DNA of 64,000 nt from an uncultured Spirochaetota bacterium (GTDB lineage Bacteria > Spirochaetota > Spirochaetia > SZUA-6 > Fen-1364), in assembly GCA_963734545.1 (NCBI GenBank), contig CAVTHO010000003.1, positions 320,001 through 384,000 on the forward strand, in the 5' to 3' direction. The notes beneath the pieces are model-generated. The model was not told where the DNA came from and did no database searches. It saw only the letters and a list, made by a program, of their open reading frames with translations. Within the stretch, counting starts at the first letter, position 1. Every line of letters begins with the position of its first letter. The position numbers and the translations under genes are program-made. This document shows, one piece after another, positions 1-64,000 of this stretch.

Positions 1-2991
1 CCATTCGTGCAGCCACGAAACAACGGGAGAGCCGGGCAGATCGGCGCCGCAGAGCGGCCGCAGGATCGTCCAGGGCCAGAGAAATGCGCGGGCAGGCGCG
101 GTCTCTGCGGACATCCTCCCGGCAGCCACCCTCTCGGCAGCCGCGGGCGTCTCCTTCGGCCCCGCGCCAGGTCTGACCAGCTGCTTCAGCCGGGCCTGGA
201 AGTCGGTCATGCTCGCGCGTTCATTCACCCGGCCCCGCGCACGCTCCGCCGCGGGGCGCAGGAACTGCTCGAAACCGCGCAGAAGCATCTCCGGGTCCGA
301 CCTTCCCGGATCGAGAGCCAGAAGAGCGGCAAACGGGTTTCGCACAGGCCTGAGCTCCCGCTCTCTCAGGGCTTCATCCATGCGGGGGACGCCCCTGCCG
401 GCAAGCTCGGCCGCCAGGCCCGACCACCGCTTGTGCGCGTCGTCGAGCACGACGGAAAAATCGAGATACACCTGGCATCGGTAGGCGCCCAGCTCGGCGT
501 ACAGGCCCCTTTCCCACAGCTCGCGGCAGTTGCGGATGTACTGCAGGCCGGAGAAGTACTCCCGGAAAATCGCGTACGCCCCCGGGTCGTTCGGCAGGGC
601 AAGGCCTTCGCCGAGACATTTCTGCACGAGGGACTTTCCTTCGGCTGTTTTCACCGCAAACGCGGCGGAGGTGCGGATCCAGCCGCGGGTATCCGCGTAC
701 CGGTTGTTGTACAGCACCAGGCCGCGCTCGTCCCCGCTCCTGTTGGAGTAGGCGAATACGTCCTCGTTCACACGGCCCTCGACGGAGAAAAAGTCGTACA
801 GGAGAAAGCTCTCCACCCCGGAGAAGATGTGGCGCCTCTTGAGGAGCGGGAAGATCTCCCTTTCGTGCCGCGCCACCAGCCCCGTGTTCGGGAGCTCGTT
901 CCAGTAGGCGCGTCGGAACTCCATTCCGTATTTTTCCCGGATCCCTTCCACCTGGCCGTGCGCGAACATGGGCAGGCCCGGCATCGTCGACATGAGCGTG
1001 CACACGCCGAAGTACTTGTCACCGTCTCCGAACTGCTCGATGGCCGTCTGCTCGTCCGGGTTGCTCATGAAGTTCACGAACCTCTTGAGGACCTCGGGAT
1101 CGAATTCCAGGGTGTTGCGGATCGTCTGGCGGTAGCCGGCATTGTCCTCCGCCTTCAGCATGTGCATGAATGCGCTGTTGTAGACCCGGTGCATGCCGAG
1201 CGTGCGTACGAAGAACCCCTCCAGCATCCAGAACGCTTCGGCGAGCAGGAGCGTGCCGGGCGCTTCCCGCGCGACCCTGTCCACGACCTCCCGCCAGAAC
1301 TCGACCGGCATGGCCTTGTCGAAGTCGTGCCGGCTCAGGCCATTGCCCGCCCGGGAGGCGATGTCGCCTCCCTTGCCCGGCTCGGGGAACCAGAGCCGCT
1401 GGAAATGCTTCTTGGCAAGGGTCATTGCCGCGTCGAACCGGATGATCGGGAACATCCGCGCCACGTGCAGGATGGTCTGGATGACCGCCTCCCGTGTCTC
1501 GGGGTTCAGAAAGTTGAGCTGGGCCGTGTCGTTCCACGGCATGTGGGTGCCGTCGTTGCCATGATAGATCAGGCGCGTGTTTCCGGACCCGAAATCGACG
1601 CGCTTGAAAACCACCGCGGCGTCCGTCCTGTCCCAGTAGTGGTCCTCCAGATAGATCCCCACGCCGGGCACCTGGGATATGTTGGGCCCATTGAACGAGT
1701 AGGAGGGGAATGGCGGCCACGGATGGGGCCAACTGAGGAACCGGTCCGGGTGCTCGGCAATCCACCGCGAATCCACGCCCGTGTGGTTGGGGACCATGTC
1801 GCTCGCCAGGCGGATCCCCCGCTGGCCGGCCCGCCACTTCAGCGCGTCCAGCGCCTGCTGGCCTCCCAGCTCGTTCGCCACGACATAGTCGTACAGCGAG
1901 TACGCGGATGCCTCGGCGTCCTGATTTCCCATCCGGCGCTTTATCTCCCGTGACGCGGCGCTCCTTTCCCAGACGCCGATGAGCCAGAGCGAGGTGAATC
2001 CTGCCCGGGCCAGCCTGTCCAGCTCCTCGTCGGGGACCTGGTCCAGCCGCCGTATCTCCCGGCCGTGCGAGCGGGAAAGCTGGTCCAGCCAGACGAGCGC
2101 GTTCTTCGCGATCATCACGGCGCGCGGCATCCACTCCGTGTCGGAGCTGAATGCCTCGACCTCCGCGGTCATTCCTATGTACTCGTAGACTTCGGGCGGT
2201 CCGGGCGTGAACGCGCCGAACCGCAGCTTCTCCTCTTCCCGCAGCAGGTCGATGCCGGTGAGCAGGCGCAGCAGGAGGTCTCCCAGGAGCGCGCCCCAGT
2301 GCGTGCGTATGAACTCGAGCTGCCCGGCGAGGGACAACGGGGCCGCGCGCATCGGGCTGGCAAGCATTTCGACCAGGGGCTGATTGTCGGGGCCGAACAC
2401 GGGCTCCCCCTGGAAGAACTCCGCGAGTGTCTCCATGAGGGACGGGTACGAGGTTTCCGCGGCAAGGTCCGCGTGGTCGAAGAGCTCGGCAAAGGGGCCG
2501 AAGGCGGGGTTGGCGTTTGCCAGGGAAATGCCGAGCATCTCTTCCAGAGCGATTTCCCGGCGGGGCGTTCCTGATTCCTCACCTGACAGGTATTCCTCCA
2601 CCGACTGTTCGCCGGCTTCCACGTCAGGCGGCGGGAACTCTGAAACGAAACGCGCGAGCGCCTCGTCCACCGCGGGCGCGCCCAGCCGATCCACGGCAAA
2701 GGAGAGGGCTTTCGAAAGCGCTGCCTTGTTCACGCGGGCGCGATAGAGGCCTGCCACGTAATGCAGGATTTCGTCGATCAACCCCATGGCGTTCATGTCG
2801 CCGGCCCGAAGGGATTCTTCGGGTTTCGCGCCTGCCGCGGCGCGCACCTGGTTCATTCGCTGCGTGTAAAGCCGCGCGACGTGCAGGTCGAGGGACACGA
2901 CGTTGCCCGTGCTCGAGGAGATCTCTCCGGGAAAACCGTAGCGGGCGCGCGCCGCGCGCGACACGTGAAAGTGGAAAATCGGCCCCGGCAT
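1..2991 (-). CDS. Large alpha-amylase family (GH13) glycoside hydrolase, 3' end outside the window
   Basis: Manual translation from ATG 2991 (MPGPIFHFHVSR...) appears open to the window edge, so it is absent from the ORF track. Motifs GFTSLWLIGVWERS, DMVPNH, IRFDAAMTL and LLAEAFW. ATGA overlap with the malQ stop. Confidence 0.88.
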   Translation of the reverse strand, partial: MPGPIFHFHVSRAARARYGFPGEISSSTGNVVSLDLHVARLYTQRMNQVRAAAGAKPEESLRAGDMNAMGLIDEILHYVAGLYRARVNKAALSKALSFAVDRLGAPAVDEALARFVSEFPPPDVEAGEQSVEEYLSGEESGTPRREIALEEMLGISLANANPAFGPFAELFDHADLAAETSYPSLMETLAEFFQGEPVFGPDNQPLVEMLASPMRAAPLSLAGQLEFIRTHWGALLGDLLLRLLTGIDLLREEEKLRFGAFTPGPPEVYEYIGMTAEVEAFSSDTEWMPRAVMIAKNALVWLDQLSRSHGREIRRLDQVPDEELDRLARAGFTSLWLIGVWERSAASREIKRRMGNQDAEASAYSLYDYVVANELGGQQALDALKWRAGQRGIRLASDMVPNHTGVDSRWIAEHPDRFLSWPHPWPPFPSYSFNGPNISQVPGVGIYLEDHYWDRTDAAVVFKRVDFGSGNTRLIYHGNDGTHMPWNDTAQLNFLNPETREAVIQTILHVARMFPIIRFDAAMTLAKKHFQRLWFPEPGKGGDIASRAGNGLSRHDFDKAMPVEFWREVVDRVAREAPGTLLLAEAFWMLEGFFVRTLGMHRVYNSAFMHMLKAEDNAGYRQTIRNTLEFDPEVLKRFVNFMSNPDEQTAIEQFGDGDKYFGVCTLMSTMPGLPMFAHGQVEGIREKYGMEFRRAYWNELPNTGLVARHEREIFPLLKRRHIFSGVESFLLYDFFSVEGRVNEDVFAYSNRSGDERGLVLYNNRYADTRGWIRTSAAFAVKTAEGKSLVQKCLGEGLALPNDPGAYAIFREYFSGLQYIRNCRELWERGLYAELGAYRCQVYLDFSVVLDDAHKRWSGLAAELAGRGVPRMDEALRERELRPVRNPFAALLALDPGRSDPEMLLRGFEQFLRPAAERARGRVNERASMTDFQARLKQLVRPGAGPKETPAAAERVAAGRMSAETAPARAFLWPWTILRPLCGADLPGSPVVSWLHEW

Positions 2992-5001
2992 CAGGCGGTT
3001 CCCTCCAGCGGGCGCGCGGCGCGCCCGACAGTCAGCGCGCGGATGCGCTCCGAAAGCTGCGTGCGCGCCGCCAGCTCGTCCACCGACAATGGCATGCGCC
3101 ACGTCCAGTTTTCCCCGGTCACGGTGCCCGGCACATTGATCCTGCCGTCCCGGGGGTCGTGCGCCCAGAGTGTCTCGTCCAGGTCGAGCAGGTCCTGCAG
3201 CTGGAACATGCACAGGATGCTTCCCGCGCCGCAGCAGGCGGCCAGGATCTTCTCCAGCAGGCCGGGGAGTCATGCGGGGGGGGCAGGCCCCCTTCTCTCC
3301 GAGTGAACGAAAGAACAGCTCGCGCTCCGCCGCGTCCTCCTCCCACCATCCCCGAATCGTCGAGGTGTCGTGCACGGACGGCGTGCAGACAGTGAGCGGC
3401 GGGTAGCGCGCGGGGGGAATGAAAGCCGCCGGCGCGCCCGGCCCGGCCTGGTCGTATTCCCGGGACCACCGCACGATGCGCAGCCCCAGGATGCGAAGGT
3501 CCGCGAGCACGCGGGGAACGCAGCGGGGCACATCGCCCAGATCCTCCGCGCAGACAAGCATGTCGGTGGCGCCGCGGAGTATGGCGAGGAGCTCGTGACC
3601 CCTGGACTCCCACACCTCTTCCGATTCGCTCCGCCGCTTGTCGATCATCGCGCGCAGCCTCGATTTCTCTTCTTCGGCCAGGCTCTGGAATCCCCTGGTC
3701 CTGTCCATGTACCAGGAGGGGAAACGCACTCCCGGGTCATCCCCGGCGCTTTCTCCGAGCAGGGCCCTGTTCGCGTGCCAGGAGCGGAGGAAGCTCTTCA
3801 CTTCCGGTGGCTCGGCAAGCCCCTGGATCGCGGATTCGCTGTCGATCTCGGGCGCGATGTTGTACAAGTCCTCCGTGCCGACGCGCCGGAGCCAGCGCTC
3901 CGCTGCCCGCGGCGCCTCGGGACCGAGGGCAGCTTTCAGCTCGGCGCCGCCTATGTGCGGAACAGAAAGCCAGCGAAGGCGCCCCGCATCGAAGCCGAGC
4001 TCCTGCATGTCATGGGCAGAGAGACCGACGGACGGAGAGAACCTTCCCAGGAGGCCGGTGATTTCCCCACGGGGGATGCGCCAGATCCGGAAAAAGCCGA
4101 GAACGTGGTCGATACGGAAGGCATGGAAGAATTTGCCCGCCTGCCGCAGCCTCTCTTTCCACCACCCGTTGCCGTCCATCCCGAGATTGTCCCAGTTGTA
4201 GACGGGGAAACCCCAGTTCTGTCCGTCCGGTGAAAACATGTCCGGAGGCGCGCCTGCCAGCGCTCCGAGGTCGAAATACTTCCTCTGCGCCCATACATCG
4301 GCGCTGTCCAGGCTCATCAGGATGGGCAGATCGCCCTTGAGGTATACGCCCATGGCTTCCAGCGCCCGCGAGGCGGCGGCAAGCTGTGTCTCCAGTTGAA
4401 ACTGCGCCCACGCCTGCGCCAGGCACTGCGCCGGGTGGGAATCCCACCACGCGGAGATCTGTCCCGGGTCAGCGTCGGTCAGCGTCGGCCATGAAGGCCA
4501 TTGAGCCTCCCGATTGTCCTTCCTCAAGGCGGTGAACACGGCATAAGGCACAACCCAGGCATTCTCGGCTCGCCATCGAGTGAAAGCCCGGTCCGCGAGG
4601 ATCGCCGACGTGTTGTCTGCAAAGATGCGCTCGACTATGGAGAGCTTGAAATCGAGAGTCTCCCGGTAGGAGAAGCGCCCGCGCGCCGCATCCTCCCGGG
4701 CTGTCGATTCCTCGCGAAACCGCCGTATCTCGGCCGCGTAGATCTCCGCGCCGGGCAGCGCCTGCAGCCGGAGATACAGGGGATGCAGGGCAAATGCGGA
4801 GATTGCGCTGTAGGGGGAGCTGTTGCCGCCGGTGTCGTTGACGGGAAGGAGCTGGATCAGGTCCAGACCCGCGGCCCTGCACCATCCTCCCAGAGACACG
4901 AGGTCGGCGAACTCCCCCACGCCGCAGCTTTCCGCGGTTCTCAGCGCCGCGACCGGAATGGAGACACCGGTGAAGTACCGATCCAGGGGCGCGAAGCGCA
5001 T
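2991..5001 (-). CDS. malQ: 4-alpha-glucanotransferase (amylomaltase, GH77); one +1 frameshift near 3265, probably a sequencing error
   Basis: From ATG 5001: GVGEFADL, LIQLLPVNDTG..SSPYSAISAFALHP, GAPPD, YRIDHVLGFFR, PSVHDTSTIRGWW. The C-terminal RINVPGT..NW.WRMP lies in ORF 2991..3209. Confidence 0.92.
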
Positions 5002-5009
5002 GTCCCTCA

Positions 5010-5039
5010 ATGGTAGAGGATGCGCCCCCCTGCTGTCAA
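5010..5039 (-). promoter_or_regulatory. Sigma70-type promoter for the malQ-GH13 operon
   Basis: TTGACA-N18-TACCAT on the minus strand; the spacer contains a G6 run. The -10 box ends 8 nt before the ATG. Confidence 0.6.
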
Positions 5040-5088
5040 ACCTGCCGGAGGGAGTGCCGGGCAGGGACCGGCGGACAGGGCTCCTGCG

Positions 5089-5745
5089 CTAAGGTGTCGA
5101 CGTAAAGTGCACATCCTCCTGATTTGCCACCACGTATACGGAGCCTGCCATGACTGAAGAACCGAGATTGGTTGTCGAGTTTACTGCCGCGACTGTCACG
5201 GTTATTGGTTTACCGGAAAGGAGGATGTTTGCAGGAATATCATAGGAGGTCCAGGTGCTGGGAACAGTGACTGAAAAAGGATCTCCGGTGGCAGTGTTAG
5301 AGGAAACGCTCACCACGACATTGTCCAGAGGAGGAGCGACGAGGTTCCAGCTGATCGTGATGGGGTTGGTTACCAGGGTTGTCGCGGCCACAACGTTGAG
5401 CGGCTTGGCCGGCATCTTGAGTGTCTTGAGGATGTCAACGTCGTCAAAGGAGAAATGCATGGTGACATCGTCCCCCACGGCTATCGGGTTGAGGGTGTAG
5501 CTTATGTTGCCCAGGAACGAGGGGGGGACATCCTGGCCGTTCACGGTCACCGTCGCGGTCTCTACCGGGAAAAGTGCTCCACCCTCAATGCACACCACAA
5601 AAGCCCCAAAACCGCCCGCTGCCAGCCAATCCACCTCGGCAGCAAGGAGCTTCCCCTTGTTGGTGTCGCAGCCGATCAGCGCACCAAGGGCCACAGCGAC
5701 CACGCAGAGTGCCGACAATATGCCGACGTTGGGTCGATTTCTCAT
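5089..5745 (-). CDS. Hypothetical lipoprotein, beta-rich
   Basis: 218 aa ORF with a basic N-terminus, hydrophobic stretch and LIG-C lipobox-like motif; T/V/S-rich; GAGG Shine-Dalgarno upstream. Confidence 0.7.
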   Translation of the reverse strand: MRNRPNVGILSALCVVAVALGALIGCDTNKGKLLAAEVDWLAAGGFGAFVVCIEGGALFPVETATVTVNGQDVPPSFLGNISYTLNPIAVGDDVTMHFSFDDVDILKTLKMPAKPLNVVAATTLVTNPITISWNLVAPPLDNVVVSVSSNTATGDPFSVTVPSTWTSYDIPANILLSGKPITVTVAAVNSTTNLGSSVMAGSVYVVANQEDVHFTSTP

Positions 5746-5802
5746 GGTTGGCCTCGCTTGTTTGTGTACAGGAACCTCTAAAATTGTATCGCGGGGCCTG
5801 CG

Positions 5803-6577
5803 CTATTTCCTGCTCACCACCTCGGGGGAGCGGTAGTCCCAGTCTTTCTTGTCCAGGTCGGCAAGTATTTTCACCACCGCGTCCACCAGGGCCTCGCGCA
5901 TCTTCTTTCCCTTTTCCGGCGTCCCCTTTGTAGGATCGCCGCTCGCCCCGGTGTTGCGTCAGCTCGTTGAAGAGCCATTTCACGTCCACGTATTTCGGAA
6001 GGTGCGGGACCACCCCGGCGGCTTTGGATACGTCGCAGAGCTCGGGGAACAGCTCCAGGCAGATCGAGGTTTCTCCTTCACCGGCGTGGCCGAGTCCCTT
6101 CCATACCTCGAAGAAGCCCTGCGGCAGCAGGTCTCCCATCATCATCCACCACGCGTCCAGGGACACGATCTTCATCTCCGGGTGGGCCACTTTCGTCGAA
6201 CGGCCCGCCACCTCGATCGGAGCGATGTTGCCGTCGTGCCCGTTCATGATGAAAACCTTGCGGATCCCTTCCCGGTGGATCGACTCGAAGATGTCTCTCA
6301 GGAACGCGATTTCCGTCTCGAACTGCACGGAGATGGTGAATGGAAAATCCTTGTAGTGCTCGCTCACCCCGTAGTTCAGGGGCGGAAGCACCGCGGTTTT
6401 CGGCACCCGGGCGGCAATGTCCAGCGCGATCAGGTGAGCGGTCAGCGCGTCCGTGCCCAGGGGCAGGTGCCCCCCGTGGCTTTCCAGGGACCCCAGGGGC
6501 AGGATGACCTTTTCGAAGGGCGATGCTTTGTAGTCGAACGTGGTGATGTGCTGTATTTCCAGCGGGTTCTTCTTCAC
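5803..6577 (-). CDS. Creatininase / cyclic amide hydrolase family protein; +1 frameshift near 5955
   Basis: Motifs GSLESHGGHLPLGTD, YGVSEH, NGHDGN and GHAGEGETS. The corrected frame continues GASGDPTKGTPEKG...DWDYRSPEVVSRK to TAG at 5803. Confidence 0.88.
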
Positions 6578-6594
6578 GGGTCTGCCTCCTTCTG

Positions 6595-6623
6595 AAAAAA
6601 GCGGGCCGCTCCTCGCGGCCCGC
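6595..6623 (-). terminator. Intrinsic terminator-like hairpin between the binding-protein and creatininase genes
   Basis: Minus strand GCGGGCCGC-GAGGA-GCGGCCCGC followed by TTTTTT. Confidence 0.75.
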
Positions 6624-6642
6624 CAGAATCGTACGTCTCGGC

Positions 6643-7815
6643 TCAGGGTGCCGGTACCTTCTCAGGCACTACTTCCTGCGCCAGGGTGAACTTCCCGTCC
6701 TTCACCAGGATGACCGTGACCCCCTTCTGGGGGATACGGCTCCCCGGCTGGAAAGTGATTGCCCCGGTGACTCCCGGCAGGTCTTTCGTTGCGTTCAGCG
6801 CTTCCCGGATGGCCTTGGGGTCGGCGGAGCCGGCGCGCTTGATGGCGTCCACCAGAAGCTTCACCGTGTCGTAGCCGAGACCGGCGAAAGCGTTTTCCGG
6901 CGGCGTCTTGTATTCCGCCTGGTAGGCGGCGATGAATGCCTTGACCGCGTCCGTGCCGAGGCTCGCGTCCATGAGAGAGTGCGTGGTGAAATAGACTCCC
7001 TCGGCGCCGGCACCCGCCACCTGGATGAGCAGGGGCGTGTCGTAGCCGTCACCGCCCATGATCGGCTTCTTGATCCCGGCGTCGCGGAACTGCTTGACGA
7101 TGGTCCCGATATCATCCGGACCCGCCGAGATGTAGAGCATGTCGGGCTGGGTCTTCAGGCCCCGGAGCTTCGTGATCTGGGCGGAATAGTCCTTGTCCCC
7201 GGTCTGGTAGTTGTCTTCCAGGACGACCTTCCCGCCCAGCTCGGTGAACCGCTCCTTGAAGTATTTGCCGAGCAGGAGCGTGTACTCCATGCCCTTGTCG
7301 ATCAGAAGGTAGGTGGTCTTCACTTTCAGGCTGCTGACCGCGTATTCCGCCCCTGCGGCGGCCTGCACATTGTCGCCAAAGCAGGCCAGGTAGAGATAGT
7401 CGGGCACCTGGTCAGGCAGTTTCGGCGAGGTTGCCCCTGAAGAGACGAACACGATGCCGGCTTTTGCAGCGGTCGGCGCCGCGGCCATCACCATGTCGCT
7501 GTCGCTGAACCCGAGCATCGCCACGACCTTGTCGGTCTGGGTGAGCTGGGTGGCGGAGTTCGCGATCGTGGCGGCGTCCGTCTTGCCGTCGAACGCCACG
7601 AGCTGGATCTGCTTGCCCAGCACGCCGCCGGCAGCGTTCACTTCTTTTGCGGCGAGCTTGGCGCCGTTTGCCGACGGTGCGTCGAGTGACGCCTGCGCGC
7701 CGGTCATGTTGTAGATCATGCCGATCTTGATTGTATTGCCCCCGCCCTTGCCGCCGCAGCCGACTGCGAGCAGGGACGCGGCTATCACCAGCACGAGTGC
7801 CAGTCTGGTTTTCAT
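6643..7815 (-). CDS. Liv-type ABC transporter substrate-binding lipoprotein
   Basis: Lipobox LAVGC; IKIG..MTG..A, INAAGG-like VNAAGGVLGK, YQTGDKDYSAQITK, GYD.V.LL..AI..AGS and GVTG.ITF. Confidence 0.92.
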   Translation of the reverse strand: MKTRLALVLVIAASLLAVGCGGKGGGNTIKIGMIYNMTGAQASLDAPSANGAKLAAKEVNAAGGVLGKQIQLVAFDGKTDAATIANSATQLTQTDKVVAMLGFSDSDMVMAAAPTAAKAGIVFVSSGATSPKLPDQVPDYLYLACFGDNVQAAAGAEYAVSSLKVKTTYLLIDKGMEYTLLLGKYFKERFTELGGKVVLEDNYQTGDKDYSAQITKLRGLKTQPDMLYISAGPDDIGTIVKQFRDAGIKKPIMGGDGYDTPLLIQVAGAGAEGVYFTTHSLMDASLGTDAVKAFIAAYQAEYKTPPENAFAGLGYDTVKLLVDAIKRAGSADPKAIREALNATKDLPGVTGAITFQPGSRIPQKGVTVILVKDGKFTLAQEVVPEKVPAP

Positions 7816-7846
7816 ATACGATCCTCCTTCAATGGGGCAGATTATG

Positions 7847-8905
7847 TCACGACGGACGGCCCCGCTTCCAGCCCCCTTTGATGATCCGCCGGATGAGGCT
7901 TCCCAGCTCTATCTCGCGCCCGCCCATCAGGCCGGCCGGCTTGAACACGATGATCAACACGAACAGGATCGCCATCAGGATCTGGCTGGCTCCGTAGATG
8001 GGCGGAATATGCACGGATCCGACGTCCAGGCCGCGCTCCGCGTTGCGCAGGACCTCCGACAACACCGTGATGATGAAGACCCCGATGACGGATCCGCTTA
8101 CCGAGCCCAGGCCGCCGATGACCAGCATGGTGATGACGGTGAATGCCTGCACGAAGAAGAATGACTTCGGCGAGAAGGAAGTGATGAAGTGGGCCCACAG
8201 GGATCCGGCAACGCCGGTGAGAAAGGCGCTGAAGCAGAAGGCCAGGAGCCGTGACCGGATGACGCTGACCCCGAGAGAGCGGGCGGCGATCTCGTCGTCC
8301 CGTGCCGCCCTCATGTCGCGGCCGAACTGCGACCTGCCGATCCTCCAGACCAGGTAGACGCTGAGCGCCGCCCAGATCCAGACGTTCCAGATGCTGGAAT
8401 AGGGCGGCACCCCGGCAAACGTCCGGGCCCCCCTGGTCACCTGGTCCCAGTTCACCAGGACGACCTGGACGATCACGAGGAAACCGAGGGTCGCCACCGA
8501 CACGTAGGCGCCCTTGAGCCTCATCAGGGATATCCCGACGACGAACGCAACGCACATGGCCACCGCTCCGCCGATCAGGGTCGCCGGAAGAAACGGGAGC
8601 GCCGCGTGCGACATCCACCCGGGCAGGCTGGGGAGATTGACCGCCTTCAGTGCCACGGGAAGCGTGCACACCGACGCGGCATACGCCCCGATTGCCATGA
8701 ATCCCGTGTGGCCGAGGGAGAACACACCGGTGAACCCGCTGGACAGGTTGAGACTCACCACCAGGATGATATTGATGCCGATTCCGATCACGATCCTCTG
8801 CACGTAGTCGCCGGCAAAAAGCTCGGCCGCCGCGAGCAGAAGGGCGAGGAGCGCCAGCAGCAGTGCCGGGGGTGCCAGACGGAGCGCCGGCGCCTCGGGC
8901 CGCAT
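7847..8905 (-). CDS. livM: Liv-type ABC permease
   Basis: SLNL..GFTG.FSLGH.GF.AIGAY, RLKGAY.SVATLGF, GR.MRA.RDDE.AA..LGV and IGGLGS. Confidence 0.9.
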   Translation of the reverse strand: MRPEAPALRLAPPALLLALLALLLAAAELFAGDYVQRIVIGIGINIILVVSLNLSSGFTGVFSLGHTGFMAIGAYAASVCTLPVALKAVNLPSLPGWMSHAALPFLPATLIGGAVAMCVAFVVGISLMRLKGAYVSVATLGFLVIVQVVLVNWDQVTRGARTFAGVPPYSSIWNVWIWAALSVYLVWRIGRSQFGRDMRAARDDEIAARSLGVSVIRSRLLAFCFSAFLTGVAGSLWAHFITSFSPKSFFFVQAFTVITMLVIGGLGSVSGSVIGVFIITVLSEVLRNAERGLDVGSVHIPPIYGASQILMAILFVLIIVFKPAGLMGGREIELGSLIRRIIKGGWKRGRPS

Positions 8906-9797
8906 CAGATCTTCTCCTTTTCCGTGCTGCCCAGGATCCCGTTGGGCCGGAACAGGAGCAGGGCGATCAGGATGACGAACACGAACGCGTCACGGTAGGG
9001 CGTGAGCGCGGAGGGCAGGAGGCCCTGCAGGAGGATCTCCAGTCCGCCGAGAACATACGCGCCGATCACCGCGCCGGGAAGGCTTCCCAGGCCGCCGATG
9101 ACCGACGCGACAAAAGCCTTCAGCACCGGGTTGAATCCCATCAGGGGATCGATCTTTCCGACCCGTGCGCTCCAGAGAATGCCGACCACGCCCGCCAGGA
9201 ATGAACCGATGGCGAACGCCGCCGCGATGACCTTGTTGACGTTGATGCCCATGAGCCGCGCAGCCAGGAGGTCCTGCGCCGCCGCCCGCATCGAGATGCC
9301 GACCTCGGTGCGCGTGACGAACAGGGTAAGGGCAAGAAGCAGGAAGGCCGCGACCGCGATGGCAATCAGGTCCAGGCTCGCCAGGCGCAGCGCGCCTGCC
9401 TCTATCACCGAGCGCAGGATTGCCGGCGCGGGGAAGGGGCGGGAAGTCGGCCGAAACAGGATGATCGCCAGGTTTTCCAGGAGGATCGTCACGGAGAAGG
9501 AGGTGAGCAGCATGGCGATCTCGTGGGCGCCGCGGATGGGCCGGTACGCCAGGCGTTCCATGAGCAGTCCCGCGAGCGTGCTCGCCAGGATCCCCGCCGC
9601 CGCGGCGACGAGGAAGGGGAGTCCCAGGACGATCAGAAGCAGCGCAACATAGCTTCCGACCATGATCAGGTCCCCGTGCGCGAAATTGATCAGTCTCAAT
9701 ATCCCGAACACCATCGCGAGCCCGATGGCCATGAGCGCGTACAGGCTTCCCACGCTGACCGCATTGATGAGCTGCTGCAGAATGAGCTCGGGTCCTG

Positions 9798-9801
<4 letters not shown>
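8905..9801 (-). CDS. livH: Liv-type ABC permease
   Basis: GSLYAL.AIGL.MVFGIL..INFAHG, G..MRA.AQD..AA.LMGINV and LFRP.GILG. Confidence 0.92.
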
Positions 9802-10506
<705 letters not shown>

Positions 10507-10523
<17 letters not shown>

Positions 10524-11316
10524 CTTCCTCGACCTGTCCCAGGTAGGATTCGATCACCCGTGGATCACTGCGCACCTTTTCAGGCGTCCCTTCGGCAATG
10601 ATCTGGCCGTAGTTCAACACCTGGATACGCTCGCAGAGCCGCATGACGAGCGGCATATTGTGCTCGACCAGGATGAGGGTGAGCTGATACTGGTCCCGAA
10701 TGCGGCGGATGAGGTCGAGCACGAACGCGCTCTCGGCGCTGTTCATGCCGGCGGTCGGCTCGTCCAGCAGCAGGAGCTTCGGCTTCAGCGCGAGCGCGCG
10801 CACGATCTCCAGGCGCCGCTGGTCGCCGTAGGGAAGCGAGGTGGCCATTGCCCCTGCGCGGTCTTCCAGGCCGAACAGCCGAAGCTCGTCCAGGGATTCT
10901 TTCACCAGCCGTTCCTCGACCCGCTGGAATGAAGGCCACGTGAGGAGAGTCGGCAGCATGCGGCTCCGATCGTGGAGCTGGCGCGCGCAGGCCACGTTCT
11001 CCATCACCGTCATGCTGGAAAAGAGGCGGATATTCTGAAAGGTGCGGCCGATCCCCAGGTGCGCAATGCGGTCGGGGGGGAACCCCGTTATGTCGCGTCC
11101 TTGAAACCGGACGGTCCCCTGCGTGGGGCTGATGTGGCCCGTCAGCAGGTTGAAAACGGTGGATTTCCCCGCGCCGTTGGGTCCGATGATGCCGAGGATT
11201 TCCCCGGCGTGAAGCCGCAGCCGGTACCGTTCCACCGCGCGCAGGCCCTTGAACGTCTTGGACAGATCCTCGACTTCAAGCAGTACCCCACGCGAGCTGT
11301 CAGCGGTGCCGGGCAT
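10507..11316 (-). CDS. livG: Liv-type ABC ATPase
   Basis: GPNGAGKST, RTFQNIRLF, LPYG.QRRLEI.RALA, LDEP.AGMN and EHNM. Confidence 0.93.
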
Positions 11317-11353
11317 CGGTCCGTGTATAACACAACGCGACGGCTTGGGGAAG

Positions 11354-11384
11354 GCGGCCCGTAGGCAGGGATGCCGAGGGACGC
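11354..11384 (+). repeat. GTAG/GGA-loop hairpin element, family 1, copy A
   Basis: GCGGCCC-GTA-GGC-AGGGAT-GCC-GA-GGGACGC; same architecture as the copies at 51624-51706 and 62221-62277. Confidence 0.65.
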
Positions 11385-11390
11385 TATAAT
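11385..11390 (+). promoter_or_regulatory. -10 box of the CBS-SpoIIE gene, near-leaderless
   Basis: Perfect TATAAT 9 nt before ATG 11400, with no Shine-Dalgarno in between. Confidence 0.55.
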
Positions 11391-11399
11391 CTGCCCCTC

Positions 11400-12596
11400 A
11401 TGCCGGATGCAGGTGGATACGGCCTCGACACGTCTCACCTGAACGCAACCGAGACATACCGCGATTTCCAGCTCGGCCATATCACTGAAAAGCTCACGCT
11501 CGTCGACTCTTCGCTCGCGCTTTCGGACGCCGTCATGTTCGTCGAAAAGGATCCCACGCTGCGCGGGCTCGCGGTGGAGGAGCTGGACAAGGTCATCGGC
11601 GTCGTGACCCGGGAGACCATCATGGAAAAGGCCGGCTCACGAATCGAGTTGTTCAAGGGCAAAGCCATCAAGGCCTATCTGCTGGACGACTCGATACGCT
11701 ACGACGCGCGGGACTATTGCGAGAAGGCGTTCTACGAAGTCATCAGGATCGAAGACAGGAAAATCGTCAATCTCATCATCTACGAGGGGACGCATTTCTT
11801 CGGCGTCATTCCGGTCAATCATCTGATCCGGCACGTCTCGCGGATACGCGAGCTGGCGTACGAGCAGGCCAGATACATCCAGCAGTTCTTCCTGCAGAAG
11901 AGCGACGAAAGGATCGAAGGCCTGGACTTTGCGCACCTCATCAGGATGGCCCACCAGATCGGCGGGGATTTCTTTCACATCAGGAAGATCTCGGCCACCC
12001 AGTCCCTCTTTGCCTGCTTCGACGTGGCCAACAAGGACATCGCTGCCTCTCTCACCACCGGGCTCCTGAGCTCGTTCTTCTCCATGTACTTCGATCTGCA
12101 GAGACAGGACTTCGAGCCGCAGGACCTGACGAGCGCATTGAACAGGATTCTCGTCGAGCAGACGCCGGCGGATATCTTCGTGGTGGGGGTGATACTGTTT
12201 TTCGATCGGGAGCGGAAAATCGTCAGGATATTCAATCACGGGTTCTCGCCGCTCTTTATATCGACGCCCCGGGAGAACAACCTTTCGAAGCTGGTGCGCC
12301 AGAACTCCAGCCTTCTGCCGCTTGGAATAAACGCGGATCTCGACATCCCGGCCGGAGTCCGGGAAGTGCCGATCGCGCCTCACACGAAGTTTTTCATCTA
12401 CTCGGACGGCCTGCTCGACGCGCTGGACATCCGCGGGAACCGTTTCGGAGAGAACCGGATCAAGGAGTTCGTCGTTTCGAACATGAAGCTGAGGCCGGCT
12501 GCATTCGTGAAAAACCTGCAGGAGGAATTCGACGCATTTGTCGGGGATGCGATACAGGCCGATGATTTCACCGCAATCATGATCGAGGTCGAGTAG
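11400..12596 (+). CDS. PP2C/SpoIIE (RsbU-like) phosphatase with an N-terminal CBS-like region
   Basis: IGGDF, DVANK (DVSGK-like), YSDGLLDA..GN.FG and DDFT..... The N-terminus has CBS-like patterns (LAVEELDKVIGVVTR; LIIYEGTHFFGVI). Confidence 0.85.
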   Translation: MPDAGGYGLDTSHLNATETYRDFQLGHITEKLTLVDSSLALSDAVMFVEKDPTLRGLAVEELDKVIGVVTRETIMEKAGSRIELFKGKAIKAYLLDDSIRYDARDYCEKAFYEVIRIEDRKIVNLIIYEGTHFFGVIPVNHLIRHVSRIRELAYEQARYIQQFFLQKSDERIEGLDFAHLIRMAHQIGGDFFHIRKISATQSLFACFDVANKDIAASLTTGLLSSFFSMYFDLQRQDFEPQDLTSALNRILVEQTPADIFVVGVILFFDRERKIVRIFNHGFSPLFISTPRENNLSKLVRQNSSLLPLGINADLDIPAGVREVPIAPHTKFFIYSDGLLDALDIRGNRFGENRIKEFVVSNMKLRPAAFVKNLQEEFDAFVGDAIQADDFTAIMIEVE

Positions 12597-12602
12597 CGCC
12601 TT

Positions 12603-12779
12603 TTATTCGTCGATTGCCATGGGATTGCAGAGGTTGTCGTCACACGCGGCGACCCTGCCGCAGTTGAAGCAGATGAAACGGGGCGCGCGGGCCATCTCCT
12701 GGATCTCCTTGAACTTTCCGCTGCCCGCCAGCACGCAGAGATGTCCCTCGTGCTCTCCTTTGCATGATGCCTGTTTCAT
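12603..12779 (-). CDS. 58 aa Cys/His-rich putative metal-binding protein, below the ORF-track cutoff
   Basis: Manual translation MKQASCKGEHEGHLCVLAGSGKFKEIQEMARAPRFICFNCGRVAACDDNLCNPMAIDE*. It fills the gap after dhaL in the same orientation. Confidence 0.75.
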   Translation of the reverse strand: MKQASCKGEHEGHLCVLAGSGKFKEIQEMARAPRFICFNCGRVAACDDNLCNPMAIDE

Positions 12780-12812
12780 GATGGCCCATTACACCCGCCC
12801 CTTGAGCAAAAG

Positions 12813-13457
12813 TCAAGCGAGGAGGGAGGTGATGGAGCGGGCCATGGACCCGAGAAGCAGTGCGCACGAAGCGGCTCCCGGGTCCAGGTTTCCGCGCGAC
12901 CGTTCTCCGAGCCGGCTGGCGCGTCCGACCTTTGCCACGAGGTCTCTGGTCGATTCCTTGCCCTTCTCTGCTGCCGCTGCCATGTCCGCGAGCGCCCGCG
13001 CAAAATCGTTCCCGGAGGCAGCCGCTTCCTTGTACGCCCCGAGGGCCGGAACAAGGGCATCGATCATTGTCTTGTCGCCGATTCCGGCGTTCCCCAGGGA
13101 TGAGACCGCGTTCGTTCCCCGCTCGAGCATCTGCTGAAAGACGTCGATGCCGACGGCTTCGTGATCCCGCGCCGCCCGGGACATCTCGAGGAAGAAGCTT
13201 CCGTACAGGGGCCCCATGGCCCCGCCGATCTCGGCCATGAGCACGCGTCCGAGGGTCTGGAGCCCTTTGGCAAAGCCCCCCGGGTCGGCCTCCAGGAGCT
13301 GCCGGCAGAGCGTGAACCCCTTGTTCATGTTGACCCCGTGGTCGCCGTCACCGATGGCGCCGTCGATCTCGCTCAGAAGGCCGAAATTCTCCTGGATCGT
13401 CTTGATCATGTCGAGGACGATGCCTTCACCGTCCCGGTCCTGAAAGGCTTTTTTCAC
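12813..13457 (-). CDS. dhaL: Dihydroxyacetone kinase-like subunit L
   Basis: GTG start overlapping the dhaK stop; LSEIDGAIGDGDHGVNM, GGAMGPLYG, GDKTMIDAL and GRASRLGERS.G..DPGA. Confidence 0.92.
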   Translation of the reverse strand: MKKAFQDRDGEGIVLDMIKTIQENFGLLSEIDGAIGDGDHGVNMNKGFTLCRQLLEADPGGFAKGLQTLGRVLMAEIGGAMGPLYGSFFLEMSRAARDHEAVGIDVFQQMLERGTNAVSSLGNAGIGDKTMIDALVPALGAYKEAAASGNDFARALADMAAAAEKGKESTRDLVAKVGRASRLGERSRGNLDPGAASCALLLGSMARSITSLLA

Positions 13458-14470
13458 CGCGCCGCCTTCCGGCCGAATTGCGTGAGACCCATGGATTCCG
13501 CCTCCAGGTCCACCAGCTCTTTCAGCTCGCCGTCGAGCCTCATCAGCGTCAGGGTCACTCCCATCATTTCGAGCGATGTGAAGTAGTTGCCGACATACGG
13601 CCTGTAGACGGTAATCCGGCTCTTTTCGAGCAGACGCGCGACAGCGTCGTACAGGATATAGAGCTCCATGACAGGCGTGGCGCCGAGACCGGAAACCAGG
13701 GCCACGACTTCGTCTCCCGATGAGAACGGCAGGTCGGGCAGAATCACATCGAGCATCATTTCGGCCATGTCCGCTGCCGGCTTCAGGGTATCCACGCTGA
13801 TTCCCGGCTCGCCGTGGTGGCCGATTCCCACCTCCATCCTGCCGGCCTCGATCGTGAAGTTGGGCTTTCCGACCGCCGGGATGGTGCAGGGCGTAAGGCC
13901 GATGCCGATGCTGCGTGTATTGTCGATGGCTTTCCGGGCGGCCGCAATCACCTCGTCGAGACTGCCGCCAAGGGCCGCCTTTGCGCCGCCGACTTTCCAC
14001 ATGAGCACCTCGCCGGCCACCCCGCGGCGTTTTTCCCGCTCGGTCTTCGGGGCCGACGGCACGTCATCGTTGGCGACAACGGTTTTGACTTCGATCCCGT
14101 CGTCCCGGGCAAGCTGTATTGCCAGCTTGACGTTCATATTGTCCCCGGCATAGTTGCCGTAGAGGCAGGCCACGCCTTTGCCCGCGTGGGCGGCCCTGAA
14201 CGCGTCTGAGAAGGCCTGGGCGGACGGCGAGGTGAAGACCTCGCCCACCGCCACGGCATCCACCATGTTCTTTCCGACATAGCCGATGAAAGCCGGTTTG
14301 TGGCCCGAGCCCCCACCGGTGACAACCCCCACTTTGCCCGGGATCGGGGCATGCACGTACGAGAGGACCCGGGGGTTCTTCGTCCCCTTGACGAGATTCG
14401 GATGCGCCAGGGCAAAACCTTTGAGCATATCCTCCACGACCTGATTGGGATCATTGATGATGCGCTGCAT
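13454..14470 (-). CDS. dhaK: Dihydroxyacetone kinase-like subunit K
   Basis: GGGSGHKPAFIGYVG, G.VFTSPS, NYAGD.MN, RRGVAG, GIGHHGEPG and TSLEM.G. Confidence 0.92.
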   Translation of the reverse strand: MQRIINDPNQVVEDMLKGFALAHPNLVKGTKNPRVLSYVHAPIPGKVGVVTGGGSGHKPAFIGYVGKNMVDAVAVGEVFTSPSAQAFSDAFRAAHAGKGVACLYGNYAGDNMNVKLAIQLARDDGIEVKTVVANDDVPSAPKTEREKRRGVAGEVLMWKVGGAKAALGGSLDEVIAAARKAIDNTRSIGIGLTPCTIPAVGKPNFTIEAGRMEVGIGHHGEPGISVDTLKPAADMAEMMLDVILPDLPFSSGDEVVALVSGLGATPVMELYILYDAVARLLEKSRITVYRPYVGNYFTSLEMMGVTLTLMRLDGELKELVDLEAESMGLTQFGRKAAR

Positions 14471-14476
14471 GGTGAC

Positions 14477-15361
14477 CTATGCCTGGCGCCGTCCCGGCAG
14501 CGGGAGCAGGCCGGACCGTATCCCCATGTGCGCGGCATACCCCGGGTGCCGCGCGAGCATCCGCCTGTCCATCATCGGCACGCTCACTCCCAGGAAAAGA
14601 CCGGTGATGGCGATGGGCCCGATGATCGTCCACCACCAGGCGGGATTCGCCGCCAGCCCGAACAGGTACACGCCCCACCAGAACAGAACCTCGCCGAAAT
14701 AGTTGGGATGACGGGAGAGCGCCCACAGGCCGGTGTCCAGGATCTGCCCGCGAGCTCTCTCGGAGGCCAGGAACCGCCGGAGTTGCCTGTCCGCGAGGCC
14801 TTCGACGCCGATTGCCGTCACGGTGACCACGAGGGCCAGGAGATCGAGCACGCCGGCAGCGCGGCTGCCTTCCGCCAGCGCGGGAACGAGAGACATGCAC
14901 CCGAGGAAAACCAGGATCGTGGGAAAAAGATGAAATCCGAGGAAGCTGACCGGCCAGTATGCGGCACCCAGGCGCCGATAATCGGCATACCGCCAGTCCT
15001 CGTCGGCCAGACCATGCCAGCGGCGCAGCCAGTTTGCCGTCAGGCGCACCGCCCAGAAGAGGACGAGCGCAAGGAGGACGAGCTGGCGCGGCGTCAGGCC
15101 GGCGGAGAACTGCAGCATCCAGTAAAGCCCGATGGGAAAGGGCGCGACGCTCCAATAGGGATCGTAGACGCTGGAGTTGTCCAGCGCGAGGCTGAAAGCG
15201 AAAACCACGATGGTTGCCGCAATGTCGGCAAGCGCCGCGGCAAGCACGGGTGAACCGCTGCCGGCCAGGCGACAGACTCCGGCCGCGGTGAGGCCCGCGA
15301 CCAGGTAGGCCAGGAGGATCAGAAGGAGGGAGCGGTTTTTGCTCATCTTTGTCGTCGGCAT
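14477..15361 (-). CDS. DUF1295 / steroid 5-alpha-reductase-like membrane protein
   Basis: NSSVYDPYWS, EDWRY, AD.QL..F and GLW..SRHPNYFGE..WWG. Start taken at MPTTK after an AGGA Shine-Dalgarno. Confidence 0.88.
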   Translation of the reverse strand: MPTTKMSKNRSLLLILLAYLVAGLTAAGVCRLAGSGSPVLAAALADIAATIVVFAFSLALDNSSVYDPYWSVAPFPIGLYWMLQFSAGLTPRQLVLLALVLFWAVRLTANWLRRWHGLADEDWRYADYRRLGAAYWPVSFLGFHLFPTILVFLGCMSLVPALAEGSRAAGVLDLLALVVTVTAIGVEGLADRQLRRFLASERARGQILDTGLWALSRHPNYFGEVLFWWGVYLFGLAANPAWWWTIIGPIAITGLFLGVSVPMMDRRMLARHPGYAAHMGIRSGLLPLPGRRQA

Positions 15362-15383
15362 CGTATGTCCTTTCTCTTCGATC

Positions 15384-16223
15384 CTACCATGGGATCGGCT
15401 GTTTGCGTATTGCCGGCTGGCAGGAAGGGCAGTAGAACGAATCGTAGCCCAGCACTCCGGCACGCCGAATCGTGGTTCCACACCTGGGGCAGGGCTGGTC
15501 CTTCCTTCCGCGGACCCGCATATGGTCGCGGACCTTCACCTCGATGGGCATTCCCGCCTTTTCCACCTCGGCGATTCCCCACGCGATCACCGACCGGATG
15601 CTGTCATAGAGACCGCGGCGCTGCTCGGTGGAGAGGCTGCTGCATGAAGTTTTCGGGTGGATGCCTGCCGCGAACAGGATCTCATCCGCGTAGGCGTTTC
15701 CGATGGCGCTCAGCGCGGTCTGATCCATCAGGAACACCCTTGCCTGGTGCCGGCGCCCGGCGATCAGCCCTTCGAACTTTTCAAAGGTGAATGCATCCGA
15801 CAGAACATCCACGCCCTGTCCCTCGTAGCCGGGGATCGATTCATGACTTCCCGGGGCCGTGAGGTAGACCTTGCCCATGCGTTTGTCGTCGCCGTACCGA
15901 AGCCATTCCCCGTTGTCCAGGCGCAGGGAAAAGCACTGGTGGGGGACGGGCTTTTCCCCTGCCGCGGCTATCTGGAGCCTGCCGGCGAGCATGCAGTGCA
16001 CGATGAGCTCGGCGCGGCCGCTCAGCCCGAAGGCCAGAAACGGGCCATGCCGGGCCAGGCTCTCGATCCGCCTGCCCTGCAGCGCCGCGATGAAGCCGCC
16101 CGTGCCGGCCAGGAGCATGCGGATGACGATCGGCTCCTTCACGACGATCTCGTCGATACGCCGGTTCTCGATCCGGTGCCCGAGGTGTGTGACGATGTAG
16201 TGCAGGTCGGGAAGCTCCGGCAC
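15384..16223 (-). CDS. Fpg/Nei family DNA glycosylase/AP lyase
   Basis: N-terminal (M)PELPD from GTG 16223; H2TH motif LMDQ....IGNAYADEILF.AGIHP; C-terminal zinc finger CPRCG...YCPSCQ. Confidence 0.9.
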   Translation of the reverse strand: MPELPDLHYIVTHLGHRIENRRIDEIVVKEPIVIRMLLAGTGGFIAALQGRRIESLARHGPFLAFGLSGRAELIVHCMLAGRLQIAAAGEKPVPHQCFSLRLDNGEWLRYGDDKRMGKVYLTAPGSHESIPGYEGQGVDVLSDAFTFEKFEGLIAGRRHQARVFLMDQTALSAIGNAYADEILFAAGIHPKTSCSSLSTEQRRGLYDSIRSVIAWGIAEVEKAGMPIEVKVRDHMRVRGRKDQPCPRCGTTIRRAGVLGYDSFYCPSCQPAIRKQPIPW

Positions 16224-16325
16224 GTTCTCGAGTTGACCGCGCGGAACGCCTCTTGTCAACGACCGATCGGCCGCGTCAAGGAAATTTCCTGAGCCATGGC
16301 AGCAACCTGGATCTTATCTCGTTCA

Positions 16326-16356
16326 TATTAATGGTTTGGTGTTCCAATCATTAATA
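16326..16356. promoter_or_regulatory. AT-rich imperfect inverted repeat, candidate operator upstream of the Fpg/Nei gene
   Basis: TATTAATGGTTTGG-TGTT-CCAATCATTAATA in an otherwise very GC-rich window. Confidence 0.5.
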
Positions 16357-16372
16357 AGGCAGGAACGCTTTC

Positions 16373-16471
16373 CAGTACGGCGGGGTAGGGCGGGGTATGG
16401 CTGGGTACGGCGGGAACGGCTGGCTACGGCGGGGAACGGCTGGGTAGGGCGGGGTAGGCGGCGGGGTGCGG
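16373..16471. repeat. Degenerate G-rich 10-mer tandem repeat (~10 copies, consensus C[G/T]GGGTACGG)
   Basis: Units cggggtaggg|cggggtatgg|ctgggtacgg|cgggaacgg|ctggctacgg|cggggaacgg|ctgggtaggg|cggggtaggcgg|cggggtgcgg. Confidence 0.8.
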
Positions 16472-16506
16472 CCTGGCTTGTTCATGTCTGCCAAAGGCGG
16501 CGACCT

Positions 16507-17811
16507 CTACATCCGGCGTTTGTCCACCACGCGCCGTGTCTTGCCCTCGATCTGCCGGGCAATGGTCCGGGGTTCCACCAGCGTGACCCGCGCCTTGACG
16601 CCGATGAGGGAGTCTATCTCCGCCGCGACGCGCACCTTCAGCTTTTCCAGGGATTTCATCTCATCCATTTCCGGCATGGATTCCGAGATCTCCACGCGCA
16701 CCTCGAGGGTATCGATGCCCGCCTCCCGGTCCACCACTATTTCATAGTGGGGCTGCAGGCCGCTCACGCTCAGGATGATCTGCTCGATCTGGGAAGGGAA
16801 AACCTTCGAGGCCCCCATGATGATCAGGTCGTCGATCCTTCCGCGCACGCGTGACATCCGCTTCAATGTTCTTCCGCACACGCACGTCTCGGTGGAGAGG
16901 ACGCCGAGGTCCCCGGTCCTGTAGCGGATCAGGGGAAAGCCCTCTTTCGTGATGGTGGTGAATACCAGCTCCCCTTCCGCTCCCGGGGGCACGGGCGTAA
17001 GGGTACGGCTGTCCACCGCCTCGACGATGAAATGGTCCTCGTTGACATGCAGCCCGGCCCGGGCCTCGCACTCGAAGGAAACCCCGGGGCCCAGGATTTC
17101 CGTGAGCCCGTAGTTGTCGAAGGTGGTGATACGGAGGGAGCTCTCGATCTGCTCACGCAGCCCTTCGCTCCAGGGCTCGGCGCCGAGAAAGCCCGCTTTC
17201 AGGGACAGCTTTTCCGGATCTATGCCCTTTTCCGCCAGCGCGGCGGCAATGGCGATTGCGTACCCGGGCGTGCACGCAAGCGCGGTGGGCTTGAAGTCCC
17301 TCATGATGAGGGCCTGCTTCTCCAGCGCTCCGGTAGAAGCGGGGATCACGGAGGCGCCGATCTTCTCCGCGCCGTAGTGGAACCCCAGGCCGCCGGTGAA
17401 CAGACCGTAGGTGAAGGCCACCTGGATCACGTCGTGCTCGGTCATGCCCCCCGCGGAAAGCACGCGCGCCACGCACTCGGCCCACATCCTTATGTCGTTT
17501 CTCGTATAGCCGACCACGACAGGGCTGCCCATGGTGCCGGAGGTGGACTGGATGCGCACGATGTCGCGCAGGGGGAACGCGAACATGCCGTACGGATAGC
17601 TTTGCCTCAGGTCTTCCTTCGTCGTGAAGGGGAGCCCGGCCAGGTCGGAGAGAGAGCGCACGTCATCCGCGCGGGCGCCCTTGCCCGACAACCCCTGCCG
17701 GTAGAAGGCCACATTGCGCACGGCGCGATTCAGCGTTGCCTGCAGCCTTTCCAGCTGCAGCTGCGCCATCGCCTCCGCGTCCAGCTTTTCGTACTTCTCG
17801 TTCCAGATCAT
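16507..17811 (-). CDS. paaK: Phenylacetate-CoA ligase family protein, paralog 1
   Basis: [57 protein letters not shown] and GR.DD.II. Confidence 0.9.
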   Translation of the reverse strand: MIWNEKYEKLDAEAMAQLQLERLQATLNRAVRNVAFYRQGLSGKGARADDVRSLSDLAGLPFTTKEDLRQSYPYGMFAFPLRDIVRIQSTSGTMGSPVVVGYTRNDIRMWAECVARVLSAGGMTEHDVIQVAFTYGLFTGGLGFHYGAEKIGASVIPASTGALEKQALIMRDFKPTALACTPGYAIAIAAALAEKGIDPEKLSLKAGFLGAEPWSEGLREQIESSLRITTFDNYGLTEILGPGVSFECEARAGLHVNEDHFIVEAVDSRTLTPVPPGAEGELVFTTITKEGFPLIRYRTGDLGVLSTETCVCGRTLKRMSRVRGRIDDLIIMGASKVFPSQIEQIILSVSGLQPHYEIVVDREAGIDTLEVRVEISESMPEMDEMKSLEKLKVRVAAEIDSLIGVKARVTLVEPRTIARQIEGKTRRVVDKRRM

Positions 17812-17826
17812 CTCACGTGCGTCCTT

Positions 17827-18561
17827 TCACTCGTCGATGCGCCGGTACTCCCTGCCCAGGTATGCGCGGCGCACGTCGTGATTGCCCGCCAGCTCCTCCG
17901 CGGTGCCCTCCACCATGACGCGGCCTGTCTCCATCACGTATCCGCGATCCGCTATGGCCAGCGCCGCCCGCGCGTTCTGCTCCACGAGGAGCACCGTCTT
18001 TCCCTGCCGGCGAAGCCCGGCGATCACGGAGAAGATCTCCCGCACCACGAGAGGGGCAAGGCCGATGGACGGCTCGTCCAGCATGAGGAGGCCCGGCTTC
18101 GCCATGAGCGCGCGGCCGAGGGCGAGCATCTGCTGCTCGCCGCCGGACAGCGTGCCCGCCGTCTGTGCGTGCCTTCCGCCCAGGACCGGGAAAAGCGCAT
18201 AGATCTCCTCGATGTCGCTGTCCACCCGGCGCCGCCCGTCCCGCCGCGCCCTCAGGTAGGCGCCCAGGAGCAGGTTCTCCCTCACGGAAAGCTCGGCAAA
18301 GATCTGTCTGCCTTCCGGCACCAGGACGCATCCCCGGGAGGCGACGGCCTCGGCGGGCAGCGAGGTGATGTCGGCCGATGCGAATACGGCCGTGCCCGAG
18401 GAGGACCTGACGATCCCCGCAATGGCATTGAGCAGCGTGCTCTTGCCGGCCCCGTTCGCGCCGATGATGGTCACGATCTCGCCGGCGTTCACGTGCAGGG
18501 ACACTCCGTGCAGGACCTCCAGGCCGTCGTAGCCGGCGCGCAGGTTCCGTATCCTAAGCAT
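17827..18561 (-). CDS. livF: Liv-type ABC ATPase
   Basis: GANGAGKST, PEGRQIF, LSGGEQQMLA and LDEPSIGLAP. Start taken at MLRIRNL. Confidence 0.92.
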   Translation of the reverse strand: MLRIRNLRAGYDGLEVLHGVSLHVNAGEIVTIIGANGAGKSTLLNAIAGIVRSSSGTAVFASADITSLPAEAVASRGCVLVPEGRQIFAELSVRENLLLGAYLRARRDGRRRVDSDIEEIYALFPVLGGRHAQTAGTLSGGEQQMLALGRALMAKPGLLMLDEPSIGLAPLVVREIFSVIAGLRRQGKTVLLVEQNARAALAIADRGYVMETGRVMVEGTAEELAGNHDVRRAYLGREYRRIDE

Positions 18562-19324
18562 CGCCCTCTCCCAGGTACACGGCCACGACATGTCGATCCG
18601 CCTGCACGTCCCGCGGCGCGCCCTCGGCGATTCTGCGGCCCGCGCTGAGCACGAGCACCTCGTCGGAGATGCCCATGACCAGGGACATGTCGTGCTCGAC
18701 GATCAGCACGGTGATCCCGCGGTCCCTGATTTTCCCGATCAAAGCCCCCATGTCCTCCGTCTCCGCGGGATTCAGGCCGCACGCCGGCTCGTCCAGCAGC
18801 AGCAGGCGCGGCTCGGATGCCAGGGCGCGGGCGATCTCCACCACCCTCTGCCGTCCGAAGGGAAGGCTTGCCGCGTCACGATGCGCGAGATCGGCCGCTC
18901 CCAGCTCATCCAGCACGGCCAGGCACGCCTCCCGCGCGTGCGCCTCTCTCCGGCCGGTGATCGCGGGGCCGATGATGCTTGCCGCGAACCCGCCGCGGGT
19001 GCGGACGTGCCGGCCCACCATCACGTTTTCCAGGACGCTCATGCGGGGGAAAAGGCGCGTGGCCTGGAAGGTGCGGGAGACGCCGCGCCGGGCGATCTGG
19101 TGGGGCGGCAGCCCACCTGTCGGGCGTCCGTCGAACAGGATGGATCCGGACGCGGGCGCGAGGCTTCCCGCGATGAGATTGAAGAGGGTGGTCTTTCCCG
19201 CGCCGTTCGGGCCGATGATGGCCTTCACGATTCCGGCGCGGCAGGAAAAGCTCACGTCGTCGATGACGTGCAGGCCGCCGAACCAGCGGTGAAGCCTGCT
19301 CACTTCGAGAAGCGCGTGGCTCAT
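18554..19324 (-). CDS. livG: Liv-type ABC ATPase
   Basis: GPNGAGKTT, RTFQ, LPFGRQR.VEIARALA, LDEPACGLN and EHDM. Confidence 0.92.
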   Translation of the reverse strand: MSHALLEVSRLHRWFGGLHVIDDVSFSCRAGIVKAIIGPNGAGKTTLFNLIAGSLAPASGSILFDGRPTGGLPPHQIARRGVSRTFQATRLFPRMSVLENVMVGRHVRTRGGFAASIIGPAITGRREAHAREACLAVLDELGAADLAHRDAASLPFGRQRVVEIARALASEPRLLLLDEPACGLNPAETEDMGALIGKIRDRGITVLIVEHDMSLVMGISDEVLVLSAGRRIAEGAPRDVQADRHVVAVYLGEGDA

Positions 19325-20284
19325 CGCGCGTTTCCCGCGCGGCCGCGCCGCGCGAACAGGCCGAACACTCCCTGCGGCGCGAACAGCATGATCCCCACGA
19401 GGATGGCGCCGAATACCGCGTCATCGTAGAGACCGAATGCCCCGCGCAGCGAGAGGAAGGTAAGCACCGTGGAAACGGCAAGGGTTCCCCAGAGGCTCCC
19501 CATGCCGCCGGCCGCCACGAGCGCCACGTAGCGCACGGACTTCATCACTCCTGCCTCACCGGGGCCTATGCCGCCGTTGAAGAACGCGAGGCAGGCCCCG
19601 CCCACCCCGGCGTACAGCGCGCTCAGGACGAACGTGGCAAGCTTGAATCGCGCCACGTCGACACCCATGGCCGCGGCGGCGTCCTCGTTGCCGTGTATGG
19701 CCCGGAGCGCCCGGCCCACGCGCGAGTGCACGAGGTTGATCGCCGTCAAGAGGCCGGCCAGGACCAGGCCCCACGCGATGTAGTAGTTCGGCACGCGCAG
19801 CGCCTTCCTGCCCGGTGATTGCCAGTCCGGCAAACAGGGGGAAGGCCGGGATGTCGGAGAGACCGTCCGCTCCGCCGAACAGGTTTGTGCCGAGCAGGAC
19901 GCGGAGCACAATGATGCCGAACGCCAGTGTCGCCATGGCGAGGTAGTGCCCCCGCAGGCGCAGGACGGGGATCCCGATCAGGAGCGCCACGAGACCCGTG
20001 ATGAGGATCGCGGCCGGCAGCGACACCCATGATGCGAAGCCCACGGTTGCCAGCACGGCCGCCCCGTACCCGCCGATTGCGAAGAAGCCCCCGTGCCCCA
20101 TGGAGACCTGGCCGGCATAGCCCATGAGCAGGCAAAGGCCCAGCGCCACCAGTGTGTAGTAGGCGGACATGGTGAGCTGGGTCATGTAGAACTCGAGCTT
20201 CAGCGCGGAAAGCCCCACCTGGACGAGGATGATGAGCAGGAGAAGGCAGAAGACAGGGAAGTAACGCCTGAGGTACGTACGCAC
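19321..20284 (-). CDS. livM: Liv-type ABC permease; +1 frameshift near 19811
   Basis: N-terminal half in ORF 19556..20284 (GYAGQVSMGH, RLRGHYLAMATLAFG); C-terminal half in ORF 19321..19911 (SRVGRALRAI...AAAMGVD). Confidence 0.88.
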
Positions 20285-20294
20285 GCGGCGCCTT

Positions 20295-21191
20295 TCAGCC
20301 GCCGGCCCGGACGGGCGCCGCCTGCCTGCGCGCGAAAAGGCCCTGCGGCTTGAGGACGAGGATCAGGAGCAGGATCCCCAGCGCCACCACATCCTTGTAC
20401 GCCAGCGGCAGGACACTCACGCTTGCCGTTTCCAGCACTCCCACCACCAGGCCGGCAGCCACGGCAGCAGGGACGCTCCCCGAGCCCTCCCAGCACGGCA
20501 CAGGTGAATCCTTTGACTGCAAGTGATGAGCCCATGTCGTACTGGGTTTGCGTGAGCGGGGAGACGGCGCAGCCGGCCAGGGCGCCCATCGCGGCCGCCA
20601 GGAAGAAGGAAAGCGTGACCACGGTGGAGGCGCGGATGCCGCAGAGACGGGCCGCCGTGGGATTGGACGCGCAGGCGCGCATGGCCTTGCCCAGCAGCGT
20701 GGACCGGAAGAACAGGGTGAGGCCGACCACCATGAGCCCGGAGATCAGCAGCACCCAGAGAAGCTGGGGCGAGATGCGGGCGCCCAGCACGGCCAGGGAG
20801 GAGGTCTCATCACCGGAGAAGAACGGCAGGGCGTGCACTTTTTCATCCCAGATGTGCAGCCCCGCCTCCCGCAGGAGGATGGACAAGACCGATCGTGATG
20901 ATGATCATCCGCAGCACGGCGGGGTTCTTCAGCCAGGAGAGGAACACGATCTGCAGAAGGACCCCCGCGGCGCCGGTGGCGAGCACGGCCACGGCAATTG
21001 CCGCGGGGAGCGGCAGCACGGGGGCCAGAGAAATGGCGATCATGCCCGCCGAGCATCAGGAACTCGCCCTGGGCGAAGTTGATGATGCCCGTCGCGTTGT
21101 AGACGACGGTGAACCCGATGGCAACGACGGCGTACACGCTCCCGGTCGCGATCCCGGCCAGCAGGTACTGGAGGAGCTGTGTCGCCTGCAT
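20295..21191 (-). CDS. livH: Liv-type ABC permease; three +1 frameshifts (~21045, ~20885, ~20480)
   Basis: Pieces GSVYA..AIGF...YNATGIINFAQGEF / MIAISL.. / GKAMRACASN..AA.LCGI / KPQGLF spread over four ORFs in successive frames. Confidence 0.85.
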
Positions 21192-21203
21192 GCTCCCGCG
21201 CGC

Positions 21204-22353
21204 CTACTTCTTGTACAGCGCGAACTCGCCGTTCTTCACGGTGAGCATCTCGAACGCGTCCATCGTGAGCCCGTTGTGGTCCGTCGGAGAGAAGCTGAAG
21301 ATCCCCCCCGTGCCGGCGATGCCCTTCAGGCCTTCAATGGCATCCCGGACTTTGCCATGGTCAACGCTCCCCGCGCGCTTCACCGCCTCAGTCAGCACGA
21401 GAAAGGCGTCGTACGCGTGCCCGCCGAAGGTGCTGACGTCTTCCTTGAACCTCGCCTCGTATTCCTTCTTGTAGGAGGTGAGAACCTGCTTCTGCGGATG
21501 CCCCGCGGGGAGCACGTCCGCGACCAGGAGCCTGCCGGCAGGGAAGATGATGCCGTCCGCGGCCTTTCCCGCCATGGTCACGTAGTTGATGTTTCCGAAC
21601 CCGTGACTCTGGAACAGGGGAATCTCGAAACCCATCTGCTTCATGTTCTTGGGCACCAGTGACTGAGCCGGCTCGACGGACCAGTTGACCACGGCCTGCA
21701 CGTTCTGCAGCCTTGATCTTGGTGAGAACGCCGGTGAGGTCGGTTGCGGTGGACTCGTACACCTCGGTGATTGCCAGGTCGATGCCATTGGCCGGCGCCA
21801 GCTTTTCAAGCTGCGCCTTGCCGCCCTGGCCGAAGCCTGAGTTGCTCACCACGGCCCCGATCCGGGTAATGCCCAGCTTCTTCATGGTGGTGAAGATCAT
21901 CTGAGCGGCAAAGCTGTCCATCTGCGGGGTCTTGAAAACCCATTTGGCCACGGGATTGACGATTGTCTCCGCAGCGGCGCAGGAGATGAGGATCGTCTCA
22001 TTCTCGTCGCAGTAGCTCTTGATCTTCATGCTCTCACCGGTGGTGGAGGGCCCGATGATCGCCAGGACCTCCTGCTCCTCGACGAGCTGCTTGGCGAAGG
22101 AGAGGGCCTTTTCGGCGTTGCCCTGCGAGTCCTTCATGAAAAGCTCGATCTTCCTGCCGCCGATCCCTCCCGCCGCGTTGGCGTCATCGACGAGCATCTG
22201 CATGGTCCTGGATTCAGGCAGGCCGAGGTTGGCGGCAGGGCCGGTAATAGCGAAGATGGCGCCGATTCTGATGGCCCCTGTATCAGCCGCAAAGCTGGAA
22301 GCGGTCAGAAGCGCCGCAAGACCCAGACAGAGGACGAGTTTCTTACTGGACAT
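21204..22353 (-). CDS. Liv-type ABC substrate-binding protein, possibly aromatic-acid binding; +1 frameshift near 21710
   Basis: Signal peptide; IRIGAI...TGPAA.LG, NAAGGIGGRKIEL and IIGPSTTG. C-terminal part QSHG...FGGHAYDA...GTGG.F.FSPTDH.G lies in ORF 21204..21809. Confidence 0.88.
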
Positions 22354-22441
22354 GACCTTCTCCTTGGAAATGCGGGAATTGAATATTTATACATACAAGT
22401 GGATTTTCTGCCGTCTGTCAAGAACGCGGCAGAGGCGCGAT

Positions 22442-23737
22442 TCACGGATCGGAGTTGGGGTCCATGTCCGATTCGCCTGTTTCCGCGCGGTCCTTCCCGA
22501 GAGTCTTGGCCCGGTACAAGGCGCGATCTGCACGCGCAATGAGCAGCTCCGCGGTAATGGCCTCATTCGCGCGCGTTGATGCGATCCCCATGCTGATGGT
22601 CACCCGTCGATTCATCGTGGAGCCCTCGTTTTCCATCCGCAGGGCCCTGAGATCGTCGAGGACCGCTTCAGCCACCATGCGCGCGCCCTCCAGAGGGGTG
22701 TCGGGCAGCAGCAAGGCAAACTCGTCGCCGCCGAAGCGCGATACAAAATCAGCGGGCCGGCGCGCGCCTCGGGCAAGGGCTCCTGCCACGGCGACAAGGC
22801 ACCGGTCACCTGCCTGGTGGCCGTACGTGTCGTTGTATTCCTTGAAGAAATCCACGTCACAAAGAATGAACGAGAGCGATCGAGGGAGGGGCCTCTGCCG
22901 TCCCTGGCGGGCCAGGGAACGGCACTCCTGTTCGAAGCGCGCGTCCAGTCCGCGCCGGTTGGCGAGCTTCGTGAGGTCATCCGTTATGGCCATTGCGCCG
23001 AGCTCCTCGTTGAGACGAGCGAGCGTGGCGGCCCTGCCCTGGAACCCGATATACTCGTGCGCCGTGATGTAAAGCAGAGAAGTGGCGAAGCAGAGGAACC
23101 CGTATTCCAATATGAACTGCACGCCTGCGATGATGCCGTTGGACACCAGTGCATCGTGAATGCCCAGCGCAATGAAGACGAAGAGCCCCGCGGCGAAAAT
23201 GCGCCTGTAGGACCTTTCCCGCGTTTTGATCGTTATCCAGAAGAACAGGGAGAAGAGGGCTGCGGCCAGGAGGAGCGCCATGAACAGGGCTCCCATCGGT
23301 CCCAGCGCCGATTCAACGTAAGGCCGCGGCACCCATCGAAAGGACCGGGAGACCAGCACGGGGCTCACGATCAGGTCCGTCAACCACAGGACGCCCAGCA
23401 CGACGAGAAAGAGGGGACCTCCGATACGGTGATACCACCGCCCCGGAATCTGGAGAAAGGAAAAGGTGTAGCCGCAGATGGAATGCGCCATCAGGACAAG
23501 GAAGGAAAACTGCGCCTTGTCCAGGGTCTGCTGGAGGGGGGTCGCGGGCGCGATGAACTGGAGGAAGACGAAAAAGGCGTAGCCCGCGGAGGAGAGGGAA
23601 AAAAGCGCTGCCCATGCATTCGATGTAAGCTTCCGCTGCCTGACGAAGAATATGCTCTCGAATGCGACAAAAAAGAGCGCCACGACCGATACGGAGAGCG
23701 AACCAGCCGCGGACAGTGGAAGCGAGTTCCAGGTCAT
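22442..23737 (-). CDS. Membrane-bound diguanylate cyclase (multi-TM N-terminus plus GGDEF domain)
   Basis: About seven hydrophobic segments; TDDLTKLANRR, DVDFFK.YNDTYGH..GD, I-site RPAD, RFGGDEF and AD.ALY.AK. Confidence 0.92.
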   Translation of the reverse strand: MTWNSLPLSAAGSLSVSVVALFFVAFESIFFVRQRKLTSNAWAALFSLSSAGYAFFVFLQFIAPATPLQQTLDKAQFSFLVLMAHSICGYTFSFLQIPGRWYHRIGGPLFLVVLGVLWLTDLIVSPVLVSRSFRWVPRPYVESALGPMGALFMALLLAAALFSLFFWITIKTRERSYRRIFAAGLFVFIALGIHDALVSNGIIAGVQFILEYGFLCFATSLLYITAHEYIGFQGRAATLARLNEELGAMAITDDLTKLANRRGLDARFEQECRSLARQGRQRPLPRSLSFILCDVDFFKEYNDTYGHQAGDRCLVAVAGALARGARRPADFVSRFGGDEFALLLPDTPLEGARMVAEAVLDDLRALRMENEGSTMNRRVTISMGIASTRANEAITAELLIARADRALYRAKTLGKDRAETGESDMDPNSDP

Positions 23738-23753
23738 CGAGGGACCATGGTTG

Positions 23754-24185
23754 TTACAGCGCCTTCAGCTCTTCCGCGCGCACGATGGCGATGCCGTTCT
23801 TTTCCAGCACCTGTAAGGCGCGCTCCCTGTCATCGATCTTGCAGATCACGATGGCGTTGTCCCGGGTCTTTTCCACGTAGGCATACATGTACTCGACATT
23901 CACGTTGTCCTCGTCGAGCACCTCGAGAATTCTTGCCAGCCCGCCCGGCTTGTCTTCCACCTCGACGGCGATCACCTCCGTCACCTGGGCAACGAAGCTG
24001 TTTGCCTTGAGAACTGTCAGGCATCTCTCGGGGTTGTTCACGATGATCCGCAGCACGCCGAAGTCCGCCGTGTCCGCCAGGGAGAGGGCCCTGATATTGA
24101 TTTTCTCCCGTGAGAGTGTCTGGGTGACTTCCGCCAGCCTTCCCTTCTTGTTCTCCAGGAATACGGATATCTGTTTGACGCTCAT
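23754..24185 (-). CDS. Tandem ACT-domain protein (PaaK-associated type)
   Basis: QISVFLENKKGRLAEVT..L....INIRALSLADT.DFGVLR and DKPGGLA.IL..L....VNVEYMYA. Confidence 0.9.
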   Translation of the reverse strand: MSVKQISVFLENKKGRLAEVTQTLSREKINIRALSLADTADFGVLRIIVNNPERCLTVLKANSFVAQVTEVIAVEVEDKPGGLARILEVLDEDNVNVEYMYAYVEKTRDNAIVICKIDDRERALQVLEKNGIAIVRAEELKAL

Positions 24186-24194
24186 GATGCCCTC

Positions 24195-25494
24195 CTATAC
24201 CTGCCGCTTGTCGATGATCCGCTTCGCCTTGCCCTCGCTGCGCGCAATGGTTTTCGGCTCCACGAGGCGCACACGCGTGTGGATGTTCAGGGCTGCGTAC
24301 AGCTCCTCCTCGATTCGCCTTTCCATCCGCTCGAGGCCCCTGATCTCGTCGGAAAACACTTTTTCATTCATCTCCACCTGCACTTCCAGCTCGTCAAGCT
24401 GGTCGCGGCGCTCCACAACGAGCTGGTAGTGGGGCTCGGTGCCTTCCACTTTCAATATAATCTCCTCGATCTGGGAGGGGAACACGTTGACGCCGCGGAT
24501 GATGAGCATGTCATCGGTGCGCCCCAGGACCCGGTGCATGCGCACCGTGGTCCTGCCGCACGTGCAGGGCGCCCGCTCGAGGTAGGTAATGTCCCGGGTG
24601 CGATAGCGGAGCACCGGCGTGCCCTCCTTGGTGAGGGTGGTGATCACCAGCTCGCCCTTCTCGCCGTCCGGCAGCACCTTCCCCGTGCCGGGATCTATGA
24701 CCTCGGCGTAGAAATGGTCCTCGTTGATGTGCAGGCCGGCGTGATGCTCGCATTCCATTGCCACCCCCGGGCCGATGATCTCCGTGAGCCCGTAGATGTC
24801 GATGGAGAGGAGGCGCAGCTTCTGCTCGATCTCGGTGCGCATGCTCTCGCTCCACGGCTCGGCCCCGAAGAACCCGGCCTTCAGTCCTACCTCCGATAGA
24901 TCCAGACCTTCTTCCCGGGCCGCCTCGGCAAGGTAGAGCGAGTAGGACGGGGTGCAGGTCAGTACCGTGGACTTGAAGTCCCGCAGAATGGCGAGCTGGC
25001 GCTTCGTGTTGCCGCCCGAGATGGGGATCACCGTGGCGCCGATCCTGCGCGCCCCGTAATGCACACCGAGACCGCCGGTGAACAGGCCGTACCCGTAGGC
25101 GTTCTGCACGATGTCGTGCCGGGTGGTTCCCCCTGCTGCCAGCGTGCGCGCCATGGCCTCGGCCCACACGTCGATGTCGCCGGCCGTGTACGCGTCCACG
25201 ACCGGTTTTCCCGTCGTGCCGGATGACGTGTGGATCTCAACGATGTCGTGGAGCCCCACCGCGAGGAGCCCGTACGGATACACATCGCGCATCTCGTCCT
25301 TGGTGGTAAACGGCAGGCGCGTAATGTCGCCGATTCCCTGGATGTCCTGGGGCCTCACGCCCATACCGGCCATCTTCTTCTGATAGAAGGGGACCCTCCG
25401 ATACAGGACATCCACGAGGCGTCCCAGCCTTTCCCCCTGCAGGTGCGCCATGGCCGGCGCCGGCGAGGGACTCGAAGTCCGTGTTCCAGATCAT
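24195..25494 (-). CDS. paaK: Phenylacetate-CoA ligase family protein, paralog 2; +1 frameshift near 25465
   Basis: Start MIWNTDFE after AGGAGG; [41 protein letters not shown] and [20 protein letters not shown]. Confidence 0.92.
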
Positions 25495-25504
25495 CAGGCT
25501 CCTC

Positions 25505-25933
25505 CTACAATCTGTATATCTCGGCGTCGGAGATGAGGCGAATGCTGGTGCCGGCAAGCGCTTTTTCAGCCTCGGGGAATTTTTCAACCTCGAATACTAT
25601 AGCGGCCTTTTTTCCTTCCTCGATCACGAAGCCGTAGCAGTCCTCCACGTTCACTTTCGCGGATGCGAGGCCCACCAGAAGCTCGTGCATGGCGCCCGGC
25701 CTGTCGTCGATCAGGGCCACGAGGATCCTGCGCCGGGTGACCGTGAACCTGCCTTCCTTCAGCGCCTCCAGCCCGCGATCCGGATCGTTCACCAGCACGC
25801 GCACGACGCCGAACTCGCCCGTGCTGGCCATCGAGATGGCGCGGATGTTCAGGCCCCTCTCCGTCAGCGCGCGGGTGATCTTTTCCAGCTTCCCCGGCTC
25901 ATTGACCACGAACACGGACAGGTGGTACGCCAT
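25505..25933 (-). CDS. Tandem ACT-domain protein (PaaK-associated type)
   Basis: LSVFVVNEPGKL..IT..L...GLNIRAIS.A....FGVVR and DRPG......L....VNVE..Y. Confidence 0.88.
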   Translation of the reverse strand: MAYHLSVFVVNEPGKLEKITRALTERGLNIRAISMASTGEFGVVRVLVNDPDRGLEALKEGRFTVTRRRILVALIDDRPGAMHELLVGLASAKVNVEDCYGFVIEEGKKAAIVFEVEKFPEAEKALAGTSIRLISDAEIYRL

Positions 25934-25934
25934 C

Positions 25935-27242
25935 TCAGCACCCCTGCCCGGAAAGCTTCCGCTTGTCGATCACGCGCACCGCTTTGCCCTCCGCCGCGGG
26001 CAGGCTGCCCGCCTCCAGCAGCCTCACCACGGGCGTCAGGCCCGTCTCTTCCTTCAGCGCGCCCAGCACGCGCGCCTGCAGGCCTTCCAGCTGGGACAGC
26101 GTTCCCTGGAACGCATCCGCCGCCAGCTCCACGCTCACGTGCAGCCGGTCCATGTAGTTCTCGTCGTGGATCTCGATGAGGTAGTTGTTCCCGATGCCCG
26201 GCAGGCGCATCAGGCTCTGCTCGATCTGCATGGGGAAGACGTTCACCCCGTTGATGATGAGCATGTCGTCCGACCGGCCGCGGATGCGGTCGATGCGCCT
26301 GTGCGTGCGCCCGCAGGGACAGGGGCCCGGAAGGATCCGCGTGAGGTCCCGTGTGCGGTAGCGCACGAGCGGCGTGCCTTCACGGGCAATCGAGGTGAGC
26401 ACCAGCTCTCCGCACTCGCCGTCCGGAAGGACCTTGCCGCTCTCCGGGTCGATGATCTCCACGATGAACTGGTCCTCCCAGATGTGCATGCCGGACTGTT
26501 CAGGGCACTCGAAGGCCACGCCGGGACCGCACATCTCGGAGAGACCATAGGAATTGTACGCGCGGATGTTCCATGTCTGCTCGATCCGCTGCCGGGTCTC
26601 TTCCGTGTGCGGCTCGGCGCCGACGAATGCCATGCGGAGGCTGAAGTCCCTGCGCGGATCCAGCCCCATCTCCTCGACATGGGTGGCGAGCCGCAGCGCA
26701 TAGCTGGGAAGGATGTGGATCACCGTGGTCTTGAAATTCTGCATGAACCAGATCTGCCGCTTGCTGGTGCCCGTGCCGATGGGGATCGTCATGGCCCCGA
26801 GCTTCTCGGCGCCATAGTGGAAGCCGAGGCCGCCGGTGAACAGGCCATAACCCATCATGTTCTGGAAAACGTCCGTGCGGCGCATGCCGGCCATGTACAT
26901 GCAGCGCGCAACCAGGTCTCCCCACGTTTCGATATCCTTGTCCGTGTGGTAGATCACGGTGGGGTTGCCCGTGGTGCCCGAAGAGGAGTGCAGGCGCACG
27001 ATGCTCTCCAGCGGGACCGCGAGGAAGCCGTAGGGAAACCCTTCCCGCAGGTCGGCCTTGGTCGTAAAGGGAAGGCGCGAAAGCTCGCGGGGCGAGGAAA
27101 GACCACGCGCGCCGTTGCTCCCGTAGAGCCTCGCGTAGAAGGGTGCCTGCAGCGCGCGCTCGACGGTCGCCGTGAGCCGCTCACACTGCAGCCGTTCGAG
27201 GGACTCCCGGTCCATCGTCTCGATATCCTTGTCCCAGTACAT
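25935..27242 (-). CDS. paaK: Phenylacetate-CoA ligase family protein, paralog 3
   Basis: Start MYWDKDIE; [46 protein letters not shown] and GRSDDMLII.GVNVFP.QIE. Confidence 0.92.
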   Translation of the reverse strand: MYWDKDIETMDRESLERLQCERLTATVERALQAPFYARLYGSNGARGLSSPRELSRLPFTTKADLREGFPYGFLAVPLESIVRLHSSSGTTGNPTVIYHTDKDIETWGDLVARCMYMAGMRRTDVFQNMMGYGLFTGGLGFHYGAEKLGAMTIPIGTGTSKRQIWFMQNFKTTVIHILPSYALRLATHVEEMGLDPRRDFSLRMAFVGAEPHTEETRQRIEQTWNIRAYNSYGLSEMCGPGVAFECPEQSGMHIWEDQFIVEIIDPESGKVLPDGECGELVLTSIAREGTPLVRYRTRDLTRILPGPCPCGRTHRRIDRIRGRSDDMLIINGVNVFPMQIEQSLMRLPGIGNNYLIEIHDENYMDRLHVSVELAADAFQGTLSQLEGLQARVLGALKEETGLTPVVRLLEAGSLPAAEGKAVRVIDKRKLSGQGC

Positions 27243-27302
27243 GGTGGTGCCTTCGGTGTATACCGGAAATGAATGCTTTTGCAAGCTCGCGCGCCGGGTC
27301 GA

Positions 27303-28223
27303 CTAGTCGTCCATGAGATCTCTTAGTGCGTCGGCCGCCTGTGCCGCGAAACTCTCGGGAAGATCATGTTCGACATCCTTCATTATGCGCGCCACAACAC
27401 GGACGCCGGCCGACTCCAACGCTGAAACCACCGGACGGGATCGCGTGTTGGCAGGGTCGCGCTCCCCGAGCAGAAAAGCCCCGCGCGTATGCCCGGGAAC
27501 GGCAACGAGTGGCGAAAAATCGTATCCGGAAGGGAATGACGGGATGACGGACAGCCACGGAATGCCTGCCTCGTGAGCCAATTCCAGCGCGAGCCTCCCG
27601 CCCTGGGACGCCCCGGCAATGATCATTCCTTCCATCTGGATGCCTCGTTTGCGCCGGCAGTCATCCAGATGCGTGCGAAGCTCCCCGCGCGCCAGCTCCG
27701 TGTCGTCCCAGCAGAAGCCCGCGCTGTCGAACACCTGCGAGGACTGGGGAATGATCAGCGTCCAGCCCTGGTCCACGAGCTGCCGCCAATGCGCGGCGAA
27801 ACCCGAAGCCGTGTCTCCGCGCCGATGGATTGCGACGAGGGTGCGCGGCTCCCACGTTGCCGTGGCAGGCGCCAGCACCAGGCATTGAGGGCGTGAGAGC
27901 GCCTGCGCTGCGCGGAACCGCAGGCCGCATTCTTCCCGCACGGCCGCGAAGCCGGCAGCGCCGCGAACGGGATCGAGGTCGCCGTCATCGTCGAGCTTCC
28001 GCGGGCTCCACCACTGCCCCTCGTCGAGTCCCTCCCGGAGCGCGGATACGGCCGCTTCAGCGTTTCCGAGAAGGCTCTGCATGCACGCCTGCCAGAACCA
28101 GGTTTTCGCGTGTTCCTCCGGACACTCCTCGTGCGCGGCACGGGCGATGCGGGCACCGGCCTCGAAGTCGCGTGCCGCATGAGCTTCCAGAAGCTGGAGG
28201 AAATACTTTTGAATGACAGTCAT
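27303..28223 (-). CDS. TPR-like N-terminus plus alpha/beta hydrolase (esterase-like)
   Basis: Nucleophile elbow GASQGG; candidate Asp (GERD) and His (VEHDLP); helical N-terminus (WFWQAC...GNAEAA..L...L..G). Confidence 0.75.
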   Translation of the reverse strand: MTVIQKYFLQLLEAHAARDFEAGARIARAAHEECPEEHAKTWFWQACMQSLLGNAEAAVSALREGLDEGQWWSPRKLDDDGDLDPVRGAAGFAAVREECGLRFRAAQALSRPQCLVLAPATATWEPRTLVAIHRRGDTASGFAAHWRQLVDQGWTLIIPQSSQVFDSAGFCWDDTELARGELRTHLDDCRRKRGIQMEGMIIAGASQGGRLALELAHEAGIPWLSVIPSFPSGYDFSPLVAVPGHTRGAFLLGERDPANTRSRPVVSALESAGVRVVARIMKDVEHDLPESFAAQAADALRDLMDD

Positions 28224-28316
28224 CGCTTGCGTTCAATATATAGAAGGAACATGTGATCGAGGGAGTCGTGCGGATGGGCGCGGCTGCCGCGGCGCCGTCC
28301 GAACGGCGTCCCGCGG

Positions 28317-29900
28317 CTATTTCCGGGGGTCCGCGAGCAGGGCAGGGGTCAGAACGATCCGCTCTCCCTCCATGCTCTCCAGGCCCTTGTCCCGCAGCGT
28401 GGTCCCGCTCGCGGCGGCGAGGTCCACCGACGCCCTGCGGAACCGGCTGTAGCTCTGCAGCTCGCTCTTGCGAGCGTCCGAGAGCGCCTGCTCCACCTCG
28501 TAGACCCGGCGGATGTCGCTCTTCCCCGTATCGAAGCGCGAGAGCTCCACGTCGAGCAGCCGCTTCTTGAACCCGGACACGGTTCGGGCAACCTCGGCCT
28601 GCCGTCCGTAGGAGAGCATGCGCTGAAAGAGGGCCCCGGTGGATATCGCGGTGTCACGCTCCATTGCCTGCAGCTTGCGGACCGCCAGCTCCTTCCTCAG
28701 CCTGGCCTCCTCGAGCAGGCTCTCTCCCTGCAGGTTTCCCAGGAGGGGAAGACGGAGGTCCAGGCCCACGGACCAGGAGGGGAAACCCTGGCTCTGGAGC
28801 CTCTGGAGGGAGACGCTCATGGAATTGCCCAGGCCCTGGAACCCGTAGCTGGCGTGCGCGTTCAGCTCAGGGAGCCTCTGATCCAGCCGATAGTCGAGTT
28901 GGATCCCCGACTTCACCAGCTCCCCCCGGCTGATCAGGATCTCGGGCTGCAGCCGCAGCGCTTCGCGCACCCTCGACTCGGTTTCATTCCTCGAAGGCCC
29001 GGCTCCCGGCATTTCTCTCTCCAGCGGCTCCGCCGCGCTTATGTCCACCGTGGAACCGATCCGGCCGCCTCCCAGGATGAGCCGGAGCTGGGCCGCCGCT
29101 TCCGAAACAGCGAGCAGGCTGGATTCCTCCTCCGCGATGCGGATGGCGAGCTGGATTTCAGCCTCGGAGAGATCGAGATCCGACATCTTGCCGACGCTCA
29201 TCCTCTGCCGGGCGTCGGCGGCGATCTCATTCGCGATCCGTACGGAATCCGCGGCGATCCTGTGGAGCTCCTGGGCAAGGGCGAGGTCCCAGTATGCGGA
29301 CTCCACGCTCGACACCACGGAGATCATCTGCTTGCGGTAGGCATGGAAGGCGATGAGCTCCTCATTTCGCGCGAGCCGGACCGGCGCGAGCGGCGAATAC
29401 CGGGCAATCCCCTTCAGGAGGGGCTGGTCGACTTTCAGGCCGAGGTTGGATTCGTATTCGCGTCCGGTGGTTGTGAAATTGCTTTCAGTCGTGGAGAGCG
29501 AATAGCCGAGCCGGTAGCCCGCGCCGCTGAAGAACTTGCCCTCGACCGCGGCCTGGTATTCCGTCTTTGTTTCCGTCATAGTTTCCGTGTACGCGGGCTT
29601 GCCGAAAATGGAGGCAGCCTCTGCTGCCGCATTCAAGCGGTCCAGGTGGCTCCGGTTGAGCCCGGACACGAAAGCCGGCTCGAAGTCGCCCCATGCTCCC
29701 TGCACCTGGCTCTTGCGGATGAGCCATTGCAGCCGGGCTTCCCCCACTGACGGGTTTGCCTGCAGCGCCTCCAGGGCGGCCTCCGAGAGCAAAACGGGCA
29801 GAGGCCCCGCGGCAGGTTCTTCCGCTCGGACCGCGGGAGCCTGCGCCAGAATGAGACATGCTGCACTCAATAGACTTACGTGAAACATTCTGCGATTCAT
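28317..29900 (-). CDS. TolC-family outer membrane channel
   Basis: Signal peptide (MNRRMF...AVRA|EE); A...ALQANP, QPLLKG, V..AYWDL, G..S.LD...AE, LPELN..ASYG, WSVGL.L.LPL and F..G.S....V...Q. Confidence 0.88.
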   Translation of the reverse strand: MNRRMFHVSLLSAACLILAQAPAVRAEEPAAGPLPVLLSEAALEALQANPSVGEARLQWLIRKSQVQGAWGDFEPAFVSGLNRSHLDRLNAAAEAASIFGKPAYTETMTETKTEYQAAVEGKFFSGAGYRLGYSLSTTESNFTTTGREYESNLGLKVDQPLLKGIARYSPLAPVRLARNEELIAFHAYRKQMISVVSSVESAYWDLALAQELHRIAADSVRIANEIAADARQRMSVGKMSDLDLSEAEIQLAIRIAEEESSLLAVSEAAAQLRLILGGGRIGSTVDISAAEPLEREMPGAGPSRNETESRVREALRLQPEILISRGELVKSGIQLDYRLDQRLPELNAHASYGFQGLGNSMSVSLQRLQSQGFPSWSVGLDLRLPLLGNLQGESLLEEARLRKELAVRKLQAMERDTAISTGALFQRMLSYGRQAEVARTVSGFKKRLLDVELSRFDTGKSDIRRVYEVEQALSDARKSELQSYSRFRRASVDLAAASGTTLRDKGLESMEGERIVLTPALLADPRK

Positions 29901-29963
29901 GTACCACCAGGATGATGTGAAATACTCTATCACAGAGCGGCGCAGGAACGGAAGGGCCGTCGA

Positions 29964-30009
29964 CCCGCGCCCCGGTTGCGCTCCTGCGCCCGGGTTGCGC
30001 TCCCGCGCC
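29964..30009. repeat. 19-bp tandem direct repeat (2.4 copies) in the divergent TolC/MFP intergenic region
   Basis: cccgcgccccggttgcgct|cctgcgcccgggttgcgct|cccgcgcc. Confidence 0.7.
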
Positions 30010-30069
30010 TTTTCCGCTACTATCGATTCGCCAGCATTAAAACGATCAGACATAAAAAGGGCAATCCGG

Positions 30070-30897
30070 ATGATTTTCCCACGCTCGCAGCTTCGATGGT
30101 TCCTCCCGATTTTCCTCCTTTTGTTCAGCGCCATCTCCGCCTCCTCCCAGGCATGGACGTCGCGCGGCATAGTCGAGCCCTACCAGGACGCCAAGGTGAG
30201 CGCCACCGTCGGCGGGACCGTGGTCGCGATCAAGGCCGCGGAAGGTCAGTTCGTCCGGGCCGGCGAGGTGGTGGTCGAGCTGGACAGCGCGCTGGAAGCG
30301 CTGGAGGTGGAACGGCGGAAGCTCGTTGCGGAGAGCGCGGCGGAGCTGGACGCGGCGCAGAGCCGCATGGAGACGCTTCGCCTGGACCTCGAGGGGACCC
30401 GGAAGCTCCAGGAGGAGACCCGGTCGGTGTCCCTGGACGATCTGCGGAAGAAGGAGCTGGAGTTCCGTCTCGCCGAGGCCGAGCACCAGCGCCTTCTCGT
30501 CTCCGAGGAGCGCGAGCGGATCGAAAGCCGGTTCGCGGAGGCGCAGCTTCAGAAGCGATTCATCACCGCCCCTTTCGACGGGGTCATCGTGGAAAAGCTC
30601 CTCGAGGTCGGCGAGGGGTGCAGCCAGCAGCAGGCGCTGTTCCGGATAGTGGACACCCGCAAGTGCCGGCTCGTGGTCCACATGGAGCAGGCGCCGAGCC
30701 TGAAGATGAAGCCGGGCAGACAGGTCACGCTGAGGATCCAGGAGGCAGACGGCCCGGTCACGGTGCGCGGCACCGTGGAGTTCGTCTCCCCCCTGGTGGA
30801 TGCGTCGAGCGGGCTGCGCGAGGTAAAGGTCGTTTTCGACAACCCGGATGGCAGGGTGCACCCCGGCGTGACCGGCGCCGTCGGCACCGAGCGGTAG
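30070..30897 (+). CDS. Membrane fusion protein (efflux periplasmic adaptor family)
   Basis: Signal-like N-terminus; V.A.VGG.V.....EGQFV.AG.VVVELD, helical hairpin, ITAPFDGVI, G.V.FVSP.VD..SG...V and HPG.TG. Confidence 0.88.
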   Translation: MIFPRSQLRWFLPIFLLLFSAISASSQAWTSRGIVEPYQDAKVSATVGGTVVAIKAAEGQFVRAGEVVVELDSALEALEVERRKLVAESAAELDAAQSRMETLRLDLEGTRKLQEETRSVSLDDLRKKELEFRLAEAEHQRLLVSEERERIESRFAEAQLQKRFITAPFDGVIVEKLLEVGEGCSQQQALFRIVDTRKCRLVVHMEQAPSLKMKPGRQVTLRIQEADGPVTVRGTVEFVSPLVDASSGLREVKVVFDNPDGRVHPGVTGAVGTER

Positions 30898-30905
30898 GAG
30901 CCGGC

Positions 30906-32756
30906 ATGGACAAGGCGCAGGCAGCGGACCGGGAGAGAAACTACCTCCAGTCCCTGGAGGAGATGCAGAGGCTCCGCAGGTTCGACGGTGACCCCTCGCG
31001 CTTCTGGCGGACATACCTCCGGGTTCTCGTCTCCGCCTCGGAGGCAGACAGCGGGATCATCGCGGTGAGGGTCAAATCCGCCGCAATGGGCTGGCGCATC
31101 CTTGTGGCCTCTCCGGAGACTCTCCTCTCCGGGGGGATCGCGGAGACGATGCTGAACGAGGTTTCCGGAACCGCGGCCGAGGCCCTGGACAAGGGAGCCA
31201 CCCGATCGGAGTCCAACGGGCGCGGGGTGCTCGCGGTCCGGCTGCAGACCGACACGGTGGACGAAGGTTGTGTCGGCATCTTTTTCACCGGCACGATGCA
31301 CCCCGCGGAGGCATCCGAGCGGATGCGGCGGGTGCAGCTCGCCTCGGATATCCCTGCGAGCTACCAGCTCGCGCGGGTGGCCACCGAGGCGCGGACCCAG
31401 GTCTCTCACTTTGCCGGCGTGCTGGACCTCATGGTCCTCATCAACGCCGAGAAGAGGTTCCTCTCCGCCGCCATGACATTCTGCAATGAGCTGGCCTCCC
31501 GGCACGGCTGCGAGCGGGTCAGCCTGGGGTGGCTGGAGAAAGGCTACATCCGTCTCCAATCCACGAGCCGAGCGGACCGGTTCGAAAAAAAGACGGAAGC
31601 TGTGCAGCGCCTCGAAGCGGCAATGGAAGAGGCCCTGGACCAGAATACCGAGATCGTCCTGCCCCCGTCGGAGCCGGGCGGTGCTGTCCAGCGGGACCAC
31701 CGGGCCTACGCCGAGGCCTACGATGTGGCTCACGCGTGCTCGCTTCCCCTGCGCGTGGATGGGGAGGCGGTGGGCACGTGCACGTGCGAGCGGAGCTCCT
31801 CACCCTTTCCGGAGACCGAGCTTCGTCTGCTCAGGCTCTCCTGCGATCAGGCCGCGCGGCGCCTGGCGGACCTGAAACGCTCCGACCGCTGGATCGGCGC
31901 GCGCCTGGCCACCTCTCTCCGTGAAAAGCTCGCCCTTCTCCTGGGCTACCAGCACACGGGGGCGAAGGTGATCGCCATCGTCGTCGCGGCCCTCCTCGGC
32001 GTGGTCTTCTTCGGGCGGTTCGACTACCGGGTCAAGGCCGCGGCGGTGCTGCGCACGGATGACCTGGTCAACCTCACGGCCCCCTTCGACGGCCACCTGG
32101 AAAAGGTCCTGGTCCGGGTCGGAGACGCGGTGTCCGAGGGCCAGGAGCTCGTGAGCCTGGACCGGACCGACCTGCTGCTGCGTGAGGCGGAGCTCGTGGC
32201 GGAGAAAACCCGCTACGAGCGGGAGTTCGAAAAGGCACAGGGGTCGGGCGCCCTCGCGGACATGCGGATCACGACGGCCCTCAGGGACCAGGCCGCGGCG
32301 AGGCTGGAGCTCGCCCGCTACCAGCTGGATCGCGCGGTCATCCGCGCGCTCTTCTCAGGGGTCATCGTGGAGGGCGACCTGTTCGAGAAGCTCGGGTCGC
32401 CCGTTCGCCAGGGAGATCTGCTCCTGAAGCTCGGGCGCATGGAACGGCTGTACGCGGAGCTGGAAGTGAACGAAGCGGACATCCACGAGATCACCGGTGG
32501 GCTGAAGGGTGAGATCGCCCTTGCCAGCAGGCCGCAGGAACGCTTCGCCGCGCGGGTGACCCGGGTGGAGCCCGCGGCGGTGGCCAAGGAGAAGAAGAAC
32601 GTATTCGTGGTGAAGGCGGCCCTCACCGGTGATCGCCTGGACTGGTGGAGGCCGGGCATGAGCGGGGTCGCGCGGCTGGGGGTCGGCAAGCGCAGCCTGG
32701 CCTGGATCCTCACCCATCGGACCCTCGATTTCCTCCGGCTGCGGCTCTGGTGGTAG
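30906..32756 (+). CDS. GAF-like-domain-containing membrane fusion protein
   Basis: ATG 30906 after AGGAG; GAF-like region (CERVSLGW, AMEEALDQ, CSLPL...GEAVG....ER...F), one TM, then APFDG.L..V.VRVGD.V..GQ.L..LD and WRPGMSG.A. Confidence 0.85.
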   Translation: MDKAQAADRERNYLQSLEEMQRLRRFDGDPSRFWRTYLRVLVSASEADSGIIAVRVKSAAMGWRILVASPETLLSGGIAETMLNEVSGTAAEALDKGATRSESNGRGVLAVRLQTDTVDEGCVGIFFTGTMHPAEASERMRRVQLASDIPASYQLARVATEARTQVSHFAGVLDLMVLINAEKRFLSAAMTFCNELASRHGCERVSLGWLEKGYIRLQSTSRADRFEKKTEAVQRLEAAMEEALDQNTEIVLPPSEPGGAVQRDHRAYAEAYDVAHACSLPLRVDGEAVGTCTCERSSSPFPETELRLLRLSCDQAARRLADLKRSDRWIGARLATSLREKLALLLGYQHTGAKVIAIVVAALLGVVFFGRFDYRVKAAAVLRTDDLVNLTAPFDGHLEKVLVRVGDAVSEGQELVSLDRTDLLLREAELVAEKTRYEREFEKAQGSGALADMRITTALRDQAAARLELARYQLDRAVIRALFSGVIVEGDLFEKLGSPVRQGDLLLKLGRMERLYAELEVNEADIHEITGGLKGEIALASRPQERFAARVTRVEPAAVAKEKKNVFVVKAALTGDRLDWWRPGMSGVARLGVGKRSLAWILTHRTLDFLRLRLWW

Positions 32757-32768
32757 GGACGAGGCCGG

Positions 32769-34925
32769 ATGGTCGAGGAAAGCCGGATCTTTCACGAGTC
32801 GTGGTACCGCATCGCCAACCAGCGCGTCAGCCTGTCCGCGGCGGTGCGCGTGCGGCGGCAGCTCTTCCGCGGCTCCCGCTGGTACGTGCTCTCGGATCCC
32901 TTCAACGGACAATTCTACCGGCTCCGGCCCCAGGCCTATGATTTCATCGCGAGGCTCAGCGCCCGGCGCACCGTGGAAGAGGTGTGGCGCGAGGCGATGG
33001 AGCGGGACCCTGACAACACCCCCGGCCAGGAGGACGTGATCCAGCTCCTGGCCCAGCTCTACCACGCCAACCTGCTCCGCTACGAGCTGCCGGTGGACAG
33101 CGAGAAGCTCTTCGACCGCTACAAGGAACGCAGGCAGAAGGTCACCCGGTCCACCCTGCTGAACATCATGTTCGTTCGCATCCCTCTCCTGGACCCGGAT
33201 GCCTTCCTGCAGCGTCTTCTGCCGTTTGTCCGGGTGCTGATGAATCCCGTGGGGCTCATCATCTGGATTGCCATGGTTGTCTGGGGGATCGCTGCCGCGG
33301 CCGGAAATTCAGCCGCCCTCGGCTCCCAGACCCAGGGCGTCCTCTCCCTCTCCAACCTGCCTCTCCTCTACGCGGGGCTCGTCCTGATCAAGACCCTGCA
33401 CGAGTTCGGGCACGCCTTTGCCGTGCGGCGTTTCGGCGGCGAGGTGCATGTCATGGGAGTCATGTTCCTCATCTTCAGCCCCCTTCCCTACATAGACGCC
33501 ACGGCGGCCTGGGCCTTCCGGAGCAAGGCAAAGCGGGTCCTCGTGGGAGCGGCGGGCATGATCGTCGAGGTGTTCGTCGCCGCCTGCGCGGCGGTCGTGT
33601 GGGCGAACACCGGCCCGGGCGCGCTGCACGCACTTGCGTACAACATGATCTTCGTCGCCTCGGTTTCCACCATTGTCTTCAACATCAACCCGCTCCTGCG
33701 ATACGACGGCTACTACATCCTCTCCGACCTCTTCGACATCCCCAACCTCCACAGCCAGGCCACCCAGCATCTCCGGCACCTGGTGGAGCGCTACGCATTC
33801 GGCGACAAGAAGTCCCGCAGCCCCGCCGCCTCGCCGGTGGAGGCCTTCTGGCTCACCCTCTTCGGCGTGCTGAGCGGGATCTACCGGTTTGTCGTGTTCG
33901 GCGGCATCCTCCTGTTCCTCGCGGACCGCTTCCTCCTGGCCGGCATCATCATGGCCGCCGTCTGCGGCGTCTCGTGGGTGATTGTCCCGCTCCTGCGTCT
34001 CGTGCGCTATCTTGCCATCGACAAGAAGCTGGAGCGGAGACGGCTGCGCGCGGTGTCCGTTTGCGCGGGGGCCGTGGCCGTGATCGCGGCGTTTCTCCTC
34101 CTCTGTCCGTTCCCGAACAGCTTCAAGAGCCCCGGCGTCCTGAAGGCGCGGGACTCGGAAATCGTCATCAACCGGGTGGGCGGGGAAGTGCGGGAGGTCC
34201 TCGCCGCCTCGGGCTCGAGGGTGAAGGCGGGCGACAGCCTCGTGCGCATGGAAAACAGGGAGCTGGAGTTCAGGATCCGGGAGCTGGAGGCCAAGCTGGC
34301 GGAGGTGAACGCCGTGCGGCAGCGCGCGCTGCAGGAGCGCCGCGCGGACGTGAAACCGGTGGAGGGCGTCATCGAGTCCATCACCAAACAGCTTTTCCGG
34401 CTCTACGGGGATCGGGCCGCGCTGCTCCTGACGGCCCGTATCCCCGGGGTATGGGTGGCGCCGCGCGTGAACGAGCTGGTCGATTCGTGGATTCCCCGCG
34501 GCATGCCGGTAGGGGAAATCGTCGACGATGAGTCCTTTTCCTTTTCGGCCGTGGTGTCCCAGCGTGATGTCTCCCGCGTCTTCTCCGGAGAGGTGCGGAG
34601 CGCGGATGTGCGTATTGCGGGCCGGTCCGATCGGACCATTCCGACGGTGGGCTCGATCCGGATCCCGATGGAGAGGACGGCGCTGCCGTCCGCTGCGCTC
34701 GGTCTGGGCGGGGGAGGGGAGGTGGTGACCAACCTCATGGATCCCAGCGGCACGCGCGCCGCCCAGTCCTTCTATGAGGTGCGGCTGGAGATCGTGAAGG
34801 ATCCTTCGCTCGCCGTCTTCCACGGACAGTCCGGCCGGGCAAGGTTCCGGCTCCCGCCGGAGCCGCTCCTGCGCCAGGGCATCCGCAGCCTGCAGCAGCT
34901 CTTCCAGGAGCGGTACCAGCTGTGA
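32769..34925 (+). CDS. PqqD/RRE-like domain + M50 (site-2) metallopeptidase + HlyD-like adaptor fusion
   Basis: HEFGH zinc motif, GG.VH.MG...L...P.PY.D and FNINPLLRYDGYY; multiple TMs; N-terminal WYVL.DP....FYRL...RTVEEVW...QLL.QLY.ANLL; C-terminal lipoyl/hairpin-like region. Confidence 0.88.
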   Translation: MVEESRIFHESWYRIANQRVSLSAAVRVRRQLFRGSRWYVLSDPFNGQFYRLRPQAYDFIARLSARRTVEEVWREAMERDPDNTPGQEDVIQLLAQLYHANLLRYELPVDSEKLFDRYKERRQKVTRSTLLNIMFVRIPLLDPDAFLQRLLPFVRVLMNPVGLIIWIAMVVWGIAAAAGNSAALGSQTQGVLSLSNLPLLYAGLVLIKTLHEFGHAFAVRRFGGEVHVMGVMFLIFSPLPYIDATAAWAFRSKAKRVLVGAAGMIVEVFVAACAAVVWANTGPGALHALAYNMIFVASVSTIVFNINPLLRYDGYYILSDLFDIPNLHSQATQHLRHLVERYAFGDKKSRSPAASPVEAFWLTLFGVLSGIYRFVVFGGILLFLADRFLLAGIIMAAVCGVSWVIVPLLRLVRYLAIDKKLERRRLRAVSVCAGAVAVIAAFLLLCPFPNSFKSPGVLKARDSEIVINRVGGEVREVLAASGSRVKAGDSLVRMENRELEFRIRELEAKLAEVNAVRQRALQERRADVKPVEGVIESITKQLFRLYGDRAALLLTARIPGVWVAPRVNELVDSWIPRGMPVGEIVDDESFSFSAVVSQRDVSRVFSGEVRSADVRIAGRSDRTIPTVGSIRIPMERTALPSAALGLGGGGEVVTNLMDPSGTRAAQSFYEVRLEIVKDPSLAVFHGQSGRARFRLPPEPLLRQGIRSLQQLFQERYQL

Positions 34926-36907
34926 GCACCTTGACCAGGGACTACTACCGCACCTTCATAAGGAAACCCGAGCCGCTCCTGTCGGGTCTGGACGCACCGC
35001 TGCACTCAGCCGCGGGCGCGGTCACCAGCATCGGCAGCGAATCCGAGCTCCTCGAGCAGGCCGGGCGCATCGATGCCAGGGCTGCGGAGTGGAGCGACAG
35101 GTCCGACGGCAGGCTGGCGAGCGGGCTGCAGGACCTGCGGGACGCGTTCAAAAGGCGCGGCAGGGGCTTTGAGCTCCTCATTCCCGACGCCCTGGCCGCA
35201 ATCCGCGAGGCCGCAACGCGCAAAGTCGGCCTTCGTCCCTACACGGTACAGCTCGCCGGTGCCCTCGCGCTTTACCGGGGCTACATCGTGGAAATGGCCA
35301 CCGGTGAGGGAAAGACGCTGACCGCGGCCCTGGCCATGGTGCTCCATGGCTGGAGCGGGCTTCCCTGTCATGTCGTCACGGTCAACGATTATCTTGCCGA
35401 GCGGGACGCCACCTGGATGGGGACCCTGTACCGGTTCTGCGGGGTGAGCGTGGGTTTCGTCACCGGCGAGATGGACCCTGCCGGCCGCAGGAAGGGCTAT
35501 TCCGCCGACGTCACCTACACCACGAGCAAGGAGATCGTCGCCGACTTCCTCAGGGACAGGCTCTGGCTCGGTGATCTGCAGAAGGTGGAGCGCCGGCAGA
35601 TCGCCTCCCTCCTGGGCAGGCGGTCCCGCATCGAGGAAGGGCTGGTGATGCGGGGCATCCACACGGCCATCGTGGACGAGGCGGACAATGTTCTCATCGA
35701 CGAGGCGGTCACCCCTCTCATCATCTCCCGCGCGGGACCGAACACGCTGTTCGTCGACGCCTGCGGGGCGGCGCACGGCATTGCGACGAGCCTTGAGCCG
35801 GGCAGGGACTATCTTGTGAACCACAGGCAGAAGGAGATCGAGTTCGATGACTCGATGCGGGAGCGCATCGTGGACCGGATTCGCGCCCGGCCCGGCACAT
35901 TCGGCGGCGCGGCGGGGAACCTCGAGCTCGTTCATCAGGCCCTTTCGGCGCGGGAGTTCTTCAGAAACGACGGGGAGTACGTGATCATCGACGGGAAGGT
36001 GGTCATCGTGGACGAGTTCACCGGCCGCCAGATGCCCCAGCGGCAGTGGCGGGGCGGACTGCACCAGCTCGTCGAGCTGAAGGAAGGGCTCGCCGCCACA
36101 CCGCCGAGCGAGACACTGGCCCGGCTCAGCTTTCAGCGCTTCTTCCGGTTCTTCGGCAGGCTCTCCGGCATGACCGGCACGGCGCGCGAGGCGGCCCAGG
36201 AGCTCTGGGACATCTATCAGCTCAACGTGGTACGGATCCCGGAAAACAGGCCCTGCCGGCGCATCGAGTTCCCCCAGGTGGCATTCGCGCGGGCCGCCGA
36301 CCGCTGGCAGGCGGTTCTTGCGGAGATACTTTCCCAGCACGCAACCGGGCGGCCGGTCCTGGTGGGCACCCGCAGCGTGAAATCCAGCGAGCACCTCTCC
36401 TCCCTGTTGAGCGGGGCCGGGCTGTCCCACCAGGTCCTCAACGCGGTGCGTCACCGGGAAGAGGCGGCCATCGTGGCGCGCGCGGGAGAACGGGGTGCCG
36501 TCACCATCGCCACGAACATGGCCGGCAGGGGGACAGACATTCGACTCCCCGAAGGTGTCACCGGGCTGGGGGGGCTGCACGTGATCGCGACCGAGTGCCA
36601 CGAGTCCCACAGGATCGACCGCCAGCTCTTCGGGCGCTGCGCGCGGCAGGGCGACCCGGGGAGCGCCCGCGCCTACGTCAGCATGGAAGACGATCTCATG
36701 GTCCGGTTCCTGCCGGATGTGGCGCGCAGGGCAATCAGGGCGCAGCTCGATCGGGCGGTGCCCGGTTCCGTCTGGATGGCGCGTCAGGCGGTTGCGTGGG
36801 CGCAGCGCACTGCCCAGCGGGACGCCTTCGAGAGGCGGAGGTCCGTGCTCAAGATGGACACCTGGCTCGATGATTCGCTTTCCTTCGCGCCGCGCGACGT
36901 ATCGTGA
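34922..36907 (+). CDS. Secondary, truncated SecA-like DEAD ATPase (661 aa)
   Basis: EMATGEGKTL, HVVTVNDYLAERD, IVDEAD..LIDEA.TPLIIS, IVDEFTGR, SGMTGTA, ATNMAGRGTDI and HES.RIDRQL.GR.ARQGDPG. It ends shortly afterwards and is much shorter than housekeeping SecA. Confidence 0.92.
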   Translation: MSTLTRDYYRTFIRKPEPLLSGLDAPLHSAAGAVTSIGSESELLEQAGRIDARAAEWSDRSDGRLASGLQDLRDAFKRRGRGFELLIPDALAAIREAATRKVGLRPYTVQLAGALALYRGYIVEMATGEGKTLTAALAMVLHGWSGLPCHVVTVNDYLAERDATWMGTLYRFCGVSVGFVTGEMDPAGRRKGYSADVTYTTSKEIVADFLRDRLWLGDLQKVERRQIASLLGRRSRIEEGLVMRGIHTAIVDEADNVLIDEAVTPLIISRAGPNTLFVDACGAAHGIATSLEPGRDYLVNHRQKEIEFDDSMRERIVDRIRARPGTFGGAAGNLELVHQALSAREFFRNDGEYVIIDGKVVIVDEFTGRQMPQRQWRGGLHQLVELKEGLAATPPSETLARLSFQRFFRFFGRLSGMTGTAREAAQELWDIYQLNVVRIPENRPCRRIEFPQVAFARAADRWQAVLAEILSQHATGRPVLVGTRSVKSSEHLSSLLSGAGLSHQVLNAVRHREEAAIVARAGERGAVTIATNMAGRGTDIRLPEGVTGLGGLHVIATECHESHRIDRQLFGRCARQGDPGSARAYVSMEDDLMVRFLPDVARRAIRAQLDRAVPGSVWMARQAVAWAQRTAQRDAFERRRSVLKMDTWLDDSLSFAPRDVS

Positions 36908-36970
36908 AAAGGACAACAGTATCGCGCCTCCGTCGAAGGGAGGGAGCGATCAGGAACAGGAGGACCTGCA

Positions 36971-37537
36971 ATGGGTAGATCGGGTATGGCACGGGCAGCG
37001 GCATTCATCATGGTCTTTGCGGCGGCGTGCGGTCTGGAGGCACAGGAGGCGACGCCCCGGACCCTGCTGTTGTTCGGCCCCCGACTGGGGATTTCCGCGG
37101 TTATCCAGGACCCGGGTGATTTCGACGACAACATGCAGTCCCTGCTGCATGACTCGAGCAGGAGCTATTTCCCGGTCTACAGCGAAATGGGGGTCCAGGC
37201 GCAGCAGCTTTTTCCCCTGGGGGGAACCAGGAGCTACCTCACCTTCCAGCAGACGCTCCTGCTGGGAGGCTTGGACCAGGGCATGCCCCTTCCGAGCGCG
37301 TATATGACACTCGGTTATCGGATGGCATTCGGGCTCGAATTCGGTCTCGGCCCCTATGTCACTGTTGCCTCGCCGGGCGGCTCCCCGGGTTTTGCCTTCT
37401 CGATGGTCTATGTAGTCGGGTGGACTTTCGTCATGCCTGGATTCCAGCTGCCGATCACCCTCACGTTCGTTCCCCTCCCCAGCTATGTGAATCCGCAAAT
37501 CTCGGTCCTGGCCGGGCTCAGCTTCGGGACGCTGTAA
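36971..37537 (+). CDS. Secreted hypothetical protein, small outer-membrane beta-barrel-like
   Basis: Signal peptide ending GLEA|QE; alternating aromatic/hydrophobic strands (FGPRLGIS, LGYR..FGLEFGLGP, VGWTF, VLAGLSF); AGGAGG Shine-Dalgarno. Confidence 0.65.
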   Translation: MGRSGMARAAAFIMVFAAACGLEAQEATPRTLLLFGPRLGISAVIQDPGDFDDNMQSLLHDSSRSYFPVYSEMGVQAQQLFPLGGTRSYLTFQQTLLLGGLDQGMPLPSAYMTLGYRMAFGLEFGLGPYVTVASPGGSPGFAFSMVYVVGWTFVMPGFQLPITLTFVPLPSYVNPQISVLAGLSFGTL

Positions 37538-37559
37538 GGGCGAAACCTGAAAATAATTC

Positions 37560-37588
37560 TTGACAGCCATGGGATCATCATTTAAGAT
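37560..37588 (+). promoter_or_regulatory. Sigma70-type promoter of the giant protein gene
   Basis: TTGACA-N17-TAAGAT preceded by an AT-rich tract, ending 26 nt before ATG 37615. Confidence 0.7.
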
Positions 37589-37614
37589 CCGACGCAATTG
37601 AGCTCGCCAAGTGA

Positions 37615-40600
37615 ATGAAAATGGGGATTGATAAGAAGAAGTTCCAGCTCGAACCCCTCGAATCCAGACTCCTGCTCTCCGCCAATGGAATCTTGGACAC
37701 CGTTGCCGTGCCGTCGAGCATCGTCGGCGCTGACGTGGTCGTGGAAGTGCTCGGGGCCGGAGAACAGATCACCGCGGCAAATCATGTCGGCTCAATGTAT
37801 GCGCCGGAGGGAAATCTGCCGGATCTCCTGGCAGCCAATTCCCCGGCACTGACGTCCGCGGCACCGGCCGCCGTGGCCATGACCCCTGTGGATGGCGTGT
37901 CTCCTGCACCCGCGGAAACAGGCACCACCAGCGTCGTGGTCCAGGCTGAGGCCGCTGGACAGACACTGACCGGGTCCGTAACGGAATCGCCCGCAGGGCC
38001 CTCCGCTTTCCAGGCGCCGGATCAACAGACAAAAACTGACGAGCTTGTTGCTACTCTTCACGGCTCAGAGCCCCCGCCTGTTGGCGTCCAGAACATTCAT
38101 CTCGTTGCCGCGCAACCCGTCACAGCCCCGTCGGGCCTGGTGATCAACAGTGGAGACACGTTGTCCGGCAATGGCGCCATCACGGGAAACCTGCTCAACC
38201 TGGGCACGCTCAGTCCGGGCAATTCTCCGGGGATTGTGAACATCACCGGAGATACGGTGCTGGATCCCTCCGGCAGCCTGCTCGTCGAGATCGGCGGGCT
38301 CACGCCGGGACCGGGGAGCCCGAACATCAACGACGGCTACGATCAGGTGAACGTGTCCGGCGCTGCCACCCTGGGCGGGACCCTCCAGATCAGTCTTCTC
38401 GACGGTTACTTACCCCAGGTCGGGGATTCCTTCACGATCATGACCTATGGATCCGCCACCGGAGCCTTCAATTCGGTGAATGGGCTCGTCATCGGGGACG
38501 GCCTGGTCTTCAAGCTGGAGCAGGGTGCCACCGAGCTGCGCCTGGTTGTCTCGAATGACATCATGGACGTCATCGACGCCGTGTTCAGCGGGCACGCGGG
38601 CAGTTTCACCCAGACGGTCACTCCCGGGGATATCCAGCTCGGCGGGGTCCTCGGCATTCAGTCCCCTTCCCTGACCTTCAACTTTGCCTACAGCAGCGGG
38701 TCCTGGTCCGGCTCCATCAGCCTGACGGCGAGCGGAGCCTCCTTCCAGATCGGTGACGCCGTGAGCGCAACGATTGCCGACACGAACTCCGACGGCATCG
38801 CTCTCACGGGCACGTACTCCTTGAGCATCGGATCGCCGCTCAGCGGAACTTTCAGTCTGACGGCGGACAAGTTCAGCTTGAGCATACCTTCCCTGCTGAC
38901 GGCGGATGCCACCGGTGTCACGCTGGGCTACAATCCCAACGGCCTGCCGGAGCAGGAGCTGGTCAATCTGGATCATCTCTCCGTGGCCATTCTTCCGCTG
39001 GATGACACAATCGTCACCGTTAACAATCTGTCCATCCGCGCAAATGGCTTCTCTCTCACCGACGCAGAGGTGACCAAGTCTTCGGTGACCCTCGGCTCGG
39101 TCGTCTCCATTCAGACCCTCACGCTCACGTTCAAAGATGTCAAATACTCCACGACCGGCGGCCTTCAGGGAACATTCGGTGTAAGCGCGGCTACGGTGAG
39201 CATGTTCCCCGGGTATGACGCTTTCACGTCCACCATAACCGGGTTCAGCGGCTCCTACACACTGGGCACCAGGGCCCTCAGCCTGGGCGCGGCCACCGTC
39301 GCCTTCGAGATCGGAAACTTGCTGAAGCTCACCGCGACGGACGTGGGCTTCGACCTGGATCCTTTCAAGGTGACAATCGGGGGCATCGAGGTAAGCTCGC
39401 CGCGTTTCCAGGCGTTCAACCTCACTGCCTCCGCAACCGGGCTCACCATCACCTCCACCGGGTTCTCAGTGGCAAGCGCCACCCTCAGCACCACGAGCTC
39501 CGTGAGCATCGGTCCGGTTTTGACGGTTTCCGGCCTGAGCATCACCGCGACCGATTTTGGCTACGAGGTCGGATCCGGGGCAAAGTTCAATGGCACGCTG
39601 TCGGTCACCGTGGGCTCCGCAGCGTTGTTCCCGACAAAGCCGGTGAATGCTTCGGCTACAAATATCGTCGTGACGGTGAATCTTGCTCACGAGCATGAAG
39701 GGGAGCTTTCCTTCTCGGCCGCCACGGTGAGCTTTACCCTGGGCAGCATATTCGAAGCATCGGCCTCCTCGGTATCGATCAATCCCACTCCGGGACCGGG
39801 GCAGCTCGCCTTCAGCTTCGCGCGGATCACCGCGGGCCTTCCCCAATTCGGGATTTCCGGCACCCTGGGAGATACCGGTACGGATCCCTCTCCTCCCGCG
39901 AGCTTCGGCTTCGACGTGAACGGCAAGATCCAGGTCCTCGCAGGCGCGAGCTTCGGTTTCTCCTTTGACACCGCCACCGCTGATGCGGCCCAGAGCCTCA
40001 AGTGGCCGAGCTGGCTTCCCGTGCAGATTTCCGAGCTGTCCATCGCCTGGGGCAATATCACGGAAAATCCTGCGGATTTTGTCCTGACGTTCTCAGCCTC
40101 GGTCAATCTGAGCCAGATCAAGGGCGCGCCCCTGAGCCTGTCCGGATCAGTGACCGATATCGTCATCGACGTCGGAAAACTCATAGCCCTCGAGTTCCCC
40201 ATCGTCTCCATAGGCGTTGTCAGCGTGTCCGTGACAGGGGATCTTTTCGGCGGCACAATCAGTGCCACTCTCGTAGCCGGCGTTTTCAGGTATGACAGCG
40301 AAGGATACGAAGTAGACAGCAGCAACCAGCGGGTCGGACTCCCGGACGGCACCCCCACTGACCCGGTGGGAGCCATTTCCAGCGCATTCTACGGCGGCAT
40401 CAAGGGCGGCTTCTCCATGAAAGGCCTTTCAGGATTCGAGCTCAGCATCGGGCTGTCAGAGTTCGGGCCGCTCTCCGTCTACGTGACCGTGTCGCTGCCC
40501 ACCGGCATCCTTCTCGAGCCCAATTCCGGCCTCACCATCAACAACCTTCGCGGCGGGGTGGATTTCAACATGACCCTGCCGAACATTCCGAATCCTGACA

Positions 40601-43600
40601 CGGGCACCGCGGTGGACGCGCTGCAGCTTCGCAGGGACGAGTTCAACTCTCCGGAGGGGATGACGGAGGTCCAGTGGAAGGCCAGCCTCCGGCGCGCGGT
40701 CGGCCAGCAGATCGTAACGATCATTGCCGCGCGCTCGCAGGGGCTCCCTGATCCCAATTTCTGGAACGTGTTCGCCTACCCCATGATCATCCGGGCCGGC
40801 GCGGACCTGTACAGCCAGTACACCTCTGACAACGTCTTCAAGGCCAAAATCGACCTTGCCCTGGACACCCAGGGAAGGATCCTGATCAGCGGCGAGGCCG
40901 TGTTCGCCAACAGCCTGAGCCTCGGCCTCCGGCTGTACGCCAACCTGAGTCCCGTGATCGACGGTTCGGTCAACAAGGGCGCAAAGGTGACCATTCTGTT
41001 CCTGTCAGATTTCCCCTCCGGCGCAGGCGTCACTCCCATATTCAGCGTGTACGGCAGGGCCGATTTCTTCTTCAGCAGGACCGATGGCACGCCGGTCACT
41101 GCCACGAACAAGGCCGACCAGTTCGAGATCTTCCTCGCCGGCGCTGCGACCATGAACGTGCTGGACCAGTTCTCGGTCACGTACAGCGGCAGCCTCGGCC
41201 TGGCTTTCTCGACCACCGGCTTCGTCATGAAAGTCAATGCCCAGGCCAATGTGTCGTATCTCGGAAACATCGGCACCGCCGCCGGGGAGCTTCACGTCCA
41301 GAAAGTCTCGGGAAGCTCGCTGGAGATCTGGGGCGCCTTCCTCATGACCGCGGATCTCTCTGCCATGGAGCAGTCAGGTATCTACGCTTCCGGGCTGGTG
41401 TTCTTCGCGCTGAACACGACAAGCGCGGCCAAATCTGTCACCCTGACCCTGCCGGCTACTCCGCCTGCCACGCCGACCGCCTATCCCCTGGACCTCAAGC
41501 CGACATCCTTCGGTCTCCTGATAGACGGCAAGGCTGTCATCAAGCTCCCGAAAAGCTCACCCAGTGACCCGGGCCTCTTTTCCATGACCGCGGTCCTGGT
41601 CGTGGACATCGATACGTCAGGCCTGCGGATATTTGCGGAGGGATCCATGACCCTCGGGTCCCCGGGAGTGGACCCGCTCCTGTCGTTCTCGTTCAACGGC
41701 CTGCTGGTGACGAACAGCCAGGGCATCGCGGCCCGGCTGACGCTCATCTATACGAACAACGCAATTCCTGGAGTCGGGCTGAATGCCCGGTTCCACCTCG
41801 TGTTGAATACAACGGGCCTGGCTGTTCAGTACCAGATCCCCACGCTTCCGACCGGTGATCAGATTCCGTTTGTCACGGGACCGAACCCTGCAGACCCGAC
41901 CGGTCCGGAGATACTGCTGGAGGGCCCCGGCCGCACCATCTCGATTCCCGGCGGACCGCCTGTCCTCGGGGACGGCATCGCGAACTGGGTTCCTACGGCG
42001 GAGAATGCCGGAAAACCATACGCGGTGATATTCGGCGGCGGCTCCCTGAGCCTGCTGGGCACCTTCACGCTGGACGGCGCGCTCCTCCTTATCCTTTCTC
42101 CCGCTGAGCTCGCCATGAGCGTGGACATGAGCTTGAGCCTGGCGGATCTGGGCACGGTGAATGCCACGGGCACCCTGCTGATCGACTCCAGCGGCGTGGC
42201 CGGCGCTCTGTCCATCGGAGTCCAGGCGGGAGTATTCAAGTCCGGCCCCCAGTTCAGCCTGTCCGGTGTGGCATTCTTCATGGTCAATACGCGCGCCAGC
42301 CCTGTGCCTGCCCTCCATCTTCCGGCAGGTCCTTACGCGCAGGTCGGAATAACAGGCACCCTGATCCTCGGCCTGGCATCCGGCACGAGCTTCACCATGG
42401 TGGGCAACTTCGTGCTCACCACCACTGCCACGGAAACAGCGGTCAGCGCCTCCTCCACGCTGACCGCTGAGCTGGGCGGGGTCACCCTCTTCTCCATGCA
42501 GGCGGACGGCGCCCTGGTAATGAGCGCGAATGGGATCGCGGCCAGAATCGTGCTGGGCTCTGGAGGCTCGAGCGGACTGAGTGGAGACGGCTTTACGTTC
42601 ACCGGATACTTCACCCTGGAGGTGAACACGACCACGCAGGCGGTCGCAGAGATCAACGCGGTGACTGTGAATCTGGCTCCAGGGCCGTACGTGCGCGTGC
42701 GCATCGGCGGGGACCCGGCGGTGTCGGGCTCCACGGCCACGCTTGCCCTCTCTGAGGCCGGGGACAACAGCATTGGGATGAACGGGAGGTTCGACCTGGA
42801 GATGAGCCCTGCCGGGCTCGCGGTGACAGCCAGCGCCACGCTCTTCATGAAGCTGGGAGGAGCTACCCTGTTCTCCCTGAATGCAAATGGCGCCCTCCTT
42901 GTCACAGCGGACGGCATTGCCGCGAAGCTCTCCCTCGGAACCGGGCAGCTCGAGCACTGCTGCCGCCAACGGCTTCTCGTTCGCAGGGTATTTCACCCTC
43001 GAGCTGAACACAGGCATCCAGCGGGTTACGAAGATCAACGACGTCGTCGTGAACCTTGAACCCGGACCGTATGTGCGGCTGACAATCGGCGGTGACCCCG
43101 CCGTTGCAGGCTCCGAGGCCGTGCTGCAGCTCATTCTCGGGGGAGCCAGCGGCTTCCGCCTGGAAGGCTCCTTTGTTCTGGCGCTCAGCTCCTCCGGTAT
43201 CGCGGTCAGCGCCACCACGTCCCTGGTGGCGGTAGTAGCGGGCCAGCCCCTTCTGACTGTCGACGCAAGCGGCGCCCTTCTGATCAGCAGCGCAGGCATC
43301 GCGGCGAAAATAAGCTTGAGCGCGGGGTCGATCAGCGGCTCGTCCTATGAGTTCACAGCCGCCGCAGGCGCGGCATTCACCCTTTCGATCAATACCACCG
43401 CAGCGGCCGTGGACATCATCAACAACGTGACAGTGGACCTGCCGGCAGGTCCGTATGCATATCTGGCCGTGAGCGGCGCGGTGAGTCTTCCTGCCGCGGC
43501 AGGGCTCTCGCTTTCCGGCGTATTCTCCATCTCGGCCAGCCCGGCCGGACTGGAGATCTTTGCAGACGCCTCGCTCGCCTTTGGACCGAGCATCGCTGCG

Positions 43601-46600
43601 TTCAATTTCCATGCGCTGGGTGTCCTGATCATCAGCGGGAGCGGCGTGGCAGGTGACTTCGATGTCAGCATGTCGGTGGGATCGAGTCTCTCCTCTGTCA
43701 TGACCGCCGCAAACGTCTCCGCGCGGGTCATATTCAATACGACGGGAGCCGACCAGAGCGTGACCATTCCGGCGGCATTCCTGCCGCTGCTGAGCCAGCA
43801 GACAAAGAATCGCCTCGTGGACAATGGCTCCGGCCTCAAGATGTACGTGGTTTCCGGCGGTGCACCGCTCGTGGACGGAACCACGGCCAGCCCCGGCACC
43901 TATATTGTCGCCCGTTTCGATGCCACCCTCACCCTCGGCGGCTTCTGGTCGCTCGCGGGGCACTTCCGGCTGGCTGCCGGCCCGGGCTTCTTCGAGCTGT
44001 CTGCCAGCGCCTCCCTGAACCTCGGCTTCCTCGGGAGCCTCAATGCCACGGGGTTCGTGCAGATAACGAGCGCGGGAATCGCGGGAAGGTTCTCAGTCAG
44101 CGGCACCATGCAGACAACCGGATTCAGTCTTACCGCCGCCGCTTTCTTCGAGGTCAACACCACCGGCTCTGCCGTGAACACCGGCACCGCCGTCATCCAG
44201 CCCGGGTACCGGGTTTCCTTCACCGGCACGGCAAGCTTCCTCAATTTCTGCCAGGCCACGGCCACGGGATACGTGAGCATAGATGGCACCGGCCTGCAGC
44301 TCTACTTCGACGGGACCTTCACGATCGGGCCTCTCTCCTTCGGTGCATCGGCGTATGTCGGGGTCTTCTCTACAGGCATCGTTCTGGATGCCCATGTCTT
44401 CTTCAAGACGAACATCCTGTCCCTCTTCGATTTCGACTTCGACGGCAGGGTGCAGATCAACACGACAGGCGCGGACCTCGCCGGATTCAACGGTCCGAGC
44501 GGGTGGGTGAGCTTTGTGGACGCGAATGGAAATCCCGTCACCATCCCCCACAACTCCTTCTATCTGGACGTGCAGGCAAAACTGAACGTGCTCTCGGTCA
44601 TTCAGCTCAGCGGCAGGCTCATCGTTTCCGTGGAAAATGGCGGCTGGTCCATCACGATTCCCGCAAGCAACAAGCTGAGCGCGAGCCTGTTCGGCATGAT
44701 GACCATCTACGGCTACGGCTTCCTCAACTCCCAGGGTCATTTCGATCTGCATTTCGGCGGCGGAGTCGGTCTTCCCTACTACGGGGCCAGCACCGGCATC
44801 CAGGGAGATATCTTCTTCGACGCCTCGTTCCTCGGCACCACGTTCCACTTTGGCGCGGGCGGCAGCTTCAGCGCAAAATGCGCGGACGTGAACCTGATCG
44901 GAGTATCGGTGAGCCTGTCCGCCGATGGGACCCTCGGCCAGTCCATGAGCCTCGATCTGACCGTGAGCGGGACCGGGACTGTTCTGGAGACCGTCATAAA
45001 GATCGTGCGGATGACCCTGGAGGCGGCGCAGGACATCGGCGCCGCCATCGTCAACTTCCTGGGCTCGCTCGGATGCGAGATCCTGAGCTGGTTCGGCGCC
45101 TGCGACCAGTGGGTGGACGTCGAGATGCCCAGCACGGAGTGGGTCACCAAGCTCTTCAGCTTCACCATCCACCTGGCAACCATCCAGCTCCCCAGCAGCC
45201 TCGCCAACAGCGCGCCCCCGCCGCCGAACCTGGCGGACCTTTCCGGCGGTGTCCTGACCTTGAATGTCGGCTCCCGGGCAGCTTTGCGGGGCGTCCAGCC
45301 GGGGAATCTGGATGAAAACTTCTCCATCTCCCACGTGTCAGGGACTGCCGGGAATGAAACGCTGATCGTCACCGCCTTCGGGGTCTCGGAGACTTACACC
45401 GGTGTTTCTTCGATCTCCGCGGACTTCGGAAACGGTAATGACATATTCGTGGCTGCTCCCGGGGTCCTGGTGAGCGCCACGATCTACGGCGGAGCCGGCA
45501 ACGACACCCTCGTTTATTCCGGATCCGGGTCCGGCGCGCTTTACGGCGGGTCGGGGGATGACGTGCTCACCCTCGGCAGCGGTGTCGCGGCCGGCTCCGC
45601 CTACGGCGGGGACGGGAACGACCAGCTCACGGCAGAGATCACCGGCCCGGTCGGGGTGTCCCTGTATGGCGAGGCGGGCAACGATACTCTGGCCGGAGGC
45701 GCGGGAAGCGACATTCTCAGCGGCGGAGACGGGAACGACATCCTTCAGGGTCGGGGCGGAGCGGATGCCATCACGGGCGGCGCAGGAAACGACACGCTCA
45801 CCGAGTACCTGGCCACCCTGGGAATGGGAGCGTCATTTGACGGCGGCTCGGGCATGGACCAGATCAAGCTGCTGGGAAGCTCGGGGGCCAATACCTTCAA
45901 GGCCGCGGCCGAAGGGACCACCCAGGTCCGGCTGAGCTCCTGTTCCGGCAGCACGGAGACGGCATACCTCCTCGGGTCGACCGTTGAAAGCCTGATCATG
46001 AACGGCGAGGGCGGCGCCGATCGGTTCGTATTTGTCGGGAACCTCCGGCAGGCGGGGGTCACGACCGTGACGGCAGACCTGAATGGGGACCCGTCCACGG
46101 ACACGGTAGAGATCTCTCTGAGCGATCAGGACGATGCCCTGAGGCTTTCGGACTACTCGGCGACACCGAACAGCCTGAGCGCGAGCTGGTCCGGCCACAG
46201 CGTGTACAACCTGCTCTCGGTGAACTCGGCGGGCGGGGACACCCTGACCGTGAAGGGCGGAGCAGGCAGCGATCTTCTCTGCGGCGCCACGGTCGCCACT
46301 TCGCCGTTCAGCCAGATTGCTTTCTACGGCGAAGCGGGGGACGACATCCTCTGCGGCACCGTGCAGAACGATCTTCTCGACGGCGGGCTCGGCAACGACA
46401 GGATCACCGGCATGGCCGGGACGGACATCTTCCAGGATGCCGGCGGCTACAACACGCTGGTAGAGGTATTCGACGCCGACCTTGGCCTCTTCGGCAATCT
46501 CTTCATCGTGGGGACCGCGCAGCTTTCCGGCAGCGGAGAGAGCCGCGTCCTGGCCGGCTTCACCGGCGCCACGGTGGAAGACATTGCCGGCGTATTCTCC

Positions 46601-49600
46601 GAGGTCCAGCTCGTTGCGGGACAGAGCCGGAACATCTTTGCCATAGGCGCCGCGGCAGGGATTGTGAACGCGAATGGCTCGGCAAGGACCGCCACCCCGT
46701 GGAACGGATTGGCCAGGCTCAATGGCGTCGGCGGAGACGATGAGTACCTGGTGGAGCTTTCCGGCCTGAGTGGGGCCACGGTGCAGGTCGTCGAATACTC
46801 GCTGATCCAGAACGGCGTGGTGGTGCAGGCGGCAGGCGGCAACGATGTCCTGACTTTCAAGGGCACCGGCGTCTCCGATACGGGAAGCGTTTCGGTGAGC
46901 GGAGGCCAGACCACCTTCTCCCTGCAGCCTGACGGCCTGGCCGTGAGCCACGTGGTCAGCACTCCGGACATCGAATCGAATCTGTTGTATCTCCGGGCCG
47001 GTGACGACGTGCTCGCCGTGAACAGCATCAACGTGGCGACTCTCGTGGCTGCCGGTGACGGCAACGACAGGATCGACGTACGGTCAATCCCCGTTGCCTT
47101 GGCGGTAAATACGGGAGCGGGGGATGACACGGTCAACGTGGGAAGCGCTGCCCCCGGGGTCGGCGGGACAGTGGACGGGATCGTCGGACAGCTCGTGGTG
47201 GAGGCCGACGGCGGCGACAATGACGTGCTGAACGTGGACGATACGGGAGACCTGACGGACAACACTGGGTACCTGACCTCCACGGACCTGACAGGGCTGG
47301 GGATGGGCGCGGGCATCCACTACGCGGGCTTCGAGTACCTGAACATCGGGCTGGGCGCGGGAAATGACACTCTGAACGTGCAGACCATCGGCGCGTACAC
47401 CACGGTGAGCGCGGGAGCGGGGGATGACACGGTCAACGTGGGAAGCGTTGCCCCCGCGAGTCGGCGGGACAGTGGACGGGATCGTCGGACAGCTCGTGGT
47501 GGAGGCCGACGGCGGCGACAATGACGTGCTGAACGTGGACGATACGGGAGACCTGACGGACAACACTGGGTACCTGACCTCCACGGACCTGACAGGGCTG
47601 GGGATGGGCGCGGGCATCCATTACGCGGGCTTCGAGTACCTGAACATCGGGCTGGGCGCGGGAAATGACACGCTGAACGTGCAGACCATCGGCGCGTACA
47701 CCACGGTGAGCGCGGGAGCGGGGGATGACACGGTCAACGTGGGAAGCGTTGCCCCCGGGGTCGGCGGGACAGTGGACGGGATCGTCGGACAGCTCGTGGT
47801 GGAGGCCGACGGCGGCGACAATGACGTGCTGAACGTGGACGATACGGGAGACCTGACGGACAACACTGGGTACCTGACCTCCACGGACCTGACAGGGCTG
47901 GGGATGGGCGCGGGCATCCATTACGCGGGCTTCGAGTACCTGAACATCGGGCTGGGCGCGGGAAATGACACCTTCACGATAGCGGACACGCATGGCGGAG
48001 AGACCACCCTGCACACGAACGCCGGCAATGACACGGTAAACGTGCTCGCGACCGGCGGGCTGACCAACGTATATGCGGACGCCGGGGATGACGTGGTGAA
48101 TGTGTCCTCCGATGCCCCCGCGGACAGCGGCACCCTGGACAACATCCTTGGCCTGCTCAACATAGATTGCGGCACGGGCATCAATACCCTGAACGTGAGC
48201 GACGAGGCGGACGGGACCGGCGATTCGGTGATCATCACCAGCAACTCGATCGTTGGTTTCTCGCCTGCTCCCATCACTTACACGGCCTCGGGAGGGACCT
48301 TCGGTGGAGGAATCAACATCGAAGGCGGCTTCGGCGGGAACTCCATCGAGATACAGTCCACGAATGACAGCCCAGGCACCACGACGACCCTCTGGTCGGG
48401 TGACGGCAGTGACTACGTTCTCGTGACTGAAACAGATCCCCTGTCGCTGGTCATCCACGGCGAGGCCGGCAATGACGTGATCTTCGCGGCAGTGGTGATG
48501 ACCGACCTTGTCATCACGGGAGACGGGGGAGACGACTTCATTACCAGCGGCTCGGGGAATGACTGGATCACCGGCAACGACGGTGACGATGTGATCCTCG
48601 CCGCCCTCGGAAATGACACGGTGTCGGGCGGCGCGGGCAACGATATCATCACCGGCGACCAGGGCATCGCAACCTGGGCCGAAGGGAAGGTCGTGCGGAT
48701 CGAGACGTCCAACCCCGGGATGGGCGGTGATGATCTTATTGCGGGAGACCTTGGCGACGACATTACCCTGGCCGGGTGCGGCGCCGACACGGTTGACGCT
48801 GGGGACGGCGAAAACGTCGTGCTCGGCGACAACGGTCTTGTACTCATCGAAGCCGGAACCGCCGTCAGGATCGAGAGCACGGACCCCGCGTACGGCGGTC
48901 AGGATTTCATTCATGCCGGCAGCGGGAATGACATCCTCTTCGGCGGGACTGCAAATGACACGATCTTCGCCGGGGCCGGAGACGATATCGCGCTGGGAGA
49001 CAGCGGACTGTTCACTCGCTCCCCGCAGGCTGCTTCGGTTCTGACTTTCAGCGCCTATGCCGGCGGGAACGTCCTGTGCACCAATACCGGCGCGAACGAT
49101 GGCGGCGGCAATGACGAGATCCACGGCGGTCCGGGCGACGACCTCATCATGGGTGAGCAGGGAGACGACCGGCTCTTTGGTGACCAGGGAGACGACGACA
49201 TCATTGGCGGCCACAATGTCCGGTTCGGGGCGGATGGCAGCGACTTCATAGACGGCGGTGACGGCGCGGATGTCGCGCTGGGAGACAATGGCACGATATC
49301 CAGACGCCCCGTGAGCGGCCAGGCATGGGTCTGGCAGAGATATCCGGCACCGTTTGCCGATGTCATACGGGACGTCGTGCTCTTTGACGATGCGGATGGT
49401 GTTGCCGGGCAATGACGAGATGCTCGGCGGGACGGGAAACGACACTCTCCATGGCCAGCGCGGCAGCGACGTTCTGAAGGGCGGCGCGGGTGACGATGAG
49501 CTGGTGGGCGGACTCGGAGATGACAGCCTTGCCGGAGACGATGGAAGCGACATCCTGGCGGGAGATACCGGAATCATTTTCCGGGCCTGGAACCCGGACG

Positions 49601-51510
49601 GCTCTCCCAGAGTGGATCCCAACGGCTCGTGGCACAAGGATGTGCTGCTGACCGATGTCGGGATCATCACCGGCGTGTATTACCTGGACAACATATCCTT
49701 CAAGGATCTGAGCCCGGCCGTGCTCGGGGACCTCCTGAATGCCGATCTGGTGCTCCTGATGGGCGCCTATAATCCTGATGGCACGCCTTACCTCGTGAAG
49801 GACGGCTGCCGCAAGGAATGGCAGACATGCCTGCTGCTCGTGAAGCTGCTGCCTGACGGAAATGACACGCTGGACGGCGGCGCGGGAGACGATTCACTGC
49901 TTGGCGGGAGAGGCGATGACGCCCTGGCGGGCGGGGACGGCAACGACCTCCTGGCCGGGGACGCAGGAAATGATCTTCTTGACGGAGGCGCCGGAGATGA
50001 CGTCCTGGTCGGCGACGAAGCGACGAGGATGACTTCAGGTGACGCGCTTCCGGACGTGCTCCATGGCCTGCACCTCATCACTGGAGGAGCGGGATACGCT
50101 GCCCCGGCGAATATCGTCATGACGGATTTGGGGGCAACGATAATCCCGGTCGTATCGGTGATTCCCGGCCGCGCAACGAGCATCCTGAGCGGCGCGTGGG
50201 GCTATCTCGGGAACGCGAACCGCCTGGTCAGGACCGACGGCACGTGGCTCCTGCCCTTTGCTTCGATCGTCACGGACGTGGCTCATCACATGGGCCTGGT
50301 TGCCGGAAACGACCTTCTCATCGGCGGTGACGGAGACGACGTGCTGGTGGGTGACACGCTGCTCGTCTTCGAGCCGACGGTAATCGTGACCGACCCTCTC
50401 CTTGATTCCGCCGGCCTCCTGCTGCGGGACCTCTCATACGCAACTGGGAAGCTGAACGAGTTCGTGTGCAGGCTCGATCATGCCATCGACGAGGCCACCG
50501 AGCATCGCTGCGTGAGCCACGTGGACGTGATCGTCGACCAGACATACCGGATCGGCTGTGACGAGCTGGACGGCGGGCCGGGGAATGACCTCCTGGCCGG
50601 GGACGACATGGCGGTGCTCTCGCCGTCGTTCACCGTGCCGCTCGGTCTGGTGAGGGATCTTGAACGCCTCCTCGACCAGGCGGAAGGGCTCGGACAGGGG
50701 TTTGACCGGGCGCTCAGCCAGATCGACGATGCGGCGCTCGATCTGCGCGAGGTGCTCGTGTCGGTGAAGTGCGGCAAGAAGACCGTGCTGAACCTCGAGA
50801 GGCACGTGGACCAGATTTTCGCAGGCAATGACTCCATCACGGGCGGCGAGGGAGACGACGTGATCGTCGGTGACCGCTGGACCGTCATGGCGCCCCGGCT
50901 CACGGTGGTTGCAGGCCCGGCGTTCTGCCACCATCACGACCACGGCTGTGACGGATGGGACAGTGATGGCGGGGCGTGCGGCAATGCCCTGGCGGACGGC
51001 TGGATCACGGGCAACGACACGCTGGACGGCGGCGCAGGAAACGATGTTGTATTCGGGGATACCGCGGCGTTCGCCGCCCCTGTGCTGGCCGTCGATCCCG
51101 GCGTCAGCAAGTGCGGCTTCAGGTCCGTGCGGGACGCCGCCGAGGATACTCTGGGGGACCTGATCGAAATGGGGCTGGGCCTCAGCAGCCAGGGAACCTG
51201 GTTCCATCTCGGTGACTGTGACGGCGGATTGTACCTGAGCCGCAGCAACGGGGCGTCGTGCGGCCATTCCTGTGACAAAGGCAAGACAGACAGCGATATC
51301 ATCCAGGGCGGAGACGGGGATGACCTGCTGTTCGGCCAGGGCGGGGATGACACTCTCCTGGGAGGCGCGGGAAACGACTGGCTCATCGGCGGTGACGGTC
51401 ATGACCACCTCGATGGCGGTCCGGGCTGCGACAAGATCAGCCACGGGTGGGACTGCTGCAGGGACTTGAGGAGCAGGGTCTTTGCCCGGCTCTCTCCGTG
51501 GACCATCTGA
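37615..51510 (+). CDS. Giant (~4630 aa) LEPR-xLL-motif surface protein with beta-rich repeats and RTX calcium-binding repeats; three +1 frameshifts (~42944, ~47458, ~49408)
   Basis: Four ORFs (37615..43059, 42881..47524, 47424..49415, 49354..51510), each one frame on from the last and continuous in repeat register. N-terminal FQLEPLESRLLLSA; many GGxGxDxL nonapeptides from ~45430 onward. Confidence 0.88.
47112..47971 (+). repeat. Near-perfect 300-bp (100 aa) tandem repeat, ~2.9 copies, inside the giant gene
   Basis: Units start at 47112, 47412 and 47713 (cgggagcgggggatgacacggtcaacgtgggaagcg...). Copy 2 carries the extra base. Confidence 0.95.
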
Positions 51511-51517
51511 GAAAAAC

Positions 51518-51545
51518 AAGGGGCGCCTTTCGAGGCGCCCTTTTG
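51518..51545. terminator. Bidirectional intrinsic terminator between the giant gene and asnS
   Basis: AAGGGGCGCC-TTTCGA-GGCGCCCTTTT, with an A-tract before and a T-tract after; lies between convergent genes. Confidence 0.85.
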
Positions 51546-51588
51546 CTGTCTCCTGCCACCTGAAGTGGTGAGCCGTTTCTCTACTTCA

Positions 51589-51623
51589 GTCCGCCCCACG
51601 CGACCAGAGCGGTACTCCGCACT
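51589..51623 (-). repeat. 35-bp hairpin element, family 2; direct repeat of 53103-53137
   Basis: AGTGCGGAGTACCGCTCTGGTCGCGTGGGGCGGAC matches AGTGCGGAGTACCGCTCTGGCCGCCGGGCGCGGAC at 31 of 35 positions. Confidence 0.8.
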
Positions 51624-51706
51624 CGGCGCCCCTCGCCGTCCCTGGGCCCTACGGGGCGCCTTCCGTACATCCTGTACTCGGCGCCCCTCGCCGTCCCTGG
51701 CTACGG
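51624..51706 (-). repeat. Cluster of three GGA-loop hairpins, family 1, starting at the asnS stop codon
   Basis: CC-GTA-GCC-AGGGAC-GGC-GA-GGGGCGCC-GA-GTAC-AGGAT-GTAC-GGAA-GGCGCCCC-GTA-GGGCCC-AGGGAC-GGC-GA-GGGGCGCC. Confidence 0.8.
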
Positions 51707-53050
51707 ATATATTCTCGAGATGGTCCTCGGGAATGGGATGCACTCCCTGATGTGCGGGCTGCCGCAAATCCATGCGAGTGTGCGCTCGAGACCGATGCCA
51801 TAGCCCGAGTGGGGGACCGAGCCGTATTTGCGCAGGTCGAGGTACCAGCCGTAGGTGTCCTCCGGCAGCTTCTCCTCGTGGATGCGGGCGAGCAGCTTCT
51901 CCAGGGAGTCTTCACGCTGGGATCCGCCAATGATCTCCCCGTAGCCTTCCGGGGCAAGAAGGTCGGAGCACAGGACAGTCTCGGTGTTGGCGGGGTTCTC
52001 TTTCATATAGAAGGCCTTGGCCTTTTTCGGATAGTTCATGACGAAGATGGGCTTCTCGTGCAGCTTCGTCAGGATAGTCTCGTCCTCTCCGCCCAGGTCG
52101 TCCCCCCACTGGATTGCGCTGCCCTTGGACTGGAGTGTCTTCACCGCCTCGGCGTAGTCCATTCGGATGAAGGGCGTAGTCACCTTCTTGAGCGGCTCAC
52201 TGTCCCGCTCCAGCGCCTTGAGCTCTTCGGGGCAGTTGGCAAGAACGTCCGAGACCACCCTGCTCACCATGTCTTCCTGCAGTCGCATGTTGTCTTCATT
52301 GTCCGCGTAGGCCACCTCGGCCTCGAGCATCCAGAACTCGGTGAGGTGCCTGCGGGTCTTGGACTTCTCCGCGCGAAAGGTCGGTCCGAAATTGTAGACC
52401 TTGCCGTACGCCATGCAGGCCGCCTCGAGGTAGAGCTGGCCGGTCTGGGCGAGGTACGCATCCCCCAGGTCGAAGTAGGGCACGGTAAAGAGTGTCCCCG
52501 CGCTTTCTCCGATGGAGCCCGTGAGAATGGGAGTGTCGATGAGCAGAAAGCCTCTCTCGTGGAAGAAGGCGCGAAAGGAGGTGATGGCCTGGTCCCGAAT
52601 GCGCATGATGGCGTAGGGCCGGCTGGAGCGCAGCCAGAGGTGCCTGTTCTCCAGAAGGAAGTCGATGCCGTGTTCCTTCTTCGAGATGGGATAGTCGTCT
52701 GCCGGGTTCTGCACGACATCCAGGCCGGTCACGGTGAGCTCGAAGCCGGAAGGAGCGCGCTCGTCCCTGCGCACCTTGCCGCGCACCTTGACGGAGGCTT
52801 CCATTTTCAGGCCAGCGATTGCCGCGAAGCATTCGGCACCGCAGCCGGTCTCCTCCGCCACGCCCTGTATCCTGCCGCTGCCGTCACGGAGCTGCAGGAA
52901 GGCGATCTTTCCCTTGGACCGGAGATTGTACAGCCAGCCGTTGATCTGGACGTCGCTATCGACGTGTTTTCCGATCTCGGATATCGAAACCAGCTCGCCA
53001 CGGTACTCCGTGGATTCTGCTGCGCCACGGTACTCCGTGGATTTATCCAT
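51701..53050 (-). CDS. asnS: Asparagine--tRNA ligase
   Basis: OB-fold GW....RSKGKIAF.QLRDGSG..Q; YPI..KEHG..FL...RHLWLR; YLAQTGQLYLE; GPTFRAEKSKTRRHLTEFWM.E; GEIIGGSQRE; WYLDLRKYG.VPH.G.G.GLER. Confidence 0.96.
   Translation of the reverse strand: MDKSTEYRGAAESTEYRGELVSISEIGKHVDSDVQINGWLYNLRSKGKIAFLQLRDGSGRIQGVAEETGCGAECFAAIAGLKMEASVKVRGKVRRDERAPSGFELTVTGLDVVQNPADDYPISKKEHGIDFLLENRHLWLRSSRPYAIMRIRDQAITSFRAFFHERGFLLIDTPILTGSIGESAGTLFTVPYFDLGDAYLAQTGQLYLEAACMAYGKVYNFGPTFRAEKSKTRRHLTEFWMLEAEVAYADNEDNMRLQEDMVSRVVSDVLANCPEELKALERDSEPLKKVTTPFIRMDYAEAVKTLQSKGSAIQWGDDLGGEDETILTKLHEKPIFVMNYPKKAKAFYMKENPANTETVLCSDLLAPEGYGEIIGGSQREDSLEKLLARIHEEKLPEDTYGWYLDLRKYGSVPHSGYGIGLERTLAWICGSPHIRECIPFPRTISRIYP
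52996..53043 (-). repeat. Two identical 21-bp palindromic units (family 2) translated within the AsnS N-terminus
   Basis: CGCCACGG-TACT-CCGTGGATT at 52996 and 53023 (27-bp period), encoding STEYRG twice. Confidence 0.9.
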
Positions 53051-53102
53051 GAGACGCTCCTTCGAGATGTGTATTGGCCGACTGGACGCCCCGGCGAACG
53101 AC

Positions 53103-53137
53103 GTCCGCGCCCGGCGGCCAGAGCGGTACTCCGCACT
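53103..53137 (-). repeat. 35-bp hairpin element, family 2, immediately after the fliG stop
   Basis: Core GCGG-AGTA-CCGC; direct repeat of 51589-51623. Confidence 0.8.
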
Positions 53138-53140
53138 TCG

Positions 53141-54214
53141 CTACACGAACTTCTCTCGCTCGCGCAGGATGACGATATCGCCCTTCTGCTCCAGCAGCTG
53201 GATGTACTCCAGCAGGTCCTGGATTGCGCGGTCGACTTCCGACTTCCTGACCTGGCCCAGGGCGTCTCCCTCCAGGCGGATGAGCTCCCGCCTGCGCTCG
53301 GAGATCGACGAGAGGAGGCGCTGCCGTACCTGCTCTTCCACTCCCTTCATCACCAGGGCGAGCTCCTTGTCCGCATAGTCGCGCATGACCTTCTGGAGGT
53401 TCTTGTCGGGAAGCTGGAACACGACGTCCATGGTGTAGAGGTTCTTCCTGATCTGGTTGGCCATGTTCGGCTCCAGCTCGGCCAGGATGGCCTGTTCCTT
53501 TCCCGGGTCCATGAATCGAAGGATCTCGGTGAGCGCGGTCTTGCCGTCCACTTCCTCGGTCACCGGCTGCCCCTGCTCGCGCACCTTGCCGCGCAGGACC
53601 TCCTCCGCCTTGCGGATGACTTCGGCATCCACCTGCTGCATTTTCGCAATGCGCGGCACCACTTCGTGCTGCACCTCCGGGCTGAGCGCCTGGAGGATCC
53701 TGGCCGCAAGCTTCGGCTCCAGGTGGGCGAGGATGAGCGCCGCGACCGGTACCGACTCCTCTCTCAGGAGCGTGATGGCCTGGTGAATGTCGATGTCCTG
53801 GAGGAAGGTGAAGGGCGGCGGTGCCATGTCCTTTCGGACCTTCGCGAGGATCTTTTCAGCTTTCTCGGCCCCGATCGAAGCGGTCAGCATCTCCTGGGCC
53901 TTCTCGATGCCGCCCTGCGCGATCAGGTCCTTTGTCTCCCGGATGTAGCCGAACTCCTCGAGGATCTTGGATGCTTCCTTCTCCTCGATGTGCTGCGTGC
54001 GGGCAATTTCCAGGGTGATGCCCTCGACCTCCTCCGGTGACATGTGCCGCAGCACGCGTGCCGCTTCGTCCTTCCCGAGGAGCATCAGGAACTGGGCCGC
54101 CTTTCGATAGCCCGTGTCCCTGCTCGTCTCCTTGATGAAACCGCGGACGCTGGGGTCTCTCCGGGGCTTGCCGGCTTTCTGCGCCTTGCGGTACTCGTCG
54201 ATGGGACCTGGCAT
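53141..54214 (-). CDS. fliG: Flagellar motor switch protein FliG, orphan FliG1-like paralog
   Basis: RKAA.FL..LG...AA.VL.H....EVE.I..EIA, A.GG.E.A...L....G, PF.FL, ALILAHL....AA.IL, RIA.M and G......IL. Start taken at MPGPIDEY. Confidence 0.9.
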   Translation of the reverse strand: MPGPIDEYRKAQKAGKPRRDPSVRGFIKETSRDTGYRKAAQFLMLLGKDEAARVLRHMSPEEVEGITLEIARTQHIEEKEASKILEEFGYIRETKDLIAQGGIEKAQEMLTASIGAEKAEKILAKVRKDMAPPPFTFLQDIDIHQAITLLREESVPVAALILAHLEPKLAARILQALSPEVQHEVVPRIAKMQQVDAEVIRKAEEVLRGKVREQGQPVTEEVDGKTALTEILRFMDPGKEQAILAELEPNMANQIRKNLYTMDVVFQLPDKNLQKVMRDYADKELALVMKGVEEQVRQRLLSSISERRRELIRLEGDALGQVRKSEVDRAIQDLLEYIQLLEQKGDIVILREREKFV

Positions 54215-54376
54215 GAACGGTATGATACCCCCGGACCGGGGGCAGGTCAATGAAGGACGACGAATGTCACGGGGTACCGTGACCGGGGGGTGGGATCGAC
54301 GGCATGCACGCAGCCCCGCATGGTGCAGGGCTGCGTGGCCGCCGTGTGGTGACGCGTCGTCGTCCCGGAACGACTC

Positions 54377-54688
54377 CTACATTGCCACGAGGTCGAAAAT
54401 GTGTACTTTTCCGCCCTCCCCGATGATGGGGCAGTCCCTGACGAGCCTGGCCGCTGCGGCAAGATCGGCTGCCTGGAGGATGCTGTACCCATTGGAGACA
54501 TTGCCGCTGGTTCCGTCCTGGATCCCGGAAGAGGTCACTGTCTTGGAGCCTCCGAACGGGTTCCCGGGCTCGACGACGGATCCGCCGAGCTTGCCGAACC
54601 ACGACTTCCACACCTTCATGGAAGCTTCTCCTTCCTGGGGCGTTGTGGGGGCTTTTCCCCCGCTGTAAAGAACGATGAACTTGTTCAT
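54377..54688 (-). CDS. YciI-like dimeric alpha/beta barrel protein
   Basis: KFIVLY, W..WF..LG...V.PGNPF and GYSILQAAD..AA..L...CP.....G.V; GGAGG Shine-Dalgarno. Confidence 0.8.
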   Translation of the reverse strand: MNKFIVLYSGGKAPTTPQEGEASMKVWKSWFGKLGGSVVEPGNPFGGSKTVTSSGIQDGTSGNVSNGYSILQAADLAAAARLVRDCPIIGEGGKVHIFDLVAM

Positions 54689-54698
54689 CAAATCCTCC

Positions 54699-54745
54699 CT
54701 TCCGCGGTAGTCCGCGGAGTTGTCTTCCGCGGTAGTCCGCGGAGT
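54699..54745 (-). repeat. Two identical 22-bp palindromic units (family 2) abutting the yciI-like Shine-Dalgarno
   Basis: CTTCCGCGG-TAGT-CCGCGGAGT at 54699 and 54724. Confidence 0.9.
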
Positions 54746-54835
54746 CTTTATCGTTGAGCGTGTGCTCTTACCTGATATGACGTATCGGCCGCCCCGAACT
54801 AATCGCTCACCGCGAGAAATGCGAGGGTTTCCCGT

Positions 54836-56890
54836 TTGCCCGCACCGCCCGGGAGCGGTACCTTCTTCGGGGAGAGCTCACGCCTGAACCGCCTTGCTAA
54901 AGAGAAAAGCCCGTACCTCCTCCAGCACGCCGGGAATCCTGTGGACTGGTACGCCTGGGGGGAGGAGGCATTCCGCAGGGCGAAAGACGACGACAAGCCT
55001 GTTTTCCTTTCCATCGGCTACGCCACCTGCCACTGGTGCCATGTGATGGCGCACGAGTCGTTCGAGGATGAGCGCGTCGCGGCGCTCATGAACTCGACAT
55101 TCGTGTCCATCAAGGTGGACCGCGAGGAAAGGCCGGACATCGACGGTCATTTCATGGGGATCTGCCAGCTCCTCACCGGGACGGGGGGGTGGCCGCTGAC
55201 CGTGGTCCTCACCCCGGAAGGCAAGCCGTTTTTCGCCGGCACGTATATCCCGAAAGACAACGCGTACGGCCGCAGGGGAATGCTCCAACTGGTTCCGGAA
55301 ATCGCGGAGCTGTGGGCCGCCCGGCGTGCGGAGGTGGACGCCTCCGCCGAAGAAATCATGAGAGAGCTCGCCAACCGCGCGAGCGGGAAGCCGGGCACCG
55401 GCGGCACTCCGGACCCGGCAGCGGCGGTTCAGGCGGCCCGGCAGCTTTCCCGGATGTTCGATCCTGAGAACGGCGGGTTCGGTGACGCTCCCAAGTTCCC
55501 CATGCCGGTCCTGTACTCCCTGCTGCTGCGCGCATGGGAACGCGGCAGGGACCCGGAAGTGCTCCGCGTGGTTGAACGGAGCCTCACCGCGATGCGAAAC
55601 GGGGGCATATACGACCAGGTAGGATATGGATTCCACCGCTACTCGACCGACTCCCGCTGGCAGGTCCCTCATTTTGAAAAGATGCTCTACGACCAGGCGC
55701 TTCTGCTTCTGGCCTACACCGAGACCTGGCAGGCCGCTGGCAGGGACTTCTACCGGCGCACCGCGGAGGAGATAGCCACGTACGTCCTGCGCGACATGAC
55801 CTCCCCGGAAGGGGCGTTCTACTCGGCGGAGGACGCGGACAGCGAGGGCGAGGAAGGGAAGTTCTACTCCTGGACCGGACACGAGGCTGCCGCAGCGCTT
55901 GGAGAGGATGAGCGCCGGCTCTTTGCCAAGACCTACGGTGAGCTCCAGCCGGGGCAGAACATTCTGCACAGGGAACGCACGGACATCTCGCCGCCGGGCC
56001 GGCCCGAAGAGCTGCTTTTCGCCGCGCGGGAGCGAAGGAACCGGCCATTCAAGGACGACAAGATCCTTGCCGATTGGAACGGTCTCATGATCGCGGCGCT
56101 CGCCCGCGCGGCCGGCGCGTTCGACGATCCGCGGCTTGTCGCGGCCGCGGGGAGGGCCGCGGATTTCGTGCTGCACCGCATGTGCCCGGAGGGCAGGCTC
56201 TGCCACCGGTTCCGTGACGGGGAGACAGGCATCACCGCATTTGCGGAAGATCACGCGTTCCTCGCATGGGGCCTCCTCGAGCTGTACGAAGCAGGGTTCG
56301 AGGAGCGATACCTCGTACAGGCACTCGACCTGGTGCAGGCCCTCGTTGCGCACCACTGGGACGCGGAAGACGGCGGATTCTTCCAGACCGCCGCGGATGC
56401 GCCCCCGCTTCCGGGGGGGCGCGTGAAACACCTGTCGGACGGCGTGATTCCCTCCGCGAACTCGGTGGGGCTTCTCGTGCTGCTGAAGCTCGCACGGATT
56501 ACCGGCAGCGTGGAGTACCAGCGCATGGCGGAGGCCATCATGCGCCTGTCAGGGGTCCGGGGCGGCGAAGACGCGTATTCACATGCGTTCTTCCTCTGCG
56601 CCATGGACATGGCGGCCGGCCCCTTTTTCGAAGTTGTCGTGGCGGGAAACCCCGATGCCGGCGACACGCGCGCAATGGCGCGCGAGGTGCGCCAAAGATT
56701 CATCCCCCGCAAGATTCTCGTTCTCCGGCCGATGGGAGATGCGGAGCCGCCGATCGTCCGGATTGCGCCGTTTACGAAACCGCTCTCCGCGCTGAATGGC
56801 AGGGCTGCCGCCTACGTGTGCCGTGATCACGCGTGCTCCCTGCCCACGGACGACCCGGCACGGCTGCTCGATCTCCTGAGCGCCAGCTAA
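54836..56890 (+). CDS. Thioredoxin-domain DUF255/YyaL-like protein (start uncertain)
   Basis: [76 protein letters not shown] and [11 protein letters not shown]. Confidence 0.93.
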
Positions 56891-57711
56891 AAGGTCACGT
56901 GGTCAGGATGCGGTCCGATACGCGCTTCCGCGTCGAGGGCGGTGATCCGTTCGACATCCGCCGGCTCGAGCTGGAAATCGAATACGCGGCTGTTCTCCAG
57001 AATGCGTTCCCGGTGGATCGATTTGGGAATGGTGACGACACCGAGCTGGAGGTCCCAGCGCAGGATGACCTGCGCCGGGGTTTTTCCGTACTTTGCGGCG
57101 ATCCCGGCAATGACGGGATTGTCCAGGCTGCGTCCCCTTGTGAGGGGTGACCATGCTTCATGCCGCACCCCCGCGCGCTCGTCAAAGGCAAGGAGATCCT
57201 GCTGGACGAGGAAGGGATGGAACTCCACCTGGTTCACCGCGGGCACCACGGGAGAGGCCTTCATGACGCTCTCCAGGTGATGCACGAGAAAATTGCTCAC
57301 TCCTATCGCGCGCGTCTTCCCGTCCGCGTAGATCTTCTCCAGCGCCTTCCATGTTTCCAGAAGCTTCCCCTCGACGGGCCAGTGGATGAGGTACAGGTCC
57401 AGGACGTCGAGGCCGAGGTTCTTCCGGCTGCGGTCGAATGCCTTCAACGTACCCTGGTATCCCTGGTCCTGGTTCCATACCTTGGTGGTGATGAACACCT
57501 TTTCCCGGGGAACCCGACTGTCCTTGAGCGCCCGGCCGACGTCCGCCTCGTTCTGGTAGTACGCCGCTGTGTCGACGTGGCGGTAGCCTATCTCCAGCGC
57601 CCACCGAACGGCCTGTTCCGTCTCCTTGCCGGGCGGGGATTTGAACACACCCAGACCGACCCATGGCATCTCGACTCCATTGTTGAGCTTCACGCTCGAC
57701 GAAAGGTCCAT
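56887..57711 (-). CDS. Aldo/keto reductase
   Basis: [51 protein letters not shown] and IPKS....RI.EN. Confidence 0.95.
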
Positions 57712-57773
57712 GAATCTAAGAAAACATCTTTGCCCTTCGTTGTCCACTGCTGGTACCTTTGACGGGGGTGACT

Positions 57774-58484
57774 ATGTTGGAAGGCAAAATTGTCGCGATT
57801 TCAGGGGCGGCCGGCGGGCTGGGGCCGACCGTGGCGCGCGCGTTTTTCGAGCTCGGGGCGACGCTCTGCGCCGGCGGGCGGAGCAGGGAAGGCCTCACGG
57901 GAATGCTGGACGCGCTCGGGGTCCCGCCGGCGCGATGCATGGCAACGGCTGTCGATCTGCTGGACGTATCCGCGGCAAATGATTGGGCGGAAGCGATCCT
58001 GAAGAGATTCGGCAGGATCGACATCGTCCTGCACCTGGTGGGCGGCTACAAGGGCGGCACGACCATCGCGGAGCTCGACCCCGCTGACTGGAGCCCGCTC
58101 GGCGACATGCTCGTGCGGACAACCCTGCACGTGGCCCGCGCGTTTGCCGGGCCTCTCAAGGCCGGCGGGTGGGGCCGGTTCATCGGGGTCACCTCCCCCA
58201 AGGCCCAGGCGCCGACCGCGAAGACCGCTCTGTACGCCATGGGTAAGGCTGCCTCCGACGCGCTGGTGCTGGCCCTTGCGGACGAGCTGCGGGGCACGGG
58301 CGCCACGGCGAATCTCATCGTGGTGGATTCCATAGATAATCCCGAGACACGGGCTGCGCAGCCGAAAAAGGCATACGGAAAATCGACTCCCGCTGAGGAG
58401 ATCGCGGCAGCCATGGTGTTCCTCTGCTCGGAGGGGGCTGCCACGATCAACGGGGCGCGCCTGCCTCTGACCGGCCGCGGCTGA
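57774..58484 (+). CDS. Short-chain dehydrogenase/reductase
   Basis: SGAAGGLG, FGRIDIVL..VGG and catalytic YAMGK. Confidence 0.9.
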   Translation: MLEGKIVAISGAAGGLGPTVARAFFELGATLCAGGRSREGLTGMLDALGVPPARCMATAVDLLDVSAANDWAEAILKRFGRIDIVLHLVGGYKGGTTIAELDPADWSPLGDMLVRTTLHVARAFAGPLKAGGWGRFIGVTSPKAQAPTAKTALYAMGKAASDALVLALADELRGTGATANLIVVDSIDNPETRAAQPKKAYGKSTPAEEIAAAMVFLCSEGAATINGARLPLTGRG

Positions 58485-58500
58485 GCGAACCTCTTTTGTA

Positions 58501-58529
58501 TTGACACCTCGGGAGGGCGATTCTACACT
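58501..58529 (+). promoter_or_regulatory. Sigma70-type promoter of the cheY-cheX-kinase operon
   Basis: TTGACA-N17-TACACT, followed by GGAGG and ATG 58551. Confidence 0.78.
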
Positions 58530-58550
58530 TCGGGGCGCCGGAGGTCTCAT

Positions 58551-58940
58551 ATGAAAGTGCTTGTCATCGACGATTCTGCCGTCATGAGAAGGATTCATCG
58601 GAACACCCTCACGGAGCACGGCATCCCCGAAAGCGACATCCTCGATGCATCCGATGGGGAGGCTGCCCTCAGGATCGCCACCGAAGGGCACATCGGGCTC
58701 TTCCTCGTGGACTGGAACATGCCGAAGCTCGACGGCTTTCAGCTCGTGAAGGCGCTGCGGGCCATCCCCCATTATGCCTCCACGCCGATCATCATGATCA
58801 CCTCCGAGGCGGCGAAATACAACGTGATGGAGGCCATCAACGCGGGGGTCACCAACTACGTCGTGAAGCCGATCAAGGGTGACATCCTGTGGCAGAAGCT
58901 GGCGAAGTACGTCGATCCCGGGGCCGGGGGCGCCGCATGA
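58551..58940 (+). CDS. cheY: CheY-like single-domain response regulator
   Basis: VIDDSAVMRRI, DWNMPKLDG, PIIMITSE and AGVTNYVVKP. Confidence 0.88.
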   Translation: MKVLVIDDSAVMRRIHRNTLTEHGIPESDILDASDGEAALRIATEGHIGLFLVDWNMPKLDGFQLVKALRAIPHYASTPIIMITSEAAKYNVMEAINAGVTNYVVKPIKGDILWQKLAKYVDPGAGGAA

Positions 58941-59398
58941 AAGCGAAGTACATCAATCCGTTTCTCGCCGCCTCCATGAATCTGTTCAAGGAACATCTCG
59001 GCGTCGATGTGCGCAGCCTCAACCCGTTCGTGCGCAAGGATCCCACGGCCCTGGAGGAAGTCTCGGGGATTATCGGTCTTGCAGGGGAAACCACCGGCGC
59101 GGTGGTGCTCAGCTTCTCACGGGTGACCGCGATGAACATCGTTTCCGTCTTCGCCGGCAAATCGTATACAGCGCTCACCAACGAAGTGCTGGACGGAGTG
59201 GGAGAGCTGGTGAACATCATCGCCGGCAATGCCAAGAAGGACCTGCTGGATTTCCGCATCTCGATCTCCCTGCCGGGCGTCATCGTCGGATCGGCAACCA
59301 AGATCCATTGGCCCGAGGGCGTGCCCGTCATCACCATCCCCTTTGACTCGAACCTCGGGAGCCTCAGCGTGAATGTCTCGTTGAAAGAGGCCGAATGA
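58937..59398 (+). CDS. cheX: CheX-family CheY-P phosphatase
   Basis: YINPFL.A, VSGIIGLAG...G.V..SF, GELVNIIAGNA (ExxN) and ISLP.VI.G. Confidence 0.92.
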   Translation: MKAKYINPFLAASMNLFKEHLGVDVRSLNPFVRKDPTALEEVSGIIGLAGETTGAVVLSFSRVTAMNIVSVFAGKSYTALTNEVLDGVGELVNIIAGNAKKDLLDFRISISLPGVIVGSATKIHWPEGVPVITIPFDSNLGSLSVNVSLKEAE

Positions 59399-61620
59399 TG
59401 GCGCGCCGAACGGTTTCCATACAGCTCAAGATCGTGTCCCTCATTGTCGTGATCCTCGTGGCGAGCACGGCGGCGTCCGTGATCTTCACCGTGCGCAGCC
59501 AGCGCGCGAACCTCCTCGAGGCCACGCAGCGGACCCTGTCCGTCAATTCAGACCTGCTTCTTCTCACCATTCAGAACCTCATGCTGAGCGGCGAAGCTCC
59601 CATCGCCGTGCGGGCAATGGCGAGCTACAAGACCATCGAGAGCTTTACGGAGATCAGCCTCTACCGTGCGAACGGGGACGCGGCATTCAGCGACTATGCC
59701 ACCATCGACGACGTGAACGGCTTTCAGAAAAAGATCCGCTTCATGCGGACACCGCGGGCCGAGCCTGATACGGAGGATGATCCTGCTTTGAAAAAGGCGG
59801 TGGCCGGGAGGACGCCCATACAGGTGGTGTCGGAGAAGGACCGTTCCTTCGAGTCCTTCTTTCCCATCATCAACCTCACCGAGTGCCGGCAGTGCCATGG
59901 CCGCTCGGGTTTCGTGCGCGGCGTTCTTCATCTCAAGCTCTCCCTTGCCGCGGTCTTCGACCAGATCCGCTTCGCGCGGGATACCCTCTCGATCCTTCTC
60001 GGCTCCATCGGTATTGCCATCGCCGGGCTGCTCGTGCTGCTGCTCAACCGGGTCATCGTTTCCCCGGTTCTGTCCATCGGGCGGACGGCGAGGATCGTCG
60101 GCCAGGGTGATCTGGATGCCCGGGTGTCCGTGCGCTCGCGGGACGAGCTGGGCGCGCTGGGAGAGACGCTGAATGAGATGATCGCGGGACTCAAGGAGAG
60201 GAACGAGCTGGCCGTCCGGAACAGGGTCATCGACACGCTCAACAAGGAGAGCAGGAAATATCTGGACACGATCCAGGAAGGCCTCCTCCTCCTGGACCGG
60301 CGCTTCGTGATCAGCGAGCAGTACTCGCTGTTCCTGGAAAAGCTGTTTTCCACGAGCGACATTGCGGGCAGGAGCTTCCTGGACTTCCTGTACCCCGATG
60401 CCGCGGCACACGCGGCCAGGCGGGAGGAGCTGGAGAAGTTCCTCGAGATCCTCTTCACGAAGACCGTGTCCGACATGGAAATGATCCTCCAGCTCAACCC
60501 GCTGCGGGACGTCACTCTCGTGGCGAGCGGCGGAGGCAGGGCGAAAGAGATCGTGGTGGATACCGTGTTTCACCGCATCCTGGAGAACGACCGGGTGGTC
60601 AATGTGCTGGTGATATTCGAGGACCGCACCGATCTGGTACGGGTGAGGAACGAGCTGGAGCGGGAGAAAGCGCGCAGTGAAACGGAGCTGGCGCACATTG
60701 CCGCCATTCTCAGGGCCGGCCCGCAGGCGTTCCAGGAGTTCGCCGACCAGGCGGAGGAGACCGTCCGGACCCTCGAGTCCAGGATGGGCAGGCTGGAAGC
60801 CGGGGAAGGGATCGACAGCCTTTTCCGCAGCATCCATTCGCTGAAAGGGGCGGCGCGCTACCTCGAGTTCCGCACCCTCGAGCACTCCGCGCACGCGGTG
60901 GAGCAGGCGCTGGCCGGCGTGAGAGACGGCACCGCGGCCGCGGACGGTGAAATGCAGGTGCGCCTCCGCGCGCTGATCGAGACGATCCGGCAGGAGATCG
61001 GGGCAGTGCGGACGCTGATCGATCGGTTCCGCCAGTTCGCCGTGACCGCCGCGCCGGCAGAGGGAGAGCGGGGACCGGGCCCCTTCCAGGAGCTGGTCGA
61101 GTCCCTGAAGAGCATGGCAGCCGACATCGCGCGCGAGCTCGGCAAGGAGGTGACCTTCTCCACGAGCGGCCGGCTCCCGGACGACAATCTCTTGCGGCGC
61201 CTGCGCGATCCGCTGATCCACCTGCTGCGCAATGCCGTGGACCACGGCATCGAGGATCCGATGGAGAGGCTCGGCTCCGGCAAGCCGCAGTCAGGCAGGA
61301 TCCTGGTGAGCTTTGCGCGCAGGGGAGCGGAGACGGTGATACGGATAACGGATGACGGGCAGGGCATCGACTTTGCGCGCGTACGGGACCGGGCCGAGGA
61401 GCTGGGTCTCATCCGGCGCGGTCAGGCGCCGGCCAATGCCGAGCTCACGAAGCTTCTTTTCTCTCCGCGGTTCAGCTCGAGGGGAGAGGCATCGGAGATC
61501 TCGGGGCGCGGCGTGGGACTGGACATCGTACGGGAGGCAATGCGCGCGCTCGGCGGACGAATCGGCGTTGCCACCCGCAAGGGGGAAGGGACCGCGTTCA
61601 CGCTGCACATCCCCTCCTGA
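59395..61620 (+). CDS. Membrane-bound CheA-like histidine kinase (periplasmic CxxCH, HAMP, PAS-like, Hpt, HATPase; no CheW domain)
   Basis: Two TMs flanking CRQCH; HAMP (DELG.L...LN.M); LFRSIHSLKG; HLLRNAVDHGIE; DDGQGID; SGRGVGLD. The protein ends at FTLHIPS. Confidence 0.88.
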   Translation: MMARRTVSIQLKIVSLIVVILVASTAASVIFTVRSQRANLLEATQRTLSVNSDLLLLTIQNLMLSGEAPIAVRAMASYKTIESFTEISLYRANGDAAFSDYATIDDVNGFQKKIRFMRTPRAEPDTEDDPALKKAVAGRTPIQVVSEKDRSFESFFPIINLTECRQCHGRSGFVRGVLHLKLSLAAVFDQIRFARDTLSILLGSIGIAIAGLLVLLLNRVIVSPVLSIGRTARIVGQGDLDARVSVRSRDELGALGETLNEMIAGLKERNELAVRNRVIDTLNKESRKYLDTIQEGLLLLDRRFVISEQYSLFLEKLFSTSDIAGRSFLDFLYPDAAAHAARREELEKFLEILFTKTVSDMEMILQLNPLRDVTLVASGGGRAKEIVVDTVFHRILENDRVVNVLVIFEDRTDLVRVRNELEREKARSETELAHIAAILRAGPQAFQEFADQAEETVRTLESRMGRLEAGEGIDSLFRSIHSLKGAARYLEFRTLEHSAHAVEQALAGVRDGTAAADGEMQVRLRALIETIRQEIGAVRTLIDRFRQFAVTAAPAEGERGPGPFQELVESLKSMAADIARELGKEVTFSTSGRLPDDNLLRRLRDPLIHLLRNAVDHGIEDPMERLGSGKPQSGRILVSFARRGAETVIRITDDGQGIDFARVRDRAEELGLIRRGQAPANAELTKLLFSPRFSSRGEASEISGRGVGLDIVREAMRALGGRIGVATRKGEGTAFTLHIPS

Positions 61621-61631
61621 GGGAAGCGGGG

Positions 61632-62171
61632 TCACTTCCCCCCGGCGGGAAGCGGCGCGTCCAGCGGCCAGAGGATCACGTAGTCGTTGTCCTTCACCCC
61701 GGCATGACATTCGTAGCAGTACGCGACCCTGCCTTCGAGGGCGAGGTTATTGCTGACCACGATCTTCCCCTTGGGATCGTACATCGCCCAGAACCAGTCG
61801 CCGTCGTCGGGATTGTAGCCGCGCACTTTCGCCATCACGGTGACATTGATGAGCTTCTTGTCCGCGCTGAAGTTCTCTTTGACGATAATCGACCCGTCGG
61901 GAGCGGTCTTCGAGGCAATGGGCAGCGCGGAGGCGAGGGTCGCGTTGATGTACACCTCGTGATATTTCCCGTGCGGAGACTGCCCGGGGAGGAGCCCCTC
62001 CTGCCCGGGCCAGTGCGCGTATATATCGTAGTCGCTGTCCACCGTGATGCGCTTCCACAGCCGCTCGCCGGATATTTCAGCTCCGGTGAGCGGAGCAAGG
62101 ATCGGCTCTTTCTCCTTTGTGCAGCCGAAAATCAACGCGGCAAGACAGCCCAGAAGGAGCACGCAGCGCAT
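61632..62171 (-). CDS. Cytochrome P460-family lipoprotein
   Basis: Lipobox IFGC; PDGSIIVKEN, VMAK..GY.P..GDWFWA.Y and C-terminal CYECH...KD.DY. Start taken at MRCVLL after GGAGG. Confidence 0.85.
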   Translation of the reverse strand: MRCVLLLGCLAALIFGCTKEKEPILAPLTGAEISGERLWKRITVDSDYDIYAHWPGQEGLLPGQSPHGKYHEVYINATLASALPIASKTAPDGSIIVKENFSADKKLINVTVMAKVRGYNPDDGDWFWAMYDPKGKIVVSNNLALEGRVAYCYECHAGVKDNDYVILWPLDAPLPAGGK

Positions 62172-62220
62172 GGGCCCACCTCCCTGCGCCATGATACGCC
62201 GGGGCAGGGTGAAGCGCAAT

Positions 62221-62277
62221 GAGCCGCCTGTCGTGCATCCCTGCACTCGGCGGCCTCGACATCCCTGTCTACGGCCG
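62221..62277 (-). repeat. Two GGA-loop hairpins, family 1, directly after the PLC-like stop codon
   Basis: CGGCC-GTA-GAC-AGGGAT-GTC-GA-GGCCGCC-GA-GTGC-AGGGAT-GCAC-GACA-GGCGGCTC. Confidence 0.8.
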
Positions 62278-63312
62278 CTATCGGGCGGGAGTTTCCCGCT
62301 CCAGCTGCCGGTAGATGTCGTCGAGTATCTCGGGAAGGGGAAGCGGACGAGAGTGTATCGGGACGCAGCTCTCGCGGCCGGTATCGAGGCTTTCATTGCC
62401 CATCCTGGCTCCCAGCCCGTCAGCGGGCGATAGTCCGGCAAGCACGGCGGCGAGCTCCTTGAGCATGCGGGTGCAATCGGCAAGCGCCAGCTCGTACAGG
62501 TCGAAAAAGCTCGCCGTGCTGGTCGCCGTATCGTCGCAGGGATGGCACCAGGTGGCATGGCCGAGGTTGAGGAAATCGTACCCCGGGGGGACCTCGCGGG
62601 GGTGGATCAACCCGAGTCGTTTTTCGCGGAAGCTCTCCTTGCGGTCCTTTCTGAACGCGAGACGGAGCAGGTCCGTATTGAGGTGATTGGTGACCTTGTA
62701 GAAGAAAATCGTGTCATGATACGCGTTCTCGATGCGCTTCCTGTCGCGGCTCTTGTAGTTGAAGGACGGATACGTGGAGTTGAGGGCCTTCACCAGCGCC
62801 TTGATGACCGGATAGGGCAGGGTTTTTCCGCATCGGACCTGTGAGAGGAAGTCGAAATCCGCGGGTGCTTTTCCGAAGCGCTTCTCCAGCACGAGAAGGT
62901 CGATGATTCGTTCCAGGAACGGATGCGCGTGATAGAGCCGGCGCGTGCGCTCGTCCCTCGGGTCGTCCCACCCGGCAAAGTACCCGATGAATGGATGGGT
63001 CCGCCGATCCAGCGGCGCGTGTGTCGCGAAACCGAGGATGAAGGCGGAAAGCTCCGAGCCGACGCCCGCGGACAGGCGGAGTGCTTCCCGCGCCATCGCC
63101 TCCACGAACGTGCCGTACCCGTGCCGGTGCAGCGCCACCCCGTAACGCAGCCCCGTGGGCATGGTCCGCTGATTGTGATAGAAGAAGTCGGGACCCTGCG
63201 CCCCGAACCGGAACAGGTTGCCGTGTGCGGCGAGGAACTCATGTGCCTTCTCGCCAAGGGCACCGCGGAGCGCTTCCTCTGCAAAGAGGAGGTGCGTGAA
63301 GTGGGAAGGCAT
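62278..63312 (-). CDS. Zinc-dependent phospholipase C family protein
   Basis: MPSHFTH N-terminus, FGAQGPDFFY, H, GF.TH..LD...HPFI and H..LE..ID. Confidence 0.8.
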   Translation of the reverse strand: MPSHFTHLLFAEEALRGALGEKAHEFLAAHGNLFRFGAQGPDFFYHNQRTMPTGLRYGVALHRHGYGTFVEAMAREALRLSAGVGSELSAFILGFATHAPLDRRTHPFIGYFAGWDDPRDERTRRLYHAHPFLERIIDLLVLEKRFGKAPADFDFLSQVRCGKTLPYPVIKALVKALNSTYPSFNYKSRDRKRIENAYHDTIFFYKVTNHLNTDLLRLAFRKDRKESFREKRLGLIHPREVPPGYDFLNLGHATWCHPCDDTATSTASFFDLYELALADCTRMLKELAAVLAGLSPADGLGARMGNESLDTGRESCVPIHSRPLPLPEILDDIYRQLERETPAR

Positions 63313-63415
63313 AAAACCAAGATAACATGAAACGGTGCGACTTTCACGTTGGACGGGCGGGCAGCTGCCCGGTCCGGCGCGGCTTTTCGGGCGATCGTCC
63401 GCTCACCCCCACCCC

Positions 63416-63443
63416 TTGACTTTTTCCCGACCGCCGATAGTAT
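63416..63443 (+). promoter_or_regulatory. Sigma70-type promoter of tRNA-Phe
   Basis: TTGACT-N16-TAGTAT, ending 11 nt before the tRNA. Confidence 0.7.
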
Positions 63444-63454
63444 GTGCCGATATC

Positions 63455-63527
<73 letters not shown>

Positions 63528-63571
63528 ATCCCCGGGTAAGCCCTCGCGCAAGCCTCCCTGCACCTTGAAAT

Positions 63572-64000
63572 TCACCCCCGCCTGCCGAATGACCGCGCGG
63601 CGGCAACGGCCGCATTCCATCCTTCGACAAGGGCGCCGCGGGCCGCCGTGTCCATCTTCGGCTCGAAAATCGTGTCTGCCTGCCAGATTTCGGCAAGCTC
63701 CTCCCTGTTCTTCCAGACCCCCGCGGTCAGTCCCGCAGCGAATGCGGCGCCGAGCGCCGTGGTTTCCGGGCTTCGGGGACGGACAAGAGGCGTGCCCAGG
63801 ATGTCCGCCTGGAACTGCATGAGGAATGCATTGACCGACGCGCCTCCGTCCACGCGCACGGACTGGATTGCGCGGCCGGCATCCCTCTCCATGGCCTCGA
63901 CGAGGTCGCGCGTCTGGAAGGCAATGCTCTCCAGCCCGGCGCGCACGATGTGCTCCTGCCGGGTGCCGCGCGTGATTCCGAACAGGGCACCCCGCACCTC
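63572..64000 (-). CDS. glpK: Glycerol kinase, 3' part only
   Basis: RGA.FG.TRGT...HIVRA.LESIAFQ..D, RVDGGA..N.FLMQFQADIL, ETTALGAA..AGL..G.W and GW..AV. Confidence 0.93.
   Translation of the reverse strand, partial: EVRGALFGITRGTRQEHIVRAGLESIAFQTRDLVEAMERDAGRAIQSVRVDGGASVNAFLMQFQADILGTPLVRPRSPETTALGAAFAAGLTAGVWKNREELAEIWQADTIFEPKMDTAARGALVEGWNAAVAAARSFGRRG

Follow-up and report, generated by a model that had tools for sequence, protein, structure and literature searches.

Results

Three repeat loci behind and between genes of a spirochaete contig

Three loci of a compact, hairpin-bearing repeat lie in the window, by which we mean the whole 64-kb stretch of DNA that was analysed, and they hold four units: A on the forward strand, and B1, B2 and C on the reverse strand (Table 1). 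Copy A occupies the spacer between divergent genes for an ABC ATPase and a SpoIIE/PP2C phosphatase, locus B follows asnS, and copy C follows an ORF resembling a Zn-phospholipase C. A first-pass annotation of the same DNA had placed the loci at these positions, each headed by GTAG, and the two strings it quoted are present, ACAGGGATGT in hairpin 1 of C and GTACAGGATGT in hairpin 2 of B1. Its observation that the TAG of GTAG is the asnS stop codon is borne out. In the second locus that was said to begin at a stop codon, C, the TAG of GTAG is in frame with the upstream ORF and comes two codons after its TAG stop.

Locus B was divided into two units because a second GTAG is present within it. The second hairpin of B2 is replaced by a different palindrome (type 3), so that the description of GGA-bearing hairpins fits most loops, which read A-N-GGA-Y, and fails for this one, whose loop is AGTA. 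The same type 3 string of 22-23 nt recurs behind the fliG stop. If the hairpin and T-run downstream of locus B is the asnS terminator, the B repeats would lie within the asnS 3' UTR. Copy A is probably untranscribed, as had been suspected, since a promoter-like site overlaps it. At the gathering threshold, Rfam matched only a tRNA across the whole window.

Table 1. Repeat units, their parts and adjacent features in the 64-kb window
Feature	Position	Strand	Remarks
ABC ATPase gene	10507-11316	-	flanks copy A, divergent
Locus A	11353-11384	+	truncated unit, hairpin 2 missing; covariance model 30.2 bits, E 1.5e-6
Copy A, GC-rich arm	11353-11360	+	
Copy A, GTAG	11361-11364	+	
Copy A, hairpin 1	11364-11375	+	AGGGAT loop; then CGA, then degenerate second arm
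Promoter-like site over copy A	11362-11390	+	10/12 consensus positions (shuffles average 0.1 sites); -35 TAGGCA 11362-11367, 17-nt spacer, perfect -10 TATAAT 11385-11390, ending 9 nt upstream of ATG at 11400
SpoIIE/PP2C phosphatase gene	11400-12596	+	flanks copy A, divergent
Terminator-like hairpin and T-run	51521-51540	-	intrinsic type, downstream of locus B
Locus B	51704-51600	-	units B1 and B2
Type 3 palindromic module	51600-51622	-	in place of B2 hairpin 2; GCGG/CCGC stem, AGTA loop
Unit B2	51623-51652	-	first half only; nhmmer E 9e-4; GTAG 51652-51649, longer hairpin 1 with CAGGGAC loop, CGA, arm GGGGCGCC
Unit B1	51653-51704	-	complete; covariance model 76 bits
B1, GTAG	51704-51701	-	then hairpin 1 (51701-51690), then CGA
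B1, arm GGGGCGCC	51687-51680	-	then GAG, then hairpin 2 (51676-51666)
B1, arm GGCGCCCC	51660-51653	-	directly after CGGAA
asnS TAG stop	51701-51703	-	TAG of the first B GTAG; preceding codon CCG, the native C-terminal proline
asnS	51701-53050	-	Pfam tRNA-synt_2 and anticodon OB domain
Type 3 module	53114-53140	-	between fliG and asnS, directly behind the fliG TAG stop (53143-53141)
Unit C	62223-62278	-	covariance model 70.2 bits; without terminal TAG
C, first arm	62278-62273	-	then GTAG 62272-62269, hairpin 1 (62269-62258), CGA
C, arm GGCCGCC	62255-62249	-	then GAG, hairpin 2 (62245-62234), CGACA
C, last arm GGCGGC	62228-62223	-	
TAG stop of Zn-phospholipase-C-like ORF	62278-62280	-	ORF 62278-63312

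A family of units in uncultured Spirochaetia

When 185,579 species genomes were scanned with a pattern requiring CCGTAG, 57 loci were returned, and full units were present at 24 of them, in 12 Spirochaetia/Spirochaetota MAGs. A covariance model, R1, built from 29 units scored 44-85 bits at these 24 Spirochaetia loci against at most 33 bits at the 33 chance matches in other phyla; in the window, nothing besides B1, C and A exceeded 15 bits. Within its reach, the scan shows the family only in one clade of uncultured Spirochaetia with high GC content (60-66%). The first-pass description of a dispersed, covarying, GTAG-headed, REP-like repeat is supported. The pattern by which the loci had been joined, [stem]-GTA-NNN-AGGGA(T/C), identified a real family by the measure of the covariance model, and is weak when taken by itself: its 17-nt form, with at most one mismatch, matched three times against 1.10 expected, and 11 of 100 shuffles gave at least three matches. 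Three loci lie in the 64-kb window, and strict-pattern loci number up to four per MAG; density in the flanks is low, as roughly 370 kb of flanking sequence added two independent arrays. The window had no blastn match at E < 1e-20 to the family loci from the MAGs, and in tblastn of nine window proteins against those loci the element-flanking genes were without an orthologue. Neither an empty site nor a presence/absence polymorphism came to light in the loci compared.

A complete unit of about 53 nt consists of GTAG, hairpin 1, CGAGG, a GC-rich arm, GAG, hairpin 2, CGRRA, the complementary arm and NTAG. The two hairpins are alike and lie on one strand, each with xxAG on its 5' side (GTAG, then CGAG), CGA on its 3' side and an A-N-GGA-Y loop; they are separated by GC-rich 7-8-mers that alternate in orientation, and both hairpins and all units run head-to-tail. 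GTAG stands 5' of hairpin 1 in 26 of the 29 units and in all four window units. GTAG, CGAGG and the hairpin 1 loop were constrained by the search pattern, and the hairpin 2 loop was free. In this free loop GGA is kept in 28 of 29 units while the adjacent base varies (G 17, T 5, C 4, A 1); the same fraction of hairpin 1 loops (28/29) carries GGA at a position that the pattern had fixed beforehand. The two GGA loops of a unit are about 26 nt apart, hairpin 1 is topped by an A-U-closed GGGA tetraloop in 19/29 units, and the 3' end of the unit is G/C/A-TAG, likewise in 19/29.

Compensatory stem changes, reported earlier from the window loci, hold across the family: over both hairpins and the arm helix of the 29 units we counted 74 double-change cells against 28.0 in shuffles (reached in 0 of 500), 85.5% of cells paired against 69.4% in shuffles, and sliding the partners out of register lowered pairing to 25-36%. 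The mutually exclusive folds proposed for the multi-hairpin loci are a true property of the sequence, because the GC-rich arms alternate in orientation; in the minimum-energy fold of C the arm helix forms around hairpin 1, and in that of B around hairpin 2. Fold quality is about equal for both DNA strands, and G.U cells (5) are rarer than A.C cells (16) in the 29 units, so that the alignment carries no sense-strand RNA signature.

Anchoring at TAG stop codons

In 17 of the 29 arrays, the co-oriented ORF upstream has as its stop codon the TAG of the leading GTAG, and 0-1 nt separates this stop from the start of the hairpin. Pfam families were found in 15 of these 17 ORFs (TsaD three times, CN_hydrolase twice, and GH57, malic enzyme, P83/100, Usp, cupin-HTH, ATP-synt_ab, FecR, PNP_UDP_1, Bmp and AsnRS). 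An orientation bias relative to stop codons, proposed as a check on the family, is present: when a single ORF criterion was applied to both sets, a sense position behind a stop was found for 14 of the 24 family loci and for 3 of the 33 controls (Fisher p = 9e-5). A count of CCGTAG sites as probable stops was set aside, as antisense ORFs in GC-rich DNA confound it.

Is the stop codon brought by the repeat or native to the gene? All 120 AsnRS relatives compared (71-95% identity) end in R-[I/L]-Y-P, and 115 of 120 TsaD relatives (79-95% identity) end in Y-P. Since these proteins natively end in Tyr-Pro, the element lies 3' of a native Pro-TAG. The CC that precedes TAG in the 24 loci is partly selection bias, because the search pattern required CCGTAG; only four stop-anchored copies are free of it, namely those at asnS, L013 and L042b and, less securely for its divergent spacer, L021b. 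Pattern-free copies start after GCG-TAG (L013), CCA-TAG (L042 at 13024, L021 at 11468) and CTTAG (L011), which leaves TAG as the common element.

In four further arrays, two of them with a verified ORF, the TAG stands 1-3 codons in frame behind the stop. An in-frame second TAG behind the true stop was seen in four of five near-stop cases (p = 0.045), with two of the four upstream ORFs verified. Recoding of TAG or programmed readthrough was dropped as an explanation, given that a unit length of about 53 nt shifts the frame and that orthologues differ in their arrays.

Copies occur at orthologous gene ends, at tsaD in three MAGs and at the CN-hydrolase gene in two, where identity at 4-fold sites is 0.33-0.41 and thus saturated. 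Such copies fit selection in place, and hence a host function, as well as they fit repeated insertion or gene conversion.

Composition and transcription of the arrays

Subfamilies are mixed within the arrays L019, L036 and L011, and a second type of module is nested inside hairpin 2 in L048 (twice), L011, L013 and L029; both are signs of insertion rather than of simple duplication. Discrete subfamilies are also common to different species at non-orthologous sites. Three of the 29 arrays (L004, L011 and L048) are antisense to both neighbouring genes.

Most arrays are probably co-transcribed as 3' UTR and may therefore affect mRNA 3'-end stability or termination, as is reported for E. coli REPs near stop codons. 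We ruled out that the arrays are themselves intrinsic terminators: the units lack T-runs, and a terminator-like hairpin with a T-run follows within 220 nt in only 6 of the 29 arrays.

Search for associated genes

Among 59 ORFs of the window and 135 ORFs within 2.5 kb of arrays there was no Y1 transposase or RAYT (PF01797) and no TnpA or TnpB. E. coli RayT, used as a tblastn query across the 433 kb sampled, matched with an E of 0.2 at best. A regular expression for a RAYT motif found no RAYT gene either. Since under about 1% of the 12 genomes was sampled, the RAYT miss is only moderately informative. A companion search for csrA and fliW likewise found neither gene in the window, within 2.5 kb of arrays or in the 433 kb; one csrA-like tblastn match in L011 (E 0.64) belongs to a LolA-like lipoprotein gene.

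Discussion

On balance, and with moderate confidence, we favour the view that these units are REP/BIME-like palindromic DNA repeats, perhaps mobilised as single-stranded DNA, that target CC(G/A)TAG. It starts from a family that is observed to covary, to be anchored at stop codons behind native Pro-TAG ends, and to occur in mosaic, nested and antisense arrays. We infer the enzyme, the route through single-stranded DNA and the precise target: units would be copied, now or formerly, by an HUH/Y1-type enzyme (RAYT or IS200/IS605-like) that recognises hairpins, and would be placed directly 3' of CC(G/A)TAG, presumably without target duplication. Such a site would be harmless where its TAG is the amber stop of a proline-ending gene, and copies there would therefore survive. 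The 3' end of a unit would recreate the target, so that further units and other module types could then stack into mixed arrays. On this view, loops and flanks would be constant and stems covary because the folded strand is recognised and a few subfamilies have spread, and not because of an RNA function; antisense arrays, the foldability of both strands, the scarcity of G.U pairs and the promoter-like site over copy A are signs at the DNA level.

How do the units compare with known repeats? REPs are described as palindromes of 20-50 nt after GTAG, a guide 5' of the hairpin, and in group 3 REP systems some loop bases tolerate no mutation, according to the available sections of PMC8266576; those of PMC3733652 have REPs clustering less than 20 bp from ORF 3' ends. 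As these sections depict the REPs of E. coli and Pseudomonas and the SMAG elements of Stenotrophomonas, our units resemble them in being short, extragenic, GTAG-headed palindromes, dispersed and often in tandem clusters, mostly just behind gene 3' ends, with several subfamilies per genome, conserved loop bases and variable stems. Unlike GTAG-type REPs, they have two tiny hairpins of 3-5 bp per unit, head-to-tail, so that a length of 20-50 nt is reached only if the arm helix is counted, and only the GC-rich spacers alternate; moreover, units end in TAG, the first TAG usually doubles as the stop codon, and RAYT was not found in the 433 kb. They also differ from BIMEs and REPINs, as there are no inverted REP/iREP pairs and hairpins and units are all on one strand. 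IS200/IS605 elements insert 3' of a short specific target without duplicating it. These elements and PATE-like derivatives share with our units similar subterminal hairpins at both ends of the same strand and, in the guide model outlined in the available part of PMC8266576, a guide tetranucleotide 5' of each hairpin; unlike theirs, the putative target CC(G/A)TAG is recreated by the right end, and the unit is only about 53 nt long.

The Spirochaetes entry available from the 2013 survey (PMC3733652) lists only CGTC-type repeats; with the present family, the GTAG type reaches Spirochaetia as well. Should the anchoring prove to be genome-wide, this would be a REP-like family whose GTAG head doubles as the amber stop of the host gene. 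It would then offer a natural case for the choice of sites by repeats, at CC(G/A)TAG behind proline-ending genes, and for the effect of a hairpin at +1 after the stop on termination and mRNA decay.

This last effect is central to a reading that we regard as unlikely, in which the unit is a cis-acting RNA module for translation termination or 3'-end protection, its hairpin placed 0-1 nt after Pro-UAG. The hairpin might stall or slow the terminating ribosome and lower output, or it might block 3'-5' exonucleases and so protect messages that terminate slowly at a Pro-stop. A C-terminal proline leads to poor termination and tmRNA tagging, and the last codon is proline in asnS, in tsaD and in the pattern-free copies L042b and L021b. 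The position of the hairpin directly at the stop in 17 arrays and the retention of copies at orthologous gene ends also speak for such a module. Liang, Rudd and Deutscher reportedly found in 2015 that translation is down-regulated by E. coli REPs lying no more than 15 nt from a stop codon, and the available text of PMC12306157, citing Liang et al. 2015, has such REPs stalling ribosomes. A stable stem-loop 0-1 nt behind the upstream stop matches these REPs, in position only; unlike there, the stop codon is here part of the repeat's conserved head. However, a module of this kind would leave unexplained the antisense arrays, the copies in divergent spacers, the nested modules and the TAG unit ends; the proline bias is largely imposed by the search pattern, and terminator-like sites follow few arrays (6/29).

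The first-pass annotation had gone further and proposed that the transcribed A-N-GGA-Y loops bind CsrA dimers in 3' UTRs, as a distributed sponge or stability switches. We found no positive evidence for such a role, which we consider improbable. The loop fits the CsrA core, and GGA persists in the pattern-free hairpin 2 loop beside a variable base; one common hairpin 2 variant agrees at 11 of 12 positions with the SELEX consensus that the annotation quoted. The spacing of the two GGA loops, the sense orientation of most arrays downstream of a gene, the terminator-like site behind at least locus B and the persistence of orthologous copies beyond synonymous saturation are consistent with CsrA binding, and the available literature has CsrA and FliW under study in Leptospira, Borrelia and Treponema. 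As in the sponge RNAs CsrB, RsmY and RsmZ, several hairpins present GGA in A-N-GGA-type loops; unlike these, the units form a dispersed repeat behind coding genes and no dedicated sRNA gene, and some copies are antisense or probably untranscribed. Against the proposal stand the failure to find csrA or fliW in the DNA searched, the three arrays antisense to both neighbours, the probable position of copy A upstream of a transcription start and the sense strand's lack of a G.U excess. Rfam searches of locus B and L007 at E up to 10 gave only chance matches of snoRNA type and no CsrB/Rsm family, and the available text of the sources returned by a literature search on CsrA and repetitive extragenic palindromic sequences draws no link between CsrA and REPs as binding sites. 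The sense bias is already explained by stop-codon anchoring, and subfamilies shared across species at non-orthologous sites fit spreading elements better than evolution in place. Covariation and a CsrA-like loop motif can, we caution, arise in a DNA-level repeat without RNA function.

More speculative, and in our estimate a long shot, is a combination of these ideas, in which a Pro-UAG-anchored RNA module would act as a translation-sensing, distributed CsrA sponge that was REP-like in its spread and was then kept by selection. A sarcin-ricin-like GUA/GA loop and two A-N-GGA hairpins would stand directly at the amber stop; the terminating ribosome would melt hairpin 1 and flip the alternating arm helices, and upstream translation would thereby gate the binding of CsrA, or of some other protein that recognises GGA loops, at dozens of 3' UTRs, with the orthologous copies beyond synonymous saturation as a trace of selection. 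The 3x2 internal loop GUA/GA, C-G closed and below hairpin 1, does recall the sarcin-ricin/loop E bulged-G motif, a likeness by sequence alone in a loop whose GTAG and CGAGG were preset by the search pattern.

A TIR-type MITE of a DDE transposon, with TAG or CTAG duplicated on insertion, is very improbable: TAG does stand on both sides of units, but both hairpins have the same orientation, no terminal inverted repeats are visible by eye at the ends of complete units, and a DDE_Tnp_1_4 transposase gene lies beside only one of the 29 arrays (about 250 nt from L012), which is not at a TAG stop.

A Dispersed Two-Hairpin Repeat

All three window loci reported in the first-pass annotation are present as described (see table), in DNA with a G+C content of 64% that carries spirochaete-type genes (fliG, a cheA-like gene, cheX, RTX proteins and parts of type I secretion systems). 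They are built from a unit of about 53 nt in which a GC-rich 7–8-mer arm, GTAG, a small hairpin 1 with an AGGGAY loop and CGA are followed by the complement of the arm, GAG, a small hairpin 2 with a GGA loop, CGRRA and the arm again. The annotation's 17-nt pattern is not significant by itself: it matched 3 times where 1.1 are expected, a number equalled in 11 of 100 shuffles. With a covariance model built on 29 full units, the first unit of locus B scored 76 bits, locus C 70 and locus A 30, the next best match in the window reaching 15; the sole Rfam match in the window is a tRNA (63455-63527).

A narrower search pattern (CCGTAG, hairpin 1, CGAGG, arm, GAG), run over a collection of species-representative genomes, returned 57 loci. 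The proposed dispersed family is borne out and extended by 24 of these, which contain full units and belong to 12 MAGs with the label Spirochaetia, Spirochaetota or Spirochaetaceae (G+C 60–66%), the window's own genome not being among them. Hairpin 2 and the second arm are present in all 24, though outside the search pattern. The remaining 33 loci are scattered across other phyla, mostly in coding DNA, and their resemblance to the unit ends with the pattern. With an nhmmer profile, the window and the 24 loci (433,395 bases) yielded 42 units grouped in 29 arrays, and the 33 others yielded 11 first-round and 10 second-round matches; the 11 first-round matches listed all fall at the pattern site. 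The covariance model scored 44–85 bits in the spirochaete loci versus at most 33 bits elsewhere. Named relatives of the window's AsnRS (71–95% identity) are labelled as Spirochaetia MAGs, and one ORF upstream of an array matches the Borrelia P83/100 family.

Coordinates of repeat units, associated modules and in-frame TAG triplets; L numbers denote loci from the collection scan
Feature	Position	Strand	Description
Locus A	window 11353-11384	+	unit truncated after hairpin 1
Locus B	window 51704-51600	-	complete unit and first half of a second, running into a different palindromic module
Locus C	window 62278-62223	-	single unit
Second module	L048 10046-10079, 10139-10172
Second module	L011 3786-3819
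Second module	L013 951-984
Second module	L029 10042-10073
Second module	L024 ~10057-10095
Second module	L003 2850-2892
Type 3 module	window 53114-53140, 51600-51622	-	22-23-nt string, copies 1.5 kb apart; GCGG/CCGC stem, AGTA loop, CTCTGGYCGC
In-frame TAG behind stop	window 62269-62280
In-frame TAG behind stop	L008 8519-8528
In-frame TAG behind stop	L021 ~10031-10040
In-frame TAG behind stop	L054 ~9998-10006

Anchoring at TAG Stop Codons

For each of the 29 arrays, the sequence upstream of the first GTAG was inspected and ORFs were checked against Pfam. The TAG is the stop codon of a co-oriented upstream ORF in 17 arrays and lies in frame one to three codons behind the stop in four; in L012 it is out of frame, 13 nt behind a TGA stop. 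Three arrays lie between divergent genes (window A, L043, L021b), three are antisense to both neighbours (L004, L011, L048) and one is cut by the locus end. A Pfam family runs in frame in 15 of the 17 stop-anchored ORFs: TsaD (three MAGs), carbon-nitrogen hydrolase (two), GH57 amylase, malic enzyme, P83/100, Usp, cupin-HTH, an ATP-synt_ab protein, FecR, PNP_UDP_1, Bmp and, in the window, AsnRS. An ORF criterion applied to all pattern-selected loci (at least 100 open in-frame codons, GC3 at least 0.7 and highest of the three frames) was satisfied in 14 of 24 family loci versus 3 of 33 others (Fisher p = 9e-5), so that the orientation relative to stop codons on which the annotation had suggested a check does favor a stop-anchored sense position.

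In four of the five cases where the real stop is not part of the first GTAG, the TAG of that GTAG stands in frame one to three codons behind it (p = 0.045; two of the four upstream ORFs Pfam-verified, those of window C and L008 but not L021a and L054). L012 also encodes a DDE_Tnp_1_4 transposase (8284-9744, +; E 1e-145), about 250 nt from its array without a TAG-stop anchor. Among 245 confident ORFs of the window and the 24 loci, TAG stops are unusually common (TAG 89, TGA 135, TAA 21), a figure inflated by locus selection. In the window a unit follows two of the 15 TAG-ending ORFs, and a type 3 module follows one more, fliG.

Among the matches listed, an R-(I/L)-Y-P terminus occurs in 120 of 120 AsnRS relatives (71–95% identity) and a Y-P terminus in 115 of 120 TsaD relatives (79–95% identity), and in L024 the Usp domain ends one residue before the stop. 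Both the terminal proline and the stop position are therefore native, and the unit begins exactly behind them. The CC preceding TAG is partly a selection bias, because the search pattern forced CCGTAG. Copies found independently of the pattern begin after GCG-TAG, the stop of the ATP-synt_ab ORF (L013), after CCA-TAG, a DegT aminotransferase stop followed by a hairpin 1 remnant (L042, at 13024), after CCA-TAG (L021b) and after CTTAG (L011); TAG is constant at their start, with a leaning toward CC before it. The unit's 3' end is GTAG, CTAG or ATAG in 19 of 29. With TAG at both borders, arrays therefore read TAG-unit-TAG-unit-TAG.

The unit occupies the same stop in tsaD of three loci (L003, L016, L040) and in the hydrolase gene of two (L007, L015), genes whose 4-fold degenerate sites are saturated (identity 0.33–0.41). 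The L016 and L040 units differ at about 4 of 60 positions, and L003 carries a different subfamily and extra modules. Since the stop is shared despite saturation, either the site was hit repeatedly, or copies were homogenised, or the unit was selected in place; the data fit all three.

Mosaic Arrays

Some arrays are homogeneous (L007, L029, L037, L048, L004 and window B); others (L019, L036, L011) mix subfamilies with differing arms and hairpin 2 stems. A second module starts with GGCGGCAG, forms a hairpin whose loop is often GAA and ends in GGCGAGAGCC or GGGAGCCCATAG. In L048 (twice), L011, L013 and L029 it lies nested in hairpin 2, within the 3' half of that hairpin, and in L024 it follows GTAG and ends in CCCATAG. 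A third module, type 3, has GCGG/CCGC or CACGG/CCGTG stems around AGTA; in the window it lies behind the TAG of fliG and takes the place of hairpin 2 in the second unit of locus B, and it also flanks the L011 and L019 arrays. This mosaic, which resembles BIME-type composites, would arise more readily through serial insertion at a recreated target than through slippage alone.

The asnS ORF has an ATG at 53050 with GGAG 6 nt upstream. At its 5' end (53001-53036, -) stand two copies of an 18-nt string with the palindrome CCACGG-AGTA-CCGTGG, encoding a duplicated S-T-E-Y-R-G. Most AsnRS relatives have 432 aa and start M-E-L-V; of the closest, P0001 (440 aa) has one copy and P0002 (458 aa) a longer and diverged extension where S-T-E-Y appears again. 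A type 3 palindromic module thus appears to have inserted into the 5' end of the coding sequence.

Covariation of the Unit

The structure tested on the alignment of the 29 full units combined both hairpins with the arm helix that encloses hairpin 2. Pairing reached 85.5% of cells versus 69.4 ± 1.3% in shuffles (0 of 500), and dropped to 25–36% when 3' partners were slid by 1–3 columns. The compensatory stem changes noted in the first-pass annotation recur, with 74 two-sided-change cells versus 28 in shuffles (0 of 500), although cells count sequences, not events: the variation is that of a few subfamilies common to several MAGs, which puts the number of independent compensatory events far below 74. 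The variable pair of hairpin 1 is CG in 11 units, GC in 6, AU in 5, GU in 1, UA in 1 and other in 5; hairpin 2 has three Watson-Crick types at each of two variable pairs, and double changes occur at six of the eight pairs in the arm. In a common subfamily the arm helix contains two tandem G-A/A-G oppositions. An alternative helix, which encloses hairpin 1 and joins the upstream arm to the first complement, is paired in only 50.7% of cells; upstream of most first units, coding sequence takes the place of the arm. Few cells are G.U pairs (5) and more are A.C oppositions (16), and folding energies and z-scores are similar for both strands. What the covariation demonstrates is therefore a conserved palindrome; it does not demonstrate an RNA.

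Nature of the Repeat

We lean toward a DNA-level, REP-like repeat targeted behind CC(G/A)TAG. The family has the head and palindrome that define REPs, and like them lies near 3' gene ends, REPs tending to be found within 20 bp of these (PMC3733652). It differs from known REPs in host phylum, in its head-to-tail unit of two hairpins, in having TAG at both borders and in a GTAG head that coincides with the host gene's stop codon; it also lacks the inverted pairs of BIMEs and REPINs. No RAYT gene turned up among 59 window ORFs, among 135 ORFs within 2.5 kb of the arrays or by tblastn with E. coli RayT over 433 kb (best E 0.2), a sample of under about 1% of the 12 genomes. Our literature search returned no paper that brings together GTAG palindromes and TAG stop codons. 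The REP-like reading and the two RNA readings below are not mutually exclusive.

A cis-acting RNA role, at termination or at the mRNA 3' end, appears unlikely. The nearest documented functional effect is the one reported for E. coli REPs at most 15 nt from a stop (PMC12306157).

Of the first-pass interpretation, the REP part is supported and the CsrA part is not. We consider it improbable that the hairpins bind CsrA, even though their loops read A-N-GGA-Y, GGA is kept in 28 of 29 hairpin 2 loops (unconstrained by the pattern) while N varies, and a frequent hairpin 2 variant fits the SELEX consensus, as quoted in the annotation, at 11 of 12 positions. Neither csrA nor fliW, which the annotation had proposed to look for, was found in the window or near arrays; tblastn with E. 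coli CsrA gave one weak match, to a LolA-like gene; and there were no matches to Rfam sponge families. Three arrays run antisense to the genes on either side, locus A is overlapped by a promoter-like site whose perfect TATAAT stands 9 nt ahead of an ATG, and a sense-strand wobble signature is absent. CsrA has been studied in cultivated spirochaetes, and the presence of csrA in this clade is plausible; a literature search found nothing linking CsrA with REPs. In group 3 REP systems the transposase needs loop bases on single-stranded DNA (PMC8266576), so that loop conservation above covarying stems is to be expected even in the absence of RNA function.

Other Features of the Window

Four consecutive large ORFs (37615-51510, +; 1814, 1547, 663 and 718 aa) carry RTX nonapeptide repeats in the last three, with 300-nt tandem repeats at 47151-48051 in the same region. 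Outer-membrane efflux protein and HlyD-type genes lie upstream (28320-30894), so the RTX ORFs are probably a type I secretion substrate cluster. At 19559-21809 (-), a partial branched-chain amino-acid permease (profile 5-122 of 269) and a partial periplasmic binding protein match (189-329 of 343) accompany intact ABC ATPase genes. A second copy of the operon, at 6646-11316, is intact, and the partial one may be a transporter paralogue in decay. A G-rich 10-nt unit of the TACGGCGGGG kind, repeated about nine times in tandem (16376-16466), separates an fpg-like gene (15387-16259, -) from an AMP-binding enzyme gene (16510-17811, -). Finally, 32769-36907 (+) contains a SecA-like ORF (SecA_DEAD, preprotein cross-linking and P-loop domains) that is shorter than usual at 661 aa and is preceded by an overlapping 718-aa ORF without a Pfam family.
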